NCBI GenBank assembly: GCA_037447605.1
Contig: CM074814.1
Coordinates: 310,001 to 374,000, forward strand
Length of the DNA stretch: 64,000 bases
Direction: 5' to 3'
Source: Zygnema circumcarinatum SAG 698-1b
Lineage: Eukaryota; Plantae; Zygnematophyceae
Part shown: positions 1-64,000 of the stretch, one piece after another
Layout: each line of letters begins with the position of its first letter
How positions within the stretch are numbered: the first letter of the stretch is position 1
Position numbers and translations under genes: made by a program
The notes under the pieces: model-generated
What the model saw: the letters and a program-made list of their open reading frames with translations, nothing else
Told to the model about the DNA's origin: nothing
Database searches by the model: none

Positions 1-49
1 GGTCAGAACACCTAGTGACTCAGCTGACTTTGCTGGCATTGCTGCGTGC

Positions 50-1630
50 ATGATGGCTCATATTTCAGAACCTCAGAGTTATGCGGAAGCTTTGCAGGGT
101 GAGGATGCTGAAAAGTGGAGGGCAGCAATAGATAGTGAGCTGAATAGTTTGAAAGTAAATGGAACCTGGAGATTGGAGGAGCTTCCTAAGGGTAGGAAGG
201 CTATAGGCTGCAAATGGGTGTTTAAGGTGAAGCGGAAGGCAGATGGGAGCGTAGATCGCTACAAGGCCAGGCTGGTTGCAAAGGGGTATAGCCAGAAAGA
301 GGGCATTGATTATTCGGAGACTTTTGCACCAGTGGTTAAGTTCAATTCCCTTAGATCACTCATTTCGATTGCAGCAGCGGAGAGAATGCATGTCCATCAA
401 CTTGATATAAAGACTGCATTTCTCTATGGAGATCTAAGTGAGGAAATTTATATGGAGCAGCCGGAAGGTACAGTGGTGGAAGGACAAGAACATCTCGTAT
501 GCAGGCTGGTAAAGAGTCTTTACGGCCTCAAGCAAGCACCCCGGATTTGGTACCAGAAGATAGACGATCTTTTACGGAGGAATGGGTACAAGCGTTTTGA
601 GTCAGACCACTCTGTCTACAGCAAAGGTATCGGGAAGGAGCTGCTATACGTGGGCATTTACGTGGACGATCTGATCATTGTAAGTTCCTCCATGCAAAGC
701 ATTCAGAGTCTGAAAGATTTGATGAAGGAGAACTTCCAGATGACAGATTTAGGAGAGGCCCAGTATCTGTTGGGAATTCAGCTCAAGAGGGGGCGTGATG
801 GTAGCTTGTTCCTTTCCCAGGAGAAGTACGCTAAGGATGTCTTAGCAAAGTTTAGAATGGACAAGTGCACTCCATGCACAAGTCCCATGGATATGTCACA
901 GAGGCTTTCAGAATCCATGTCACCCCAGTCTCAAGAGGAGGCGAAGAAGATGGAGAATGTACCATACAGGTCTGCCATTGGAAGCCTGATGTACCTGATG
1001 ATTGGCACGAGGCCAGATCTTGCTAAGGTGGTCAGCGCAGCCAGCAGGTACATGCAGTTCCCTGGGGAGCGGCATTGGGAGGCGGTGAAGAGAATATTCA
1101 GGTTTCTGAAGGGGACTGTGGACTATGGGATTAAGTTTGAGGCAGGGAGTGGAAGTCAAGTGTATGGTTATACGGATGCAGATTGGGGAGGGGATGTAGA
1201 CACTGCTAGATCCACCTCAGGATACGCATTTGTGAACAGCGGAGGAGTTGTGACTTGGAGCTCGAAGCTTCAAGATTCTGTGGCGCTTTCAAGCACTGAG
1301 GCGGAGTATATGGCAGCCTGCCATGCAGCCAAGGAGGCCGTCTGGCTGCAGCAATTCTTCGAAGAGTGTGAGCGGCCCCAACTCCCTTTGAGGCTGTTAA
1401 CTGATAACCAGTCTTCTATGACTCTAATGCAGAATCCTGTTTTTCATAAGAGGTCAAAGCATATCAGGATTCAATATCACTTTGTCCGTGAACTTGTTGT
1501 TGAAGGAAGGATAGCTGTGGATTTTGTGCCTACAAAGGATCAAGCAGCTGACATGCTCACTAAGGGGGTCAATGGGGAGGCGCTGTGGAAGAACAGCATG
1601 CTTCTAGGATTGGGGCCTCTTAAGAACTAA
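50..1630 (+). CDS. Copia pol: reverse transcriptase + RNase H, uninterrupted; the reading frame probably begins upstream of the window
   Basis: 526-aa ORF with the motifs above and no stops or frameshifts. Confidence 0.95.
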   Translation: MMAHISEPQSYAEALQGEDAEKWRAAIDSELNSLKVNGTWRLEELPKGRKAIGCKWVFKVKRKADGSVDRYKARLVAKGYSQKEGIDYSETFAPVVKFNSLRSLISIAAAERMHVHQLDIKTAFLYGDLSEEIYMEQPEGTVVEGQEHLVCRLVKSLYGLKQAPRIWYQKIDDLLRRNGYKRFESDHSVYSKGIGKELLYVGIYVDDLIIVSSSMQSIQSLKDLMKENFQMTDLGEAQYLLGIQLKRGRDGSLFLSQEKYAKDVLAKFRMDKCTPCTSPMDMSQRLSESMSPQSQEEAKKMENVPYRSAIGSLMYLMIGTRPDLAKVVSAASRYMQFPGERHWEAVKRIFRFLKGTVDYGIKFEAGSGSQVYGYTDADWGGDVDTARSTSGYAFVNSGGVVTWSSKLQDSVALSSTEAEYMAACHAAKEAVWLQQFFEECERPQLPLRLLTDNQSSMTLMQNPVFHKRSKHIRIQYHFVRELVVEGRIAVDFVPTKDQAADMLTKGVNGEALWKNSMLLGLGPLKN

Positions 1631-1646
1631 GTACCAAGAGGGGGAA

Positions 1647-2381
1647 TGTTAGTGAGTGGTACATAGTTCATGAAGAGCATGTAGTTGTTTCGGAGTCTAG
1701 TTCGCATGCTTGTCTAGGATCTACACATCAGGTGGAGCATGTGGCGCATTCTGATTGGCCGCTGCATAGGCGCGGAGCGCTGTGATTGGTCGTGTTACGT
1801 GGCGCTCGGAGATGTACGTGATTGTACGGACGGGGAGCTCCAGAAAACTCGCGGCGTTCCTTACGCCGGAAAATCATTGGCGTGCAAGGCGCGCAGTGGC
1901 GTGACGTGACGGAGAGTGTTCCGGAAGTCACGTCACACTGTGACTAATAAATTACGATGCAAATGAGCGGGCTGTAACCCTTAGTGCAGGCTGCTAGGTG
2001 CAGAGTAGAGGCTTGCCAGTGTGTGGTGAAGCTTTACAGCATAAGGGGGACACTCTTGTAGTGGAGTAGAGAAGCGCAGGAGGTGCTCTTGTTGTGTTCT
2101 TGTACTCCGTTTTGAAGTTAAGAGTTTTCAGCATTTGTGCATTCTCTTATCTTCTGAATCTTCGATCTGTTCATTCATTCTTTGCTTGGGGCAGTCTTTG
2201 CTTTGTGAGTGTGATTCTGTGTTTCCGCAAGGCTGGCGTCTCCTAGTCCAAGGAGTAGTGGGATGTCATCCTCGGAGGGATCTTCTACTAGGACCGGAGG
2301 CTCCACATCTACACATTCTTGGCAGGTTCTGCAGTTGACCCAGTCCCCTTCTCTGCCCTCTGCTCTCCCTCCCGCGAAACA
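1647..2381 (+). repeat. 3' LTR of the copia element
   Basis: Starts TGTTAG right after the PPT. The end is inferred from a CA terminus and loose similarity (ATGTCATC motif) to the LTR at 57596-58576. Confidence 0.6.
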
Positions 2382-2489
2382 AGGAAGATAGAAAATGACG
2401 AAGACAATTGTTTTTTTCAAATGGGCTTTTTAAACTTACTATTGTTCTATTTTCTTTTCAATGTTTTCTGAATCTCTGCCAGAAAGAAT

Positions 2490-2870
2490 ATCCCTCCCTC
2501 TCCCTGCCCGCTCTCTCACTCCCCGTCTCCCTCCCCGCCTACGTCCTATCCCTCCCACTCTCGCTCCCCCACTCTCCCTCTCCCTTCGCTTCCCCCCTCC
2601 TCCCTCGCCGTCTCCCCCGTCCCCCTCCCGGCCTTTCCCCTTTCCCAACGCCTCTCCCTCCCTGCCTCCTCCCTCTCCCTCCCCCTTGTCCTCCCTCTCT
2701 CCCTCCTCCCCCCCCCCTTCATTCCGTCTTTGTCCTCTCCCTCCCTCCCTCCCCTTCTCCCACACCCTCCCCTCTCTCGCTCCCACTCCCTCCCTATCTC
2801 CCCGCCCCTCACCCCCTCCCACTACCCCTCCTTCCCTCCCTCCTCTCCCTCACTCTGTCTCCTCTCTCTC
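2490..2870. repeat. CT-rich low-complexity tract
   Basis: Almost pure C/T; produces spurious Pro/Ser/Leu and Gly/Glu/Arg ORFs. Confidence 0.9.
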
Positions 2871-4243
2871 GACCGAGCTGCCTCCGACCCGGCGCTCACC
2901 TATGACGCAGTACTCGGAGGTCACGTCGTTGTGCGCACGCTCGTACCCGAGCAGGTACACTTCGTAATGCGTTTTCAGCACCACGCTCACCGCCTGCCCA
3001 CAGCGTATGCTCCTTTCGAACTATATTAGTTCAATTCAGCTCAGTTCAGTCCAGATCACTAAAGTTGAGTTACGAATATAGATACGAAGGAGATTGTAGA
3101 ATCAGTTCCTCAATATTAATGGATGCGATCTCTAATTCTCTAACCTCTCACAACAGCTTTCCACTTCCAACAATCACAAGTCTCCCCCTCTCCCTCTTTC
3201 GCCCTCTTCCTCTCTCCCACCCCGGCATCTCTTACCGTAGCTTTGTTGGAGCTTGCGTGGTTTCTCATTCTCGGAAAGATCTGGCCCTTACAATTGATTC
3301 CGTTCCGAACCAAAAAGTCCCCTCGTGACACGACCTCACCTGACCTCACTCTCTAGAGCTTCGACCTTTTTTTTGTAAAAAAAAATCTGCCCGAGAAAAA
3401 GGTGTGTATCGATTCCAAAAGGTGTGAAAAAGCATTTTCCGTTTTTCAACCATATTTGTCGATTTTAAATCTGCCAGGCGAAAAATGGTGTGTGTTGATC
3501 CAAAAAAGGGGTGGATTTATCAGTTCCCTTGAGCTTTGGGATTTTGTCCCTCGGAAATTTCGATACCGTATCGAACGGTATTACCATACACAAAATCGAG
3601 TCGTATCGTTTGGTTCGTATAATGTATCGTATAACACTACAATATCGTATCGTATCGTAAATATTTGAAAAATATATCATATCGTCTCGCATCTTTTAGT
3701 ACCGTTAGCATCGTAGCATCATATATCGTTGCGCACTACATAGAACTTGCCAGAGCTGTTGGCTCAAAATATTTCCTCCCCGTTCAACTACATCCTCAAT
3801 TTCTCACATGTGTCCAACTACGCTTTTTTTGAATGCGAGGGTAAAACCAATCAGCAAACATCTTTACAAGTGTGACGTCCGTGAGCCGTTCGATTGAGAT
3901 TTCTTCTCCTTTGGCCGTTCGATTACACACGTCAGCATTGCTCGCACGTGTTTTGAGATTCAGGAGGACGAATCGCGGCTTGTGCATGTGCATGGCGCGC
4001 TTTATCGGCGGAATTCGAAAGAAGAGGCGCTCCGACGATGGGCTCCATAGACTCGAGGACAAGCTCGAGGGGAGGAAGAGGGAGCGGGGCGAGAGACGGA
4101 GGAGAGAGAGAGGGAGAGGGAGAGGCAGTGGGAGGGAGAGCGGAAAAAGTGAGCAGGAAGGGGCTTGAGAGCGCGTGTGTGTGTGTGAGGCAGAGGAGAG
4201 CAATTGAGAGAGCGAGAGGCATATAATTAGCAATTATTCATCG

Positions 4244-6184
4244 ATGGGCGAACCACGAGTTAGCGTAGGCCTCGACTTCGGAACGACGTTTTCAGGATTT
4301 GCATTTGCAATCAAGAAAAACCCTCATAAAGTGTGGGTTTTTGAGGAATGGCCGGGGCAGAACGAAGCTACAGGGGAGCCCTACTGCAAGACAACCACCA
4401 CCCTGTGGTACAATACCGATGGAAGCGGCAGACCCGAATTGAAGGAGTGGGGATGGCCGGCCATTCTCGGCTATTCGAAGGCAGCCGACAGCCTTGAAGA
4501 TGGGAAGAATGTCACCGGAAATGCGAGGGTGGGTCAGACAGGTCGCCTCTTCATGTCTCTTTCTTTGGGGAGTGACGAGAGCCATGGAACCATCAGATGT
4601 GCAGCTGCCGGACACATCGTGCGGCTCTTCAAGCTCCACTTGGCACCGCCAGGGGGCGACACGTGGCAGCCTCCGGCACTTCCACCTGGACTGTCGGCAA
4701 ACCATGTCATAGCTGACTATCTGTCCAAATTGAGTGAGGTTATATTGGATGAAGTGAGATGTAAAGTTGGGAGCCATATCACAATGTCTGATATTGAGTG
4801 GGCGATCACTGTTCCGGCGATGTGGGATGATCAGGCCAAGCAGAGAATGAAGACCATTGCGAGAGATGCGGGATTGATTCAAGGAGCTAATGGCAGTCCC
4901 CATCCCCCCCATATTGTGCTTGAACCCGAGGCTGCTTCTATATACTGTCAAAGTCAAAGTGATTTCGACATCTTGGAAGGTGGTCAGTTTGTGGTGGTCG
5001 ATGCTGGGGGGGGTACAGTCGATCTTGTCGTGCAAGAGCTGCAGGAGGGAGGGAGGACAAAGGAGGTGAGTAAGAGCATTGGGGGAGTGTGGGGGGGAGT
5101 GAAAGTTGACGAGAACTTTCTGAAGCATTTGGAGAAGAAGATTGGCTGCTATCGTGACTTCATCAAGAGTCATCCATGGACGAAGGTTAACCTTCTGAAG
5201 CAGTGGGAGGGCTATAAGCGGCAGTTCGGGTAAGCACCATAGCGCTGCTTTCTTCATTCAGCGAGGACTTTAAAGGTTGGAAAATTGCTGATGTGATTCT
5301 TAAGAGAATTTCCTTTTGTCTAGAAGTCTTCATCTTATTCTGATGGGACTAAGAGTAAAGCTTGGACACTTGACAGGCCAAACTATAACAATGAATGCCG
5401 TATTGAAATTCCGAGCACACTGGCGAAAGCATGGGAGGACCACAACCGAAAATCTGCACTCCCGCAATGTGACACCGATGAGCTCACAATTTCTTCCGAT
5501 GAAGTGAGGTCGTTTTTTGATCCGGTTGTTGAGAATATCCTTGAACTCATTCAACTGCAACTCAATGCGGCTCCGCGATGTCGACACATTCTTGCAGTCG
5601 GGGGGTTTTCAACATCGCCTTATCTTTTGGATAAAATTCGAAAGAGATTCGCTCGTTTCAAGGTCATTTCCCCACCAAATCCCGGCTCTGCAATCTGCAT
5701 CGGAGCAGCCATGTATGCTGCTCGGCCGGAATTAGGAGTCACTTCACGAATTTCAAGGAAGACATATGGAACGCGCGTTTGTCGACTGTTTGAAGATTCT
5801 GATCCTCTGGAGAAAATGGCCTTTTTCGGTTCGATCTTCCCACACTGTATTGATGTTTTTGACACTTTTGTTCAAGTGGGAAAGGAAGTGGCAGTGAATG
5901 AGTCTGTTACCCGCACATTCTATCCAAGCCGTTCCAGCCAAACTCGAGCAGCCATACAGTTGCATAGCACAGTGAGTGAGTCACCGAAGTACACTACAGA
6001 GTACGGAGTGCAGAAGGAGGGTGAATTCATGCTGCAGATAGCGGACACATCCTTGGGCACAGCAAGAGAAATAAAAACGACGATGTTTTTTGGGCGGTCT
6101 TCGGTGGAAGTGAGCGCTCGAGTGAAGAATTTTGGACGCTGGGAAGAAGGCAAAATGGCGCCGGTGGAGTTCGACTGCGCTTGA
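4244..6184 (+). CDS. Atypical Hsp70 (HSPA12-type), 2 exons: 4244-5229 and 5377-6184, about 597 aa
   Basis: Actin/Hsp70 ATPase motifs GLDFGTTFSGF, AITVPAMW, LEPEAAS, VVDAGGGTVD and VGGFS. Intron GTAAGC (5230) to TGACAG (5376) restores the frame, and the paralogue at 47352-49486 has a phase-2 intron at the same site. No C-terminal EEVD. Confidence 0.88.
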
Positions 6185-7642
6185 CGGGGGAAAGCGAGCG
6201 AGGAGTGGTCCCCTCTCGTTTGCAGATGCTTCGTACATAGGATACGATGTGTTTTTTAGACATTGTCTGGCTTGCTTGCTGTAGACGACAAGTGTAGTTT
6301 TTGAGGGCATGAGGGTGACGACATGAGATTGAGATTGAGAGAGAGAAGGGGGAGGGGGGGAGAGAAAGAGTGATCACTGAGAGTGTGTGTGTGTGGGGGG
6401 GGGGGGGGGGGNNNNNNNNNNGGGGGGGGGGGGGGGGGTGCTCCTCGCAACTGCACACGAATTTCAGGAATGGAATATACATCGCGTGTTCAGAAATCAG
6501 AGTGGATTTTCTTGAATTTTGAGTGAAGTGCTGCATCTTGAATTGGATGTGGATTTAGGAAGATGGTTTCAAGACTTGGCTTGGCACGCTTGCTATTGAA
6601 CACAAGTGTAATTTTGGAGAAAGAGAGAGAGAGAGAAAGCAAATCCGAGGAAAGGATTTTACGCAGGTCACATCATACATGTACCTTCACCAATGCCATA
6701 ATTTCATTCAATGTTGGTACAAAAAATAACAAATCAGCAATGCCCAATTGTCCCCCATTCAGCTTCTCTCCATACTCTTTAACTCTCCTCTGATAGACCA
6801 CTTTAGCGCATCCTCGATGACAAATTATACACTGCGCACCTTCCTGCCATTCTTCGGTGACTTTGTTGCTGAGACTCTCTCCCCAGCAAGAATCAACTCC
6901 TCAAATTTCACCCCTCTCTCAATAATAGCTTCCATTTTTTTTTTCCTCTCTTTTCCAGCCGCTCGATTTTTTCCTCTCTGTTTACCATATGATCAGACTT
7001 TGCCTTACAGCAAAGCCCTAAAGTCCTAACACTCAAAACCCACACACAACTATTTGACTCCTTTTAGTCGATCCTGAACGAGATCAGAGTCGTCGAACAC
7101 CACGCAATGGCACACTGCACACCGCCACCGACCACGTTCCATGTGTTAGACCATACAGTTCCATGCATGCATTACATTGATCCACAACGGGCCCCCATTC
7201 ACGTAGAATTCACGCTTGTTTGTGGAGCTGTTAAGCACATGAAACCACATATCTCTTATGCTTATGTTTATGTTTATGTTTAAGACAAGAGTAGCCATGA
7301 AGCAGCTGCTAATTGGGCCGGTAAATCGAACTGGAGAAATAAAGGAGAGGGATGGCTTCAAACGTACCACATGATGCAAAACCGGGTCGAATATACGGAA
7401 CGCGTCTCCTCTATGCATTACAATATGGCGAAACACAAAGACAAGGAACCCTCTCCCTCTCTCTCCCCCTCTTCCTCTCTCTCTGCCTCTCCTGTGAATG
7501 TACCTCTCCTCCTCTCCTACCCACGTGAAGGAAGCAACACTGTTCTTGACTCCGCAGCTATCGGGAAACTCTCATTTTGGTACACAACACTCCTTTCTAT
7601 TCGCTATTCGCGAAATCTCGGAATTCCCTTTGTTTTCAGCTC

Positions 7643-15792
<8,150 letters not shown>

Positions 15793-16960
15793 TCGGCCAG
15801 GCTCATTCGCGCTATCGACCCCCCTCTACCTCTGCGCGCTCTCTCTCCCTCTCCGTCTTCCCTCTCTGTCCCTCTCCTTCTCTTCCAATACGCCTTCCCT
15901 CGACTCTCCCCGCTATCTGCTCTCTACCGCTCAGGACCTTTGCCTCCCTCACTGCCTTCCTCCCTCTTGCTCCCTCTCCCTCTCTCCTTATTCCACTAAT
16001 GCCCTCCCTTTGCACTACCACTCTCAATCGACCCCACAAGCCCACCTCCTCCTTGCCCTCTCTCACACTCTCTCCCCTCTCTCGTTTTCCCTTCCTCCCG
16101 AAAATCCTCTCTCCCTCTCTTTCCCTACCTCCCTCCGTTCCTCCCTTCCCTCTCTCTTTCTTTCCCTCTCCCTCCCCTCTCTTCCTCTCCCTCCCCCTCT
16201 CTCCCTCTTCCTCTCCCTCTCCCTTTCCTTGTCCCTCTCCTTCTCCCTCTTCCTCTCCCTCGCCCTCTTTCCCTCTCTCCCTCTCTCCCTCGCTCCCTCT
16301 TTCCCTCTCTCCCTCTCTCCCTCTCTCCCCCTCTCCCTCTCCCTCTCTCCTTCTCTCCCCCTCTCCCCCTCTCCCCCTCTCCCTCTCTCCCTCTCTCCCT
16401 CTCTCTCCCTCTCTCACTCTGCCTCGTACCGCCGCCGGGTGGCAGTACACCTCCCGCCGCCTGGGCGGGGCGCGGGCGTTAAATGCGGCCGGGCGGCACC
16501 GACACGCCGCGGGGACCGCTTCGGGACCCCCTTTGTACCCGCTGCCGACTTTAAGCCCATTTTTAACTTTCCAATAAACAAAGAGTCCCCGTTTTCGGGT
16601 GCAAACGGGGTGTATGGCGAGGCAGAGTTGATTTACGGGATAATGATTCAGATCCACCAGTGGATCGTAGAGCTATTTGTAGTGGATCTTCCAGATAGAG
16701 TGGATCGGGCTGTTCAAACGTGTACGGACGGACAGGCGGCGGCCTCTCTGGCGGGGGCTGGCTTTGGCGCGACTCGAATCTGTTGATTCAGCTGCCATAT
16801 ACCCCATTTGTACCCCATTCGAAAGCTTAAATTTTTTTGTTACAGAAGAAAGTACTAGAAATACCGTTCCCTGCGGATTTTTTCCACCACAGCGAGACTG
16901 GAACTGCACCTGCAACTGCGACTGTTGGACGGGCTAGAGATCGGATTACAGGGACATGGC

Positions 16961-17244
16961 CACGTGGGGCCCCGTCCGTACGAGACTAAATCGACACAGA
17001 TTCGAATCTTTTGATATTCTCCACGATCCTCATAAAGAATCTGTGATATTTGACGAATCTAAAAGATCACAAATCAAATCTGTAGATTCCTTGGAAAATA
17101 TCTCCAAATCTGACCGTCAAGGGGCAATCTCAGGATTTCAAAACGGCCCACTGCCAGTTTGCCACGTTTACGCATTCTTATGACACCACGTGTCAATTTC
17201 ACCTCCAGGCAGGCAGACGTGGCCATTTCGTTTCCCGCCACGTG
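16961..17244. promoter_or_regulatory. G-box/ABRE cluster in the divergent promoter between the kinase and the methyltransferase
   Basis: CACGTG at 16961, 17187 and 17239; ACGTGGC at about 17217; CCACGT at 17162. Confidence 0.5.
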
Positions 17245-17474
17245 TTCCTCATTTTTGGTACTGTCCGACCGTATATTGTTTTGTCCTATCAGCAGACGTT
17301 CCCTTCCGCGCTCCCACCTGGAACCTTCCAACGCAGTTCCAAGCCCAAAAGCTTAGTTTTCTGAAATCTTTTCCCTATTCTCTCCCTCCTCCCTCCCTCC
17401 CGTCCTCTCCCCTTCCCTCCCTGCCTCTCTCCCTCCCTCCCTCTCTCCCTAGGATTAGGTTGCGGCTGCGCGCC

Positions 17475-21177
<3,703 letters not shown>

Positions 21178-21996
21178 GATCAACTTCTTTACTTTATTTG
21201 ACCTTCTTTTTTTAAAGGCTGTTGATCCGTTTTTGTCATAGTCGTGTTCACATTTGTGGCCTCGCCGATGTCATCCAATCACTTTTTTGTAGTTCCATTT
21301 TTGTACAATGGGAAAGCAGGCTTCATCCAAAGCATGTTGCACAGTACTCGTTCTAGAAAACCCTAAAAAAATTCTAGCAATCGGTGGGTACTCGGTCATG
21401 CTGTAAGACAAGTTTTTTTTTTTTTTTTTTGTTTTTTATTATTTCGATCATCTTGACAGTTTTCAAACGAGCCAATTCAAAAGCGCATTTGCCAGGACAG
21501 TGCCAACAGGCAGACATGTCTTTATTTGACCTAAATTCTACGTTGTGGAACACAAGCTAGTTAGGACTATTGGCCCTCACAGAGATGAGGTGAGGCAAAA
21601 AGCAAGATTCTCACTTCACTTTCTATATACAAAGACGCCTGCCTTTTTTGAAAGACCTTTCAAGAGCCCATTTTGGTGAACCCTCAAGTAAACTCTGAAT
21701 TAGTAACAGCCACACTTCACACCTTTCTACAACTTGACTAGAGAATCGAACTGACACAAGGGACGATGTATTTCGAGCAACTACAGGTGCACCTCGTTCC
21801 ATGTACTAACTGAGTAAAAGAAGAAGAAGTAGAAGACGAAGCTGAAGAAGCTGATTCCGAAAGAGTTTCGGTTATTTCATTTTTGTGAAGTCTAGCTAAA
21901 AATCTGATTGCTTCCTCACCAGATTCAAGGAAATCAGCGCGTTCCAAAAGGACTCCTCAAAAAGGCATGAAGGGATGTCCGTGAAAAGGTGTTCCG

Positions 21997-23894
21997 CTAA
22001 CGCTGCGGCAAAACCGACCTTGGCGTCCCTTCCTCTCCTGACACGCTGAGCTTCACCCTCTTAGAATGTTTTTCCACCTCCGCCATTAGACAGTTGGTAG
22101 TATTCTTCTCCATCTGTAACGAAGCCCGAGTGATCTCCAATTCCTCATGCATCCTCTTCACTGAGCCATGCAGGGATTCGATCGTCTTGGCCTGATCCTC
22201 TACCTTCTTCTTCTCCGCCATGAGAGCCTTTTCATGGAAGGCCAACATGGCTGAGATAAAACGCGGTTTTGCAGGAAGCCTCCCTCCCAGCAGAGCATGC
22301 TTCACCATCTCCTGCGAGAGCTTAAGACTCTCAAGATTCTCTCCTGCGAGGTGATCGCAGAGCTTCACACGATCATCTTCACTCACATCAGTGTTGTTCA
22401 CCAAAAACATGTCGATCGCTATGTACAAAATGTCGCAATTTTTTCGGGCATTCTTCGGCAGCACTTCACATAATGCATGAAGATTGGCAAGAGTCAACTT
22501 CTTGTCCTCCGCAGCTTTAAGAATGTAAGCATCCGCGAGCTTTCCAGCAGCTATTAAGTTTCCAGAAGCAGCAGTTCCATCGATTGGAAGTTCCTTTGCA
22601 TAGAGAGCGAAAATAGTGCATACGCTTTCTGGATGAAGCGATTTCACTTCCTCAAATCCGACTTGAGGAAGAACCTTTCCAATGCGGCGCTGAATATCAG
22701 AGGCCAATTTTGAGCCCAAGGCTTCGCTGTGCCTCATCAATGTGACGAGATATGAAGGGCTGGGAGGAATGGTAAGTTTCATCTGCTCCGATCTTCCATG
22801 CGCTGACTCACAAGGTTCACATTTAATGTTAGTTAGAGGCCAATCAAGCATTTTCACAAGGTATGTGAGAATTACTTGAAGTTTCATTGCTCCTTCGGTC
22901 GGCGACAACCCTGTGTCGGAAACCATTGTGGAACCATCCTCCTGTATCAAAGGTTCAAACATCCATTTCTTTCCTGCAGAAGCGAGAGAATTCCCTGTTC
23001 TGATAAATGTGACATTGTGTTCCTCAAAAACGGTCAAAAGAGCCTTCAATTGTTCCAATGGCAATGCCGCGACATGTCTGAAGAAGTTCCATGTCTCCGA
23101 AACTCGTTCTAAAGGATCAGGAAGGTGGTCAATGGATTCTGCATAGACTGCAAGTCCCTCACCAACTGTTCCAGTCAAGAAGTCAAGCAGTTAACCAGTC
23201 AGGCTAATCAGTCTAGTTATTTCGTCATGCAGTAAAAAGTAGTTTATTAGAATGTACCGTTCTATCAGTGAGCAGGTCTATATTGCCTGCTCTACTTTCA
23301 GTATAAGGAATCGGTTAACGTTAACAATATCCATAATTCGTACATTGTCACTTAACAATAACAATATAATATGACCTGCTTTTGGAGTTTCATAAAAAAG
23401 TCACCTGAGATGGTCGTTTGGCAGGCGGAGACGATGTCGCTCCCAAGAGTGTGCGCATATTTCCTCACAACCGCATCATTAAGAATCTCCAAGCAGGCTT
23501 TCCAATTCGTATAAACCTCCGCTTTCAAATACCCAACACAAGCGTTGATCAAATTATCCGGAGAAAAATCGTCGGTCATCTCTAAATGCAATGCACCCAA
23601 AAGAGTGTGAGTCACGGAGGTCTTCGGAATGGCTGACGAGACTCCGTAACAGTAGTCTGCAATGGCATGGAACGCCTGCAGCCCCCCGGGAAGCTCGTCG
23701 AGCTCGAGCACTGCCTCATCCTTAAGATGATGAAGCTTCTCCTTCAATTTGGGGCTCCGCGTGAAGAAGGGGAAGCGGTGCAAGCGCAGCTCTTTGCCGC
23801 CGATGCGAACGATTAAGTCGCTGAGTTCTCCGGATAGGCGGAAGGGTGCCCATGGTGACATGGGAAGGGTTAGCTTTGGGGCTATGGCCACCAT
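21997..23894 (-). CDS. Divergent BTB-NPH3 (NRL-like) protein, type A; exons 23894-23405 and 23147-21997; about 546 aa
   Basis: BTB start (SDLIVRIGGKELRLHRFPFFTRS...LPGGLQAFHAIADYCYG). NPH3-type C-terminal block (KLADAYI...LPKNAR..CDILY.AID.FL...DDRVKLC...KLSQE...HA...RLP), then a coiled coil. One phase-1 GT-AG intron. Confidence 0.85.
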
Positions 23895-25951
23895 GGATGG
23901 AGGAGGGAAAGGACTATATGGAAAAGCTATTTCACCTGCAGAGAAAGAGGGAGGGGTAGAAGAAAAGGAGAGAGGAGAGGAGAGATTGAAATGACATACG
24001 ATCTTTAAATGCTCCGCTGCCGATCCCTCCGCCCTTTTCCTTCGTCCTAACAAGGGAGAGACACAAGTGCAACTCCCTCTCACCCTCTCTCTCCCGCCTC
24101 ACCCCGCTCCCCCTCTCCCCTTCAACACCCTCCCCTCTCCATCTCCACTCCCTCGTCCTCTCTCTCCCTCTCCCTCTCCAACTCCCCTCCCACTCCCTCT
24201 TCCTGCCCCTTCTCCCCCGCTCTCCCTTTCCCCCTTCTCTCCCACTTCCTCTTCCCAACGCTCTCCTCCTTTCTCCCTCTCCACCTCCTCTCCCTCTTCC
24301 GTTCCCTCGTCCTCTCCCCATCCCTCTCCTTCTTTCTCCCTCTCCCCATCTCTCTCCCCCTTCCCCTTGCCCTCTCCTGCCCCTCCCTCTCCCTCTCTCT
24401 CTCTCCCTATCTCTCCCTAACTGTCTGTCGTTCCATCTGCAGCCACGGAAGAGCAAAGACAAGATCCTTCCCGAGCCTCTGCCATGGCCAGCAGGTCTTT
24501 GGGGTTTGGAAAAAAGCTGAACCTGCACAGGTACGGAGCGAACGAGGGGCTTTAAGCTTCTAATTTCAATGGCTTTTTGGGTCTTCACAGCCGTTTTCAA
24601 AACGAAAGCAGAAGTGAAGCTGCATGGGAGGGGCTGTGCGTACACAGCTGGCAGCAGCTATGGCGGCAGAAACTCCTCTAGTTCTGAATGCAAAATTTAA
24701 GAAAAAAAAAAAAAAAAAAAAGGGGTTCATTATCAATCCTGTCTTTCAGTCTCCAACTTTGCCTCTTTAGCGCCTTTCATGCTCAAATTTCAAACTCAAA
24801 ATTTTTAACCATTGGACATTATTGGACATTCTAGAGCTTCTGGAGCAGTGTTATGTCACAGGCTCTATGTGTCCAGTCACAATTCCAGTTCAGTCACCAC
24901 TTGCACATGTTGACCAACATGGGAAACTACCTAAAGAAGTCGTACTTCACACGTGCGAACGGAGGGGCGAACACATTGAACATTGTTCCATGGGCCCATG
25001 AGTCCACTCAAAACAACATCAGCAACAACAACAAACTAGCCCCGCCTTCAACTCCTATACAACAACCAATAGCCATTGTCACAAGGGTTCAGAAGGCCCT
25101 ACAAGGGCATGGTGGTGCGCAAATCCACATACGTCCGTAAAGCGGTTGCAGTGTGCCCCCAACGCTCTGAAAATGGAACAACATTGACTGGGACGGTGGT
25201 TAACACGTGCGTCTACATCCAGTAGCCAATGGGAGCCGCACACGTGGCATTGAAAAGTAGGCTCCCATGACATGGAAATGACATGTAGTATTGAGTTCCT
25301 TCAGTTAAGCGTGGAAGGCGGCTTAGCACATGGAACAGTGTGATAACTGAACGGCGAACGGCATGGCGGCCGCTTCACATGATGTGGGTATGTGCGCATG
25401 CGTGTTCCATCGCCATGCCCATAAAAGCCCCCCATGGTCATACAATGTGGCACAACGTCAAAATGAAGCAAAGGCCTGGGAATGGCTATGAGGAAACTTT
25501 CAAAGCATGAAACCTTTTGAGTGGATGTTGAATACAATGCGCTTGCTAGACATGTTAGGTCCATCCAAATTTCGAGCCACGAATGAGAGGCGTGTTGTGC
25601 TCTTTCAAATGACAACACGTACATTCAAAGTTCACTTCCACAACACATAAGCAGCAAAATGCACAAAATTTGTAGTCCATGTATTTTTTCAAAGGAGGTG
25701 CAGTCTTCTAACATGCAGACTCATGGCCCCATAGAAGCTCTTCATCAAGTAGATGCAGCATTGTGAGAACTGCCATGCATGCATGGACTGCCTCAACGCG
25801 TGACCCATCTTCCTCGCCATTGCATGCTCACTTCTAAACTGCGTTCAAAGACCGTCGGTATATAGTGCGAGCCCTCTCCTTCTGCAGCCTCATATCCTAA
25901 AAACCCTAAAAACCTCAAACCTCTATGAGCCTCGCCCCCTTGAAAAAAGGC

Positions 25952-27787
25952 TTAAGGGAGAACCGGATACACCACCGCAGGAATGACTGATTTGCGGACT
26001 CTGAAACCGGGGGTCACGCAGAAGGCGACATTCTCAATGTCACCATTGTCGGGCGAGACCGCGCATGGCACGAGCTCCATCAGAGCAGGGTCAAAGGCAG
26101 CTCCCCTTGCAACCCTAAAGATGGCGGCGGGGGGGTCAAAACTCTGAGCCAACTTGTGCAGTGACCACAACGCTTTACAGAGCGACCAAAGCTTGGCATT
26201 GCTGCGTCCTATGTCGAAAGAATTATCTTCCCAAGATACATTAGCCTGAGTAGCCCGGCACTTCTGATACCTTAGAAAGAGGCGAAGAGCGCAGAATTTC
26301 TTATACAAGAAGGACGATAATATGGCATCTCTCTCTTCAATTGCCCATTGCTCTTCCTTCTTCAGCTCGTTGAAATGCTGAAATGTTTTTTGGCTTCGTT
26401 TCACCTCATCGAGGCATGCTGAAAACCCGTCCGGAGAAAAAACCTCATTCTCAAAGGCTTCAAAGATTATGGCAGCGACTTGCGATTCCAGCACGCACTT
26501 GGTATGCGCAGGGCGACTGAACTTCACTCCTATTTGAAGCAGCTGCAAATTCCGCCACATCATGTTCTGATCACCTCCGCACATGCTTGTAAGCTTTTCT
26601 CGAATATCGGCACAAAAATATCGCAGAGCTTCCCTAACTTTCTCATTCGCTGCCTGAAGATCGTGCGGTTGCGCGAGAGAGCTATCATAGGACCCGCTGA
26701 TGGTGTCTTTGGACGAGACATATTGTTCGAGCATAGAGAGCTTTGAGAGGGTTTGATCCCTCTCCCGCTTTACTCTCTCTCCTTCCGCAAGCGATGCTGC
26801 ACTTTCCGCCTGAGTAGTTGTGAGCAGATTCTGAAGGTTCCGAACCTTCTCTTCAAAATTCCTGACCTCTCCTTTCGCCTTCAAAGTTATTCTCTCGTTT
26901 TGAAGCGCATAGTAGCGTGCTACAGCTTCCTTTTCTTTTTTGTACGCCGTTATCGCTGAAGCGTGAGATTCCTCTTGCTCTTTGATAACCGTTTGGGCAG
27001 CAATCAACTCTTTCTGGAGTTCAGCCACAGCTCTATTCCTGTCCTTCAGCTGTTCTTCCATACACAACAGATTTATCGTTTTCACTTCACTGTCTACGAT
27101 AATCTCGTTTCGAATCATCTCCATGTTCTTTGACACCTGCTTAAGCTCATCTGCGCCCAATTCGACTATTCGGCCCATTTCCTGGCTCTCCTGTCGCCAT
27201 CCATTTCTGTCCATTGTCAACTGTGAGGTTTCCTTTAAGAACACCTCCTCATTTGTAAGCAGAGCCTCCTCCAAATCCTTAACCCTCCTCTCTACCTCCG
27301 AACGGCTCAACTTTAATCGTTCATTCTCTAATTGCACTTGACGACATGCTGCAACTGCTTCCTGTTCTTCATCATCCCTCCATCGCTTTCCGGTTTCCAG
27401 ATTTCGAACGATTACAAAATCTGCCAAAGTATCACCACTCCCTCCTGCACCTTGTTTTGGTTTATCCAGATTCGCATACCCCTGCGACATCCCAACGTTC
27501 CCTCGCCCTCCAAAGAACTTCCCTAAGATGGCGTTCATACTGCTTATAGTTTCTTCTGCTGCATGCTTTTGTTTGTAAGCATGATCAAGAGTCTCCATTA
27601 ACATTGCACGAACTGCAACATGAACAGAAGAAGCATTATCCAAGCACGCGCCATCCGCAAAGTCAGAGAAAACGCACTGCAATCCTACGCTTTGTGAAGA
27701 GCTCCAGTCTCTTCTGAAAGGAAAAATCTGCACAGAAACATTTTGGAATCCGTGCTCCGAGCTTCCCCCGCTGCTCGACCGTGCCAT
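25952..27787 (-). CDS. Coiled-coil protein with GIL1/IRKI-type (GrpE-like) C-terminal domain, copy 1, 611 aa, intronless
   Basis: Long heptad region, then SYDSSLAQP.DL, FEAFENE, LWSLHKLAQSFDPPAAIFRVARGAAFDPALME...VAFCVTPGFRVRKSVIPAVVYP. Confidence 0.8.
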   Translation of the reverse strand: MARSSSGGSSEHGFQNVSVQIFPFRRDWSSSQSVGLQCVFSDFADGACLDNASSVHVAVRAMLMETLDHAYKQKHAAEETISSMNAILGKFFGGRGNVGMSQGYANLDKPKQGAGGSGDTLADFVIVRNLETGKRWRDDEEQEAVAACRQVQLENERLKLSRSEVERRVKDLEEALLTNEEVFLKETSQLTMDRNGWRQESQEMGRIVELGADELKQVSKNMEMIRNEIIVDSEVKTINLLCMEEQLKDRNRAVAELQKELIAAQTVIKEQEESHASAITAYKKEKEAVARYYALQNERITLKAKGEVRNFEEKVRNLQNLLTTTQAESAASLAEGERVKRERDQTLSKLSMLEQYVSSKDTISGSYDSSLAQPHDLQAANEKVREALRYFCADIREKLTSMCGGDQNMMWRNLQLLQIGVKFSRPAHTKCVLESQVAAIIFEAFENEVFSPDGFSACLDEVKRSQKTFQHFNELKKEEQWAIEERDAILSSFLYKKFCALRLFLRYQKCRATQANVSWEDNSFDIGRSNAKLWSLCKALWSLHKLAQSFDPPAAIFRVARGAAFDPALMELVPCAVSPDNGDIENVAFCVTPGFRVRKSVIPAVVYPVLP

Positions 27788-28640
27788 GAAAGCAGCTGTC
27801 CTCCCAAAATGCTCAAAAGGTTATCAAAAAAAAGAAACTATAGCTGCACTGATGATAAAACTGCCAAAAAGGATCGTCGAAAATGCCTAATGCGAAACTA
27901 CGCCTTGCTATAAGGCAATATGAGAGGAACTGGAATTCGTTCCGAGCAGCAGCAGGTCGTAAACTTCCAGAATGCAGTCATGCAGGCCGGCGGAGCCTGC
28001 AGGGCCATGCAGTCGGCCCCCGCCCCTCGCATGTTCTTGGAAGCAGAACGGAAGAGGGCTGAAGAGGTCGGCCTTCGGTTGTTCGCACAACAACAAGCTG
28101 CTCATGACTTCATGGAACATTGTTCGTTTTGAGGTATGGAAGGCCCTAAAGGACGAGTAGAGCGGGCGCTGGCGATGACATTGTTTGGTGAACTTGACGG
28201 ACATTGGCACTCTGTGATGGCTCCCATAACATTGTCAAGTTATCAACTACGTTATCTCCGTAGCGCACCACGCTAGTGCCAACTGTCGTTCAGTGTCACT
28301 GCCGCTCCATGCGCCCTCCAACTGCTGCGCTCCATGTTGGAAATTAACTGCGGTTCTATCGAGATTGGCCGTTCCACTCACACGTGCGAATCGCCCGGCG
28401 GCCAATCAGCGCGCGTCCATGCAGTGCGTTGCAGGCCGAGGGAAGGAAGCCCTCGGACCGCCATGGCTGCACCTTCCAGCACTTCCCTCTGGAGGACCTC
28501 TTCTCTTTTTAAAAAGCTAGCCGGATGTTTTGATTGCAGAAACGAGGCAATATTCTGGTGAGACGGTGGCGTGAAATCATTGCAAGAACAGTTTATTTCT
28601 TCTTTAGTCCATTCGGATCATCAAGGTGAGCAGCTATTCC

Positions 28641-29617
28641 CATGGCAGGGACGGGCAGCAAGCAAAGCGTCGGTGGTAGAGTGCAGAATAACTCGGAAGA
28701 AGGTCATTCAAATAAAGGCGCGTTAACGACGTGTTCACAAGATGTGGGAGGGCTAAAAAATCTCTGTCTCGTCATTTGATACTCAAAACCAAACGCAGTT
28801 TCAGGATCAGAGTCTGAAGGAGACTCTGATGAAATCTATGGAAGAATTTCGTTCAATTCGAGGCAATTGGGAGAAAAGGTTCCGGCTAGTTGAGACGGGT
28901 ATGCAAGAGATCAAGGGGCTGCTGTTGAAATCTGAAAGGATGGGGGGCCTTGAAAAGTCGTCACCGTTGGCAACTCAGTTATCGGGCCTTTCTATTCTCC
29001 TCGTTGCCATAACTTTACTGTACCTTGTATTCTGGATGCGCAATCCTGTTGTCTTCAATGTGACTCTTGAAGGCATCATCGACGAAATCAAGCGTTCACT
29101 GCCTTCTCCTCCGATTTGCCCCACTGCCAATGACCTTCTGCATGAACTGGATGTTTCATACATTCGTTCCCATTGTCCTTCTGTTGAAGAGGTGGTTGCT
29201 GAAGTGAAGCGCTCCCTTCCGCCTCCTCCCATCGTGGGGCCTCTGGGAACATACCTCGCCGTCAGCACAGGTGATTTTTTGGCAACCTCCTCTTGCTTTC
29301 TTTCTTTTGTTTTGAAGATCGCTTGTTTTATCTCACAACTAGTTGATGGTTGTTGAACAGGAAAAGTGAAACAGACCACATCGTACTTCGCTGACAAGGC
29401 TCGCGACTCCACCGGTTACGGACAGTATAAGGTGGGCTAAGATTAATCTTGAGGTTGACATGCAGTGACAGTTTCTTTCCTATTTTCTTTTTGATGTTCG
29501 TGGAGCTGCTTTCTGCTGCCCCTAACAGAGCATCCTTTTCATGGCCAGGCTGGAGAGACCTATGGTCGCCTGTATGACAGAGTTAGCGGTGCTGGATATG
29601 GTCGCCTGCCTGACTAA
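28641..29617 (+). CDS. Chimeric gene or pseudogene: the N-terminus of the GrpE-like family (frameshift and internal deletion upstream of 28829) joined to a transmembrane segment and Pro-rich repeats; putative exons 28829-29270, 29361-29431, 29531-29617
   Basis: 28310-28960 aligns with the promoter and 5' CDS of 31141-32808 and 44325-46112. It then switches to LSILLVAITLLYLVFWM and two KRSLP(S/P)PPI repeats. The GT-AG exons are plausible but unverified. Confidence 0.5.
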
Positions 29618-31140
29618 ATGTGCGGTGCTGCATAAAGTAATCGCCGAGCAGCAACTTCAGCAGTGGGAGCACGGAGTACATAAGAGGGATTAACATATCT
29701 GGAAGGGTGGTTGGGAGGAGGGGGCTGAACTTCTGTACGTAGAGACTGACAGAGGTAATGTGCAGTAGCGAGAGGAGGTGAACCGTTGCTTCCGCACTTT
29801 GGAAGTGTCCACATGTTTTTTTTTGGAATGACATGAATGGAAAAATCTGTATTATAGCTGTAACCCTACGCAACACTGGAAATGTGGACGGATGAAGTGT
29901 TTCTTGATGTCTCCAGTTGAAATTTTTTCTCTATTGCCTCTTGCATAAAGGGATGAAGATAAAGAAGGTGAAAGAACAGGAAAATGGCAATACGAACGAC
30001 GCTTGGCAACCTGCCTCGCTCAAATACCCACCAAATTTCATTCCAGTTCCAAAGCAAGACAGTGATTTCTCGGTGATTTTTTCACAGAGAAATCGTAACC
30101 GTCGCCGGGCGAGTCTTGGCACAAAGAGCCAGCGAGCTCTCTTTGGCCTCCTTGCAAGTCTCTCCCTCCTACAAGGGCACTAAACGGGAGGAAGGACGAA
30201 GCAGTGAAGTTTCGGTTTTTGGCTGGACAAAGAGGCATTCGTACATGTCCTACATCTGCGTGGTTTGGGAATATTGTCATGGGTCAATGGTGGAATGTTT
30301 CCTTGGCACAATCTCGGATTTTCAGTTTCGTTTCGTCATGGTCTTTAGGCATTGAAGCCATAACGAGCCTTACTCTGAACTGGTCCTCGATGGAAAATGC
30401 TTTCTACTTATTTGCCCTCTAAAGATGTAGGGCTTGTGACGAGGGTGACGTTTCCACGTGCTTGCTTTTGCTGGATTCCTCAAAAAACCCGCTAGACCCT
30501 CCTCTCTTTCCCTCCCGGTCATTTCTTCCTTCCTTTTAGAGACAATCCACCAAAGATTAAGCAGCTTTCTGTGCTGAATTTCGCCCAAACAACCTCCAGT
30601 GCAGCCCCCCCCTCTCCGGCCGCCTGCTAACGGTGTCCAACGCGCTCCACGTGGCGTCCAGCGTGTCATCAAAGGCTAAATTGAAACGAATCACGACGTG
30701 CCAAGTGGCTCAAGAACTTGACATCGCAAAACCCAACAGCTTGTTCAGTGAGCACATTTGCAATACCCTCATTAAGTCTTTACATAACATGTCAACATTT
30801 CGCAAACACATAGCATCGTCTCAACAAGAAGGTCCAGCAGGTCCAGCAGACTTTCCATCGTGAACAAAATCTATGTCTGAAAAGCACAAGTAGCTCCGGA
30901 ATCTATTTCCCGAAATCCTTTTGCCCTCAATCTGTCCACCTCATAGCCTGACTGCTTGCTGTCCATATCCTGCTCCTACCTTTCTTCCTCTCCGCCGTGG
31001 AACAAACAAAGAGAAGGAACGCTGCAACTAAAGTCTCGTTCGCTACGAACATGTTTTACCACTCTTTAGACAATAAGGCTCAAAGTAAGGATGCCCTCTA
31101 AAGAACGATTTTCAGAGCATCAAGTAAAGGACTGCAGGGT

Positions 31141-32808
31141 TCAAGTGGCCTCACCATTCGGTTGAGCGAGTGCAGGATACACATGGGAAGGAATGACTGA
31201 TTTTCGAACACGAAAGCCTGGCGATACAGAGAACGCTACTTGCTGCACTCCTCCAATTTCAGACGAGTCGATAGACGACACCAATTTCATAAAAGCAGGG
31301 TCAAATGGAGCTCCCCTTGGAACTCTGAAGATGGAGGCAGGAGGGTCAAAGCTCTGTCCCAGCTTGTGCATTGACCACACCGCTTTGCACAGGGCCATAA
31401 GCTTGGAATTGCTTCTGCTTACATTGAAATAATCTTCAACCCATGCTGGATCATGCCGATTGGCTCCCAGATCTCTCAGAAAGCAGAAAAGGGCCCACAA
31501 TTTGTCATTCACGAAGCTGTTGAAGCGCTCCTCTTTCTCTTCAATCGTCCATCGCTCTTTTTCCTTCAGCTCCTTAAAATGGTGAAAAGCTTCACTGCTT
31601 CGCTTCGTTGGGTCAAGCCAAACAGAAACTCCTGAGGGAGAAAAGCATTCGTTCTCAAAATTGGCAAACATCATGGATGAAATTTGTGCCTCCAACGCGC
31701 ATTTTGCATGTGCGGGCCTGCAAAATTGAACTCCCCACTGAAGCCTTGAAAGAACATGCCACAATTCTTTCTGATTTGCCACCAGCCGAGTGAATTTTAC
31801 TCGAAGTTCAGCACAGTAGCATGTAAGAGCTCTCGAAACTTCATTATTTGCTTCCTGAAGATCATGAGGCTGTGCGAGAGAGCTATCATACGAACCACTC
31901 ATGGTATCCTTTGAGGAGATGTCACGTTCAAGCATGGATAGTTTTGAGAGGGCTTGGTCCTTCTCGGCTTTGAATCTCCCTACGTCCTCACGGGAGGTTT
32001 TCAACTCCAATCGGATATTCCCGAGTTCCACCTCAAGATGACCGACAGTTTTTTGGTACTTCCTCACCATTTCTTTCTCCTTTGAGAGATCTTTTTTGTA
32101 CTGACCTTCTATGGCTTCTCGTTCTTTCTTATACTTTTCCATGGATAATCGATCTCGCTCTTCTTGCTCCTTGGGGATATTTTGCAATTGAATCATTATC
32201 ACACCTATTTTTTCATTCAAGTCCGTCAGCTGCTTCTTCATACATGCGCGATCAGAGTTTTCAGTCTTTTTCTCGAATCTCACTGCCTGCTCCATCCTTT
32301 CAAATTTCGACAGCAGCCCCTTGATCTCTTGCATACCCGTCTCAAATAGCTGGCCCATTCCGTCCCACTTGTCTCGACTTGAACGAAGTTCTTCAATAGC
32401 TGTCATCAGAGTCTCCAGACTCTGAACCTGAAACTGCGTTTGCGAATCTGGACGACTCCTTTCCAACAGCTCGTTCTGAGATGGAAATCCATGATGAGCT
32501 TCCTGTTCTTCCTTTCCCTTGCCCTTTTTCCCGCCTCTTGTAGCATTGATTCCTGTTAACCATGGGATGAATCTCATGACGCCGCCTCCCCCATCTCGAT
32601 CAGATTGATTTGGATTGACACCATCCAAACTCGGCCGGTCCAAACTGATTTGAACATGGCTTTGAGCATCAGATGACGAGACAGGGGTTTTTTTTCGCAC
32701 TCCCACATCTTGTGAACACGTCGATAACGCGCCTTTATTTGAAAGACCTTCTTCCGAGTTATTCTGCACTCTGCCCGCCACGCTTGGCTTGCTGCTTGTT
32801 TCCCCCAT
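31141..32808 (-). CDS. Coiled-coil + GIL1/IRKI-type (GrpE-like) C-terminal protein, copy 2, 555 aa
   Basis: Intact ORF ending IFRVPRGAPFDPAFM...VAFSVSPGFRVRKSVIPSHVYP. Confidence 0.82.
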   Translation of the reverse strand: MGETSSKPSVAGRVQNNSEEGLSNKGALSTCSQDVGVRKKTPVSSSDAQSHVQISLDRPSLDGVNPNQSDRDGGGGVMRFIPWLTGINATRGGKKGKGKEEQEAHHGFPSQNELLERSRPDSQTQFQVQSLETLMTAIEELRSSRDKWDGMGQLFETGMQEIKGLLSKFERMEQAVRFEKKTENSDRACMKKQLTDLNEKIGVIMIQLQNIPKEQEERDRLSMEKYKKEREAIEGQYKKDLSKEKEMVRKYQKTVGHLEVELGNIRLELKTSREDVGRFKAEKDQALSKLSMLERDISSKDTMSGSYDSSLAQPHDLQEANNEVSRALTCYCAELRVKFTRLVANQKELWHVLSRLQWGVQFCRPAHAKCALEAQISSMMFANFENECFSPSGVSVWLDPTKRSSEAFHHFKELKEKERWTIEEKEERFNSFVNDKLWALFCFLRDLGANRHDPAWVEDYFNVSRSNSKLMALCKAVWSMHKLGQSFDPPASIFRVPRGAPFDPAFMKLVSSIDSSEIGGVQQVAFSVSPGFRVRKSVIPSHVYPALAQPNGEAT

Positions 32809-34485
32809 GGGAATAGCTGCTCTCCTTGATGATCCGAAGGGACTAAAGAAAGAAATAAACTGTTCTTACAATGATTTCACGACAGCGTCTCACCAGGATA
32901 TTTCCTCGTTTCTGAAATCAAAAAATCCTGCTAGCTTCTTAAAAAGAGGTGGTCCTCTAGAGCGACGTGCTGGAAGGTGCAGCCATGGCGGTCCGAAGGC
33001 TTCCTTCCCTCGGCCTGGAACGCTCTGCATGGACCGCCGCCGCGTGGAGACGCCTTCGAGGCGGGGCCGCGCGCTGATTGGCCGCCGCTCCCTTCGCAGG
33101 TTTGTGAGTGGATCTCCAGAGAACCGCAGTTAATTTCCAACATGGAGCGCAGCAGTTGGTGGGAGCACGGAGCGGCCGTGAAATGGACCGGCGCTACGGA
33201 CTAGCGTGGTGCTCTACGGAGTGCGCGACAGACATGGAGTGGACTGACGCGTGGTTTGAAGCATGCGCGGCCCAAAGGAACAGCTGTTGTTGTTGTTGTT
33301 GTTGTTGTTGTTCCTAAACGAAGCACATGGTGGGATCAATGCCACTTCCATTCCCATGGCTGTTGTGTTGTGCGTGGTGGAGAGACTCGCCATAATGAGA
33401 AAGGTGAAGAGAAACTGCTTTAGGGATTTACTATTTACACACCTTTTTTGTCTACATACACATCGTTCATATAAAAAACAATCCCTCAATAACATAAAAA
33501 CCCTAAAATAATCTCTGACCGGCAACAAAATGCGTGCCACATCACACCGCAGGACGGCGCAGACCGCGGCATGAGGCCCTGCACCTCTCTCGGCGGCCGA
33601 CGAGAGAGGAGGGGGGGGGACTAATACATGTCATTTCCATGTCATGGGAGCCTCCTTTTCAATGCCACGTGTGTGGCTCCCATAGGCTGCTGGAAGTAGA
33701 CGCACGTGATAACCGCCGTCTCAGTCAATGGCTTTCTATTTTCAGGGCGTTGGGGGCACACTGCAACCGCTTTTCGGACGTATGTGGGTTTGCGCACCAC
33801 CATGCCCTTGTAGGGCCTTCTGAACCCTCCTGATGAGGACTTTACAAACAGACGAACATGAAACAAACAAAAAAAAAAAAAAAAAAAAACCAAAAACGTG
33901 TTCAAGAGGTTTAAGGGTTTGGGAGAAACCTTGTGACAATGGCTATTGGTTTTTGTATAGGAGTTGAAGGAGGGGCTAGCTTTGTTGTTGTTGTTGATGT
34001 TGTTTTGTGTGGACTCATGAGTCCATGAAACAAGGTTCAATGTGTTCGCCCCTCCGTTCGTACGTGTGAAGTACTCTCGTTTTGTAGTTGCCCATGTTGG
34101 GCAACATGTGCAAGTGGTGACTGAACTGAAACTGTGACTGGACACATAGAGTCTGTGACATGACACTGCTCCAGAAGCTCCGGTCCGGTATTTTTGTTTT
34201 TCTTAAATTTTGCATTCAGAACTAGAGGAGTTTCTGCCGCCGGCTGTTGCGAGCTGTGTACGCACAGCCCCTCTCATGCATCTTCACTTCTGCTTTCGTT
34301 TTGCAAACGGCGGTGACGACCCAAAAGGCCATTGAAATTAGAAGCTTAAAGCTCCTCTTTCGCTCCGTACCTGTGCAGGTTCAGCTTTTTTCCAAACCCC
34401 AAAGACCTGCTGGCCATGGCAGTGGCTCGGGAAGGATCTTGTCTTTGCTCTTCCGTGGCTGCAGATGGAACGACAGACAGTTAGG

Positions 34486-34593
<108 letters not shown>

Positions 34594-34598
34594 GAGGA

Positions 34599-35451
34599 TG
34601 ATGTTATTACTTAAGCTACGGTCATTCTCACTAACCTCTATTCCTGCCATGCTTTGCTGATTGCTTCAACACAATTCTTACATGCACACACAAAGAAATA
34701 TTACTGAAAACAAATCAAGCAAGAAACACCGAAATTGAGAATTCAAGGAGAAAGCTCCGCCAGCTCCAAAACTCCTTAATAAAGTCACACGGAAGTAACA
34801 AGCAGTGTTTGAGCCCTCAGGCTACTAATACGTGCTCTGACTTACTTCCGACACCCCCTTGCTGCCCATACAGCTAGGCACCTGCGCTTAGCACCACAAG
34901 CTATGCTGCAGATGTATCAAGATTCCTACAACTAAGTAAATCCTACTTTAAATACTACGCCTAGCACAACTCCACGTTCTACAGCGTGCCGCTGCGCGCC
35001 ACCGCGCTGCACCGCACTCCACCGCGCCGCGTTCCTCCATGATGCCAGCGACGCTCCACGCTCCACGCTCCACGCTCGCCCCATCCGGCGCTGGAACGCA
35101 CTTAGGGCACGCCATGGCCAGGGGAGAAGTGTCCGTACAGCTTACCCCTTCCCTTGATGCGTCAACCTTCTAGAAGCTTCCGTATCCACGCGCTCGCCTC
35201 TCCAGCGCCACGTCCGAATGTCCTCGTGTCGCATGTCGACTGTACGGTCTTCCGCCAAAGCAATAAGCAACATGTGACAGCGCAGCCTATCGCTGCGTGC
35301 CACGTGTCCAGCCTAGACTCCTCCAGTTCAGACTATCCGAACAGGACCTAGGGCCCTGTTCCCATTAAAACTAGATCTCCTAAGGACGACCGACACTACT
35401 GAGGATCGTACGGTGTACTTTCTTAGGCGTATATCCCTATTGTACACTACA
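34599..35451 (-). mobile_element. Solo LTR, 853 bp, with 5-bp target-site duplication GAGGA
   Basis: TG...CA termini (TGTAG...ACATCA on the minus strand). GAGGA at 34594-34598 and 35452-35456. Absent from the paralogous site near 24390. Confidence 0.8.
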
Positions 35452-35954
35452 GAGGAGAGGGCAAGGAAGAGGGGGAGAGAGCTGGGGAGAGGGAGAAAAG
35501 AGGAGACGGATGGGGAGAGGAAGAGGGAACGGAAGAGGGAGAGAAGGTGGAGAGGGAGAAAGGAGGAGAGCGTTGGGGAGAGGAAGTTGGAGAGGAAAAG
35601 GGAGAGAGGGGGAGAGGGAGAGTGGGGGAGAAGGGGCAGGAAGAGGGAGTGGGAGGGGAGTTGGAGATGGAGAGGGAGAGGGAGAGAGAGGAAGAGGGAG
35701 TGGAGTGGGAGAGGGGAGGGTGTGGAAGGGGAGAGGTGGAGCGGGGAGAGGCGAGAGAGTTAGGGTGAGAGGGAGTTGTACTTGTGTCTCTCCCTTGTTA
35801 GGACGAAGGAAAAGTGAGGATGGATCGGCAGCTGAGCATTTAAAGGTCGTATGTCATTTCAATCTCTCCTCTCCTCTCTCCTTTTCTTCTACCCCCCCCA
35901 TTTTTTGTGCAGGTGAAATAGCTTTTTCCATATAGTCCTTTCCCTTTTCCATCC

Positions 35955-37852
35955 ATGGCGGCCATAGCCCAAAAGCTAATCCTTCCCATGTCACCATGGG
36001 CACCCTTCCGCCTATCTGGAGAACTCAGAGACGTAATCGTTCGCATCGGCAGCAAAGAGCTGCGCTTGCACCGCTTCCCCTTCTTCACGCGGAGCCCCAA
36101 ATTGAAGGAGAAGCTTCATCATCTTAAGGATGAGGCAGTGCTCGAGCTCGACGAGCTTCCCGGGGGGCTGCAGGCGTTCCATGCCATTGCAGACTACTGT
36201 TACGGAGTCTCGTCAGCCATTCCGAAGACCTCCGTGACTCACACTCTTTTGGGTGCATTGCATTTAGAGATGACCGACGATTTTTCTCCGGATAATTTGA
36301 TCAACGCTTGTGTTGGGTATTTGAAAGCGGAGGTTTATACGAATTGGAAAGCCTGCTTGGAGATTCTTAATGATGCGGTTGTGAGGAAATATGCGCACAC
36401 TCTTGGGAGCGACATCGTCTCCGCCTGCCAAACGACCATCTCAGGTGACTTTTTTATGAAACTCCAAAAGCAGGTCATATTATATTGTTATTGTTAAGTG
36501 ACAATGTACGAATTATGGATATTGTTAACGTTAACCGATTCCTTATACTGAAAGTAGAGCAGGCAATATAGACCTGCTCACTGATAGAACGGTACATTCT
36601 AATAAACTACTTTTTACTGCATGACGAACTAACTAGACTGATTAGCCTGACTGGTTAACTGCTTGACTTCTTGACTGGAACAGTTGGTGAGGGACTTGCA
36701 GTCTATGCAGAATCCATTGACCACCTTCCTGATCCTTTAGAACGAGTTTCGGAGACATGGAACTTCTTCAGACATGTCGCGGCATTGCCATTGGAACAAT
36801 TGAAGGCTCGTTTGACCGTTTTTGAGGAACACAATGTCACATTTATCGCAACAGGGAACTCCCTTGCTTCTGCAGGAAAGAAATGGATGTTTGAACCTTT
36901 GATACACGAGGATGATTCCACAATGGTTTCCGACGCAGGGTTGTCTCCGACCGAAGGAGCAATGAAGCTTCAAGTAATTCTCACATACCTTGTGAAAATG
37001 CTTGATTGGCCTCTAACTAACGTTAAATGTGAACCTTGTGAGTCAGCGCATGGAAGATCGGAGCAGATGAAACTTACCATTCCTCCCAGCCCTTCATATC
37101 TCGTCACATTGATGAGGCACAGCGAAGCCTTGGGCTCAAAATTGGCCTCTGATATTCAGCGCCGCATTGGAAAGGTTCTTCCTCAAGTCGGATTTGAGGA
37201 AGTGAAATCACTTCATCCAGAAAGCGTATGCACTATTTTCGCTCTCTATGCAAAGGAACTTCCAATCAATGGAACTGCTGCTTCTGGAAACTTAATAGCT
37301 GCTGGAAAGCTCGCGGATGCTTACATTCTTAAAGCTGCGGAGAACAAGACGTTGACTCTTGCGAATCTTCACGCTCTATGTGGAGTGCTGCCAAAGAATG
37401 CCCGAAAGAATTGCGACATTTTGTACAAAGCGATCGACATATTTTTGGTGAACAACACTGATGTGAGTGAAGATGATCGTGTGAAGCTCTGCGATCACCT
37501 CGCAGGAGAGAATCTTGAGAGTCTTAAGCTCTCGCAGGAGATGGTGAAGCATGCTCTGCTGGGAGGGAGGCTTCCTGCAAAACCGCGTTTTATCTCAGCC
37601 ATGTTGGCCTTCCATGAAAAGGCTCTCATGGCGGAGAAGAAGAAGGTAGAGGATCAGGCCAAGACGATCGAATCCCTGCATGGCTCAGTGAAGAGGATGC
37701 ATGAGGAATTGGAGATCACTCGGGCTTCGTTACAGATGGAGAAGAATACTACCAACTGTCTAATGGCGGAGGTGGAAAAACATTCTAAGAGGGTGAAGTT
37801 CAGCGTGTCAGCAGAGGAAGGGACGCCAAGGTCGGTTTTGCCGCAGCGTTAG
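35955..37852 (+). CDS. Divergent BTB-NPH3 (NRL-like) protein, type A, near-identical inverted duplicate; exons 35955-36444 and 36702-37852; about 546 aa
   Basis: Same exon lengths (490 and 1151 nt) as 21997-23894, with only scattered substitutions. Confidence 0.85.
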
Positions 37853-38278
37853 CGGAACACCTTTTCACGGACATCCCTTCATGCCTTTTTGAGGAGTCCT
37901 TTTGGAACGCGCTGATTTCCTTGAATCTGGTGAGGAAGCAATCAGATTTTTAGCTAGACTTCACAAAAATGAAATAACCGAAACTCTTTCGGAATCAGCT
38001 TCTTCAGCTTCGTCTTCTTCTACTCCGTCTATTTCTTTTGCTCAGTTTCGACATGGAACGAGGCCCACCTGTAGTTGCTCGAAAGACATCGTTCCCTATG
38101 TCAGTTTGATTCTCTTGTCAAGTTTTTGGAAGGCATGAAGTGGAGTTGTTCCTGATTCGGAGTTTACTTGAGGGTTCACCAAAATGGGCATTTGAAAGGT
38201 CTTTTAAAAAAGGCAGGCGCCTTTGTATATAAAAAGTGAAGTGAGAATCTTGATTTTGCCTCACCCCTCACTTCTGTG

Positions 38279-39420
38279 AGGGCGTTGGGGGCACACTGCA
38301 ACTGCTATGTGGACGGATATGGAAATGCGCACCACCATGCCCTTGTAGGGCCTTCTGAACCCCTTCTCATGAGGACTTTACAAAGAGACGACCATGAAAC
38401 AAACAAAAAAAAAAAAAAACAAAAACATGTTCAAAGGATTTTAGGGTTTGGCAAAACCTTGTGACAAAAGCTATCGGTTTTTGTATAGAAGGTGAAAGAG
38501 GGGCTAGTTTTGTTGTTGTTTTGTGTGGACTCATGGTCCCATGGAACAATGTTCAATGTGTTCGCCCCTCCGTTCGCACGTGTGCAGTACTCTCAGTTTG
38601 TAGGTTCCCATGTTGGTCAACATGTGCAAGTGGTGACTGGAATGGAACTGTGACTGAACACATAGAGCCCGTGACGTGACACTTCTCCAGAATGTCCAGA
38701 ATGTTCAATAATGTCCAAGGTGATTTTTTTTTTGAGTTTGAAATTTGAGCACGAAAGGCGCTAAGAAGGCAAAAGGGGAGACTGAAAGACAGGATGGGAA
38801 ATTAACCCCTTCTTTTTTTTCTTAAATTTTGCATTCAGAACTAGAGGAGTTTCTGCCGCCATGGCTGCTGCGAGCTGTGCACACACAGCCCCTCCCATGC
38901 ATCTCCACTTCTGCTTTCAACGGCGGTGAAGACCCAAAAGGCGATTGAAAGTAGAAGCTTAAAGCTCCTCTTTCGCTCTGTACATGTGCAGGTGCAGCTT
39001 TTTTTTAAACCCTAAAGACCTGCTGGCCATGGCAGAGGCTCGGGAAGGAGCTTTTCTTTGCTCTTCCGTGGCTGCAGAGGGAACGACAGCGAGTTAGGGA
39101 GAGAGAGAGAGAGGGAGAGGGAGGGGGAGGAGGGGGGCAAGGGGGAGAGGGAGAGAGAGGGGGACAGGGAGAAAGGAGGGAGGGATGGGGAGAGGACGAG
39201 GGAGAGGAAGCGGGAGAAGGGAGGGAGGGAGAGCGGGGGAGTAGGGGAAAGGAATGGGGAGGGAGAGTGCAGGCAGAGGGAGTGGCAGGGAAGTTGGACA
39301 TGGAGAGGGAGCGGGAGAGAGAGGAAGAGGGTGAGGAGAGGGAAAGGGGAGGTTTTGGAAGGGGAGAGGGGAAGCGGGAGTGGCGAGAGAGAGAGAGGAT
39401 GAGAGGGAGCCATGGCTCCC
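38279..39420 (+). repeat. Orphan third copy of the type-A BTB-NPH3 upstream/5'UTR region with no coding sequence after it
   Basis: Aligns directly with about 33745-34500 and inverted with about 24400-25180. The junction at 38279-38283 shares AGGGC microhomology with both donors. Confidence 0.75.
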
Positions 39421-40163
39421 ACTTTGTCTTGTTTAGTCAAATGACATTGTCAAGTTGATCCTCTAACAATCACGGTCTTTAAGCCCCCCCGATCTGCAGA
39501 GGAACGGCGTTTAGAGAATGGTAGAAACCCTTTATCCTTCCTTTTTCGTGTAAACAAAGCACAGACCTAAAAGAACTCGTATGAAAGTATTATCAATCGA
39601 ATAATTTGAACTCGAACCAACTTTGAAAAATCGCCGTGATAGCTTTGGAGGGCAAACTATTTCTATGCACAAAGCATTCATCGTGTGTTTAATTGATTTG
39701 ATCAAACTTAACGCTTGAAAAACCCAATTCGTTGTTCAGTGAGCACACTTGCAATAGCCTGATTAAGTCTATAAATAACACGTCAACATTTCGCAAACAC
39801 ATAGCATCGTCTCAACAAGAAGATCAAGGAGGTCCAAGGAGGTCAAGCAGACTTTCCATCATGAACAAAATCTATGTCTCAAAAATACAAGTAGCTCCGC
39901 AATCTATTTCCTCAAATCCTTCTGCCCTCGAATCTGTCCACCTCATAACCTGACTGCTTGCTGTCCATAGCCAACTCTTACCTTTCTTCCCCTCCACCGT
40001 GGGACAAACAAAGGGAAGCAACGCTGCAACTAAAGTCTCGTTCGCTACGAACATGCTCGACCACTCTTTAGACAATAAGGCTCAAAGTAAGGATGCCCTC
40101 TAAAGTACGATTTTCAGAGCATCAAGTAAAGGACTGCAAGGTTCAAGTGGCCTTACCATTCGG

Positions 40164-42559
40164 TTAAGCGAGTGCAGGATACACATGGGAAGGAATGACT
40201 GATTCTCGAACACGGAAGCCTGGCGTCACAGAGAACGCTACTTGCTGCACTGTTACAATTTCAGACGAGTCGATAGACGACACCAATTTCATTAAAGCAG
40301 GGTCAAATGCAGCTCCCCTTGCAACTCTGAAGATAGAGGCAGGTGGGTTGAAGCCCTGCGCCAGTTTGTGCATTGACCACACCGCTTTACAGAGGGCCAT
40401 AAGCTTGGAATTCCTTCTTCTTACATTGAAATAATCTTCAAGCGATTCTGAATCAGGATAAAGGGTTACTTTATCTTTCAGAAAGTAGAAAATGGCCCTA
40501 AATTTGTCATCCACGAAGCTATTGAAGCGCTCCTCTTTCTCTTCAATCGTCCACCGCTCTTTTTCCTTCAGCTCCTTAAAATGCTGAAAAGCGTCACGGC
40601 GTCGCTTCGTTGGGTCAAGCCAAACAGAAAATTCTAAGGGAGAAAAGCATTCGTTCTCAAAATTGGCAAACATTATGGATGCAATGTATGCCTCCAACGC
40701 GTCTTTTGCATGTGCGAGCCTGCAGAATTTCACTCCCCACTGAACCCTTTCAAAAGGAAAAACCCACAATCTTGTCCGATTTTTCGCAAGAACTTTTCTT
40801 TGTAGAAGTTCAGCACAGTAGCATGTAAGAGCTCTCGACACTTCAATATTCGCTTCCTGAAGATCATGAGGCTCTGCGAGGGAGCAATCGAAATAGCTCC
40901 TTCCCTGTCGCCACTTCTCCACCTCCATCCTCAAAGACTCGACCTCCTTCGCCTGCTCCTCTCTCTTCGTCTTCTCCAACATAAAGGCCTCCCTCTGAAA
41001 CCTAAACATCGCCATAAAGAACTTCCCCTCCGTCGGAAATCGCCCCTCCTCCAATGCATGCAATATCATCTTTTCAGAGAGCTTGAGAATCTCAGGATTT
41101 TCTCCCACGAGGTTGTCACAAATCCTCACACGATCTTCTTGGCTCACTTTAGGGTTCTTCTTCAAAAACATGTCAATAGCCTTATACAAATCATCGCAAC
41201 ATAGTCGTGCAAACTTGGGTAAAGTTTCACACATTATGTGAAGATCATCCAGAGTGAAGCTCTCAACCTCTTGTACGGCCCAAAGAATATAAGAATCTTG
41301 CAGCTTTGCAACTGCGATCAAGTCCTCGGAAGCTTCAGATTCATCAGCTTGAATCTCATTCGAATAGAGAGTGAAGAGAGTGCACACATCTCCCTGATCT
41401 AACGATTTCAGGTCCTCAAAATTGATTTTAGGAAGCTCGTTTGAGAGACGGCGGTACAGCTCTAATGTCAATTTCGAGTCCTGGACTTGCTGGCTGTACC
41501 TCAATAAAGTTACAAGGTATGAAGGATTAGGGTGAAGATTAGGTCCACAACCTTCCTTTGCCACACTTGTGGGCGTACTGAGCATCTTCACAAGGTAACC
41601 CAAAAGTGCTTGAAGCTGCTTTCTCCCCTCGGCCGGAGAAATTTGCAAGTCTGAGAACATTGTGAGATCAGGATCGTCTACCGCCGGTGCAAACATCCAT
41701 TCTTTTCCCGTGGACGAGAGAGAGTTTCCCGTTTTGATGAAAGTGACTTCATGTTCCTCAAACGTACTCAAAAGTGCCTCTAAAGCCTCAAACGGTAGCG
41801 CCACAACCTTGTTTAAGAGGTTCCATGTCTTCAAAACTCGCTCCATTGGATCGTCGAGCTTGTCGATGGATGCCGCATATTCTGCAATTCAGCCTCGCGA
41901 ACATTCGGGTGAGACACAAGTGAATAAGAAATGAGATTATCGGCATAAGTCTACGGATTATGATCGTTAAGGTCAATTAGTGCTTAGAGATGGAAGCATG
42001 AGAAAAGACAATTAGTGCAGGAGATGCATGATAGTAGGTCAAAATTTTAATCAAGACTGCCAAAAAAAAAACAAAACTCACCTGAAATCGTCTTATTGCA
42101 GGCGGAAACGATCTCCTTCCCGAGGGAGTGCTTGTATTCCCTCACCACAGAATCTCTGAGAAGCACAAGGCAGGCCTCCCAGCCACTGTACACTTCTGCC
42201 TGCAGAAATGCAGTACACACGCTCACCAAATTCATTGGGGGAGAATATTCGTCCGTCATCTCCAACTGCAGAGCAGCCAATAGAGTGTGAGCAGCTGTGG
42301 TCGCTGTGAAACTTGGGGTGATTCCGTAACAGTAATCGGCGACGGCATGGAACGCCTCCGAACCGCCCGGATGGTGCTCCAGCTGCAGCTCCGCCATGGC
42401 TACCGCATTCTGAAAATGAAGTTTTTCCTTCAATGTTTTGCTCTTTAAGAACAAGGGGAAGCGATGAAGCAGAAAGCATTGGCTTTCGACGAGAACGCGC
42501 ACGTCGTGAAGTTCTGCTGATTGGCGGAAATGGGTCCATGGCGATGCAGGAGAGGCCAT
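40164..42559 (-). CDS. In-frame fusion of BTB-NPH3 (type B) with the GIL1/IRKI-type (GrpE-like) C-terminal domain; exons 42559-42082 and 41881-40164; about 731 aa
   Basis: Exon 1 is the BTB domain. Exon 2 runs without a stop from the NPH3 block (KLQDSYI...LPKFAR..CDDLYKAIDMFL) through ...EVEKWRQG into RSYFDCSLAEPHDLQEAN...FDPALM...VTPGFRVRESVIPSHVYPALA. Confidence 0.85.
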
Positions 42560-44324
42560 GGATGGGCGAAGGGAACGAATTTACTTTGAAAGCTGCAAGC
42601 TGCAATGAGACAAAGTTATTAATAGGATTTTTTCTCTTTGACGTACTTGATTTTAAGTGTCTTAATATAATGCCTAATTTAGTACGCAAGCAGCCAAATG
42701 GAAGATAAAAGGTGGCGTAGGAGTCTGCCCCAGAGCCTACCAGAGCCTTTTAAATTAATCCTCAAACTAGAATTCCTTACAATATTAATATCTAGAAAAT
42801 GAGGCGGGAAGGATTATACAGCGGTCAAGGACAGTCGAATAAAAATAGGAAACGGAGAGGGAGAATGCTGCTGCGAATGCAAAAAAAAAGGCCACGGGCC
42901 AATTGGATTTATTCTTATTTCGGATCTTTTGGCTGCAACGCACACAGTGTTCCGGCAGAGGGAGCGAGATAGAGAGAGAGAGTGTGTGAGAGAGAGAGCG
43001 AGAGGGAAGGAGAGCGGCGGGGACACTCACGCAGATATTTAGGCAATGATGCTCCTTATTTCCACACCTCTGACCTCCTTCGCAAAAAAGTCCACTTCGG
43101 ACCTCTCTCCCCTCTTTCCTTCCTCTCTCACACTCCTCTCTCCCTCTGTCAAATTACACTTCAATTTTCTCAAAATCTCCAATAAACCGTTCCACCCTTC
43201 CTCCCGGTCCGTCCTTCCTTCTCGCGCCCTTGCAGGAGGGTAAGACTCGCAAGGCCAAAGAGAGCTCGCCGCCTCTTTGTGCCCAGGCTCTGCCGGCGAC
43301 CTCTCTCAGCGATAGTTTCCAAGGCATGCGATGGCCGTGATTGGCGGAGTCGATCCTGGGAGGAACTGGACGGCTGCGATTGCGCCTGCTGCGATCGGAC
43401 GGCTGCACGGCGCTTTCTGCGCCGTCGGCCCCCGAGGGAGGTGGAGGGTCCTGCGGTGTGTTGTGGCATGCAGGGCTGCTGACGTGGCGGCTTTTTGTTG
43501 CGGCTTGCTTCTAGGAACAACATTTAGGAGAGTGTCTACAACAACTTATTGGAGGGAATGAAGCGTTGTTGGGTCGAGGCGTAGCTCTCCGCTCCTAACG
43601 TTTTCTGTTGTGCTTGGATCCTTTGCGCCCAGTTCCTCGTGGTTCCCCATGATGCTGATGTTGTGAATGCACATTTGGTGGCATTATCGCCATCGTGAGA
43701 TCAATGCTACATCCTGTTGTTGTTGGTGTCGTTTCATGTCATGGCTTGTAAATTGCGTTTGTTGTTATCGGATGTGGATGAAACGATAGAATCGGAATCA
43801 AACTCACGATGGCGAGGGCATCAAATGGACATGGACAGAAAAACGACATGAACAACCAACTTTGCATTTCCATGCAAGCCATACTAATTCCTCGTGGTTT
43901 CCCATGATGATGTTGGCCATGCACATTTGATGGAGTCATCGCCATCGTGAGATCCATGCCCCATCCACTCCCTCTTGTTGCGCTCCATGTTGGGAAGTAA
44001 CTGCGGGGTGCGGGTCTATCGAGATTGGGCCTTCAGTTCCACTCACACGTGCGAAGCGACCGGCGGTCAATCAACGCGCGCGCCCCGCCTTTCGGTCCAT
44101 GCAGAAGCGTTCCAGGGCGAGGGAAGGAAGCCCTCGGACCGCCATGGCTGCACCTTCCAGCACTTTCCTCTGGAGGACCACCACCTCTTTTTAAGCAGCT
44201 AGCCGAATTTTTGGATTGCGTAAACGAAGCAATATTCTGATGAGACGTTGGCGGGAAATCATTGCAAGAAAAGTTTATTTCTTTCTTTAGTCCGTTTGGG
44301 TCATCAAGGACAGCAGCTATTCCC

Positions 44325-46112
44325 ATGGCAGCGACGAGCAGCAAGCAAAGCGTGGCGTGCAGAGGGCAGAATAACTCGAAAAAAGGTCTTTCATATAAAT
44401 GCGCGTTAACGAAGTGTCCACAAGATGCGCGAGTGCGAAAAAAAAATTGTGTCTCGTCATCTGATGCTCAAAGCCATGATGAGATCAGCACTGCGTTTTG
44501 TGAAATGCTGATGGGGAAGTCGTCCAATCTGATGATACTAGCTCAAGATTGGATGCAGGAATTTCAAACCGATCTGTATGAATTCTTTCCAAGTCGAGGA
44601 AGTTTTGACAGGCCGCGTTTGGATGGTGTTAATCCAAATCAATCTGATCAAGATGGGGGAGGTGGCGCCATGAGATTCTTGGCTTCTCTTCCTGGAGCGT
44701 TGATTCGAGGAATCAACGGTACAGGAGGCGGCATAAGGTGCAAGGGAAAGGACGAACAGGAAGCAGATCATGTATTTCCATTTCAGAATGAGCTGTTGGA
44801 AAGGAGTCGTCCTGACTCGCAAACGCAGTTTCAGGATCAGAGTCTGAAGGATACTCTGATTACAGCTATTGAAGAGTTTCGTTCAAGCCGAGACACGTGG
44901 GAGGAAAGGGGCCGGCTAGTTGAGACGGGTATGGAGGCGATCAAGGGGCTGCTGTCGAAATTTGAAAGGATGGAGCAGGCAGTGAGATTCGAGAAAGAGT
45001 CTGAGAACTCTGATCGCGCATGTTTGGAGAGGCAGCTGACGGACTTGAATGAAAAACTAGCGTTGATGAACGGGGAAAATATTCAATTGCAAAAGTTTGC
45101 CAAGGAGCAAGAAGAGCGAGATCGGTTATCGATAGAAAAGTATAAGAAAGAACGAGAAGATTTAGAAGGTCAGTACAAAAAGGTTCTCTCCAAAGAGCAA
45201 GAAATGGTGAGGACGTACGAAAAATCTGTCGGTCATCTTCAGGTGGAACTCGGGAATATCAGATTTGAGTTGAAAACCTCTCGAGAGGACGTAGTGAGAT
45301 TCAAAGCCGAGAAGGACCAAGCCCTCTCAAAACTATCCATGCTTGAACGTGACATTTCCTCTAAGGATACCAGTAGTGGTTCGTATGATAGCTCTCGCGC
45401 ACAGCCTCATGATCTTCAGGAAGCAAATAATGAAGTTTCGAGAGCTCTTACATGCTACTGTGCTGAACTTCGAGAAAAACTTACTCTGCTGGTGGCAAAT
45501 CAGAAAGAATTTTGGCAGCGTCTATCAACGCTTAAGCTGGGAGTGAAATTTTGCAGGCCTGCACATGCAAAATGCGCGTTGGAGGCACACATTGCATCCA
45601 TAATGTTCGCCAATTTTGAGAACGAATGCTTTTCTTCCTCAGGAGTTTCTGTTTGGCTTGACCCAACGAAGCGAAGCAGTGATGCTTTTCAGCATTTTAA
45701 GGAGCTGAAGGAAAAAGAGCGATGGATGATTGAAGAGAAAGTGGAGCACTTCAATAGCTTCGTGAATGACAGATTGTGGGCCATTTTCTGCTTCCTGAGT
45801 GGTCTGGGAGCCAATTGGCATGATCTAGCATGGGTTGAAGATTATTTCAATGTAAGAAGATGCAATTCCAAGCTTATGGCCTTGTTTAAAGCGCTGTGGT
45901 CAATGCACAAGCTGGCGCAGAGCTTCGACCCTCCCGCCTCCATCTTTAGAGTTCCAAAGGGAGTTGCATTTGACCCTGCTTTAATGCAATTGGTGTCGTC
46001 TATTGACTCGTCTGAAATTGGAGCAGTGCAGCAAGTAGCGTTCTGTGTATCTCCAGGCTTCCGTGTTCGAAATTCAGTCATTCCTTCCCATGTGTATCCT
46101 GCACTCGCTTAA
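44325..46112 (+). CDS. Coiled-coil + GIL1/IRKI-type (GrpE-like) C-terminal protein, copy 3, about 595 aa (inverted paralogue of copy 2)
   Basis: The ATG at 44325 is equivalent to the copy 2 start. Intact ORF with an extra N-terminal insert of about 40 aa. Confidence 0.82.
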   Translation: MAATSSKQSVACRGQNNSKKGLSYKCALTKCPQDARVRKKNCVSSSDAQSHDEISTAFCEMLMGKSSNLMILAQDWMQEFQTDLYEFFPSRGSFDRPRLDGVNPNQSDQDGGGGAMRFLASLPGALIRGINGTGGGIRCKGKDEQEADHVFPFQNELLERSRPDSQTQFQDQSLKDTLITAIEEFRSSRDTWEERGRLVETGMEAIKGLLSKFERMEQAVRFEKESENSDRACLERQLTDLNEKLALMNGENIQLQKFAKEQEERDRLSIEKYKKEREDLEGQYKKVLSKEQEMVRTYEKSVGHLQVELGNIRFELKTSREDVVRFKAEKDQALSKLSMLERDISSKDTSSGSYDSSRAQPHDLQEANNEVSRALTCYCAELREKLTLLVANQKEFWQRLSTLKLGVKFCRPAHAKCALEAHIASIMFANFENECFSSSGVSVWLDPTKRSSDAFQHFKELKEKERWMIEEKVEHFNSFVNDRLWAIFCFLSGLGANWHDLAWVEDYFNVRRCNSKLMALFKALWSMHKLAQSFDPPASIFRVPKGVAFDPALMQLVSSIDSSEIGAVQQVAFCVSPGFRVRNSVIPSHVYPALA

Positions 46113-47351
46113 CCGAATGGTGAGGCCACTTGAACCTTGCAGTCCTTTACTTGATGCTCTGAAAATCATACTTTAGAGGGCATCCTTACTTTGAGCCTTA
46201 CTGTCGAAAGAGTGGTCGAGCATGTTCGTAGCGAACGAGGCTTTAGTTGCAGCGTTGCTTGTCTTTGTTTTTCCCACGGCGGAGAGGAAGAAGGGTAGGA
46301 GCAGGCTATGCACATCAAGCAGTCAGGTTATGAGGTGGACAAATTGAGGGCAGAAGGGTTTCGGAAAATAGATTGCGGAGCTACTTGTGTTTTTGAGACA
46401 TAGATTTCGTTCACTATGGAAATTCTGTCTCCTGGACCTGTTGGATCTGCTTGTTGAGACGATGCTATGTGTTTGCGGAATGTTGACGGTTTTATGTAAA
46501 GACTAAATGAGGGAATTGCAAGTGTGCTCACTGAGCAAGATGTTAGGTTTTGCGATGTCAAGTTCTTGAGCCACTTGGCACGCCGTGATTCGTTTCAATC
46601 TAGCCGTTGGTGACACGCTGGACGCCACGTGGAGCGTCTTTGACGCCGTTGGCAGGCGGCCGGAGAGGGAGGGAAGGGGAGGGGAGGGGAGGGGGGGGGG
46701 GCTGCACTGGAGGTTGTTTGGGCGAAATTAGGCAAATGAAAGCTGCTTTATCTTTGGTGGGTTGTCTCTAAAAGGAAGGAAGAAAGGACCGGGAGGGAAA
46801 GAGAGGGAGGGTCTAGCGGGTTTTGCGAGGAATCAAGCACGGGTGAAACGTCACCCTCGTCACAAGGACAACATCTTTAGAGGGCAAATGAGTGGAAAAC
46901 ATTTTTCATCGAGGACCAATTCAGAGTTTGGCTCGTTATGGCTCCAATGCCTAAGAAACAATGATGACAAGAAACTGAAAATTCTAGATTGTGCCAAGGA
47001 AGCATTCCGCCCACTGACCCATGACCATATTCCCAAACCACGCAGATGTAAGACATGTACGAATGCCTCTTTGTCCAGCCACAGACCGAACTTCATTGCT
47101 TGTTCCAACACCTAAACTAAAGCAAAAGGATCGTCAATTTTCATTCACGTTCTGCCACCTAAGCACCATCTATTACTGCAGCAGCTATTTCCTAATTCCA
47201 TGGCTAGGACCCAACTTGGCACTGTACCTCCCTACCCTCCTTGGGACCGCAAAAATATGTACATCGTGAGATTGCTAAGGTCTCTCCCATCCATCACAAC
47301 ACCCTTTGTACAGATCTGCTTTTAGGACCTCCTTATCTCAGTGAAGCGTGG

Positions 47352-49486
47352 TTAAAACTCAAATTTCATCGTTTTCTGAAACTTGCATATTCCATTTTTC
47401 TTCGCTCTACCTATCACTTCGATCACGCTCCTTCCAAAGAACATTTCCACTTCGATTTCTCGGTTATCCAAAATATTGTAGTTCTTTGGTAGCTGCAGAA
47501 CGAATTTGCCCTCCTCTTGTACACCTTCATCAGTGACGTACTTCGGGGAACTTTCGGTTGTACTATACAAAACAATTTCTGAATGTCCTTGATTAGCAAG
47601 TTCTGGCACAAACAAAACATGCTTGAAACTTTCGTCTTCTTTTACTTTCTGATGAACTTCCACGAAACGTACGAAAATATCGTCGCACACAGGCAGAAAA
47701 AATGGCGGAAAAGGACGGGGTATGATGCTGAGCTTATCCTCCGGATCGGAGGGCTGAAATATCCTTGAAGCGCTAATTCCGTACGTCTTCTGGAGGCACC
47801 TTGAACCTGGTCGCAATTCAGGTCTAAGTGCATATAACGCGGCACCGACACAGACTGCACCGCCGGGATTGGGCGGCCGCAGGACTTTAAGCTCCTGAAA
47901 CAGTTCCTTCATGCGGTTAAAAAGATATTCTGACGAGGAAAAGCCGCCGACTGCAACAACGTGTTGCACTTTCGGGGCAGCTTCAAGCTGATGGGCAATA
48001 AGGTTCAAAATTTTCTCCACCACGGGATCGAAAAACCCTCTCACTTCATCAGGCGAAATTTTAATCTCATCGAAACTGCATGGAGGATTCTCGTTCTTAA
48101 AGTCGTAGTGGGTCCAATCATCGGCAAGTTCAGATGGTATTGAAATCAGACAGACTTCCCTTGAAGACGTGCTGTTGTATACATCAAAAACTGGAAGTCA
48201 GGAAATTTTTGATAGATCTCACTTATCATCATTTAGCTATGGCATCTTGACTATTGGCAGTGCCCCAAATCAATCGCCGACACAACTGAGTAGACTGTAA
48301 GAAAAGAGAAATAACCAACTAATTTCAATGTCAATTAAATTACAGCAGAAAAAGCGCCACTCGGATGCAAACGTTATCTCTCTTCTTAAAGGAAAGAACG
48401 TGCTTACTCGAAATTGCATTTATAATCCTCCCACTGTCGTAAAAGCGCAATCTCTGTAGTTGGATACGATTCAATAAACTTTGTCCAGCAGCCAATCTTT
48501 GACTTCACATGTTCCAAGAAATTGCTGTCAACATCAATACTCCCACACAACTCCCCAATGCTTCTTATCACCTCCCTCGTCCTCCCTCCCTCCTGCAACT
48601 CCTGCACAACGATATCAACTGTACCCCCCCCCGCATCAACCACTAGGAACTGGTCGCCCTCAGAAAGATGGAAATCTTTGTCTTCTTGGCAGTATATGGA
48701 GGCAGCTTCAGGCTCAAGTACAATATGGAGTGGAAAAGGACTTCCCCTTCCTGAGTTGCAGCCTTCCTCCTGAACAAGTCCAGCATCGTTTACGATTTTT
48801 CTCATTCTCTGCTTCGCTTTATCGTCCCACATTGCTGGAACTGTCACGGCCCACTCAATATCTGAATTTGTAATGTGTTTGCCATATTGTTGCTTCACGT
48901 CTTTGAGGACAAATTCTCCAAGAAACTTCAAGTAGTCTGATATCGCTTTATCTACCGAAAGCCCATCAGGAAGGTCCGGAATCTTCGACTTGTCGCTCTC
49001 CCGCGGTGCCAAATGCAGCTTGAAAAGCTTCACGAGGTATAACTTTCCAGCTGTAGAATTTTCCAATTTCTCACTTTCATACGGACTTTCTACAGAACCT
49101 TTCTTCTTCTTGACCCGCTCAACCGCCGCAAAATAGCGAAGAACTGCAGGCCACCCCCAGTCCCTTGCCACGTACTCTCCTGTCTCACTTTTTTCGTATA
49201 GAATCACCGTTGCCGTTTTACAATACGGCTTTTTCAGAAATTCACCTTGTCCTAGCCAATCTTCAAACATCCACCATTTTTCAGGCTGGCTTTTTGATAT
49301 ATAGGTGAACCCTGAGAAGGTCGTCCCGAAATCGAGACCAACAACAACGCGGGATTCGTTGAACGAGGAAACTTCTGCTGATGTCGAACCCCTTTCACTC
49401 TCTCCCCCTGCTCCTCTATTGCCTCCCGGTTTTCCTCCAACTTTGCCCTTACCCTTCCCCTTCCCTTTAAGTTTATATTTCCCCAT
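47352..49486 (-). CDS. Atypical Hsp70 (HSPA12-type), copy 2; exons 49486-48408 and 48171-47352; about 632 aa
   Basis: GLDFGTTFSGF, AVTVPAMW, LEPEAAS, VVDAGGGTVD and VGGFS motifs. Phase-2 intron in the same position as in copy 1; exon 2 starts align (GPNYNNECRIEIP vs DTSSREVCLISIP). Confidence 0.88.
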
Positions 49487-49672
49487 CTCCCCCTTCCTTT
49501 TGGTCTAAGAAAAAGTGACTCCCTCCTTTCCTCTTGCGTTCTCCCCCTCTCTGTGCTTCTCTCACACCTTTGCACTCTGCCTCTCTCACTCCCTCCCACT
49601 CCCCCGGAAGCTACTATGACCCGGAATGAAGGCTGGCTCGCCTCCTCTGCAGTGAGAACAAGGTGAATGGTG

Positions 49673-50031
49673 ATTGGTCGATTTCATCTTTGCTTAAAAA
49701 ATGCGAAGGCATCGGCGGCAGTTCAGGGCTGCATGCACATACGCAAGCAACAGAAATTTCACGAACTTGAGGTTCCTGCAGCCGCCGATGGCCTTTTGCT
49801 CGTGCGAAGCAAACAGCGGCCAATGGGAGCCGCATGATGAGAATTGGCGGAGAAGTGGCGGAGATTTTACGCCTTTTCGTTTGGAGGACAACTCTATAGG
49901 TAACCAGGAGCTATATTTTTCTGTTAAGGAAAGGTGACGTGATGAAGCGGAAAGCAGCCAATAGGAAACCCATGCAGAGAAGAGCATGCATGCGCCGCCG
50001 TAGTAATGGCGGACTCCAACTGAGCCATTGG
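49673..50031. promoter_or_regulatory. Putative bidirectional promoter between the Hsp70 and GrpE-like copy 4
   Basis: CCAAT/ATTGG at 49673, 49820, 49958 and 50027; TGACGTGA at about 49935. About 850 bp between the opposed ATGs. Confidence 0.5.
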
Positions 50032-50339
50032 CGGGGAAAGCCATCTAGGACTACATGACCTCCTCTTTCATCGCTTTTTTATATTCTACGCTTTAAAGAA
50101 GGCTTTCCTTGTGAAGGGCTTTTCTTGGAAGGTTCTCCTCCTGCTCAGTGGGAAGCAAGTTTACGATTTTTTTTTTTTTGAAACAGCCTATCATCCTTCG
50201 CCTGCTTTCCTTTCTAAGGTTCTTGAATGGTTGGCCTATTCTTGGAAAGCTCCTGCACTACCTCGCTTGCAGGAACAGATCATTCCTCTTTCTCTTAGTC
50301 ATTTTTTTAGCAGAAAGCGAGAAAAGGATTATCGACGCC

Positions 50340-51770
50340 ATGGCAAAAACAATTTTCAGCAAAATTTTCCTTCCTTTTTCTCCTCCAAAGACAGAAAAAT
50401 CTTCCCAAAACAACGACCAGCCGCAGCAGAGTTCCACCAAAGCGCAGGATTTTTGTCACAGTGAGGGTTCACCTTCAACCGTGAATCCAACCGAGGGTTC
50501 ATCTGCAAATGAGCAGCAGAACCAAGCTCCCAGTTGCGAGGAATCCATGGACAGAAAATCGCCGGAGATTCAAGATTTAAAACAAAAGGGATGTGGAATG
50601 GGTGTAATATGTGGAAAGAGTTTGGTGGATGGTTTCCAAAGAAGAGGAAAAATCAAGGCAGGAAGTAAAAGAGAGAAAGAGATTGCTGCTGCAAATGACA
50701 GAATTCGGATAGAGAATGAAAACTTGACTTGCTCACAGCTACAGAAGCAGGTTGAGGAACAGGAGGAGATGCTGCTGAAACTCGGAAATCACATGAAGGA
50801 GAAAGAAACAAGAGTTCAGATTCTCCGTAAAGAGAAACGTGATCTCAAACGAGAGCAGGAAGAAGCGAGAAAGAAAATCAAGAGGATTTTGGAGTTGAAG
50901 GGAAGTGAAACAGAGGAAGACAAGGCAGACTTGTGTGCAGAAGTAGAAAAGTTAAAAAGTGAGAGAGACTTTGCCCTTTCAAAACTCACCGTACTTGAAA
51001 ACGATGTCGCTTCCAGGGACACTCTTAGTGGTTCTTATGACATCCTTCTCGCACATCCCGAAGACCTCCACGTGGCGATGGCAAAAATCGACACATTTCT
51101 GAAGTCTTTTAGTTTAGAGTTGCGAGAGAAGCTCATATTAAATTTCAAAGGAGATTTGTGGCAGCTCCTTGAAAGGCTTGCAAAGGGAGCAGAGTTTGTT
51201 CGTCCTGCACACGCCAATTATGCGCTGCATGCAGCAATTTCTGCAGTAATGTTTGCGAATTTTGAAAACGAATGTTTTCTTCCTGCGGGGCCGACATTAT
51301 ACGTTGATGCGAAGGAGCGCAGCAGTGAAAGTTTCAGGATCTTCACGGAGCTTAAGACAGAAGAAGGATGGAACGATGCAAAGACAAAGGTTCAATTTTT
51401 TGAGTTTCTTGAAAGCAAACGCAGTGGTTTGATTCAAGTATTGACGAGTGCAAACGGTTTAGGGCTTCAGGCTAGCCCAGAAGAAGTTGTGGGAGAATTC
51501 GGAGTTCAGAGAGAGAATCTCAAACTAGTGTCTCTTTGTAAGGCAGTATGGTCACTTCACAAGTTGGCGATGAGCTTCAATCCACCTGCTTCCATATTTA
51601 GGGTTTCTAGAGGAGTTGAATTTGATCCTGCACAGATGAGTTGGGTTCCTGTCATCGACTCATGCGAAAATGAAACTCTAAAGAGAGTGGCCTTCTGCGT
51701 CAATCCGGGATTTCGTGTCAGGAAATCGGTGATTCCAGCTTCAGTATATCCGGAGATTGCTAAGATTTGA
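50340..51770 (+). CDS. Coiled-coil + GIL1/IRKI-type (GrpE-like) C-terminal protein, copy 4, about 476 aa from the first in-frame ATG
   Basis: SGSYDILLAHPEDL, FANFENECF, VWSLHKLAMSFNPPASIFRVSRGVEFDPAQM...VAFCVNPGFRVRKSVIPASVYP. Confidence 0.8.
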   Translation: MAKTIFSKIFLPFSPPKTEKSSQNNDQPQQSSTKAQDFCHSEGSPSTVNPTEGSSANEQQNQAPSCEESMDRKSPEIQDLKQKGCGMGVICGKSLVDGFQRRGKIKAGSKREKEIAAANDRIRIENENLTCSQLQKQVEEQEEMLLKLGNHMKEKETRVQILRKEKRDLKREQEEARKKIKRILELKGSETEEDKADLCAEVEKLKSERDFALSKLTVLENDVASRDTLSGSYDILLAHPEDLHVAMAKIDTFLKSFSLELREKLILNFKGDLWQLLERLAKGAEFVRPAHANYALHAAISAVMFANFENECFLPAGPTLYVDAKERSSESFRIFTELKTEEGWNDAKTKVQFFEFLESKRSGLIQVLTSANGLGLQASPEEVVGEFGVQRENLKLVSLCKAVWSLHKLAMSFNPPASIFRVSRGVEFDPAQMSWVPVIDSCENETLKRVAFCVNPGFRVRKSVIPASVYPEIAKI

Positions 51771-53247
51771 AGCTGGTAGAGGCATCTCTTGCAGAGGGTC
51801 AAAACTGTGGGCTCTGAGGGTCATTCAACAGAGTAGGCATCACTTTTTGTGCGGACTGAGAAAGAGACTGAGGAATTTGTGCTTTTGGTTTTGACCCAGG
51901 AAGGACTAATCGATCTTCCAAACTACTTTTGAAAACTGAAAGGACAGAGAAGACGAGCAACATAGCGTCCTATGCTGTTGCCCATAATTCCTTTGAGTGA
52001 AGCCTTTTCTTTCTGCTTTTGCGTGTTGTCTGCTGCATTTGTGCTTTTGCCAATGATGACCACCTGGCTGTTTGTGAAAGACTTTTTCCTTTATACATGT
52101 CACAGTAGCTGCGAGCGTTCAGCTCCAAGGTAAGGATAGTTACGCAACCAATGTTCTTTCTACGGGTAATCAAAATTCTGGATTGCAGTATGAGTGAATT
52201 TATCTGAGACAACCCCAACAAGACTTCGCCTGCTTCGTCTTCTTCGCATAAATGCATGAAGTTAATCCTCTCTATTGTTCCAATCGCGACGAGTCACGTG
52301 GACACTGATGCGTATGTGGCGAGTCGCCATTGGCTGATTGCTCGAGTCTTGTTCGCAAGTTTGAGGAAGCCCCCCACCCCCCCGCTTCCCCCCCCCCCTT
52401 CTCCACCCACCCCATTTTTCCCCTTCTCTCCCCCACCTCTCCTCCCCAACCTCTTCCCCACCCCCCCCCTCTCTCTCCCCGGCCACTCTTCCTCCCTCCC
52501 TCTCCCCCCTCCCTCTCTCCTCGCCCTCTCCTCCCCCCTCCTCTCCACCCCCCCCGCCCCCTCTCTCCCCGCCCCCTCTTCCCCCCCCCNNNNNNNNNNT
52601 CTCTCTCCACTCCTCTTCCCCCCCCCCCTCTCTCCCCCCACCTGGAAAGAGAGAGATTTTGGCCACCTTCTTTTTTCTTGAGGGACTTGGAAGGCGCGCA
52701 GCGGTTCGGACATGGCATGACAAATGGCGGAGGGCATGTGAGGGCGGATGGGACCCTTCCCTCTTGAAGGGAACTTCCCTCCATTTGGTCCTTCGCTTTC
52801 CTCTCTCCATTCGTGCTTGCACTCTCCCCCGCCTCCACTTCAAGACCTTTCCATGGTCAAACTTGCCTCATTGCTGGAAGGATGAATCTCCAAGGTTGGA
52901 AACCGAGTCAAAAAAAATTGCTTTTTCCTTTTTCATTTTAAGCCTCCCAAACAAAGTTCTTCAATTTTCAAATCTTTAACGGTCAAATAGCGTACAAGGA
53001 ACCATTCTGGCCATAACAAATTCTACATCCTTTTGGTAATAATTTTGTTTTTTTTTAATTTTCAGCCAAAAGGAAAGCTCATCAGCATCCCTGGTGCAAA
53101 CATGCAAGCATGGTGCAGCCCAAGGGCTGCTAGAAAGGCCGTTCCATGTGTAGCAAGCAGGGGACGATACTGACGGACATAGACTAGACGTTGGCGCCGT
53201 TACAGTTCAGTTATGCTGGATCTGAGTGTTCGATGGAGCCTTCCTCG

Positions 53248-53400
53248 ACCGCTGGATGCGCGAACTCTTGACTGTTAGATACAGACAACAGTGGCCGTTG
53301 GATGCAGCCAGCAATAGCCGTCGGATTTCGACCGCCACGACCGTTGGATGCAAGCCGATATGACCGTTAGATACGGCCAAGTTTTTTTGCTCGTTGGATA
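53248..53400. promoter_or_regulatory. Cluster of MSA-like (CCGTTRGA) motifs
   Basis: TGGCCGTTGGA, CGACCGTTGGA and TGACCGTTAGA, plus variants GACCGCTGGA, GACTGTTAGA and CTCGTTGGA, within about 150 bp. Confidence 0.45.
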
Positions 53401-54024
53401 GGAGCACCCTCTACCGCTAATAGAGCAGCCTAACTGCACTTCGGCTCATGGCTCCTCATTTGTGGTGTGCATTCATGCTTTTATTATTCACACAGCAAGA
53501 TCAATTATTATTCGGATCCGTTTAAAACTAATCCCCGTTCAGACGGTATAAAATCAGCAAAAAGTAAAGTTAGTAAAGTACCAGATTTGGATAACAGCAT
53601 TGTTCGCTAGACAACAAGTATCGCACGTGCGAGGACGAATCGGCCGCAGGCTAAAAGGTGGCACTTTTTATCTAGTGTCATTCTAGTGAGGGAGGGAGGG
53701 GTGAGAGATAGAGGTAGGAGGGTAGGGAGGGAGGTCAGAGGTGTGGAGTTAAGAGCTTCATCGCTTATATATCTGCGTGAGTGTCACCAGCCCTCTCCCT
53801 CCCTCTCGCTCTCTCTCTCCCACACTCTTTCTCTCTCTCTCTATCTCGCTCCCTCTGACGGAATACTGTGTGAGTTGCAGTCAAAAGTTTCGAAATAAGA
53901 ATAAATCGAACAGGCACATAAAGACACGTAAAATCAAGTACTTAAAATAGAAAAATTCCTGCTAATAAATTTCTCTCATTGCTTCTTGCAGCTTTCCAAG
54001 TAAATTCGTTCCCTTCGCGCATCC

Positions 54025-55565
54025 ATGGCCACTCCTGCATCGCCATGGACCTCTTTCCGCCAATCGGCAGAACTTCACGACGTGCGCGTTCTCGTCGACA
54101 GCCAATGCTTTTTGCTTCATCGCTTCCCTTTGTTCTCACGGAGCAAAAAATTGAAGGAAGACCTTTATTTTCAGAAGGCGGCAGCCATGGCGGAGCTGCA
54201 GCTGGAGCACCTTCCAGGCGGTGCGGATGCGTTCCACACCGTTGCTGATTACTGTTACGGAATCCCCCCAAGTTTCACGGCGACCTCGGCTGCTCACACT
54301 CTAATGGCTGCTCTGCAGTTGGAGATGACGGACGAATATTCTCCTCCAAAGAATTTGGTGGATGTTTGTACTGCATTTCTGCAGGCGGAAGTATATAATG
54401 ACTGGCAGGCCTGCCTGCTGGTGCTCAGGGATTCTGTGGTGAGGGAATACAAGCACTCCCTTGGGAAGGAGATCGTTTCCGCTTGCAATAAGACGATTTC
54501 AGGTGAGTTTTGCTTTTTTCTGGCAGTCTTGATTAAAATTTTAACCTACTATCATGCATTTCCTGTGCTAAATTTTCGTTTCTCATGCTTCCATCTCTAA
54601 GCACTAATTGACCTTAAAGATCACATGCCGTAGACATATGCTGATATTCTCTTTTCTTATTTACTTGTGAATCACCCGAATGTTTGCGAGGCTGAATTGC
54701 AGAATATGCGGCATCCATCGACAAGCTCGACGATCCAACGGAGCGAGTTTCGAAGTCATGGAACCTCTTAAACAAGGTTGTGGCGCTACCGTTGGAGGCT
54801 CTTGAGGAACTTTTGAGTGCGTTTGAGGAACATGAAGTCACGTTCATTGGAGCAGGAAACTCCCTCTCGTCTACGGGAAAGGAATGGATGTTTGTACCGG
54901 CGGTAGACGATCCAGATCTCACAATGTTTTCAGACTTGCAAATTTCTCCGGCCGAGGGGAGAAAGCAGCTTCAAGCACTTTTGGGTTACCTTGTGAAGAT
55001 GCTCAGTACGCCCACAAGTGTGGCAAAGGAAGGTTGTGGACCCACTCTTCATCCTAATCCTTCATACCTTGTAACTTTATTGAGGCACAGCCAACTCAAG
55101 GACTCGAAATTGACATTAGAGTTGTACCGCCGTGTCTCAAAGGTGCTTCCTATAACCAATTTTGAGGACCTGAAATCGTTAGATCAGGAAACTGTCTGCA
55201 CTCTCTTCACTCTCTATTCGAATGAGATTCAAGCTGATGAAGCAGAAGCTTCCGAGGACTTGATCGCAGCTGCAAAGCTTGCTGATTCTTACCTTCTTTG
55301 GGCCGTACAAGAGGTTGAGAGCTTCACTCTGGATGATCTTCACATAATGTGTGAAACTCTACCCAAGTTTGCACGATTACGTTGCGATGATTTATATAAG
55401 GCTATTGACACGTTTTTGACGAAGAACTCTAAAGTGAGCCAAGAGGATCGTGTGAGGCTTTGTGATAATCTCGTGGGAGACAATCCGAAGATTCTCAAGC
55501 TCTCTGAAGAGATGATATTGCATGCATTGGAGGAGGGAAGAGTTCCGACCGAGGGGAAGTTGTAG
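54025..55565 (+). pseudogene. BTB-NPH3 type B (inverted paralogue of the fusion gene's N-terminal half), truncated by an LTR insertion; exons 54025-54502 and 54703-55565
   Basis: Co-linear with 42559-41030 up to PTEGK. The sequence switches to TGTAG... at 55561 and a stop follows at once. Confidence 0.8.
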
Positions 55566-55810
55566 CGAAACGCTACAGTCACCCACGGGAGGTGTACTTA
55601 GGGCGCACTCCGTCCTAGTACTCTCACCCCGGGCGCGGGCCGAGTGGCCAAGGCGTCGGGGACCACCCAGGACCAGGAAGGGTCCTGGGATCGAACCTTG
55701 CGAAGGTTGCAAGGGTTCGATGCGGCGCGGTATACAGAGACATATATGTACCGCGTCGCCGATGTGGTCGAGGGATCATGGAATCCCGACCACATCGTCC
55801 TTACGTTTTG
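55561..55810 (+). mobile_element. End of an LTR-type insertion (TGTAG terminus), hairpin-rich, with tRNA-like A/B boxes; cut by an N gap
   Basis: Abrupt loss of homology with the paralogue at TG. Same TGTAG terminus as the solo LTR at 34599-35451. The other end is not visible. Confidence 0.55.
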
Positions 55811-55820
55811 NNNNNNNNNN

Positions 55821-58576
55821 GGCAATGTTAGCGAACATGGCCCCAGGTTTTGTTCCCGGACTCTACTTCTACCCGAGAGGCCGAAGTGCGAAGACAGTTC
55901 GGAGGAGCGGCCGAGACACGAGGAAACCAGATCGCTTTTCACCTGGTACCAATCTGATCCAAGAGAGTGCCCTCAGATTCAGCTGACCTTGTGGGAGTTG
56001 CTCACTGCTTCATGATTACCGAGCCACAGACCTTTGAGGAGGCGCACGACGGAGTCGATGGCGATAAGTGGCGGGTTGCGATTGATAGCGAATGGGACAG
56101 CCTGATCAAGAACGGCACGTGGAGATTGGAGGAGCTGCCTCAAGGGAGGCGAGCTATCGGCTGCAAGTGGGTCTTCAAAGTGAAGAGGAAGGCAGACGGA
56201 AGCGTGGATAGGTACAAGGCGCGGTTAGTGGCGAAAGGATACGGCCAGCAATATGGGATTGACTACATGGAGACATTCGCTCCGGTGGTAAAGTTCAATT
56301 CCTTGAGAGCCTTGATTTCCATTGCAGCGGCTGAAGGAATGCACGTCCATCAATTGGACATCAAAGGCGGCATTTCGTATGGTGATCAGCGGAAGAGATT
56401 TACATGGAGCGGTAGGAGGAAGGTCGTCCCGGGGAAGGAGCACCTAGTCTGTCGACTGGTGAAGAGCCTGTACGGCTTGAAGCAGGCGCCGAGAGTGTGG
56501 TACGAAATGATTGACGATCTTTTGAGGAGGAATGACTTTGCTCGGTTTGGGGAGCGGATGAATTCGATTAATGCAGATCAGGAGAGGCGGAGACATCATG
56601 TTCGTTGGGATCCCATGTCGACGATCTGTCATGGTAGGCCTCTCCTTGAAAGAATCGGATCTTTGAAGGGTGCTTCGGGCAAATTTCAAAATGGCTCGGA
56701 TCTGGGAGAAGTAGCATGATGCTCTATTTAGAATCGCGGTGAAGAGGCGGGATGGAGGCTTGTTTACATGTCAAAGTATGCTTGGATGTGCTTGCCGATT
56801 TCGAATGGAGGATGCTAGGCGTGTTCGGCCCATGGAGGTCGGCCTTAGGCTTCGAGAAGGAGATGTCACCTTCGTGGATCACGGAGGCACAAAAGATGTT
56901 GAGATTGCCATACAAATCCCGCGTTGGGAGTCTAATGTGCCCGGTATTGAGCAGCGTCAGGACTTGGCAGCGGTAGGCACCGGCGGCCCGATTCATGGAA
57001 ATCCGGGCCTCGAGCATTGGGGCGTGAAGAGGATTTTCGAGATATGTGAAGGGGCCTTCGGTGGAGTGTCCGGTATGAGGGCCAACGAGTGATTGCTTCC
57101 TCTGAGACCAGTTGGGAGGGAAGTAATACAAATCACGTCCTGCCTTCACGGCACCGTTTCGTTACGAATGGAGGAGGAAGCGTTTCGTGGGGTTGTTCAA
57201 AAGTTCACCGGAGGACTTCGGTGGCGTTGCTCGAGCCGCGGGCGAGTACATGGAGTGCTTGTCATGCTTGAAGGAAGGAGTGTAGTTCATGCAGTTCTTT
57301 GAAAAGAATGCAAGAGGACCAGCGGCCAGATTACCTTGTTTCGCAAACCGATCAATGTCGATTGCCGCGGTGGAAACCATGTTCCACAAAGAGGACCAAA
57401 CACGTTCGGTCGCGGTATTACCGTATGTATGCGAGGAGTTGGTGAGGGCTTGATTGAGGTGAAGTTCGTGAGCACCAAGGCTTGACGCGGACCGTAACAA
57501 AAGAGTTAGTGAGGAAACACACTATTAGTCAGCGGGGGAGGAGTTGATAAGAGTTTTGGGGCCAGCATGAAAACTAGAAGTTCAAAAGAGGGGATTGTTA
57601 GTGTATGATAGTTAGCATGTTTTGTTGGAACATTAGTTTTGTGTTTTGTGTTGTGTGTTCCTTGGCGTGATTGTGCGCCTAAGTTGTGCAGAAGCGGTCT
57701 ACGGACATTTAGTCGGCGGAAGAGTAGCGGTCGAAAGTGACAGTAGCGGCAGCGACAAATCAGAAAGTAGTAAGCGCGGGCAGCGGCTTGTAGGCGGAGT
57801 GAAGATGTGGCGGCAGCGAATCGCGAATCGGAAGTGGCGGCGTCAGCCTGCTGGATTGAGCGATTACGGACTTGGTAGCGATCGCGGCGTCAAAATGTCG
57901 TAGCGATTCATCATTATGCGGGCGGCGTCGGATATGCGGTGGCGTCGCGGCGGCAGCGAGTTTGTAGCGTCATCAATCTTGGAAGCGAGGGTCGGATCCT
58001 CGGCGCCAAGGCGTGGATTAGCTTAGAGGCCGGTAGGATCGGCCGAAGGAAGCGTCACGGGATCATTGTGAGCCGGCGGATCCGGCCGGCCAGGATGAGG
58101 ATGGGGATAGGGCCACTTGCGGTCATTGAAGTCGATGTTGTGACCGTTGTATGGTAGTGTGGATGTTGTGACATAGTATATAGTGTGTTGTTTTTGTATG
58201 GTTGTTATCTTAACTTCTGGATCACCAGCGTAGCTATTGTAGACTCGGCTGTTGCTCGTATTTGCTTAACACTACACACTTGCTGTCTTTGCGGAGTAGA
58301 GTGGGCTTTTGAGTTTATTGGGCTACAGTTGAGGAGGGTCTCTCAATTGTGGTGTTAAGATCATTATTAAGGAGTTTTAGAGCCGAGAGCTTTCTCCTAT
58401 CCTTTTCTCTCTGTTATTCCGTTGTGCATATTCTGAGAGGTTCACTCTGTGAGTAAAATGGGCTATGAGTGAATGTGGGAGTTTGGGAAATGTCATCATC
58501 GATTGGAACGCGAACTCCGATGGAAGGTGATGCGAGTGGAGAAGCTGGCAGCAGTGGAGGAGTCCCTCCACCAACA
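55821..58576 (+). mobile_element. Degraded or error-rich copia element, 3' part (RT, RNaseH remnants, PPT, LTR about 57596-58576)
   Basis: RT motifs in ORF 55967-56719 (KARLVAKGY, YGLKQAPR) with frameshifts. PPT AAAAGAGGGGA then TGTTAG. The LTR ends ...CCACCAACA, the same LTR end seen next to the PBS at 63992-64000. Confidence 0.85.
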
Positions 58577-58583
58577 AGAGGGA

Positions 58584-61500
58584 TGTTGGTGGAGGGACTC
58601 CTCCACTGCTGCCGTCCGTTCCTCCATTCGGGTCACCCTCCGTAGGATTGGCGTTCATCATTTCGACTGCTATCTTCAAACTCTCATTCACTCATAACCC
58701 GGCCCCTGCGAAGTGAAATCCCGCGGCAAATAATGCGCGGCGAATAACGAAAATGAAATAGGAAAGCTCACAGCTAAAAACTCCCTTAATAAAATAATTC
58801 ACTCCTTACATTGAGAGATTACTACGCCGAGCGATACCGGCCACTGCCTCGCGGCCAATACAAAACAACAGTAATATGGCGGCTGGCCTGCTGAAGAACA
58901 GCGGCTGAATGAATTGTTTGCCTACAGCAAAAACGATCGCCAAATACTATGTCACTACACACGTGACAACAACATGCTACGAAGCTTCACAACATCGACT
59001 GGCGGCACAGGAAGCTATCGATCCTAATCCCTCTTGTGTCGGCGGATCGCTCACACGAGATCGCTGCTTTACTTTAAAATTAGGATCGACTTCGACCTTA
59101 AGATTCGATCCCATTAACTTTTAGCGCGTAGGATACTGACCTTGCCTCCAAGATAGATGTAGCGTCCCGATCACCGGCGTGCGTCACCAGCGCCGCAAAC
59201 GATTCAGCGCGCGCTCCATTACAATTGTTCTGAATGGCCTTGTAGGCAATCGGCGCCACTTGGCGCGGAATTGCATCGGCCAATCAGTACGCCCAGCGCC
59301 CGCTCGGTTTCGATTATTGCTTGATTTAGCGCGTAAGCGTCCGCATCTTTCAGTCGCTCAGCGTCGTGTCGCGCCCAGCGTCACATTCCGAATAATTAAG
59401 CGTGGCTGCGCTTATAAATGCGGTCGACTCGTAGCGCTCTCCCATAGACAAAAGTGGAAATGCCAGCGCGTCGGTCTAAGCGCCTTGTCGCCGCCAAAGA
59501 CGCTTGCCACAACATACGCGCACAAAACTAATGTCAACTGACAAAGCATGCAGTGACTAACCTAGCATACACTAACGAAGCCCTCTTTGGGACTTTGGTT
59601 TTGCATGGAAACCCGGCCAACCAACGCGATGGCGGCCGAGGGGTTTATACATTAGCTCCTTTGCGTCGGCGTAGCGGCTTGCTCGCCGTACCTCACGGCT
59701 TCGGCGTCGTCCGAGCCGCCTGCACCGGCCAACTCCAGTACGTAGTAGTGCTTTGCTTGGCTGCGATGTTAGCACGGTGAAACTGGTGAGCGCTTACCGG
59801 GTTTCCGCGGTGATCGATGATTGATTATCGGTGAACAAGGTGTCCGGGCGTTGTTCTCTCTTGCATTCATCAAGAAGCTGCTGAAACCACCGCCTCCTTT
59901 GCGGCATGGCCAGTACCCCGTGTACTTCGCCCCTCTTTACGTACTTTCGATAGCCTCTGGGAGTCCTGCCGAGCACGGGAAGCTCAGCGAAATCGCTCGC
60001 CTCCATGCAAGGTGGTAAGGAAACACAGTCGAAGCGTGATGTATCTACTATCGCGCCCCAATGTCGAGTCGTATAGCCAATCCGCTGCGGTTTGTGCCAC
60101 TACCATCTGATCACATAATCGAAGCGTCCTGCCATGTCGATATCGCTTCGCGGCTCGATGCTGCCGAGGCCAGTTATACGTGGCGAATAGGTGGCGGTAC
60201 CGGTACGCTTCGCCCGGTCAGGACGGCGTTCAAATACATGGGCTGCATCAGACTCGATTGCGGACACAATAGACGCGCTGAACATCTTGCATTGCCTGCA
60301 AACGCATTTTCGAAGGTGACGTCTCGCCCGACGATGGCGCTTTATCTCCGTGAGGGGGCGGCTTTAGAATCTTCGTGGCCAGGCAGGGCAGGAAACAGTG
60401 ATGCGTACTTAACACGGCGCAGAATAAAATTTGCCCATCTTTGCCCCCCCTCTTATTTGCGTCAGTCTTGCGCGCAACTGGCGTCGACATCTTGAAATTT
60501 CTGGCGCGACGGCTTCTTCGAGGAGGCGATTCTTTGGCCGAAGGCTCACCATTATGAGATCATCAGCGTGGAGTCGGCGAACATGATGTCCGCCTGCTCT
60601 TGGCGGTGGAATGATACGTTTGAATCGGTGAAACCATTCTCCTCGAAGATCATCTATCTTCTGCGTACCACACTCACGGGCGCACGCTTCAAACCATATA
60701 GGCTCTTCACTAGTCGACAGACTAGGTGTTCCTTTCCTGGGACCACCTTCCCCTCCGGCTGCTCCATGTAGATCTCTTCCGTTAGATCTCCGTACAGGAA
60801 TGCCGTCTTGATGTCCAACTGATGGACATGCATTCCTTCAGCCGCTGCGATGGAAATCAAGGCTCTCAAGGAGTTGAACTTTACCACTGGAGCGAAAGTC
60901 TCCACGTAGTCAACTCCATACTTACGGGCGTATCCCTTGCGCCACTAGCGGCGCCTTGTATGCTGTCCCGCTTGATGCGCCTTCCTCTTGACTTTGAAGA
61001 CCCATTTGCGGCCAATAAGCTCCGCCTCCCTTGGCTGACTCCTCCCAACCTCCGCGTGCGTTCTCTATCAAGGCTGTCCCACTTTTCATTTTATCGATAG
61101 CCACCGCCATTTATTAGCCATCGACTCCGTGCGTGTGCTTCCTCAAGGTCTGTGGTTCCGTGATCATAAAGCAATGGGCAACTCCCACGAGGTCAGCTGA
61201 ATCTGAAGGCACTCTTTCTTGGATGAGGTTGTTCTCAGGCGAGTACCGATCTGGTCGCCTCCTGTCCCGACTGCTCTTCCGAATCTCCTTCGCGCTTCGT
61301 CCTCTCGGATAGAAGTAGAGTCCGGGTACAAAACCTGGAGGCATGTTAGCTAACATAGCCTCTCTCTCGGCCGCTTCAAGGTCCTCTGACTCTTGCGTGT
61401 GCAGCGGCACCGTCTCCACGGAGTTCTCCTCTTCCTCACTCAACTGAGTGTGCACTGGAATCGTCTCCGTCGAATTCTGCGGCTCCTCCGCATGCGCCTC

Positions 61501-64000
61501 CTCTGGCGACTCTCCAACATCAGCAGGCTCGCTTGACGCAGCTGCTGGCTCGGCTCCTTCACTCTGTGATGTGCTGGCATCCTGCACAGTGACATCACGC
61601 TCTCCACTCCGTCTCTCCCTCCTCATACACGATCTCGAAATCCGCTTTCGCTGGAGGAGAGATCTGAGAGTCTGCAACACGCTCAACAGCACTTCCCTCA
61701 TCAACTGTAATGTCCCTCGTGCTCAAGACCTCCTGCTGATCGAGGTTCCCACACCCTATACTCGTCGCATTTTACATTTGGTGTTACCAGCGCGAGAAAC
61801 GCAACCCTCCATTTCGGGGGTCAAACTTCTTCTTACGTGGCCTTGAAATGGAGTCGCGACCCGACATCAGCACGCCAAGGTCCTCGGTGGGGCCTTGGGC
61901 TTCCTCCCTCCACGTCTGCTCTCTGGGACCTGGTCTTTGGGGAAACGAGAGCGGACATCATTTCTAATATGCCTTGCAGCCGGTAAAGCCGCTTCTTCTC
62001 CCAAAGGAAGCTGAAAGGGGAATCAATCAACATGGTCGAGCCATGTCCCCGTATCGATTATAGCTTCGGTACTCCCTTTCTGAGGGAATAGAGAGTGAGA
62101 ATTCATGCCTTATACCCATGAGTTCGCCCGGGAACTCTCTGCGAACTCCTTGATTTGAATTCGCCGCCATTGTCTGAGCGCAAAGCCTTCAGCTTCTGTC
62201 CTGATTCTGTCTCCGCCTGGTTCAGCCAATCTCGAAAGGCTCCGAAAGCCTCTGACTTGTTCTTGAGGAGCGTAATCCAAATCTTCCTCGAGTAATCGTC
62301 GAGGAACGTGACGAAGTAACGTGCTCCGCCGTTGGTCGCCGGTGTAACTGGGCCACACAAAGTCAGAATGTACCAATTCCAACTTTTCTCGTGCTCGATA
62401 GGACTCGTCTCCACTCCTCACGAATGGTCTCCTGTGCGCCTTGCCCTCCACACACTCCTGGCACAACCCAAGCTCCTTCTCCACTGCACCCGGGTCTAGC
62501 CCGCGGACTAGCAACCCCTTCGCGACCAACTGGCATTCCTCTCTATGGTGTAGTGACCAAGTCTTCCTATGCCATACATCTACGGCATTCTGCGGTTGCA
62601 TTGGCATGCTCATAATTCTCCCTCTTATAATCAAGATAGCCAGCCCTCCTCTCTCACCAACCCCTAAGCATTGTCTCCCGGTTTACGTATGGATGGCCGC
62701 ATGACTTCTCCTCCAAATAGAACACTTTGTATCCTTTCTTCACACACTTGGCTACTTGGGGCAGCAGGGAGTGCCTTTTGGCACCGAGGGGTGTGAAACG
62801 TCACCAATTGACCCAACTTCTCTTGTATGTCTTCTTCATTGATGACCGAGCCGTCTCCGAGTATCATCCTCACGGCTCCACCTCTCGTCACGGTGACTCC
62901 TTCACCGGTTGCTGAATGGACTGAGCGTGTCTTCTCCAAGTCGTCGAGCTTGGAGAACATCGATGTGTCTCCGCACATATGCGTAGAAGCGCCGGAATCA
63001 ATCAGCCACGGCCGCTTCGGATCCTCTACCTGAATCCTTCCCACAAACGCATTCTCAGTATTCTCCGCCAGCATGAGGTTGTTCTCAACTGCTACCTTGC
63101 AGTCTGAACTCCTGTGGCCTCTCTTCTTGCATTTGAAGCAAGTGCCACTGAACGCCTTCTTCTCCTTCTTGCCGGATGAAGTCGCGTTTCCTCCCTTCTC
63201 TTGGCTGCCTCTGTTCTTGAAGCAATCGCTGGAGTAGTGGCCGATCTTGCCACACGTATAACACGTAATCGCCGAGCGTTCTCCTCGGGCTGACTTCGGG
63301 GCGCCTCCTCTTCGATTTGGTCGAGTGTGCAACGCAAGCACTTTCTCCTCAGGGCTGCCGACATCCTGAATGGAGTCCTCCTCCTTTATCCTACGCTTGA
63401 CTTGCTCAAGAGTCATGCGTGGTATTAGTGGGAATTTGTCTCAAAGCCGCCAGCGCCACATCATCTTGGGTCAAACCCCGAAACACAAGCATCTTGCCAG
63501 GGTCTGCCTCTAATGGTTTCCCAGGGGCTATGAACCTCTCCATCAGAGCATCAAACCTGACCATATAAGCTTCTAGTTTCTCATCACGAAGTCATCTTCA
63601 TCTTACTTTGGCTAGCGTGTAAAGCGGCGGTCGTCACATTGTCTTTTACATCATACATTTCCTCTAGGCATCTCCACATGGCATGAGAGGTCTTCAGATC
63701 ATAAAGCATAGAGGACGGACTTCCTCTTACGCTCATTACAATCTGCGTCAGGGCCTTGTTGTCCTTGGCTTTCCATCGTGCGAGCGCCACGTCGTGCTCC
63801 GACTGCTGCTCCGCTGAGGCTCCAACCGGTAACTCCGGCGCCTTGATGCTGCCATCAACATACCCAAGCAACCCTTTGCCTACAAGCAAGGGAACCAACC
63901 TCCATCTCCACGCCTTGTAATCCTGCCCATCAAAGGCCGGAATGCTGAACTTGACGTGGTCCTCCGAGTCTCCATGAGCTCTGATACCACTTGTTGGTGG
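58584..64000 (-). mobile_element. Nearly full-length copia element (gag-PR-IN-RT-RH, frameshifted, very noisy at about 59000-60600); the 5' LTR continues beyond the window
   Basis: gag start (F.GQDY..WRW.LVPLLVGKGLLGYVDG), two CCHC knuckles (CYTCGKIGHYSSDC, CFKCKKRGHRSSDC), protease WLIDSGASTH, integrase WH..L.H, C..C, FLDDYSR and LRSDNGGEF, then RT. Confidence 0.9.
63978..63989 (-). promoter_or_regulatory. Primer-binding site complementary to initiator tRNA-Met
   Basis: TGGTATCAGAGC on the minus strand, 2 nt inside the LTR end (...CCAACA). Confidence 0.9.

What the first reader, a model, noticed from the sequence alone, without database searches (positions are those of the whole stretch)
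21997..55565. Candidate new module: atypical Hsp70 + GrpE-like coiled-coil proteins + BTB-NPH3 adaptors, clustered, paired head-to-head and fused
Seen in the sequence: about 34 kb contain four BTB-NPH3 genes (one fused, one truncated), four stand-alone coiled-coil genes with the same C-terminal domain, one chimeric derivative, and one HSPA12-type Hsp70. No unrelated gene was recognised among them. The pairing recurs: GrpE-like2/BTB-A (32808 vs 35955), BTB-fusion/GrpE-like3 (42559 vs 44325) and Hsp70/GrpE-like4 (49486 vs 50340) are all divergent. Established: DnaK works with GrpE as its exchange factor, and NPH3/RPT2-like BTB proteins are CUL3 substrate adaptors. Inference: these three families form one pathway, for example a chaperone-gated ubiquitination or surveillance system. 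Its turnover and shuffling resemble immune or allorecognition clusters. 21997-51770 lies in one gap-free contig, so the linkage is unlikely to be a scaffolding artefact.
Basis: partly seen in the sequence, partly recalled or inferred. Interest (0 to 1): 0.9.

Follow-up and report, generated by a model that had tools for sequence, protein, structure and literature searches.

The report
Atypical Hsp70, GrpE-like, BTB-NPH3 cluster
A young, duplicating gene cluster in a bryophyte-like plant genome puts an unusual Hsp70 ATPase next to coiled-coil proteins whose tail folds like the Hsp70 cofactor GrpE, and next to BTB-NPH3 scaffold proteins; the same Hsp70/GrpE-like pairing recurs in other bryophyte genomes, which points to a candidate partner for an Hsp70 class of unknown function.

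Summary
Window 21997-55565 contains three BTB-NPH3 genes (one cut short by a Copia element), four coiled-coil genes ending in a GIL1/IRKI C-terminal domain, one BTB-NPH3::GIL1_IRKI_C fusion, one gene fragment and one HSPA12-like Hsp70. A second Hsp70 copy lies upstream at 4238-6181. Recent inverted and direct segmental duplications (80-95% nt identity) built the cluster, so the repeated "divergent pairs" are not independent events.

Evidence from outside the window supports two pairwise links:
- **Hsp70/GIL-like adjacency.** HSPA12-like genes lie within 2-6 kb of GIL-like genes at 4 of 11 other loci examined (two in Calypogeia, one in Riccia fluitans, one metagenome contig), at only 25-40% protein identity.
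- **NRL/GIL-like link.** A second NPH3::GIL1_IRKI_C fusion exists in another organism's transcripts. A 2026 preprint places IRKI1 in the proximity set of an NRL protein.

No other locus holds all three families. None of 80 metagenomic Hsp70-like loci has a GIL-like neighbour. Nothing supports a ubiquitination or immune role.

The parts
4238..6181 (+). Hsp70b: second HSPA12-like Hsp70 gene (two exons), outside the finding's range
   Evidence: Pfam HSP70 33.8 bits. 52% identical to Hsp70a over exon 1. tblastn matches both exons.
21997..24083 (-). NRL#1: BTB-NPH3 gene (BTB exon 23352-24083, NPH3 exon 21997-23178)
   Evidence: Pfam BTB 25.9 bits and NPH3 63.2 bits. Inverted 95% copy of NRL#2. Open spliced models exist.
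25955..27787 (-). G1: coiled-coil protein (611 aa) with a C-terminal GIL1/IRKI (MIEAP/GrpE-like) domain
   Evidence: Pfam GIL1_IRKI_C 36.8 bits. Its C-terminal 245 aa was the AF2 target, pLDDT 90.3.
28600..28942 (+).
   Evidence: tblastn. nt similarity to the 5' regions of G2 and G3. No Pfam hit on the ORF.
31144..32808 (-). G2: coiled-coil GIL1_IRKI_C protein (555 aa)
   Evidence: Pfam 37.5 bits. 88% nt identity to G3.
35955..37852 (+). NRL#2 ('BTB-A'): BTB-NPH3 gene
   Evidence: Pfam BTB 25.6 bits and NPH3 60.9 bits. 96% aa identity to NRL#1.
40167..42559 (-). Fusion gene: BTB (exon 1, 42082-42559), 200-nt GT..AG intron (41882-42081), then NPH3 joined directly to a complete GIL1_IRKI_C-type domain (exon 2). 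The spliced ORF is 731 aa. The recombination joint lies at about 40889-40905, exactly at the start of the C-terminal domain, so no coiled coil is retained.
   Evidence: Pfam NPH3 66.6 bits and GIL1_IRKI_C 37.8 bits in one ORF. Parental similarities. Open spliced frame. Contigs from RNA-type runs cross the joint with 0 mismatches, and one contig carries the splice (with the caveat).
44325..46109 (+). G3: coiled-coil GIL1_IRKI_C protein, divergent from the fusion gene
   Evidence: Pfam 33.6 bits plus a sub-threshold GrpE hit (E 0.005, GrpE profile positions 115-156). Almost no matching contigs in four runs.
47355..49486 (-). Hsp70a: HSPA12-like atypical Hsp70 (about 630 aa; exon 1 49486-48408, intron of about 236 nt, exon 2 ending at 47355)
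   Evidence: Pfam HSP70 26.5 bits. ATPase motifs are visible. Open spliced models. Nearest Atlas clusters are atypical Hsp70s of fungi and molluscs.
50340..51767 (+). G4: earliest-branching GIL1_IRKI_C copy, head-to-head with Hsp70a (0.85 kb between the start codons)
   Evidence: Pfam 31.5 bits. Tree. Sequence.
52372..52643 (.). C/CT-rich simple tract that contains the assembly gap 52590-52599; intergenic
   Evidence: Read directly. N runs located.
54025..55565 (+). NRL#4: BTB-NPH3 gene cut short beside a Copia element; closest relative of the fusion's BTB-NPH3 part (91% nt)
   Evidence: Pfam BTB 22.7 bits and NPH3 57 bits; RVT_2 at 55967-56719. tblastn match stops at aa 307 of 393.

Best explanation
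This is a real, lineage-specific, fast-duplicating cluster in a land-plant genome. The organism is probably a bryophyte whose proteome is not in public protein sets.

The hub is a subfamily of GIL1/IRKI/COST1-type proteins that lack DUF641. Each has an N-terminal coiled coil and a 245-aa C-terminal domain. The core of that domain (three helices plus a small beta head) folds like the Hsp70-binding part of GrpE. The whole domain matches the animal MIEAP domain.

Proposed mechanism (inferred, not shown). The coiled-coil dimer places its GrpE-like head on the nucleotide-binding domain of the neighbouring HSPA12-like ATPase and tunes or recruits it. GrpE does this with DnaK, and the family member COST1 does something comparable with the RHD3 GTPase. 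The divergent BTB-NPH3 (NRL) proteins are physical partners of the same hub, as the Arabidopsis NRL protein SIB1 is of IRKI1. In the fusion gene the dimerising BTB-NPH3 part replaces the coiled coil.

Shown: gene content, duplication history, the fold resemblance, the recurrence of the Hsp70/GIL-like neighbourhood, a second NPH3::GIL fusion, and exon-limited contigs of the window's fusion in RNA-type runs. Inferred: any binding, nucleotide exchange or CUL3 involvement.
For: - **Families.** Pfam hits.
- **Duplication map.**
- **Family placement.** A profile of the C-terminal domain finds 323 relatives, all GIL1/IRKI-type. The best are from liverworts, Selaginella, ferns and Sphagnum, and none scores better than 8e-29. 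The five window copies form one clade.
- **Neighbourhood.** Calypogeia L001: GIL-like gene, then Hsp70-like gene 5.6 kb downstream. Calypogeia L003: an unannotated Hsp70-like gene head-to-head, 6.3 kb away. Riccia fluitans L008: an Hsp70 fragment 3.8 kb away. Metagenome contig L010: head-to-head, 2 kb apart, with the same intron position. Identities to the window are only 25-33% (GIL-like) and 31-40% (Hsp70). The linked Hsp70s fall in one clade, and the two Calypogeia copies are sisters, as are their GIL-like partners' clades.
- **Fusions.** P0171/P0029 (744 aa; NPH3, coiled coil, GIL1_IRKI_C) was assembled from three SRA runs and is 25-33% identical to the window's fusion.
- **Transcription.** Contigs of X20, X25 and X9 cover the fusion's exons, cross the joint with 0 mismatches, and are absent from the intron and intergenic DNA.
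- **Literature.** COST1's C-terminal domain sits beside the RHD3 GTPase domain, is needed for binding, and COST1 stimulates GTP hydrolysis (PMC13189119). IRKI1 occurs in the proximity sets of SIB1 (NRL2) (bioRxiv 10.64898/2026.08.17.745269). HspA12 function is described as unknown (PMC13580251).
Against: - The Pfam GrpE hits are below threshold. Profiles of the family do not retrieve GrpE from PDB sequences.
- Seven of the 11 other GIL-like loci lack an Hsp70-like gene within 10 kb.
- None of 80 metagenomic Hsp70-like loci has a GIL-like neighbour.
- The same genome reportedly pairs HSPA12-like genes with WWE/PARP genes.
- No NRL gene flanks any GIL-like locus elsewhere.
- The fusion's C-terminal domain evolves at dN/dS of about 0.9-1.0 against G2 and G3, as expected for relaxed constraint.
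- G3 has almost no matching contigs in the runs where the fusion does.
- The only spliced contig joins the fusion's exon 1 to 105 nt that carry NRL#4-type letters at 6 of 6 variable sites, so it may be an assembly path switch between paralogues.
- Canonical GIL1/IRKI proteins occur in angiosperms. By my recollection angiosperms lack HSPA12-like genes, so the head need not be Hsp70-specific.
Confidence: 0.45

Rival explanations
1. Chance neighbourhood amplified by segmental duplication. One accidental juxtaposition of NRL, GIL-like and Hsp70-like genes in a transposon-rich region was copied several times. The fusion is a young, decaying by-product, and the families have no functional link.
For: Recent duplications at 80-95% identity explain most of the repeated pairs. 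Copia elements flank the cluster and truncate one copy. The fusion's C-terminal domain has dN/dS of about 1. G3 has almost no matching contigs in the runs laid. A fragment is present. An earlier follow-up on another HSPA12 cluster of this genome reached this kind of verdict. The reverse test on 80 Hsp70-like loci was negative.
Against: The Hsp70/GIL-like adjacency recurs at four other loci from at least three assemblies, at 25-40% protein identity, which is far older than the local duplications. If Hsp70-like genes occurred once per Mb, about 0.2 would be expected in the roughly 220 kb of flank examined, and four were found (Poisson p of about 8e-5; my arithmetic, with an assumed density). A second NPH3::GIL fusion exists elsewhere. 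Older paralogue pairs are under purifying selection, dN/dS 0.12-0.26.
Confidence: 0.25
2. One reading: a three-component surveillance or immune-like system in which the Hsp70/GrpE-like pair gates CUL3-dependent ubiquitination through the BTB-NPH3 adaptors, diversifying like immune or allorecognition loci.
For: All three families sit together and are shuffled and fused here. Recent copies show raised dN/dS of 0.4-1.0, and the BTB exons of NRL#1 and NRL#2 show 2.3, though on very few substitutions. HSPA12 genes are massively expanded in bivalves (PMC13580251). BTB domains of NRL proteins are known CUL3 adaptors (established knowledge, not tested here).
Against: No other locus has all three families. 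There is no clear positive selection. No immune-type domain (NB-ARC, TIR, LRR) is present in the interval. Nothing tested bears on ubiquitination. Published NRL/IRKI data point to cell-polarity scaffolds, not immunity.
Confidence: 0.12
3. The GIL-like head regulates a different NTPase (for example an RHD3-like GTPase, as COST1 does) or simply anchors a cortical or polarity scaffold with NRL proteins. The Hsp70-like neighbour then only shares a bidirectional promoter or a duplication history.
For: COST1-RHD3. IRKI-SIB1 proximity and polar localisation. Fungal structural relatives fused to an MMR_HSR1 GTPase. Most GIL1/IRKI family members have no Hsp70-like neighbour.
Against: The best solved-structure match is specifically the Hsp70 cofactor GrpE. 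Three of five linked loci are head-to-head pairs, and the adjacency has been retained over deep divergence.
Confidence: 0.15

Closest known systems
GIL1 / IRKI / COST1 family (Pfam GIL1_IRKI_C PF24994, usually with DUF641 PF04859)
   Same: The C-terminal domain is above Pfam threshold in all five copies. The whole ~245-aa C-terminal region aligns to family members across land plants, and the AF2 model superposes on Arabidopsis GIL1 and IRKI (TM 0.73-0.74). Like COST1, the architecture is a coiled coil followed by a C-terminal globular domain.
   Different: No DUF641 hit in any window copy. The copies form their own clade, at most about 33% identical to any database protein. They are clustered with, and once fused to, NRL genes, and paired with an atypical Hsp70.
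GrpE / GrpEL1 nucleotide-exchange factors of DnaK-type Hsp70
   Same: The helices plus beta head of the model give the best matches in the PDB, about 100-111 aligned residues covering E. coli GrpE residues about 82-195. Sub-threshold Pfam GrpE hits fall on the same beta head. A long N-terminal coiled-coil region precedes the domain. The gene neighbour is an Hsp70-family ATPase.
   Different: Pfam GrpE score is 17 bits against a cut-off of 25.8. Sequence identity is 11-16% in the six VIA-align GrpE/GrpEL1 alignments. There are extra N-terminal helices shared with MIEAP, not GrpE. The partner would be an HSPA12-like protein, not a DnaK-type Hsp70. No activity is known.
MIEAP (SPATA18) domain, PF16026, and uncharacterised fungal relatives
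   Same: This is the nearest non-plant fold family. Foldseek E is 4e-4 to 8e-3 over about 230 residues, and Atlas TM is 0.58-0.70.
   Different: No detectable sequence similarity. The organisms and known biology differ (MIEAP acts in mitochondrial quality control). No paper in the searched library links MIEAP with GrpE or HSPA12.
HSPA12A/B-type atypical Hsp70s
   Same: Divergent Hsp70 NBD with intact phosphate-binding and adenosine motifs. No recognisable Hsp70 substrate-binding domain. The nearest Atlas clusters are atypical Hsp70s of fungi and molluscs, including 'HSP70 12B-like'.
   Different: Orthology to animal HSPA12 is not shown. This is a plant lineage with a conserved two-exon structure.
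NPH3/RPT2-like (NRL) proteins, especially SIB1/NRL2 of the SOSEKI polarity network
   Same: BTB plus NPH3 architecture. In Arabidopsis, IRKI1 is found in the proximity sets of SIB1, which parallels the clustering and fusion seen here.
   Different: NPH3 scores are very low (57-67 bits), so these are divergent members. One copy carries the GIL1_IRKI_C domain in the same polypeptide. Localisation and CUL3 binding are unknown.

Membership tests
GIL1/IRKI family | C-terminal GIL1_IRKI_C domain (PF24994) above the gathering score | tested here: met
   31.5-37.8 bits against a cut-off of 27 in G1-G4 and the fusion.
GIL1/IRKI family | N-terminal DUF641 domain (PF04859) | tested here: not met
   No DUF641 hit at E<=0.01 in any window copy. 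It is present in canonical relatives such as Selaginella GIL1.
GrpE | Sequence membership: Pfam PF01025 at or above the gathering score | tested here: not met
   Best score is 17.0 bits against a cut-off of 25.8. There are 9 sub-threshold hits among 118 members. Family profiles do not find GrpE among PDB sequences.
GrpE | Fold: helical-bundle helices followed by a small beta-sheet head | tested here: met
GrpE | Dimer through a long N-terminal helix | not tested
   The heptad-rich N-terminal halves can be read, but no oligomer prediction was possible.
GrpE | Binds an Hsp70 NBD and accelerates nucleotide release | not testable with these tools
   This needs multimer modelling or biochemistry.
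HSPA12-type Hsp70 | Hsp70-type nucleotide-binding domain with intact ATPase motifs | tested here: met
   Pfam HSP70 26.5 and 33.8 bits against a cut-off of 20.6. DFGTT and DAGGGTVD motifs are invariant in alignment A5.
HSPA12-type Hsp70 | No canonical Hsp70 substrate-binding domain or lid | tested here: met
   The C-terminal exon has no Hsp70 SBD hit in Pfam and no PDB sequence hit.
HSPA12-type Hsp70 | Specific relationship to animal HSPA12A/B rather than to other atypical Hsp70s | tested here: inconclusive
   Atlas feature search: the top clusters are unnamed atypical Hsp70s of fungi and molluscs (0.95); '12B-like' is at rank 75 (0.89).
NRL (NPH3/RPT2-like) | N-terminal BTB plus central NPH3 domain | tested here: met
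   BTB 22.7-26.4 bits (cut-off 20.5) and NPH3 57-66.6 bits (cut-off 27) in four genes.
NRL (NPH3/RPT2-like) | CUL3 binding or substrate-adaptor activity | not testable with these tools
   Established for NPH3 in Arabidopsis (from my own knowledge). Nothing here bears on it.
Immune or allorecognition-type diversifying cluster | Positive selection or hypervariability and presence/absence polymorphism | tested here: inconclusive
   dN/dS is 0.12-0.67 for most pairs, about 1 for the fusion's C-terminal domain, and 2.3 for one BTB pair on very few changes. Differences between runs in the share of words held cannot be told apart from differences in coverage.

The most novel reading that the evidence does not exclude
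The C-terminal domain of plant GIL1/IRKI/COST1 proteins, the animal MIEAP domain and their fungal relatives form one eukaryote-wide family derived from, or convergent on, the GrpE head. This family acts as a dimeric regulator of NTPase domains. The bryophyte gene pairs found here preserve its original client, the HSPA12-type Hsp70. That would give HSPA12 proteins, whose function is still unknown, a cognate cofactor, and would give NRL proteins a chaperone-linked partner.
Probability: 0.2. Interest if true: 0.85.

Novelty: new variant of a known kind. Interest (0 to 1): 0.62.

Why it matters
- **HSPA12-type Hsp70s.** A 2026 review describes them as mechanistically untested and of unknown function. 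A recurring neighbour with a GrpE-like head is a concrete partner that can be cloned and tested.
- **The GIL1/IRKI/COST1 family.** The COST1 authors explicitly asked for non-plant counterparts to be sought from a structural perspective. The MIEAP and GrpE resemblance found here answers that call, if it holds.
- **NRL proteins.** Two independent NPH3::GIL1_IRKI_C fusions give genomic support to the NRL-IRKI association seen by proximity labelling.
- **Limits.** Everything mechanistic remains inference from modest structural scores and a patchy gene neighbourhood.

Tried and rejected
- **Word-indexed protein searches.** G1 (whole, and residues 370-611) found nothing. P0171 found only its own cluster.
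- **First AF2 run.** With only the five paralogues it was unusable, pLDDT 43.
- **Profiles against PDB sequences.** Profiles A2 and A3 did not retrieve GrpE.
- **Metagenome scans with the GIL-like profile.** The narrower alignment gave no confirmed locus.
- **Metagenome scan with the Hsp70 profile.** It gave 80 loci, none with a GIL-like domain in its flanks. Many contigs are short or are probably fungal or bacterial, so this shows the pairing is not general. It does not show that the pairing is absent in bryophytes.
- **Neighbours of distant Hsp70-like loci.** Pfam on L024, L035, L043 and L064 showed no GrpE, MIEAP or J-domain partner.
- **Literature.** No paper in the library links DUF641 or GIL1 with GrpE, HSPA12 with MIEAP, or MIEAP with GrpE. 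GIL1 plus NPH3 co-occur only incidentally. The SRA runs that hold the second fusion could not be traced to an organism.
- **P0171 N-terminus.** It was compared with the BTB exon. Only the segment after the BTB aligns (E 0.002), so a BTB in that fusion is not shown.
- **Rejected idea.** The three divergent pairs are not independent observations, because duplication explains much of their recurrence.

Full report
**What is there**

The window is eukaryotic: compact genes with few introns, about 48% G+C, and Copia elements.
- BTB plus NPH3 occurs at 24083-21997(-), 35955-37852(+) and 54025-55565(+).
- GIL1_IRKI_C ends four stand-alone ORFs: G1 27787-25955(-), G2 32808-31144(-), G3 44325-46109(+) and G4 50340-51767(+).
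- One ORF (41846-40167, -) carries both NPH3 and GIL1_IRKI_C, and a BTB exon lies just upstream (42559-42047).
- An Hsp70-like gene lies in two exons at 49486-47355(-).

tblastn adds a G3-like fragment at 28600-28942 and a second Hsp70-like gene at 4238-6181, which is 52% identical and outside the given range. NRL#4 stops at residue 307 of 393, next to a Copia reverse-transcriptase ORF. A protein-kinase gene lies between Hsp70b and the cluster.

**The assembly gap**

N runs lie at 6412, 14165, 52590 and 55811. The gap at 52590-52599 sits inside a C/CT-rich simple tract that continues on both sides. It is in intergenic DNA between G4 and NRL#4, and no frame crosses it. Only the linkage of NRL#4 depends on it.

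**How the cluster arose**

Self-comparison shows the following.
- 21573-25290 is an inverted copy of 38283-33622 (90-95% identity). NRL#1 and NRL#2 are therefore twins.
- G2 and G3 are 88% identical, in inverted orientation.
- The fusion's 3' half (39719-40889) is an 88% direct copy of G2 (30728-31887).
- The fusion's 5' half (41020-42666) is a 91% inverted copy of NRL#4.

The fusion is therefore a recent recombinant. Its joint (about 40889-40905) falls exactly at the first residues of the conserved C-terminal domain. BTB-NPH3 has replaced the coiled coil and left a complete domain. The spliced frame is open for 731 aa, with a 200-nt GT..AG intron.

In the tree of the C-terminal domain the five window copies form one clade. 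G4 branches first, then G1, then G2, G3 and the fusion. Older pairs are under purifying selection (dN/dS 0.12-0.26). G2 against G3 gives about 0.6. The fusion's C-terminal domain gives about 0.9-1.0.

The repeated 'divergent pairs' are thus partly copies of each other and cannot be counted as independent evidence.

**Transcription**

Contigs of three runs (X20, X25, X9) cover the fusion's exons. They cross the NPH3/GIL joint without a mismatch and are absent from the intron and the intergenic DNA. G3 is almost uncovered.

One X9 contig carries the splice 41881|42082. Its exon-1 part matches the fusion at 633 of 633 positions. Its 105 nt of exon 2 carry NRL#4-type letters at all six differing sites. 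It may therefore be an assembly switch between paralogues. The splice site is real for this NRL pair, but it is not strictly proven for the fusion's own exon 2.

X9 also holds 57% of the sampled words of Hsp70a.

**What the coiled-coil proteins are**

Word-indexed searches failed. A profile of the 245-aa C-terminal region, run against 1.84 billion representatives, found 323 relatives. None scored better than 8e-29. The named ones are GIL1, IRKI or DUF641 proteins of Calypogeia, Riccia, Selaginella, Ceratopteris, Sphagnum, Physcomitrium and Cryptomeria.

The genome's own proteins are evidently not in these collections. The window copies lack DUF641.

**Is the domain GrpE-like?**

Sequence evidence:
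- Pfam GrpE gives sub-threshold hits on the last ~45 residues. For G3 the hit is E 0.005, on GrpE profile positions 115-156 of 165, which is the beta head.
- GrpE is the only foreign family that recurs across the family: 9 of 118 members, best E 0.0033.

Structural evidence:
- An AF2 model built on 118 sequences is confident, with pLDDT 90.3 and pTM 0.89.
- The four best Foldseek PDB matches are GrpEL1 chains. M. tuberculosis, Geobacillus and E. coli GrpE rank further down.

These scores are modest, and the family profiles do not pull GrpE out of PDB sequences. I rate a GrpE-like fold at about 0.7. Homology to GrpE is less certain.

Over its full length the domain is closer to the animal MIEAP domain and to uncharacterised fungal proteins. 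The searched library holds no paper that connects these families.

**The Hsp70**

- Both copies pass Pfam's HSP70 threshold weakly.
- They keep the DFGTT and DAGGGTVD motifs.
- They match solved Hsp70 NBDs only at E >= 1e-4. Mortalin is the best match.
- The C-terminal exon matches nothing.
- The nearest Atlas clusters are atypical Hsp70s of fungi and molluscs, including one named '12B-like'.

'HSPA12-like' is a fair description. Orthology to animal HSPA12 is unproven.

**Does the pairing recur elsewhere?**

I fetched 11 genomic loci around GIL-like relatives and searched their flanks (±10 kb) by tblastn. Four have an Hsp70-like gene or fragment of the same type.

| Locus | Source | Arrangement |
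|---|---|---|
| L001 | Calypogeia | tandem, 5.6 kb |
| L003 | Calypogeia | unannotated gene, head-to-head, 6.3 kb |
| L008 | Riccia fluitans | Hsp70 fragment, 3.8 kb |
| L010 | 125-kb metagenome contig | head-to-head, 2 kb, same intron position |

Identities to the window are 25-33% for the GIL-like domain and 31-40% for the Hsp70. These are therefore old relatives, not copies of this locus.

Seven loci have no Hsp70-like neighbour. They include Sphagnum and the canonical Selaginella GIL1.

If Hsp70-like genes occurred once per Mb, about 0.2 would be expected in the roughly 220 kb of flank examined (Poisson p of about 8e-5 for four). Even at one per 200 kb, p is about 0.03. This is my own arithmetic, and the density is assumed, not measured.

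All linked Hsp70s fall in one clade. The two Calypogeia copies are sisters, which mirrors their GIL-like partners.

The reverse test is negative. None of 80 metagenomic Hsp70-like loci has a GIL-like domain nearby. The Hsp70 family evidently has many partners, or none, and the pairing is specific to one subfamily.

**The NRL link**

No NRL gene lies near any of the other GIL-like loci. However, a database protein (P0171/P0029, 744 aa) combines NPH3, a coiled coil and GIL1_IRKI_C. It was assembled independently from three SRA runs as contigs of about 2.5 kb, and it is 25-33% identical to the window's fusion. The window's fusion is a recent recombinant, so the two fusions arose separately.

Published work gives independent support.
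- IRKI1 appears in the proximity-labelling sets of SIB1 (NRL2). IRKI2 shares SIB1's lateral polar localisation (bioRxiv 10.64898/2026.08.17.745269).
- COST1, a DUF641 family member, forms a 2:2 complex with the RHD3 GTPase. In the authors' AlphaFold3 model its C-terminal domain lies beside the GTPase domain; by pull-down that region is needed for binding, and COST1 stimulates hydrolysis (PMC13189119). This is a precedent for the family's C-terminal domain acting on an NTPase domain.

**Verdict**

The GIL-like proteins are a plausible hub with two kinds of partner, an HSPA12-like ATPase and NRL scaffolds. A single three-part pathway, ubiquitination and an immune role remain speculation.

The GrpE-like reading and the recurring Hsp70 neighbourhood appear to be new relative to the searched literature, and both can be tested directly.

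Noticed in passing
window 12920-14164 and 14261-15505: Two stretches are 100% identical over 1245 nt on either side of the N gap at 14165-14174. This is probably an assembly duplication artefact, not a real repeat.
   Followed up: no
window about 8821-15792 (- strand): A multi-exon protein-kinase gene lies between Hsp70b and the cluster. The kinase core exon is at 8821-9186 (Pkinase 75 bits). Weak N-lobe hits fall at the ends of ORFs 12880-14136 and 14227-15792, inside a 56-58% G+C block.
   Followed up: partly
window 43500-43900: A short stretch between the fusion gene and G3 has a contig word depth of 350-3000 in all four runs, with many loose ends. It looks like a highly repeated and/or highly expressed element.
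   Followed up: no
window 8310-8725, 12490-12793, 16045-16425, 19652-20036, 24073-24429, 35451-35775, 39076-39409, 52372-52643: A family of C/CT-rich low-complexity tracts, 70-99% alike, recurs upstream of or between genes. They create spurious long ORFs on both strands, and one hosts the assembly gap.
   Followed up: partly
window 50-1630, 55522-57149, 60646-61360, 62664-63416: Copia-type retroelement pieces (RVT_2, gag zinc knuckle) flank the cluster. One abuts the truncated NRL#4.
   Followed up: partly
L003:1991-3703 (Calypogeia fissa GCA_965154635.1, CBCUJL010000036.1): A two-exon HSPA12-like gene is present in the DNA but not among the called genes of the public annotation.
   Followed up: partly
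L008:19346-20327 (Riccia fluitans): A second, degraded GIL-like copy on the minus strand lies about 8 kb from P0014. An XH-domain gene sits between P0014 and the Hsp70 fragment.
   Followed up: no
proteins P0077, P0124, P0090; AFDB clusters A0A7J6XF52 and Atlas row 6: The GIL1_IRKI_C-type domain also occurs fused to other domains: SMC_N/AAA (Physcomitrium), DUF641 plus OTU protease, an S-acyltransferase-annotated protein, and in basidiomycetes an MMR_HSR1 GTPase. One case sits behind an integrase fragment and is probably a mis-call. The S-acyltransferase case is notable because PAT19-22 associate with IRKI in the polarity preprint.
   Followed up: no
alignment A5 (window, L003, L010): The intron between the two Hsp70 exons sits at the same position, after '...K-C/Y-x-F', in the window copies, Calypogeia L003 and metagenome L010. 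The closest unlinked metagenome clade (L015-L021) is intronless.
   Followed up: partly

Follow-up and report, generated by a model that had tools for sequence, protein, structure and literature searches.

A transcribed fusion of BTB-NPH3 with a GIL1/IRKI-type head in a gene cluster of Zygnema circumcarinatum

A single gene in the window (the 64,000-nt stretch of Zygnema DNA that was analysed) joins the front of a type-B BTB-NPH3 protein to the C-terminal part of a GIL1/IRKI-like protein. Its stop-free reading frame of 731 aa lies on the minus strand and specifies, in order, a BTB domain, an NPH3 domain, a 41-residue helix, a short disordered linker and a 241-residue GIL1/IRKI 'head'. The account favoured here, with a probability of roughly 0.6, is of a young, transcribed chimeric gene that was born within the local cluster by a break in the linker, and that encodes an NRL-type scaffold with a swapped tail. 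It would provide a dated, well-delimited case of multi-domain gene birth in a tandem cluster, with a linker breakpoint, co-transfer of the 3' flank, immediate transcription and unequal constraint of the two halves.

Architecture and local origin

The coding sequence is formed by two exons, 42559-42082 and 41881-40164 (donor 42082/42081, acceptor 41882/41881), which together give 2196 nt, or 731 codons plus stop, with three Pfam domains above their cut-offs. The single spliced ORF of about 731 aa described for 40164-42559 in the earlier note is thus confirmed. Within exon 2, an ORF of 560 aa (40164-41846, minus strand) carries both NPH3 (PF03000; 3.5e-18, 66.6 bits against a cut-off of 27, profile positions 7-248 of 258) and GIL1_IRKI_C (PF24994; 1.9e-9, 37.8 bits against 27) with no intervening stop, and the BTB domain (PF00651; 8.4e-6, 26.4 bits against 20.5) is found in the ORF at 42047-42559, at exon 1 residues 11-103. 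The phase-1 intron has the identical position in the paralogs, and differs from that of the type-B paralog by a divergence of 0.108 (JC). Further upstream, the flank at 42903-43081 shows 85% identity to the corresponding flank of the type-B paralog. The features of the gene and of its nearest relatives in the window are as follows.

42560-42714, minus strand: 5' UTR, at least 155 nt (RNA contig X7, record 27, spans 42082-42714 with 0 mismatches)
42082-42559, minus strand: exon 1, 478 nt, with BTB/POZ at 42529-42251 (donor G|GTGAGT read directly; exon 1 of the type-B paralog is equally long)
41882-42081, minus strand: intron, 200 nt, GT..AG, phase 1 (splice joint 41881/42082, 'skips 200, CT..AC', in an RNA contig of X7)
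41109-41807, minus strand: NPH3 domain, residues 14-246 of the 560-aa exon-2 ORF (Pfam; 88% protein identity to the type-B paralog)
40905-41027, minus strand: long helix of the NPH3-family C-terminal region, presumed coiled coil, ORF residues 274-314 (AF2 helix H274-314)
40890-40904, minus strand: junction linker, ORF residues 315-319, GRSYF (drop in homology and low AF2 confidence)
40167-40889, minus strand: GIL1/IRKI head of 241 codons, built of a helical bundle and a small beta domain (Pfam match at 40334-40179)
39719-40166, minus strand: stop codon and 445 nt of 3' flank that moved along with the head (flank matches copies 2 and 3)
53918-55565, plus strand: type-B BTB-NPH3 paralog, nearest relative of the front half, truncated at 55562 by a fragment of Copia RT and by an N gap
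30728-32808, minus strand: GIL1-like copy 2 (555 aa) and its 3' flank, donor-type relative of the head
44262-46551, plus strand: GIL1-like copy 3 (616 aa) and its 3' flank, in head-to-head orientation to the fusion

Both parts of the protein were modelled confidently by AF2 (pLDDT 88), with the low-confidence linker falling exactly at the junction (pLDDT below 50 at ORF residues 316-318). The NPH3 domain is mostly above pLDDT 90, and the head has a pLDDT of 88 and a pTM of 0.88. By alignment, the 41-residue helix in the model corresponds to the type-A NPH3 coiled-coil region, and is presumed to form a coiled coil. By Foldseek, the head matches Arabidopsis GIL1 (F4KGE8 residues 301-558) with E 1.9e-11 and TM 0.80, and Arabidopsis IRKI (Q9LXU9) with TM 0.71.

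The fusion lies in a local cluster of four GIL1/IRKI-like and four BTB-NPH3 genes, where atypical Hsp70-like ATPases are encoded as well; GIL1-like copies 1-4 and type-A NPH3 genes, none of them fused, are present in the same window. Its front is 90.8% identical in DNA to the type-B paralog over 1648 nt. That paralog has a stop exactly where the homology ends, with RVT_2 downstream; no LTR pair was found around the Copia fragment, in a region that also contains the N gap. The junction was placed at 40904-40890, in agreement with the proposed position near 40900. Protein similarity to type-A NPH3 reaches fusion residue 485, and the DNA of 41019-40890 has no match elsewhere in the 64-kb window. 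From 40889 onwards, the head together with the 445-nt 3' flank is 87% identical to copy 2 and 86% to copy 3 (head protein identity to copy 2, 74%). This identity begins sharply at 40889 and stops at 39719, and upstream of 40889 it falls from about 90% to about 27%. The 3' flank by itself (40163-39719) shares 397 of 434 aligned bases with that of copy 2 (31164-30728), as had been reported, and 391 of 438 with that of copy 3. Two patches are divergent; gene conversion from copy 1 or copy 4 was considered as their source and rejected, as neither copy resembles them.

Because the non-coding 3' flank moved along with the head, these comparisons point to a DNA-level rearrangement inside the gene cluster as the origin of the chimera, and so uphold the suggestion of local recombination. 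The event would have been a non-homologous or microhomology-mediated rearrangement, either a deletion or the insertion of a 1.17-kb piece, in which a type-B BTB-NPH3 gene had its short native tail swapped out. The new 3' end would consist of the final 241 codons and 445 nt of 3' flank from a GIL1-like gene of the kind represented by copies 2 and 3. The breakpoint would fall in the flexible linker that, in the two parent families alike, sets the long helix apart from the globular head, and since it lies between domains a sensible build would have been kept, namely BTB, NPH3 helical domain, long helix, linker and folded head.

Transcription, constraint and a second fusion

In a repetitive cluster the assembly could have wrongly joined a BTB-NPH3 gene to a GIL1-like one, and DNA run X2 does show a loose end at 40889 together with an odd joint ('goes back 1108'). 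The 30-nt consensus of this loose end is absent from the window, and an additional copy, unfused, is the better reading of it. Against a mis-join, RNA contigs from three studies (X6, 40360-41252; X7, 40522-41210; X12, 40511-40942), independent of one another and 432-893 nt in span, all pass over 40890-40904 with zero mismatches, and six of the nine RNA-kind runs listed contain 77-100% of the words sampled from the junction stretch 40600-41200. The junction being crossed without mismatch in three studies, a mis-join is therefore excluded, its residual likelihood being very small indeed; these contigs also supply the junction transcript that the earlier note had named as a check. Fusion-specific RNA contigs extend over the 3' flank (X6, 39811-40295; X7, 39480-39837), and the intron has an RNA depth of 0, compared with 131 in DNA run X2. 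Depth over the fusion is about 2-9 and patchy, none of the RNA contigs examined reaches from BTB all the way to the stop, and the spliced X7 contig has six paralog-type letters within the first 105 nt of exon 2. Other 3' contigs of X7 and X12 were rejected as evidence for the 3' end of the fusion, as they carry 11-14 mismatches, every one of them a copy 2 letter; what they document is transcription of GIL1-like copy 2.

The two halves differ in their apparent constraint (Nei-Gojobori dN/dS estimates with bootstrap). Compared with the type-B paralog, the NPH3 half has dS 0.177, dN 0.066 and omega 0.38, with amino-acid changes divided 16:11 over the two branches, and by this measure is under constraint. 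On the fusion branch the head has a dN/dS of 1.14, and with a bootstrap range of 0.64-2.3 is therefore indistinguishable from neutral. The selection proposed in the earlier note thus stands for the NPH3 half and is not borne out by dN/dS for the head, where it is only suggested, by the positions of the changes and the intact frame. The fusion might then be a neutral by-product, that is a real, transcribed and recent accident of the cluster with no function of its own, drifting towards decay. The near-neutral head would fit this, as would the low RNA depth and the changes at eight otherwise invariant head residues, compared with one such change in copy 2 and five in copy 3. It would also agree with the fate of the sister type-B paralog, already destroyed by the Copia fragment, from which it follows that the cluster does shed copies. 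However, substitutions in the head shun conserved sites, with changes at 8 of 85 sites invariant in the four GIL1-like copies and at 40 of 153 other sites (Fisher p = 0.002). The frame has stayed open, as first noted: under random substitution the head would escape a stop with a chance of 0.043 and the front half with one of 0.13, jointly about 0.005. All three coding indels are of 3 nt, while those in the flank are of 1, 6 and 10 nt. The two indels described earlier as compensating are separate events of 3 nt each, both in frame and set among dense substitutions, so that a frameshift-pair reading was discarded. Decay is further opposed by the constraint on the NPH3 half and by the long retention of a like fusion in another organism. 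We regard a neutral by-product as somewhat unlikely.

The second fusion, P0154 (744 aa), came from the search for independent cases that had been suggested. Among the 150 best matches from an exhaustive search of 1.84 billion protein representatives, it is the sole other protein that matches both halves (NPH3, 5e-18; head, 5e-20). P0154 (also P0004) is transcript-derived, from four assemblies of another organism (Logan SRR8128902, -03, -06 and -07). Word-index protein searches with the fusion ORF and P0154 recovered P0154's own cluster and three distantly related NRLs from grasses, and no further fusions; the ESM Atlas returned only GIL1/DUF641 clusters, at low scores. P0154 and the window's fusion are alike in domain order and in a phase-1 intron at the homologous position, and are 25-33% identical. 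They differ in that P0154 lacks the BTB domain (its N-terminus is complete, with an in-frame stop upstream) and retains about 58 residues of GIL1-type coiled coil where the window's fusion has none, so their breakpoints are not the same. Its head is only 30% identical to the nearest unfused paralog.

The shared domain order and intron position could mean that one ancient fusion predates the split of the two organisms, the head in Zygnema having later been replaced, through gene conversion, by copy 2 or 3; concerted evolution is frequent in tandem clusters. The trees argue otherwise, as each half of P0154 is placed among unfused genes from the organism that carries it. In the tree for NPH3, the closest branch to the fusion is type B, and the pair is joined next by the genome's own unfused type A (100/99), leaving P0154 outside, and forcing the fusion, type B and P0154 together costs 107 lnL (AU p = 5e-5, for a group named after the tree was seen). 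The differing breakpoints, the missing BTB domain and a homology tract that includes 445 nt of non-coding flank and begins exactly at the head edge also speak against it, and a single ancient fusion appears quite improbable. The half trees, the AU test and the breakpoints favour P0154 as an independent fusion, which leaves a recent origin within the Zygnema cluster as the preferred account of the gene described here.

Possible function and comparison with known families

A chimera of this origin would act as an NRL-type scaffold whose C-terminal regulatory tail has been exchanged for a GIL1/IRKI head, and it would hard-wire a partnership into which NRL and GIL1-like proteins, as separate chains, would normally enter by way of their helices. 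Its two parts are separate genes elsewhere in the window and one gene here, with the junction spanned by RNA contigs, and the Rosetta-stone idea is stronger because an independent NPH3 and GIL1-head fusion exists in a second organism. A domain fusion that has arisen twice is one of the few clues, obtainable from sequence, that two families act together, and its recurrence hints that these two plant tropism families do so. Adjacency of the families is no independent sign of such a link because all of the genes belong to one duplicated cluster: the 'repeatedly divergent neighbours' of the earlier note comprise two head-to-head pairs and two others that are tandem. In the literature searched, NPH3 and DUF641 did not occur together, and NPH3 and GIL1 did so in a single unrelated paper.

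More specifically, NRL and GIL1/IRKI proteins may be physical partners in streptophytes via their long helices, with the head as an output or client-binding module of the NRL scaffold (possibly a CUL3 adaptor). This is put forward tentatively, as an unlikely proposal overall, although one part of it, that two algal lineages independently welded the two families into one polypeptide, is favoured by the trees. Should such a partnership hold in land plants as well, phototropin/NPH3 signalling would be connected with GIL1, a gravitropism factor that depends on phytochrome. In a bolder extension, the head might be a GrpE-type domain that has diverged, and might engage the cluster's atypical Hsp70-like ATPases.

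The GrpE-like label first given to the head gives way to GIL1/IRKI, which both Pfam and the fold establish, and persists as a weak, fold-level lead. GrpE and the head are alike in having a long helix followed by a helical bundle and a small beta domain, and in VIA-align the four best solved-structure matches are all GrpE, at Z 5.6-5.9 over about 100 residues, below the tool's caution line of 8. Foldseek values against GrpE are below significance (E 0.04-0.24, probability 0.25-0.84, TM 0.2-0.3 and in every case under 0.31), and MIEAP outscores GrpE as a match to the head (E about 1e-4). Pfam GrpE (PF01025) reaches a sub-threshold 14.8 bits on the beta domain of copy 3, against a cut-off of 25.8, and gave no match in the fusion; a family-profile sequence search of the PDB found no GrpE.

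In land plants, NRL proteins act at the plasma membrane as CUL3 adaptors and in phototropin signalling; the NPH3 domain itself has remained poorly understood. The land-plant NRLs (NPH3, RPT2, NCH1) share with the fusion an N-terminal BTB domain, the NPH3 domain and a long helix after it, at an identity of about 31% over only a quarter of the protein. The NRL C-terminal region is swapped in the fusion, at 40890-40904, for the 241-residue GIL1/IRKI head. The lost region contains, in Arabidopsis NPH3, a phot1-phosphorylated RxS/14-3-3 site and a lipid-binding motif, and its RxS/14-3-3 part has a regulatory role in land-plant NPH3 (PMC8531357, PMC8531446). The fusion is thus without the native RxS/14-3-3 and membrane-binding tail; its own C-terminus (...RVRESVIPSHVYPALA) includes an RxS, a motif that is unconserved across the GIL1 family (family consensus).

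To our knowledge, the mechanism of neither GIL1 (GRAVITROPIC IN THE LIGHT 1) nor IRKI (IRK-interacting protein) has been established. DUF641 (PF04859) was not matched in the unfused copies 1-4, even at E 5. With this DUF641 family the fusion shares the C-terminal fold and GIL1_IRKI_C, whereas the N-terminal coiled-coil half of GIL1/IRKI proteins, which is DUF641 in land plants, is missing, and BTB-NPH3 stands in its place.

Gene structure, neighbourhood and transcription

The fusion of a BTB-NPH3 front half to a GIL1/IRKI head is real, young and transcribed. Two long open frames lie on the minus strand of 40164-42559:

42047-42559, minus strand: open frame with a BTB domain (Pfam)
40164-41846, minus strand: open frame of 560 aa with NPH3 (residues 14-246) and GIL1_IRKI_C (residues 505-556) domains (Pfam)

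The latter frame passes from NPH3 to GIL1_IRKI_C without an intervening stop. A splice donor (…TCAG/GTGAGT, exon end at 42082) and an acceptor (…TTGCAG/AA, exon start at 41881) could be read directly from the sequence, and joining the exons there gives a frame of 2196 nt and 731 codons, which bears out the single spliced ORF of about 731 aa, BTB-NPH3 plus a C-terminal partner, proposed in an earlier note. The intron (200 nt, phase 1) occupies the same position as in the other BTB-NPH3 genes of the window. A literature search found no description of the combination of NPH3 with a GIL1/IRKI head.

The gene sits in a cluster with unfused relatives of both halves:

about 21997-23864, minus strand: first type-A BTB-NPH3 gene
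25952-27787, minus strand: GIL1/IRKI-like copy 1
31141-32808, minus strand: GIL1/IRKI-like copy 2
about 35955-37852, plus strand: second type-A BTB-NPH3 gene, nearly identical to the first
44262-46112, plus strand: GIL1/IRKI-like copy 3
50148-51770, plus strand: GIL1/IRKI-like copy 4
54025-55565, plus strand: type-B BTB-NPH3 gene

Two atypical Hsp70-like genes and Copia fragments complete the cluster. Every GIL1-like gene of the window has a BTB-NPH3 neighbour. The two families had been called repeatedly divergent neighbours, and two pairs, copy 2 and type A as well as the fusion and copy 3, do stand head-to-head, but two others are tandem, and since all belong to one duplicated cluster, their repeated occurrence side by side does not count as independent support for a link. 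The Hsp70-like ORFs (4244-5233, plus strand; 48404-49486, minus strand) match Pfam HSP70 at 1.5e-8 and 2.5e-6, over profile positions 112-238 only; the second is head-to-head with copy 4, and a BcrAD_BadFG-like ORF (47352-48044, minus strand) is probably its next exon. Long GA/CT-rich low-complexity tracts recur beside cluster genes and flank the fusion locus on either side (39000-39440 and 42785-43046), with further tracts at many other sites (e.g., 8300-8730 and 19650-20040).

Transcripts across the junction (40904-40890), which the earlier note had named as a check, were found without mismatches in RNA runs from three studies (X6, 40360-41252; X7, 40522-41210; X12, 40511-40942). An X7 contig omits exactly the intron (41882-42081), the depth of which is 0 in three RNA-type runs versus 131 in the DNA run X2, and 77-100% of sampled words from the junction stretch 40600-41200 are present in six of the nine RNA-kind runs listed. 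RNA depth over the gene is low and patchy, and none of the RNA contigs spans it whole. Fusion-specific 3' contigs are present in X6 and X7; X7 and X12 also contain 3' contigs that differ at 11-14 positions and derive from copy 2 transcripts. Across the 5' UTR and exon 1 (633 nt) the spliced X7 contig agrees at every base, but the first 105 nt of its exon 2 contain six differences, the three tabulated ones carrying the letters of the type-B paralog. This contig represents either two paralog mRNAs joined as a chimera or a third copy.

Origin of the two halves and constraint upon them

The front-half stretch 42666-41020 shares 90.8% DNA identity with the type-B paralog (53918-55561), and 40889-39719 is 87.4% identical to copy 2 and 86.0% to copy 3. 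The intervening 131 nt (41019-40890) have no DNA match within the window, and by protein alignment with type A they encode the coiled-coil segment of the family. In the region 53918-56719, a Copia RT fragment (RVT_2, 1.8e-38) cuts the type-B paralog short at exactly 55562, within the last part of its NPH3 domain, and a run of N follows at about 55820. Copies 2 and 3 resemble each other more closely (about 93-95%), and the homology between them extends beyond both ends of the tract they have in common with the fusion, which therefore carries a bounded 1.17-kb piece, made up of 241 codons and 445 nt of non-coding flank. Such a piece rules out read-through or a splicing artefact and points to an event at the DNA level, in keeping with the earlier proposal of local recombination based on the 3' flank shared with copy 2.

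Distances are alike throughout, with dS of 0.18 for the front half against the type-B paralog and 0.14 and 0.17 for the head against copies 2 and 3, and JC values in the 3' flank of 0.09 (fusion and copy 2), 0.12 (fusion and copy 3) and 0.10 (copies 2 and 3). This fits a single burst of duplication and rearrangement. One X2 DNA contig joins 40969 back to 39862, forming a 1108-nt unit. Another follows the NPH3 side to 40889 and then diverges, the following 30 nt specifying nine codons and a stop. This contig probably represents a type-B copy without a fusion, or else the missing 3' end of the truncated paralog, in which case the replaced part would have been no more than a short native tail; the interpretation is drawn from this one 30-nt consensus, absent from the window. 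Both contigs suggest that a structural variant, or additional copies, exist close to the junction.

The open frame had been taken as a sign of selection. The front half is constrained, with a dN/dS of 0.38 against the type-B paralog, close to the long-term value between types A and B (0.30-0.34), and its amino-acid changes, polarised by type A, are divided 16:11 between the two branches. The head gives pairwise dN/dS values of 1.05 (copy 2) and 0.94 (copy 3), compared with 0.67 between these copies, and 1.14 on the fusion branch with a bootstrap range of 0.64-2.3 that does not formally reject neutrality. The head is at least frame-constrained. Its changes are very uneven, the majority lying in two patches that vary most across the family as well; omega is 0.55 outside them, a biased split as the patches were chosen after inspection. 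The changes also avoid the 85 sites invariant across the four GIL1-like copies (8/85 versus 40/153, p = 0.002). When substitutions, in the number observed, were placed at random, 4.3% of trials kept the head free of stops and 12.6% the front half, and the three coding indels are each of 3 nt, versus 1, 6 and 10 nt in the flank. As a whole, these results resemble constraint on fold and frame, with surface regions changing fast, and the gene may be functional.

A second NPH3 fusion with a GIL1 head

The earlier note also proposed a search for independent fusions. When the 560-aa ORF was searched with HMMER against 1.84 billion representatives and the best 150 matches were re-scored against each half separately, P0004, a transcript-derived protein of a second organism (Logan assemblies), alone among them matched both (NPH3, 5e-18; head, 5e-20). 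Its cluster includes P0154 (744 aa), encoded identically in three runs on transcript contigs of about 2.5 kb; a fourth contig, that of P0004 itself, keeps a 381-nt phase-1 intron whose position is homologous to that of the fusion-gene intron. P0154 has NPH3 and the head without BTB, and its N-terminus is complete, given an upstream in-frame stop. The same runs contain unfused GIL1-like (P0061, P0047) and NPH3 (P0005) proteins.

Two independent fusions are the simplest reading. In the head tree, the five heads of the window form one clade (98), and P0004 falls in a separate clade (99) with P0061 and P0047 from its own runs. In the NPH3 tree, a single clade (100/99) unites type A, type B and the fusion of the window to the exclusion of P0154, and a grouping of fusion, type B and P0154, named after inspection of the tree, is rejected (AU p = 5e-5). 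P0154 retains about 58 residues of GIL1-type coiled coil ahead of the linker and is 30% identical to its nearest unfused paralog, so that its fusion is old, with a different breakpoint. One ancient fusion, later overwritten by conversion, would account for the shared domain order and the homologous intron, but we regard it as improbable. Independent origins would raise the fusion of the window above an ordinary cluster accident. Another Logan transcript assembly encodes P0008 (730 aa), with an NPH3 domain and then a WD40 propeller in a single protein, and in these algae NPH3 seems to exchange C-terminal domains readily.

Predicted fold and likeness to known proteins

Both parts of the protein are predicted to fold well. 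The AF2 model of the head (91 homologues; pLDDT 88, pTM 0.88) consists of a helical bundle and then a small beta domain, and that of the whole 560-aa exon product (pLDDT 88) shows the helical NPH3 domain, a 41-residue helix (274-314), a linker and the head. Linker residues 316-318 have pLDDT below 50, and the junction therefore falls in an inter-domain linker; the equivalent spot in unfused GIL1-like proteins is a Ser/Gly-rich linker (…SGSY/D…) downstream of their own coiled coil. The extreme C-terminus of type-A NPH3 (37700-37852, …VKFSVS…PRSVLP…) is weakly like the end of the head (40179-40240, …VAFSVT…RESVIP…), at a non-significant BLAST E of 4.6, and could reflect a shared short motif or chance.

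The description of the head as GrpE-like is a lead and not a finding. GrpE tops the VIA-align list (Z 5.6-5.9 over about 100 residues), recurs in Foldseek (E 0.04-0.24, TM 0.2-0.3) and gives a sub-threshold Pfam match on the beta domain of copy 3, but all of these lie below the confidence lines set by the tools themselves, and a family-profile search of the PDB did not find GrpE.

NPH3 is a plasma-membrane scaffold in phototropin signalling, controlled through a C-terminal RxS site, 14-3-3 binding and lipid binding (PMC8531357, PMC8531446). Hypocotyls need GIL1 for their phytochrome-mediated agravitropism (Allen et al. 2006, as cited in PMC10196131); the latter paper calls the way in which GIL1 acts poorly understood. 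A literature search never found NPH3 and DUF641 together, and NPH3 with GIL1 only in an unrelated rice transcript study. That both families occur in this genome, and that identity to land-plant proteins is low, is consistent with a streptophyte alga. Among known proteins, the head matches Arabidopsis GIL1 (E 1.9e-11, TM 0.80, AF2 model) and IRKI (TM 0.71). Behind these, the next-best fold match is the animal mitochondria-eating protein (MIEAP/SPATA18; E about 1e-4, TM 0.33-0.38 against the AF2 model), which outscores GrpE and of which the ESM Atlas lists clusters as well.

Follow-up and report, generated by a model that had tools for sequence, protein, structure and literature searches.

Two genes lie head-to-head within a 64-kb window, the whole stretch of Zygnema circumcarinatum SAG 698-1b DNA (64,000 nucleotides) analyzed here, one of them resembling Hsp70 and the other labeled GrpE-like in the initial annotation, and this arrangement raises the question of whether they constitute an old functional pair or are neighbors for other reasons. 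Both genes were confirmed at the locations first given for them and in the claimed divergent orientation, with start codons at 49486 on the minus strand and 50340 on the plus strand; the distance between the ATGs, estimated initially at about 850 bp, was measured as 853 bp. The spacer between the start codons (49487–50339), a candidate bidirectional promoter, contained neither an Rfam family nor a long ORF with a family match. Four runs, all belonging to one study, contain this stretch, and their contigs run uninterrupted through both the intron of the minus-strand gene and the spacer. Neither joints nor transcript ends were seen in these contigs over the stretch, and, being jointless across intron and spacer, they thus behave as DNA.

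The minus-strand gene, modeled from ORFs, tblastn of homologues and splice-site enumeration, has two exons encoding an atypical (HSPA12-like) Hsp70 ATPase of 632 aa. Exon 1 (48408–49486, minus strand), supported by its ORF, by Pfam HSP70 and by the point at which tblastn of homologues stops (48407), opens with an N-terminus rich in Lys and Gly. It contains phosphate-1 (VVGLDFGTTFSG), LEPEAAS and phosphate-2 (DAGGGTVD) motifs and scores above threshold against Pfam HSP70 (PF00012; 26.5 bits, cut-off 20.6). The inferred intron (48172–48407, minus strand; 236 nt, GTAAGC...ACAG, phase 2) was placed by splice-site enumeration and homologue alignment: the GT..AG pair was chosen that retains the strong donor GTAAGC together with an open frame, and in the homologue alignment residue 334 continues to 336, which fits the intron model. 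The Hsp70-like paralogue at 4244–6184 has an intron at the matching position with an identical donor, GTAAGCAC. Exon 2 (47352–48171, minus strand, including the stop codon), identified by tblastn of homologues over residues 336–600, bears the adenosine-binding motif VGGFSSSEYL and the C-terminal part of the protein, with weak matches to the BcrAD_BadFG and HscA actin-fold profiles.

Database searches, which took these exons one by one (the joined protein was used in local tblastn against the window and fetched loci only), retrieved 467 homologues, the best being 43% identical, to bryophyte, lycophyte and Klebsormidium proteins; the nearest relatives were streptophyte, chytrid and other protist proteins. 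The phosphate-1 DxGTT, EPxAA, phosphate-2 DxGGGT and adenosine GG signatures were invariant across 58 homologues and are visible in the window translation. When compared with solved structures, the family profile matched the ATPase domains of DnaK, BiP and Hsc70 (E 1e-13 to 9e-17), the best being that of DnaK (1dkg_D, E 9e-17), and with its motifs intact and this domain as its closest match, the ATPase looks functional as judged from sequence. The matches cover the ATPase domain only (approximately residues 114–404 of DnaK), and no canonical substrate-binding domain was detected in the protein. The NCBIfam DnaK models reached 29–35 bits against cut-offs of 648–822. On these two observations the protein does not qualify as a canonical DnaK/Hsc70-type chaperone.

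On the opposite strand, a single exon (50340–51770, plus strand) identified from its ORF and Pfam PF24994 encodes a 476-aa member of the GIL1/IRKI family, in which a disordered N-terminus precedes a coiled coil and the C-terminal region is conserved. PF24994 scored 31.8 bits (cut-off 27) over residues 419–470 (51594–51749), spanning its full profile (1–53), and it matched 45 of the 45 aligned relatives. An exhaustive profile search recovered 322 relatives in total, including Selaginella 'GRAVITROPIC IN THE LIGHT 1' and Ceratopteris DUF641 proteins. The DUF641 N-terminal domain (PF04859) had no match at E ≤ 0.1 in any window copy and was found in some relatives of the plus-strand protein (e.g., P0222). 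A word-index search with the whole protein returned no match because coiled-coil words swamp the query; with the C-terminal region only, one match was obtained, a Macadamia IRK-interacting protein. Sequence searches of solved structures with GIL1 profiles produced coiled-coil noise only, a Rosetta-stone search for Hsp70–GIL1 fusions detected no Hsp70 domain in the ten longest GIL1-family matches, and no paper in the library searched connects the GIL1/IRKI family with Hsp70 or GrpE.

The label GrpE-like is defensible by fold but not by family. The GrpE profile PF01025 gave no match at E ≤ 0.1 on the plus-strand protein, reached 14.7 bits on the paralogue at 44325 (cut-off 25.8), and produced weak matches (E ≤ 0.1) in three of 45 family members, located in the C-terminal beta domain, the best of them at E 0.0032; it stayed below threshold in every protein tested, and the plus-strand protein is therefore not a PF01025 member. 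By hhalign, residues 217–266 of the piece used, in its own numbering, were aligned with residues 144–192 of E. coli GrpE (probability 5.9%, P 0.0065), with the aligned stretch FDP...V...PGF/KGY...I..A.V falling on the C-terminal beta domain, and a genome scan with E. coli GrpE retrieved relatives of at least 86% identity only. By sequence family, the profile and hhalign results place the protein outside GrpE, and PF24994, the GIL1/IRKI domain, fits instead.

At the level of structure, the region of residues ~231–474 (51030–51761, plus strand) is predicted by AlphaFold to form a helical bundle with a small C-terminal beta domain, the model of the C-terminal 270 aa having a pLDDT of 89.9. In a comparison with 48,161 chains, GrpE occupied ranks 1, 2 and 4 (Z 5.4, 5.1 and 5.0), and in a second look at the Foldseek top 1000 the best five structures were all GrpE (Z 5.0–5.7, with 1dkg, 4ani and 9bls among the nearest), separated by a gap of 1.1 Z from the next structure at 3.9. 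The Klebsormidium partner, 21–22% identical to the window protein and modeled independently (pLDDT 90.0), had all four GrpE representatives at ranks 1–4 among the same 48,161 chains (Z 6.3–6.7), in an alignment covering nearly the whole GrpE chain, with an rmsd of 15–18 Å and with single-helix matches close behind (Z 5.4–5.8). The GrpE scores of 5.0–6.7 all lie in the range (Z < 8) in which, according to the caution given by the structure search, a match can reflect a common arrangement. Foldseek against the PDB gave no significant match. An initial reading in which the plus-strand gene was not GrpE at all was revised after the fold searches, and for the predicted models the term GrpE-like is defensible at the fold level, with homology to GrpE as a putative explanation.

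A second likeness emerged from the same protein. Among ESM Atlas models, its best non-plant structural neighbor was the MIEAP domain (PF16026, the C-terminal region of mitochondria-eating protein/SPATA18), with a TM of 0.65 across 226 residues and an rmsd of 3.8; language-model features likewise put MIEAP nearest among named families (0.80, only a lead by the calibration of the tool). Neither the window protein nor any of the 45 relatives had a PF16026 sequence match (E ≤ 0.1).

The initial annotation had proposed that the pair may be old, and the divergent pair was indeed recovered in the moss Ceratodon purpureus and in the alga Klebsormidium nitens. In C. purpureus (L001), P0001, the closest homologue of the Hsp70-like protein, is head-to-head with a GIL1_IRKI_C gene (1134 bp between the ATGs) and is flanked on its other side by a second Hsp70-like gene; in K. 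nitens (L002), P0053, the only Hsp70-like gene among the matches listed, is head-to-head with a 594-aa GIL1-like ORF accompanied by a second copy. Across these three lineages the head-to-head spacers range from 0.85 to 2.9 kb. In the liverwort Calypogeia fissa, GIL1-like P0121 and an Hsp70-like gene are linked in tandem at a distance of 5.6 kb. Counting against the pairing, no GIL1-like gene was found within 10 kb at five of the eight streptophyte Hsp70-like loci examined (those of Diphasiastrum, Sphagnum, Physcomitrium and two metagenomic moss-like contigs). The second Hsp70-like gene of the window has no GIL1-like neighbor either, for one Calypogeia GIL1-like gene no Hsp70-like neighbor was found, and in a fungal check the Hsp70-like loci of Geranomyces and Rhizophagus had neither a GIL1-like nor a MIEAP-like neighbor.

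The trees of both families agree with a pairing that is ancestral. Klebsormidium forms the basal branch of the Hsp70-like tree, followed by the two window copies and then by land plants, among which the paired or linked genes form one clade and the unpaired moss expansions another. In the GIL1 tree, the paired copy is basal within a clade of the five window copies (support 100/100) and is 42–50% identical to the others, against 85% for the youngest window pair, in agreement with its earlier description as a diverged, older copy. The deep branches of this tree lack resolution, so the paired copies are only candidate orthologues. Beyond these five GIL1-like and two Hsp70-like genes, the window contains NPH3-family genes (21997–23178 and 36671–37852), an in-frame NPH3/GIL1-head fusion (40167–41846), and retrotransposon genes near the pair; Ceratodon has at least 14 Hsp70-like clusters.

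The reading that we favor, tentatively and with rather less than even confidence, is that of an old, functionally linked streptophyte pair, with the GIL1-like protein serving as a GrpE-type cofactor. The two products, an HSPA12-like ATPase and a GIL1/IRKI coiled-coil protein, would work together: the latter, probably dimerized through its coiled coil, would bind the ATPase domain of its neighbor by way of the GrpE-like head, in the role of a nucleotide-exchange-type cofactor or adaptor. Through the 853-bp spacer both genes would be switched on together, possibly under stress, given that it has one perfect heat-shock element.

This last step brings the spacer itself into focus, which had been described as a compact, CCAAT-rich shared promoter with four CCAAT boxes in both orientations. 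In the animal literature, bidirectional promoters commonly have CCAAT/NF-Y sites. The motif scan located a cluster of five boxes (49673–50031), two on the plus strand (49820 and 49958) and three on the minus strand (49673, 49843 and 50027), several of which lie within a repeated ATTGGCGG(A/G)G motif; both orientations were thereby upheld and the number was corrected. Five or more CCAAT per 854 bp occur in 8.3% of sliding windows, and the count is thus unremarkable; five within 360 bp is the maximum of the whole window (0.22% of positions), for a span picked after seeing the data. The cluster is not conserved in the Ceratodon spacer (one CCAAT in 1134 bp) or in the Klebsormidium spacer (background density), and what is left of the described promoter is a weak local enrichment. 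The further motif reported between the two ATGs was found as a single copy of TGACGTGA (49935–49942, plus strand), an ACGT-core motif of the CRE/bZIP type. The scan also identified a perfect trimeric heat-shock element, GAAatTTCacGAA (49753–49765, plus strand), located 267 bp upstream of the Hsp70-like ATG and enclosed by a 10-nt perfect inverted repeat (49710–49719/49781–49790). As two such elements were observed in the 64 kb against 1.29 expected, the one in the spacer is a lead and not a proof. Heat-shock elements were not conserved in the moss spacer, in the alga spacer or upstream of the unpaired paralogues, and no motif common to the window, Ceratodon and Klebsormidium spacers was found.

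These spacer results bear directly on the possibility, which we consider somewhat unlikely, that the genes are co-regulated neighbors and nothing else, sharing bidirectional control (by stress or light, for example) while their proteins do not touch and the GrpE likeness reflects architectural convergence. Such an account would suit the retention of the head-to-head arrangement at short range in three lineages, the modest structural Z scores and weak sequence support for GrpE homology, and the finding that the nearest non-plant relatives by shape and language-model features are MIEAP proteins, which are not known Hsp70 cofactors; it sits poorly with three spacers that have no motif in common and with the top placement of GrpE representatives for two divergent models, which would be hard to obtain from generic architecture, and the presence of an Hsp70-superfamily partner every time would be a striking coincidence if the fold were meaningless. 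Distinctly unlikely, in our estimate, is a functional module in which the GIL1-like protein is a scaffold or adaptor and not an exchange factor, delivering the ATPase either to clients or to signaling complexes of the BTB-NPH3/CUL3 type, as in responses to light and gravity, with the GrpE-like head serving as a docking piece only. A scaffold role suits the long coiled coil and the disordered N-terminus, relatives of the plus-strand gene are named after gravitropism in the light, and NPH3-family genes and the NPH3/GIL1-head fusion occur in the same window; yet fusion and clustering are all that speaks here for NPH3 contacts, the fusion involves a copy other than the paired one at 50340, and the points in its favor are compatible with exchange activity as well. 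Chance adjacency without a functional link, with both multi-copy families accumulating in accessory regions prone to duplication and rich in transposons, is more unlikely still, for although the copy numbers, the nearby retrotransposon genes and the unpaired state of most examined Hsp70-like loci would be expected from it, the immediate head-to-head arrangement recurs in three lineages from Klebsormidium to mosses with linkage again in a liverwort, the only listed Hsp70-like gene of Klebsormidium is paired, and the paired genes are early-branching in both trees.

The interpretation first given to this locus is, overall, partly supported, and the old streptophyte pair with a GrpE-type cofactor is the reading whose consequences we follow here. 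For the plant GIL1/IRKI family, which is poorly understood, the pairing suggests a role that can be tested, that of an Hsp70 partner. To our knowledge, GIL1/IRKI/DUF641 proteins are named from plant phenotypes and interaction partners and have no established biochemical mechanism, and we know of no dedicated cofactors for HSPA12-type Hsp70s; the pair and the GrpE-like fold merge both problems into the question of whether the head binds the ATPase and alters its nucleotide cycle. A broader proposal, unlikely as we see it, is that GIL1/IRKI (DUF641), perhaps with the MIEAP-domain proteins found in animals and fungi, represents a cytosolic GrpE-like branch for HSPA12-type Hsp70s of which the pair is a surviving trace. 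If true, a previously unrecognized branch of GrpE-like cofactors would be dedicated to atypical HSPA12-type ATPases, the pair in the window, Klebsormidium and moss would be the relic of an ancient two-component chaperone or signaling module, and some light might fall on the animal MIEAP domain. Eukaryotic GrpE-type exchange factors are, as far as we know, found only in mitochondria and plastids, so that the view of Hsp70 regulation would change if a branch existed outside these organelles.

Several known systems can be set beside this locus. Like eukaryotic bidirectional promoters, which have spacers below 1 kb and are often rich in CCAAT/NF-Y sites, the window has an 853-bp spacer with CCAAT boxes in both orientations; the enrichment here, on the other side, is weak, picked post hoc and not conserved in moss or alga. 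With HSPA12A/B-type Hsp70s the minus-strand gene shares Hsp70 ATPase motifs with large insertions, the lack of a detected canonical substrate-binding domain, a total length of about 600 aa and, at the family level, expansion in some lineages; HSPA12-like is a type name that we take to be appropriate and does not denote membership in the animal HSPA12 clade. The plus-strand protein resembles the land-plant GIL1/IRKI (DUF641) family in its C-terminal domain, which exceeds the Pfam gathering threshold, and Atlas models of DUF641 clusters superpose on it (TM 0.73–0.76); it differs from that family (PF24994, PF04859) in having no detected DUF641 and in its identity of 21–29% to named members. Its likeness to MIEAP is one of structure and embedding, without a Pfam-level sequence match. 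In bivalves, Hsp70 and Mieap orthogroups are co-expanded (PMC8382680), which parallels the linkage of Hsp70-like and GIL1-like genes in the window.

A further comparison is with bacterial grpE–dnaK, in which GrpE is the nucleotide exchange factor of DnaK (e.g., PDB 1DKG). Unlike that system, the window is a eukaryotic nuclear locus with divergent and not co-directional genes and putatively separate transcripts; unlike GrpE, the plus-strand protein falls outside PF01025 and has a much larger helical part; and unlike DnaK, the ATPase is HSPA12-like, with an exchange activity of its partner that is putative. In both systems, the gene next to that of an Hsp70-superfamily ATPase encodes a protein that combines, by prediction in the case of the window, a long helix and a helical bundle with a small C-terminal beta domain. 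Among solved structures, GrpE comes nearest to the window protein and to its Klebsormidium relative, and the DnaK ATPase domain is the one that the Hsp70-like family matches best.

The window, part of a green-lineage genome, carries an Hsp70-like gene on the minus strand and a GIL1-like gene on the plus strand that point away from each other, with 853 bp separating the two ATGs, in agreement with the head-to-head pair about 850 bp apart described in the initial annotation; we confirm this pair as genuine, and it is both old and conserved. The first ORF of the Hsp70-like gene runs from its ATG at 49486 to 48404, and homology goes on in a different frame within a second ORF (48171-47352, minus strand). 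Moss, lycophyte, and Klebsormidium homologues align to 49357-48407 and resume at about 48167 with almost no residue lost. By enumerating every frame-open GT/GC..AG combination, we obtained a best splice model in which the donor GTAAGC follows position 48408 and the acceptor ACAG precedes 48171, giving an intron of 236 nt and a product of 632 aa; the two exons were queried separately in database searches, and the joined protein was used only in local comparisons. The first ORF exceeded the threshold of the Pfam HSP70 model (26.5 against 20.6 bits), and the motifs that mark an Hsp70-fold ATPase were present and invariant across 58 homologues. Among solved structures, the family profile matched best to 1dkg_D, the ATPase domain of DnaK (E 9e-17). 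Since the match is confined to the ATPase domain and DnaK equivalog scores fall far short of their cut-offs, we class the gene as an atypical, HSPA12-like Hsp70 and not as a canonical one. A second HSPA12-like gene lies on the plus strand at 4244-6184 (also delimited as 4238-6172). In the tree it is sister to the paired gene, to which it shows 46% identity overall and 56% over exon 1. The intron position and the donor GTAAGCAC are common to both genes. No GIL1-like gene adjoins this paralogue, and upstream of it we observed an ORF for a reverse transcriptase of the copia type (50-1630).

The plus-strand gene (50340-51770) is a single exon encoding 476 aa, in which a low-complexity N-terminus gives way to a coiled coil and then to a C-terminal region that is conserved. 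This last region scored above the threshold of the Pfam GIL1_IRKI_C model (31.8 against 27 bits), and no DUF641 N-terminal domain was detected in the protein, which is thus assigned by profile to the GIL1/IRKI family. The "GrpE-like" label of the initial annotation is defensible by fold, as GrpE proteins are the top structural neighbours, but the family is GIL1/IRKI and the Pfam GrpE model (PF01025) stayed under threshold on the GIL1-like proteins. Weak matches of that model fell on the C-terminal beta domain of the paralogue at 44325 and of three of 45 relatives (best E 0.0032), and an hhalign comparison with the GrpE sequence of E. coli returned a probability of 5.9%, aligning the C-terminal beta-domain stretch to GrpE residues 144-192. 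By sequence, then, the partner falls outside the GrpE family, and Foldseek found no significant match to its model in the PDB. We compared the confident model of its last 270 residues (pLDDT 89.9, pTM 0.85) with solved structures, using 48,161 representative chains and no prefilter, and E. coli GrpE, Geobacillus GrpE, and human GrpEL1 took ranks 1, 2, and 4, the best GrpE neighbour reaching Z 5.4 with an rmsd of 3.9 Å over 100 aligned residues. A second look at the best 1000 chains of Foldseek placed GrpE entries in the top five positions (Z 5.0-5.7), the next chain having 3.9. With the model of the Klebsormidium partner (21-22% identity, pLDDT 90.0), all four GrpE representatives occupied ranks 1-4 (Z 6.3-6.7) in alignments that take in nearly the entire GrpE chain with its long helix, at an rmsd of 15-18 Å; single-helix matches came next (Z 5.4-5.8). 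The sequence and structural signals, several and independent, agree in making homology between the partner and GrpE likely, and we grade it no higher because the Z values lie under the caution line of the tool (Z 8), below which a common arrangement can produce such scores.

The evidence is best accounted for by an old module of two genes, probably one in which an atypical Hsp70 ATPase works with a coiled-coil GIL1-like partner. The GrpE-like head of the partner would dock onto the Hsp70-like ATPase domain and, once docked, the partner might serve either as a cofactor of the nucleotide-exchange type or as an adaptor. The divergent arrangement would permit joint control of both genes; the steps from fold to binding and from binding to activity are ones that we infer.

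Mere co-regulation of the two genes is the first alternative. It is the geometry alone that makes a shared promoter plausible. The spacer holds five CCAAT boxes, not the four initially counted, in both orientations as had been described (two on the plus and three on the minus strand), together with a single TGACGTGA at 49935, which had likewise been noticed between the ATGs. Of all sliding windows of 854 bp, 8.3% contain at least five CCAAT boxes; the five of the spacer fit in 359 bp, a span picked post hoc for which this is the maximum of the 64-kb window (0.22% of positions), and several of them are included in a repeated motif, ATTGGCGG(A/G)G. One perfect trimeric heat-shock element (49753-49765) precedes the ATG of the Hsp70-like gene by 267 bp; the whole window contains only two such elements, against 1.29 expected. 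The proposed CCAAT-rich shared promoter is putative: its boxes form a weak local enrichment, and neither that cluster nor the repeated motif nor TGACGTGA nor the heat-shock element is kept in the equivalent spacers of Ceratodon (moss) or Klebsormidium (alga). Rfam returned no family in the region of the pair. In all sequencing runs found with the stretch, contigs pass through both intron and spacer with no joint, which is how DNA behaves.

Several further features were observed in and around the pair. The heat-shock element is centred in a perfect 10-nt inverted repeat (CATCGGCGGC / GCCGCCGATG, 61 nt apart, 49710-49790), within which a second, imperfect repeat pair is nested. In two of the runs (X1 and X3), depth is about 2-4 times that of the surroundings at 49436-49597 and 50376-50479, where the two coding regions have their 5' ends. 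Contigs there pass out of the window sequence into unrelated letters at 49597 and come into it from unrelated letters at 50376; this anomaly could represent a repeat or a second locus sharing the two 5' ends but having a different spacer. Another small CCAAT cluster with an ACGTG core (CCAATCGCGACGAGTCACGTGGAC ... GCCATTGGCTGATTG, 52256-52345) directly precedes a low-complexity ORF rich in proline and an assembly gap of 10 N (52590-52599).

A second alternative gives the partner an adaptor role linked to the NPH3 genes of the window and to an NPH3-GIL1 fusion. Two stand-alone NPH3 ORFs are present (21997-23178 and 36671-37852), and the fusion ORF (40167-41846, minus strand) joins an NPH3 domain (residues 14-246) to GIL1_IRKI_C (residues 505-556); the GIL1-like family therefore clusters with NPH3 genes and has been fused to one once. 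No Hsp70-GIL1 fusion was present among the ten longest members of the family. The fusion is one of five GIL1-like copies in the window (25955-27787, 31144-32808, 40167-41846, 44325-46109, and 50340-51770), which form a single clade (100/100). The paired copy is the first branch and the youngest two copies are 85% identical, so the paired copy is the old one, as had been supposed. Separately, an exhaustive search yielded P0202, a GIL1_IRKI_C relative of 981 aa with an SMC_N/AAA_23 ATPase head as its N-terminus, in which the domain is attached to a coiled-coil ATPase of another kind.

The pairing was further examined by inspecting the genomic surroundings of homologues for GIL1-like genes within 10 kb of Hsp70-like genes. 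In the moss Ceratodon purpureus (CM026424.1), the closest homologue of the window gene (P0001, 10001-11815, plus strand) stands head-to-head with a GIL1_IRKI_C gene (7103-8866, minus strand), the ATGs being 1134 bp apart. Another Hsp70-like gene lies beyond this neighbour; the two Hsp70-like genes are sisters in the tree (100/100) and flank the GIL1-like gene on both sides (3701-11815 of the locus), which suggests that the Hsp70 gene was duplicated locally, on either side of its partner. The alga Klebsormidium nitens shows the same head-to-head order, with P0053 starting at 7695 (plus strand), a GIL1-like ORF of 594 aa at 3021-4805 (minus strand), and a further GIL1-like copy at 48-1616 (plus strand). 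In the liverwort Calypogeia fissa the genes are linked on the same strand, the best-matching GIL1-like gene (P0121) being 5.6 kb upstream of an Hsp70-like gene; a further GIL1-like gene of Calypogeia is not next to any Hsp70-like gene. The 10-kb surroundings of the Hsp70-like genes examined contained no GIL1-like gene in Diphasiastrum, Sphagnum, Physcomitrium, two moss-like metagenome contigs, or two fungi. The Hsp70-like tree places Klebsormidium basally, followed by the two window copies and then by land plants, in which the paired or linked genes are grouped in one clade and a large unpaired moss expansion in the other. This topology is consistent with a pairing that was ancestral and was lost in subsequent duplicates, and partner orthology stays putative because the deep branches of the GIL1 tree lack resolution. 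Chance adjacency within a duplication-prone region is the weakest alternative; we judge the immediate head-to-head arrangement in three such distant lineages difficult to attribute to chance.

In the literature searched, no paper tied DUF641/GIL1 or MIEAP to GrpE or HSPA12. Among known systems, the nearest non-plant relatives of the GIL1-like protein by shape are MIEAP-domain proteins (TM 0.65 over 226 residues), which are also the nearest by language-model features (0.80, to be read as a lead only), and in bivalves a published comparison reports that the Hsp70 and Mieap orthogroups are both expanded (PMC8382680).

Follow-up and report, generated by a model that had tools for sequence, protein, structure and literature searches.

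The C-terminal domain shared by five genes in a 64-kb window of Zygnema circumcarinatum DNA, modelled together with the helix that precedes it, very likely carries the head (beta-wing) fold of GrpE. GrpE is the nucleotide exchange factor of bacteria and organelles, and its head docks on the nucleotide-binding domain (NBD) of Hsp70. Because fold and sequence evidence together point to common ancestry, we consider it probable that the beta domain and its preceding helix are a divergent homologue of the GrpE head. The best overall explanation of our data, which we hold with moderate confidence, is that this GrpE-homologous head grips a partner ATPase, likely the HSPA12-like Hsp70 encoded next to one of the copies. 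Action of the head on that particular neighbour, taken by itself, is a more finely balanced proposition, with the chances at or slightly below even.

The window, by which we mean the whole 64,000-nucleotide stretch that was analysed and to which all coordinates refer, contains copia-type retroelement open reading frames (ORFs), BTB-NPH3 genes and intron-split genes, and its origin is eukaryotic and streptophyte-like. A common C-terminus occurs in five ORFs, numbered 1 to 5 by position: 25952-27787 (-), 31141-32808 (-), 40164-41846 (-), 44262-46112 (+) and 50340-51770 (+). All are intact, with 476-616 codons. Alignment of the other copies places the start of copy 5 at a probable ATG at 50340, and the segment 51540-51770 comprises its final 76 codons and stop. 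Over the last 60 residues, the five-copy alignment has invariant columns I-F-R-V, G, F-D-P, M, V, V-A-F and V, and further P-G-F-R-V-R, S-V-I-P and V-Y-P, which reproduce exactly the motif that a preliminary description of this DNA had attributed to all five. Pairwise identity is 32-41% for the entire proteins and rises to 44-50% within the last 250 residues. The copies group as one tandem clade in a quick tree (support 99), and a six-frame HMM scan of the whole window detects these five family genes and no more. As the copies are paralogues, the shared motif stems from descent with conservation and not from chance.

The Pfam domain GIL1_IRKI_C (PF24994) passes its gathering score in all five copies (31.8-37.8 bits; cut-off 27), in agreement with the assignment of the domain to the GIL1/IRKI type. 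The GrpE-like heads of copies 1 to 4 lie at 25955-26206 (-), 31144-31416 (-), 40167-40418 (-) and 45858-46109 (+), with PF24994 E-values of 4e-9, 2.5e-9, 1.9e-9 and 4e-8, respectively. Over their last 230 residues, the window proteins are homologous to land-plant GIL1, IRKI and COST1 (profile E down to 4e-65), and a Macadamia IRKI can be aligned with them; they are true members of the GIL1/IRKI family. They differ from GIL1 and COST1 in the N-terminal DUF641 domain (PF04859), for which none of the five copies has a Pfam match at E <= 1 and which some relatives keep (e.g. P0251). They also form a tandem clade of their own, in which one copy is fused to an NPH3 domain. In this fused ORF, copy 3, PF03000 NPH3 occupies the N-terminal half (E 3.5e-18) and directly abuts the start of the C-terminal module of about 250 residues. 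The direct junction indicates that the module is a portable unit.

Copy 5 illustrates the architecture. Its N-terminal part (50340-51008) is of low complexity and continues, judged by eye from the translation, into a charged, heptad-like probable coiled coil. A helical domain of about 170 residues follows (51009-51509), and the GrpE-like head of 86 residues, consisting of the last bundle helix and a six-stranded beta-wing, completes the protein (51510-51767). We thus describe the proteins as beginning with a disordered N-terminus and a probable coiled-coil stalk, followed by a module of some 230-250 residues that is predicted to comprise the helical domain and then a 60-residue, six-stranded beta domain.

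The structure of the head was predicted with AlphaFold2, run template-free on an alignment of 120 family sequences alone. For the last 86 residues of copy 5, which cover the last helix and the beta domain, the model has a pLDDT of 88 and six strands. A Foldseek search of the PDB places exclusively GrpE or GrpEL1 at ranks 1-12 (probability 0.87-1.0; TM by query 0.41-0.57; E 6e-3 to 0.35), and the next match, at rank 13, has a probability of 0.06. The entries matched (9blt, 9bls, 1dkg, 3a6m, 4ani, 8gb3 and 9a81) represent human, E. coli, Thermus, Geobacillus and Mycobacterium proteins. VIA-align, which is independent of Foldseek and was run against 48,161 representative chains, places four GrpE chains at the top, with Z-scores of 6.8, 5.7, 5.7 and 5.3 over model residues 1-86; the next chain has a Z of 3.1. 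Among Swiss-Prot models in AFDB, GIL1 and IRKI are followed by dozens of bacterial and archaeal GrpE proteins (probability 1.0, TM 0.5-0.58). In the ESM Atlas, GrpE clusters reach a TM of 0.62-0.69 with an rmsd of 2.3-2.8 A over 76-77 residues, and MIEAP reaches 0.64. The earlier reading of this domain as a divergent GrpE head is therefore borne out by comparison with GrpE structures, which fill the top ranks and are separated from other folds by a sharp gap.

The sequences point in the same direction. PF01025 (GrpE) is detected below threshold in two of the window copies: residues 565-607 of copy 4 (E 0.023) align to profile positions 115-156, and residues 510-551 of copy 3 (E 0.15) align to positions 116-156. 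Positions 115-156 of this profile, which has a length of 165, correspond to the GrpE beta domain. The PF01025 gathering score is reached by none of the five copies (best 14.8 bits versus 25.8). A word-indexed homologue search with copy 5 found one protein; with a profile of the last 250 residues, an exhaustive search recovered 414 cluster representatives across plants. From these, 115 representatives were combined with the five copies into the family alignment of 120 members, and each member was scanned against Pfam. PF24994 is present in 119 of the 120. GrpE appears below threshold in 13 (best E 1.8e-4), always on the beta domain, and is the sole recurrent foreign Pfam family, any other being found in three members at most.

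For a direct comparison of profiles, we assembled a GrpE reference alignment of 17 diverse sequences from plasmid and chromid records, spanning Proteobacteria, Actinomycetota, Bacillota, Bacteroidota and one haloarchaeon. These sequences share the pattern G-x-x-F-D-P-x-x-H-[QE]-A, V-x-x-V-x-[QKR]-x-G-Y and R-[VL]-[LI]-R-P-[AS]-x-V-x-V, with which the GrpE consensus given in the preliminary description agrees. An hhalign comparison of the family head (120 sequences) with the 17 GrpE sequences gives a probability of 78%, P 1.8e-5 and a score of 36.7 over 49 columns. Column-shuffled GrpE alignments score 9.6 +/- 2.0 (maximum 22.4), none of 150 reaching 36.7, and a reversed-alignment control scores 12.9; the observed score exceeds the mean of the shuffled alignments by about 13 standard deviations. 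An HMM built from the 17 GrpE sequences matches 11 of the 120 members at E <= 0.01, with GrpE columns 144-186 always falling on the beta domain, and the reverse search of the family HMM against GrpE returns the identical register. The spacing of anchor residues proposed from the letters alone is thus recovered by hhalign and by HMM searches in both directions. With E. coli GrpE alone, hhalign returns the same register at a non-significant P of 0.097. A profile of the whole 250-residue region, searched against the sequences of the PDB, retrieves nothing at E <= 10.

The motifs common to the head and GrpE are collinear: G-x-x-F-D-P-x-x-[HM]-E, G-[YF] and V-[IL]-[RK]-x-x-x-V. Across the whole family, the consensus of the head reads I-[FL]-R-V-x-x-G-x-x-F-D-[P]-x-[YF]-M-E-x-V, then V-x-F-M-V-x-P-G-F, then V-[IVL]-[KR]-[CS]-x-V-Y. 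In human GrpEL1, the shared F-D-P corresponds to D171-P172, a conserved site of contact with Hsp70: P172 touches R107 in lobe IB of the NBD, and D171, a strongly conserved residue, forms a bridge to the lid (PMC11685456). Two GrpE hallmark residues are replaced in the five window copies, His by Met and the Arg of R-P-A by Pro. The absence of this Arg had been described as a feature of the domain; it holds for the window copies and does not extend to the family, since most land-plant members keep a basic K/R at the position where the window copies have P. A clade composed of P0195, P0200, P0209, P0230 and a gene of the moss Ceratodon has both residues, in [YF]-H-E-S and R-S-R-V, and gives the strongest matches to the GrpE HMM. 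Judged from these alignments, the H-to-M change and the missing Arg appear to be peculiarities of the window lineage.

The likeness to GrpE ends at the head. The preliminary description had seen GrpE in the upstream layout as well, and this part of the claim is not supported. In the AlphaFold2 model of the last 253 residues of copy 5 (pLDDT 90.8, pTM 0.89), helices extend to residue 188 and six short strands come after. Against the PDB, Foldseek returns noise for this longer model and nothing convincing, with GrpE at rank 33. VIA-align still ranks GrpE chains first, at Z 5.0-5.3, but they do not stand clear of ion-channel and other helical noise. In hhalign, the helical region of about 170 residues has no similarity to the stalk and bundle helices of GrpE (P 0.25). 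Mieap and fungal proteins match far better. In AFDB Swiss-Prot, the 253-residue model retrieves the Arabidopsis IRKI and GIL1 models first (E about 1e-10), next Mieap models from nine vertebrates (E 7.6e-4 to 1.1e-2, probability 0.99-1.0), and after these a long series of GrpE proteins (E 0.03-0.15, TM about 0.2). In the Atlas, comparison of the whole module gives plant DUF641 clusters a TM by query of 0.78-0.81, Basidiomycota proteins with a G domain (PF01926) 0.69, mollusc MIEAP proteins 0.65 over 207 residues, unnamed Mucoromycota and Ascomycota proteins 0.61-0.64, and GrpE only 0.31-0.33 over 109 residues. We also considered A-H-x-x-A-L-E, followed about 11 residues on by [DE]-N, as a counterpart of the motif at the end of the GrpE stalk, and rejected it, as its score falls within the shuffled null. 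The short bundle helices of GrpEL1 provide most of its contact with lobe IIB (PMC11685456). Since the helical part of the window proteins is not GrpE-like, their mechanism cannot simply copy that of GrpE and must differ in detail.

About 850 bp separate copy 5 from the gene at 47352-49486 (-), with which it is arranged head-to-head. This gene is represented by ORF pieces 48404-49486 and 47352-48044 (Pfam HSP70 E 2.5e-6). Its NBD alone matches solved Hsp70 chains in the PDB, and its nearest clusters and homologues carry PF00012 and PF27033, some under the name HSPA12B-like; it is an atypical, HSPA12-like Hsp70. The function of the HSPA12 branch of Hsp70s has been described as unknown (PMC13580251). 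A second HSPA12-like gene of the window, at 4244-6184 (+) (ORF pieces 4244-5233 and 5504-6184; Pfam HSP70 E 1.5e-8), has no adjoining GIL1-like gene in the six-frame HMM scan.

We inspected the genomic surroundings of 12 homologues of the neighbouring Hsp70, combining annotation with a six-frame HMM scan over 10 kb. In Ceratodon purpureus (locus L098), the best homologue (43% identity) is head-to-head with a 464-residue PF24994 gene, beyond which lies another Hsp70-like gene. In the alga Klebsormidium nitens (locus L105), the homologue and a 472-residue gene are head-to-head. No Pfam match is recorded for this gene, and the family HMM recognises it (E 7.7e-29; head alone 3.6e-14); a second GIL1-like gene adjoins. 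The other 10 of the 12 loci, from Diphasiastrum, Sphagnum, Calypogeia, Physcomitrium, Riccia, Selaginella, a Ceratodon paralogue, a chytrid, Rhizophagus and Cymbomonas, have no GIL1-like neighbour within 10 kb, and the chytrid, Rhizophagus and Cymbomonas neighbourhoods contain no detectable GIL1-like, MIEAP-like or GrpE-like gene. If a genome of 100-350 Mb contains tens of family genes, as we assume here, a family gene should fall within 10 kb of a given gene by chance in well under 1% of cases. Because chance proximity would be so rare and both pairs share the divergent orientation seen in the window, we regard two pairings in 12 as unlikely to be coincidence, an argument of plausibility and not a formal test. 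The suggestion of a link to a non-canonical Hsp70, at first based on one gene pair, is thus reinforced by recurrence in two other streptophyte lineages. The Hsp70-paired genes do not form one clade in a quick tree whose deep branches are poorly supported, and no fusion to Hsp70 occurs in ten long family members that were scanned. The recurrent pairing is our main support for a functional link to the HSPA12-like Hsp70; it favours, and does not prove, a role in co-chaperoning or nucleotide exchange.

In the mechanism that we propose, the proteins would dimerise through the stalk, and the head would take hold of a partner ATPase by its nucleotide-binding domain. For the window lineage, this partner would most likely be the divergently transcribed HSPA12-like Hsp70 that shares its intergenic region with copy 5. 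Through this grip, the nucleotide state of the partner would be modulated, with the protein working as an exchange-factor-like co-chaperone or as an adaptor for recruitment of that Hsp70. Several observations weigh against this explanation. The five copies stay under the GrpE gathering score and do not have the GrpE His and Arg. Their helical region is not that of GrpE, though the NBD contact of GrpEL1 comes mostly from short helices. Ten of 12 HSPA12-like loci, and the second Hsp70 of the window, are without a GIL1-like neighbour. Finally, the family's only biochemistry indicates another partner, in that COST1 binds RHD3 and modestly stimulates it.

This last point leads to the alternative that deserves most attention. 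The head may derive from GrpE, or share an ancestor with it, and have been repurposed for partners other than Hsp70, in which case the adjacency to Hsp70 would be retained synteny and the two proteins would not touch each other directly. Candidate partners would be dynamin-like GTPases (RHD3), receptor-kinase domains (IRK), ATG8 or lipids. Binding of COST1 to RHD3 raises GTPase turnover by 20-30%, and an AlphaFold3 model puts the C-terminal domain of COST1 near the GTPase domain (PMC13189119). The 230-residue module is fused to the G domain in the Basidiomycota proteins mentioned above and to an SMC_N/AAA_23 head in P0247, and Mieap, structurally the nearest animal family, is described as binding lipid through its C-terminal structured region (PMC10845071). 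The absence of several GrpE residues from the window copies fits repurposing as well. Yet this alternative has difficulty with the head-to-head pairing to an HSPA12-like gene in three distant streptophyte lineages, which is difficult to account for unless the two are functionally linked, and with the fact that no clade comes closer to GrpE in sequence than the Hsp70-paired clade of Ceratodon. We consider it possible, if on the unlikely side.

Two further alternatives dispense with the GrpE relationship altogether, and even combined they are improbable. The GrpE-like topology could have arisen by convergence, with neither common ancestry nor functional analogy. The domain is short (about 60 residues), its Foldseek E-values are modest, its Z-scores stay below 8, and Pfam GrpE matches it below threshold, all of which would suit convergence. 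However, every solved GrpE tops the output of two independent aligners with a sharp gap to the next match, and the profiles share a register at the P-value given above, with collinear motifs; we judge convergence improbable. It is more improbable still that we are dealing with an artefactual model or with pseudogenes. Such doubts could draw on the public reads, in which the runs that contain the locus also cover intergenic DNA and the single probable RNA run is nearly empty, but they sit poorly with five intact ORFs that have strongly conserved C-termini, with the 414 plant cluster representatives, and with pLDDT values of 88-91 from a 120-sequence alignment. Our preferred reading remains a GrpE-homologous head that acts on a partner ATPase.

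Comparison with known families helps to delimit this reading. With GrpE, GrpEL1 and Mge1 (PF01025), the window proteins share a six-stranded beta-wing and preceding helix that superpose (TM by query 0.41-0.69), the collinear motifs including F-D-P, a probably dimeric architecture with a stalk, and a gene that adjoins an Hsp70-family gene. Unlike GrpE, with its long helix pair and intermolecular four-helix bundle, they combine a coiled coil with an intramolecular helical domain of about 170 residues. They are also about three times longer, are nuclear-encoded with no evident organellar role, and adjoin an HSPA12-like, atypical Hsp70 in place of a DnaK-type one. BAG-domain proteins, HspBP1/Sil1 and Hsp110 would be functional analogues if the proposed function holds, and none of them gave a structural or sequence match in any of our searches.

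Among animal families, the mitochondria-eating protein Mieap/SPATA18 (PF16026) comes structurally closest to the window proteins. Its helical-plus-head module matches that of the window proteins in a comparison of predicted models on both sides, and it has the same layout of a disordered or coiled-coil N-terminus followed by a structured C-terminus. By language-model features, with the proteins' own families excluded, MIEAP is the nearest non-plant family, and GrpE stands further down. Pfam MIEAP matches none of the five copies and is not among the 25 families commonest across the 120 members. The relation to Mieap is thus suggested by predicted structures and language-model features. In Arabidopsis, COST1, a DUF641 protein, is a homodimer that elutes as a dimer and self-interacts, and the authors of that study regarded non-plant counterparts as still to be identified (PMC13189119).

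In the literature that we searched, we found no paper that relevantly links GrpE to GIL1/DUF641, Mieap, COST1 or IRKI, and an automatic assignment in a structural database may exist. GrpE is mentioned in neither the Mieap paper (PMC10845071) nor the COST1 paper (PMC13189119). The recurrence of the HSPA12-like/GIL1-like head-to-head pair in Ceratodon purpureus and Klebsormidium nitens is likewise new.

In plants, the DUF641, GIL1, IRKI and COST1 proteins have effects on tropism, autophagy, the response to drought and the shape of the ER, and we know of no biochemical activity that has been assigned to their conserved C-terminus. Mieap, too, has been described as mechanistically unknown in animals (PMC13580251). 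A GrpE-type head suggests a shared, testable activity, namely NBD binding with altered nucleotide release, for the plant family, for Mieap and for HSPA12. The pair common to a green alga, a moss and the Zygnema genome names a specific candidate partner. If our reading is correct, a GrpE-type head would be at work in a protein that does not have the canonical GrpE architecture, in a pair with an HSPA12-like and not a DnaK-type Hsp70.

One could go further and envision plant GIL1/IRKI/COST1, animal Mieap and the fungal relatives as one eukaryote-wide superfamily built around a GrpE-derived head, in which the ancestral role was nucleotide exchange as the dedicated co-chaperone of orphan, atypical Hsp70s of the HSPA12 type and derived members came to act on other nucleotide-binding partners. 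We offer this scenario tentatively, as one that is on balance doubtful. The derived partners would in that case be RHD3-type GTPases, the fused G domains of the fungal proteins, and receptor-kinase domains.

Copy 3, one of the five GIL1/IRKI-family paralogues in the window, carries an NPH3 domain (residues 14-246) and the GIL1-like module in a single uninterrupted ORF on the minus strand (within 40164-42559), and the junction between the two falls at the exact start of the module. A BTB ORF lies immediately upstream of copy 3 on the same strand (42047-42559), and the whole of 40164-42559 (-) looks like a BTB-NPH3-GIL1 fusion. The GIL1 family takes its name from a light/gravitropism mutant. Separate BTB-NPH3 genes are also present: a near-identical, inverted pair (21997-24083 (-) and 35955-37852 (+)), whose 393-aa NPH3 ORFs differ at few residues, and a third, more divergent gene (54025-55565 (+)) that appears truncated and is adjoined by a retroelement.

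In both predicted structure and language-model features, the entire 230-250 aa module of copy 5, comprising the helical domain and the GrpE-like head (51009-51767 (+)), resembles animal Mieap/SPATA18 (Pfam MIEAP). Unnamed proteins of Ascomycota and Mucoromycota likewise match the entire helical-plus-head module. A GIL1/IRKI/COST1-Mieap relationship spanning plants, animals and fungi was not found in the literature searched. Within the helical domain (51200-51280 (+); residues 65-90 of the AlphaFold2 model of the last 253 residues of copy 5), the motif A-H-x-x-x-A-L-[EH] precedes an F-E-N by about 11 residues. The stretch is reminiscent of A-H-K-F-A-L-E ... D-N-L-E-R-A, which GrpE has at the end of its stalk with equal spacing. 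This pairing was chosen by hhalign, yet the alignment of the helical part with the GrpE helices has P 0.25, inside the shuffled null.

In predicted gene models, the module is also found fused to other domains. Basidiomycota clusters in the ESM Atlas join it to a PF01926 (MMR_HSR1) G domain, and a single plant protein of 981 aa (P0247) joins it to an SMC_N/AAA_23 ATPase head; as these models stand, both domains are nucleotide-binding partners in cis with the module.

Among the Atlas clusters, Mollusca are the commonest source of both MIEAP-domain proteins and HSPA12-like (atypical) Hsp70s. Molluscs have undergone a massive expansion of HSPA12 genes (PMC13580251), and the two families may have co-expanded there. 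This overlap provides a lead for a pairing in animals like that of GIL1-like with HSPA12-like genes. In the moss Ceratodon purpureus (locus L098, 3701-11815), one GIL1-like gene lies between two HSPA12-like genes, a mix that mirrors the two Hsp70-like and five GIL1-like genes of the window.

Elsewhere in the window, adjoining ORFs of 418 and 521 aa (12880-15792 (-)) have in common a long identical stretch that ends in a protein-kinase-like glycine-loop region. The pair sits inside a GC-rich, low-complexity block; the duplication is either tandem and recent or was introduced by the assembly. Assembly gaps, seen as short N runs and as XXXX in translations, occur near 6400, 14300, 52500 and 55800. 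Copia-type retrotransposon fragments (polymerase, integrase and gag) lie at 50-1630 (+), 55967-56719 (+) and 61114-63416 (-).
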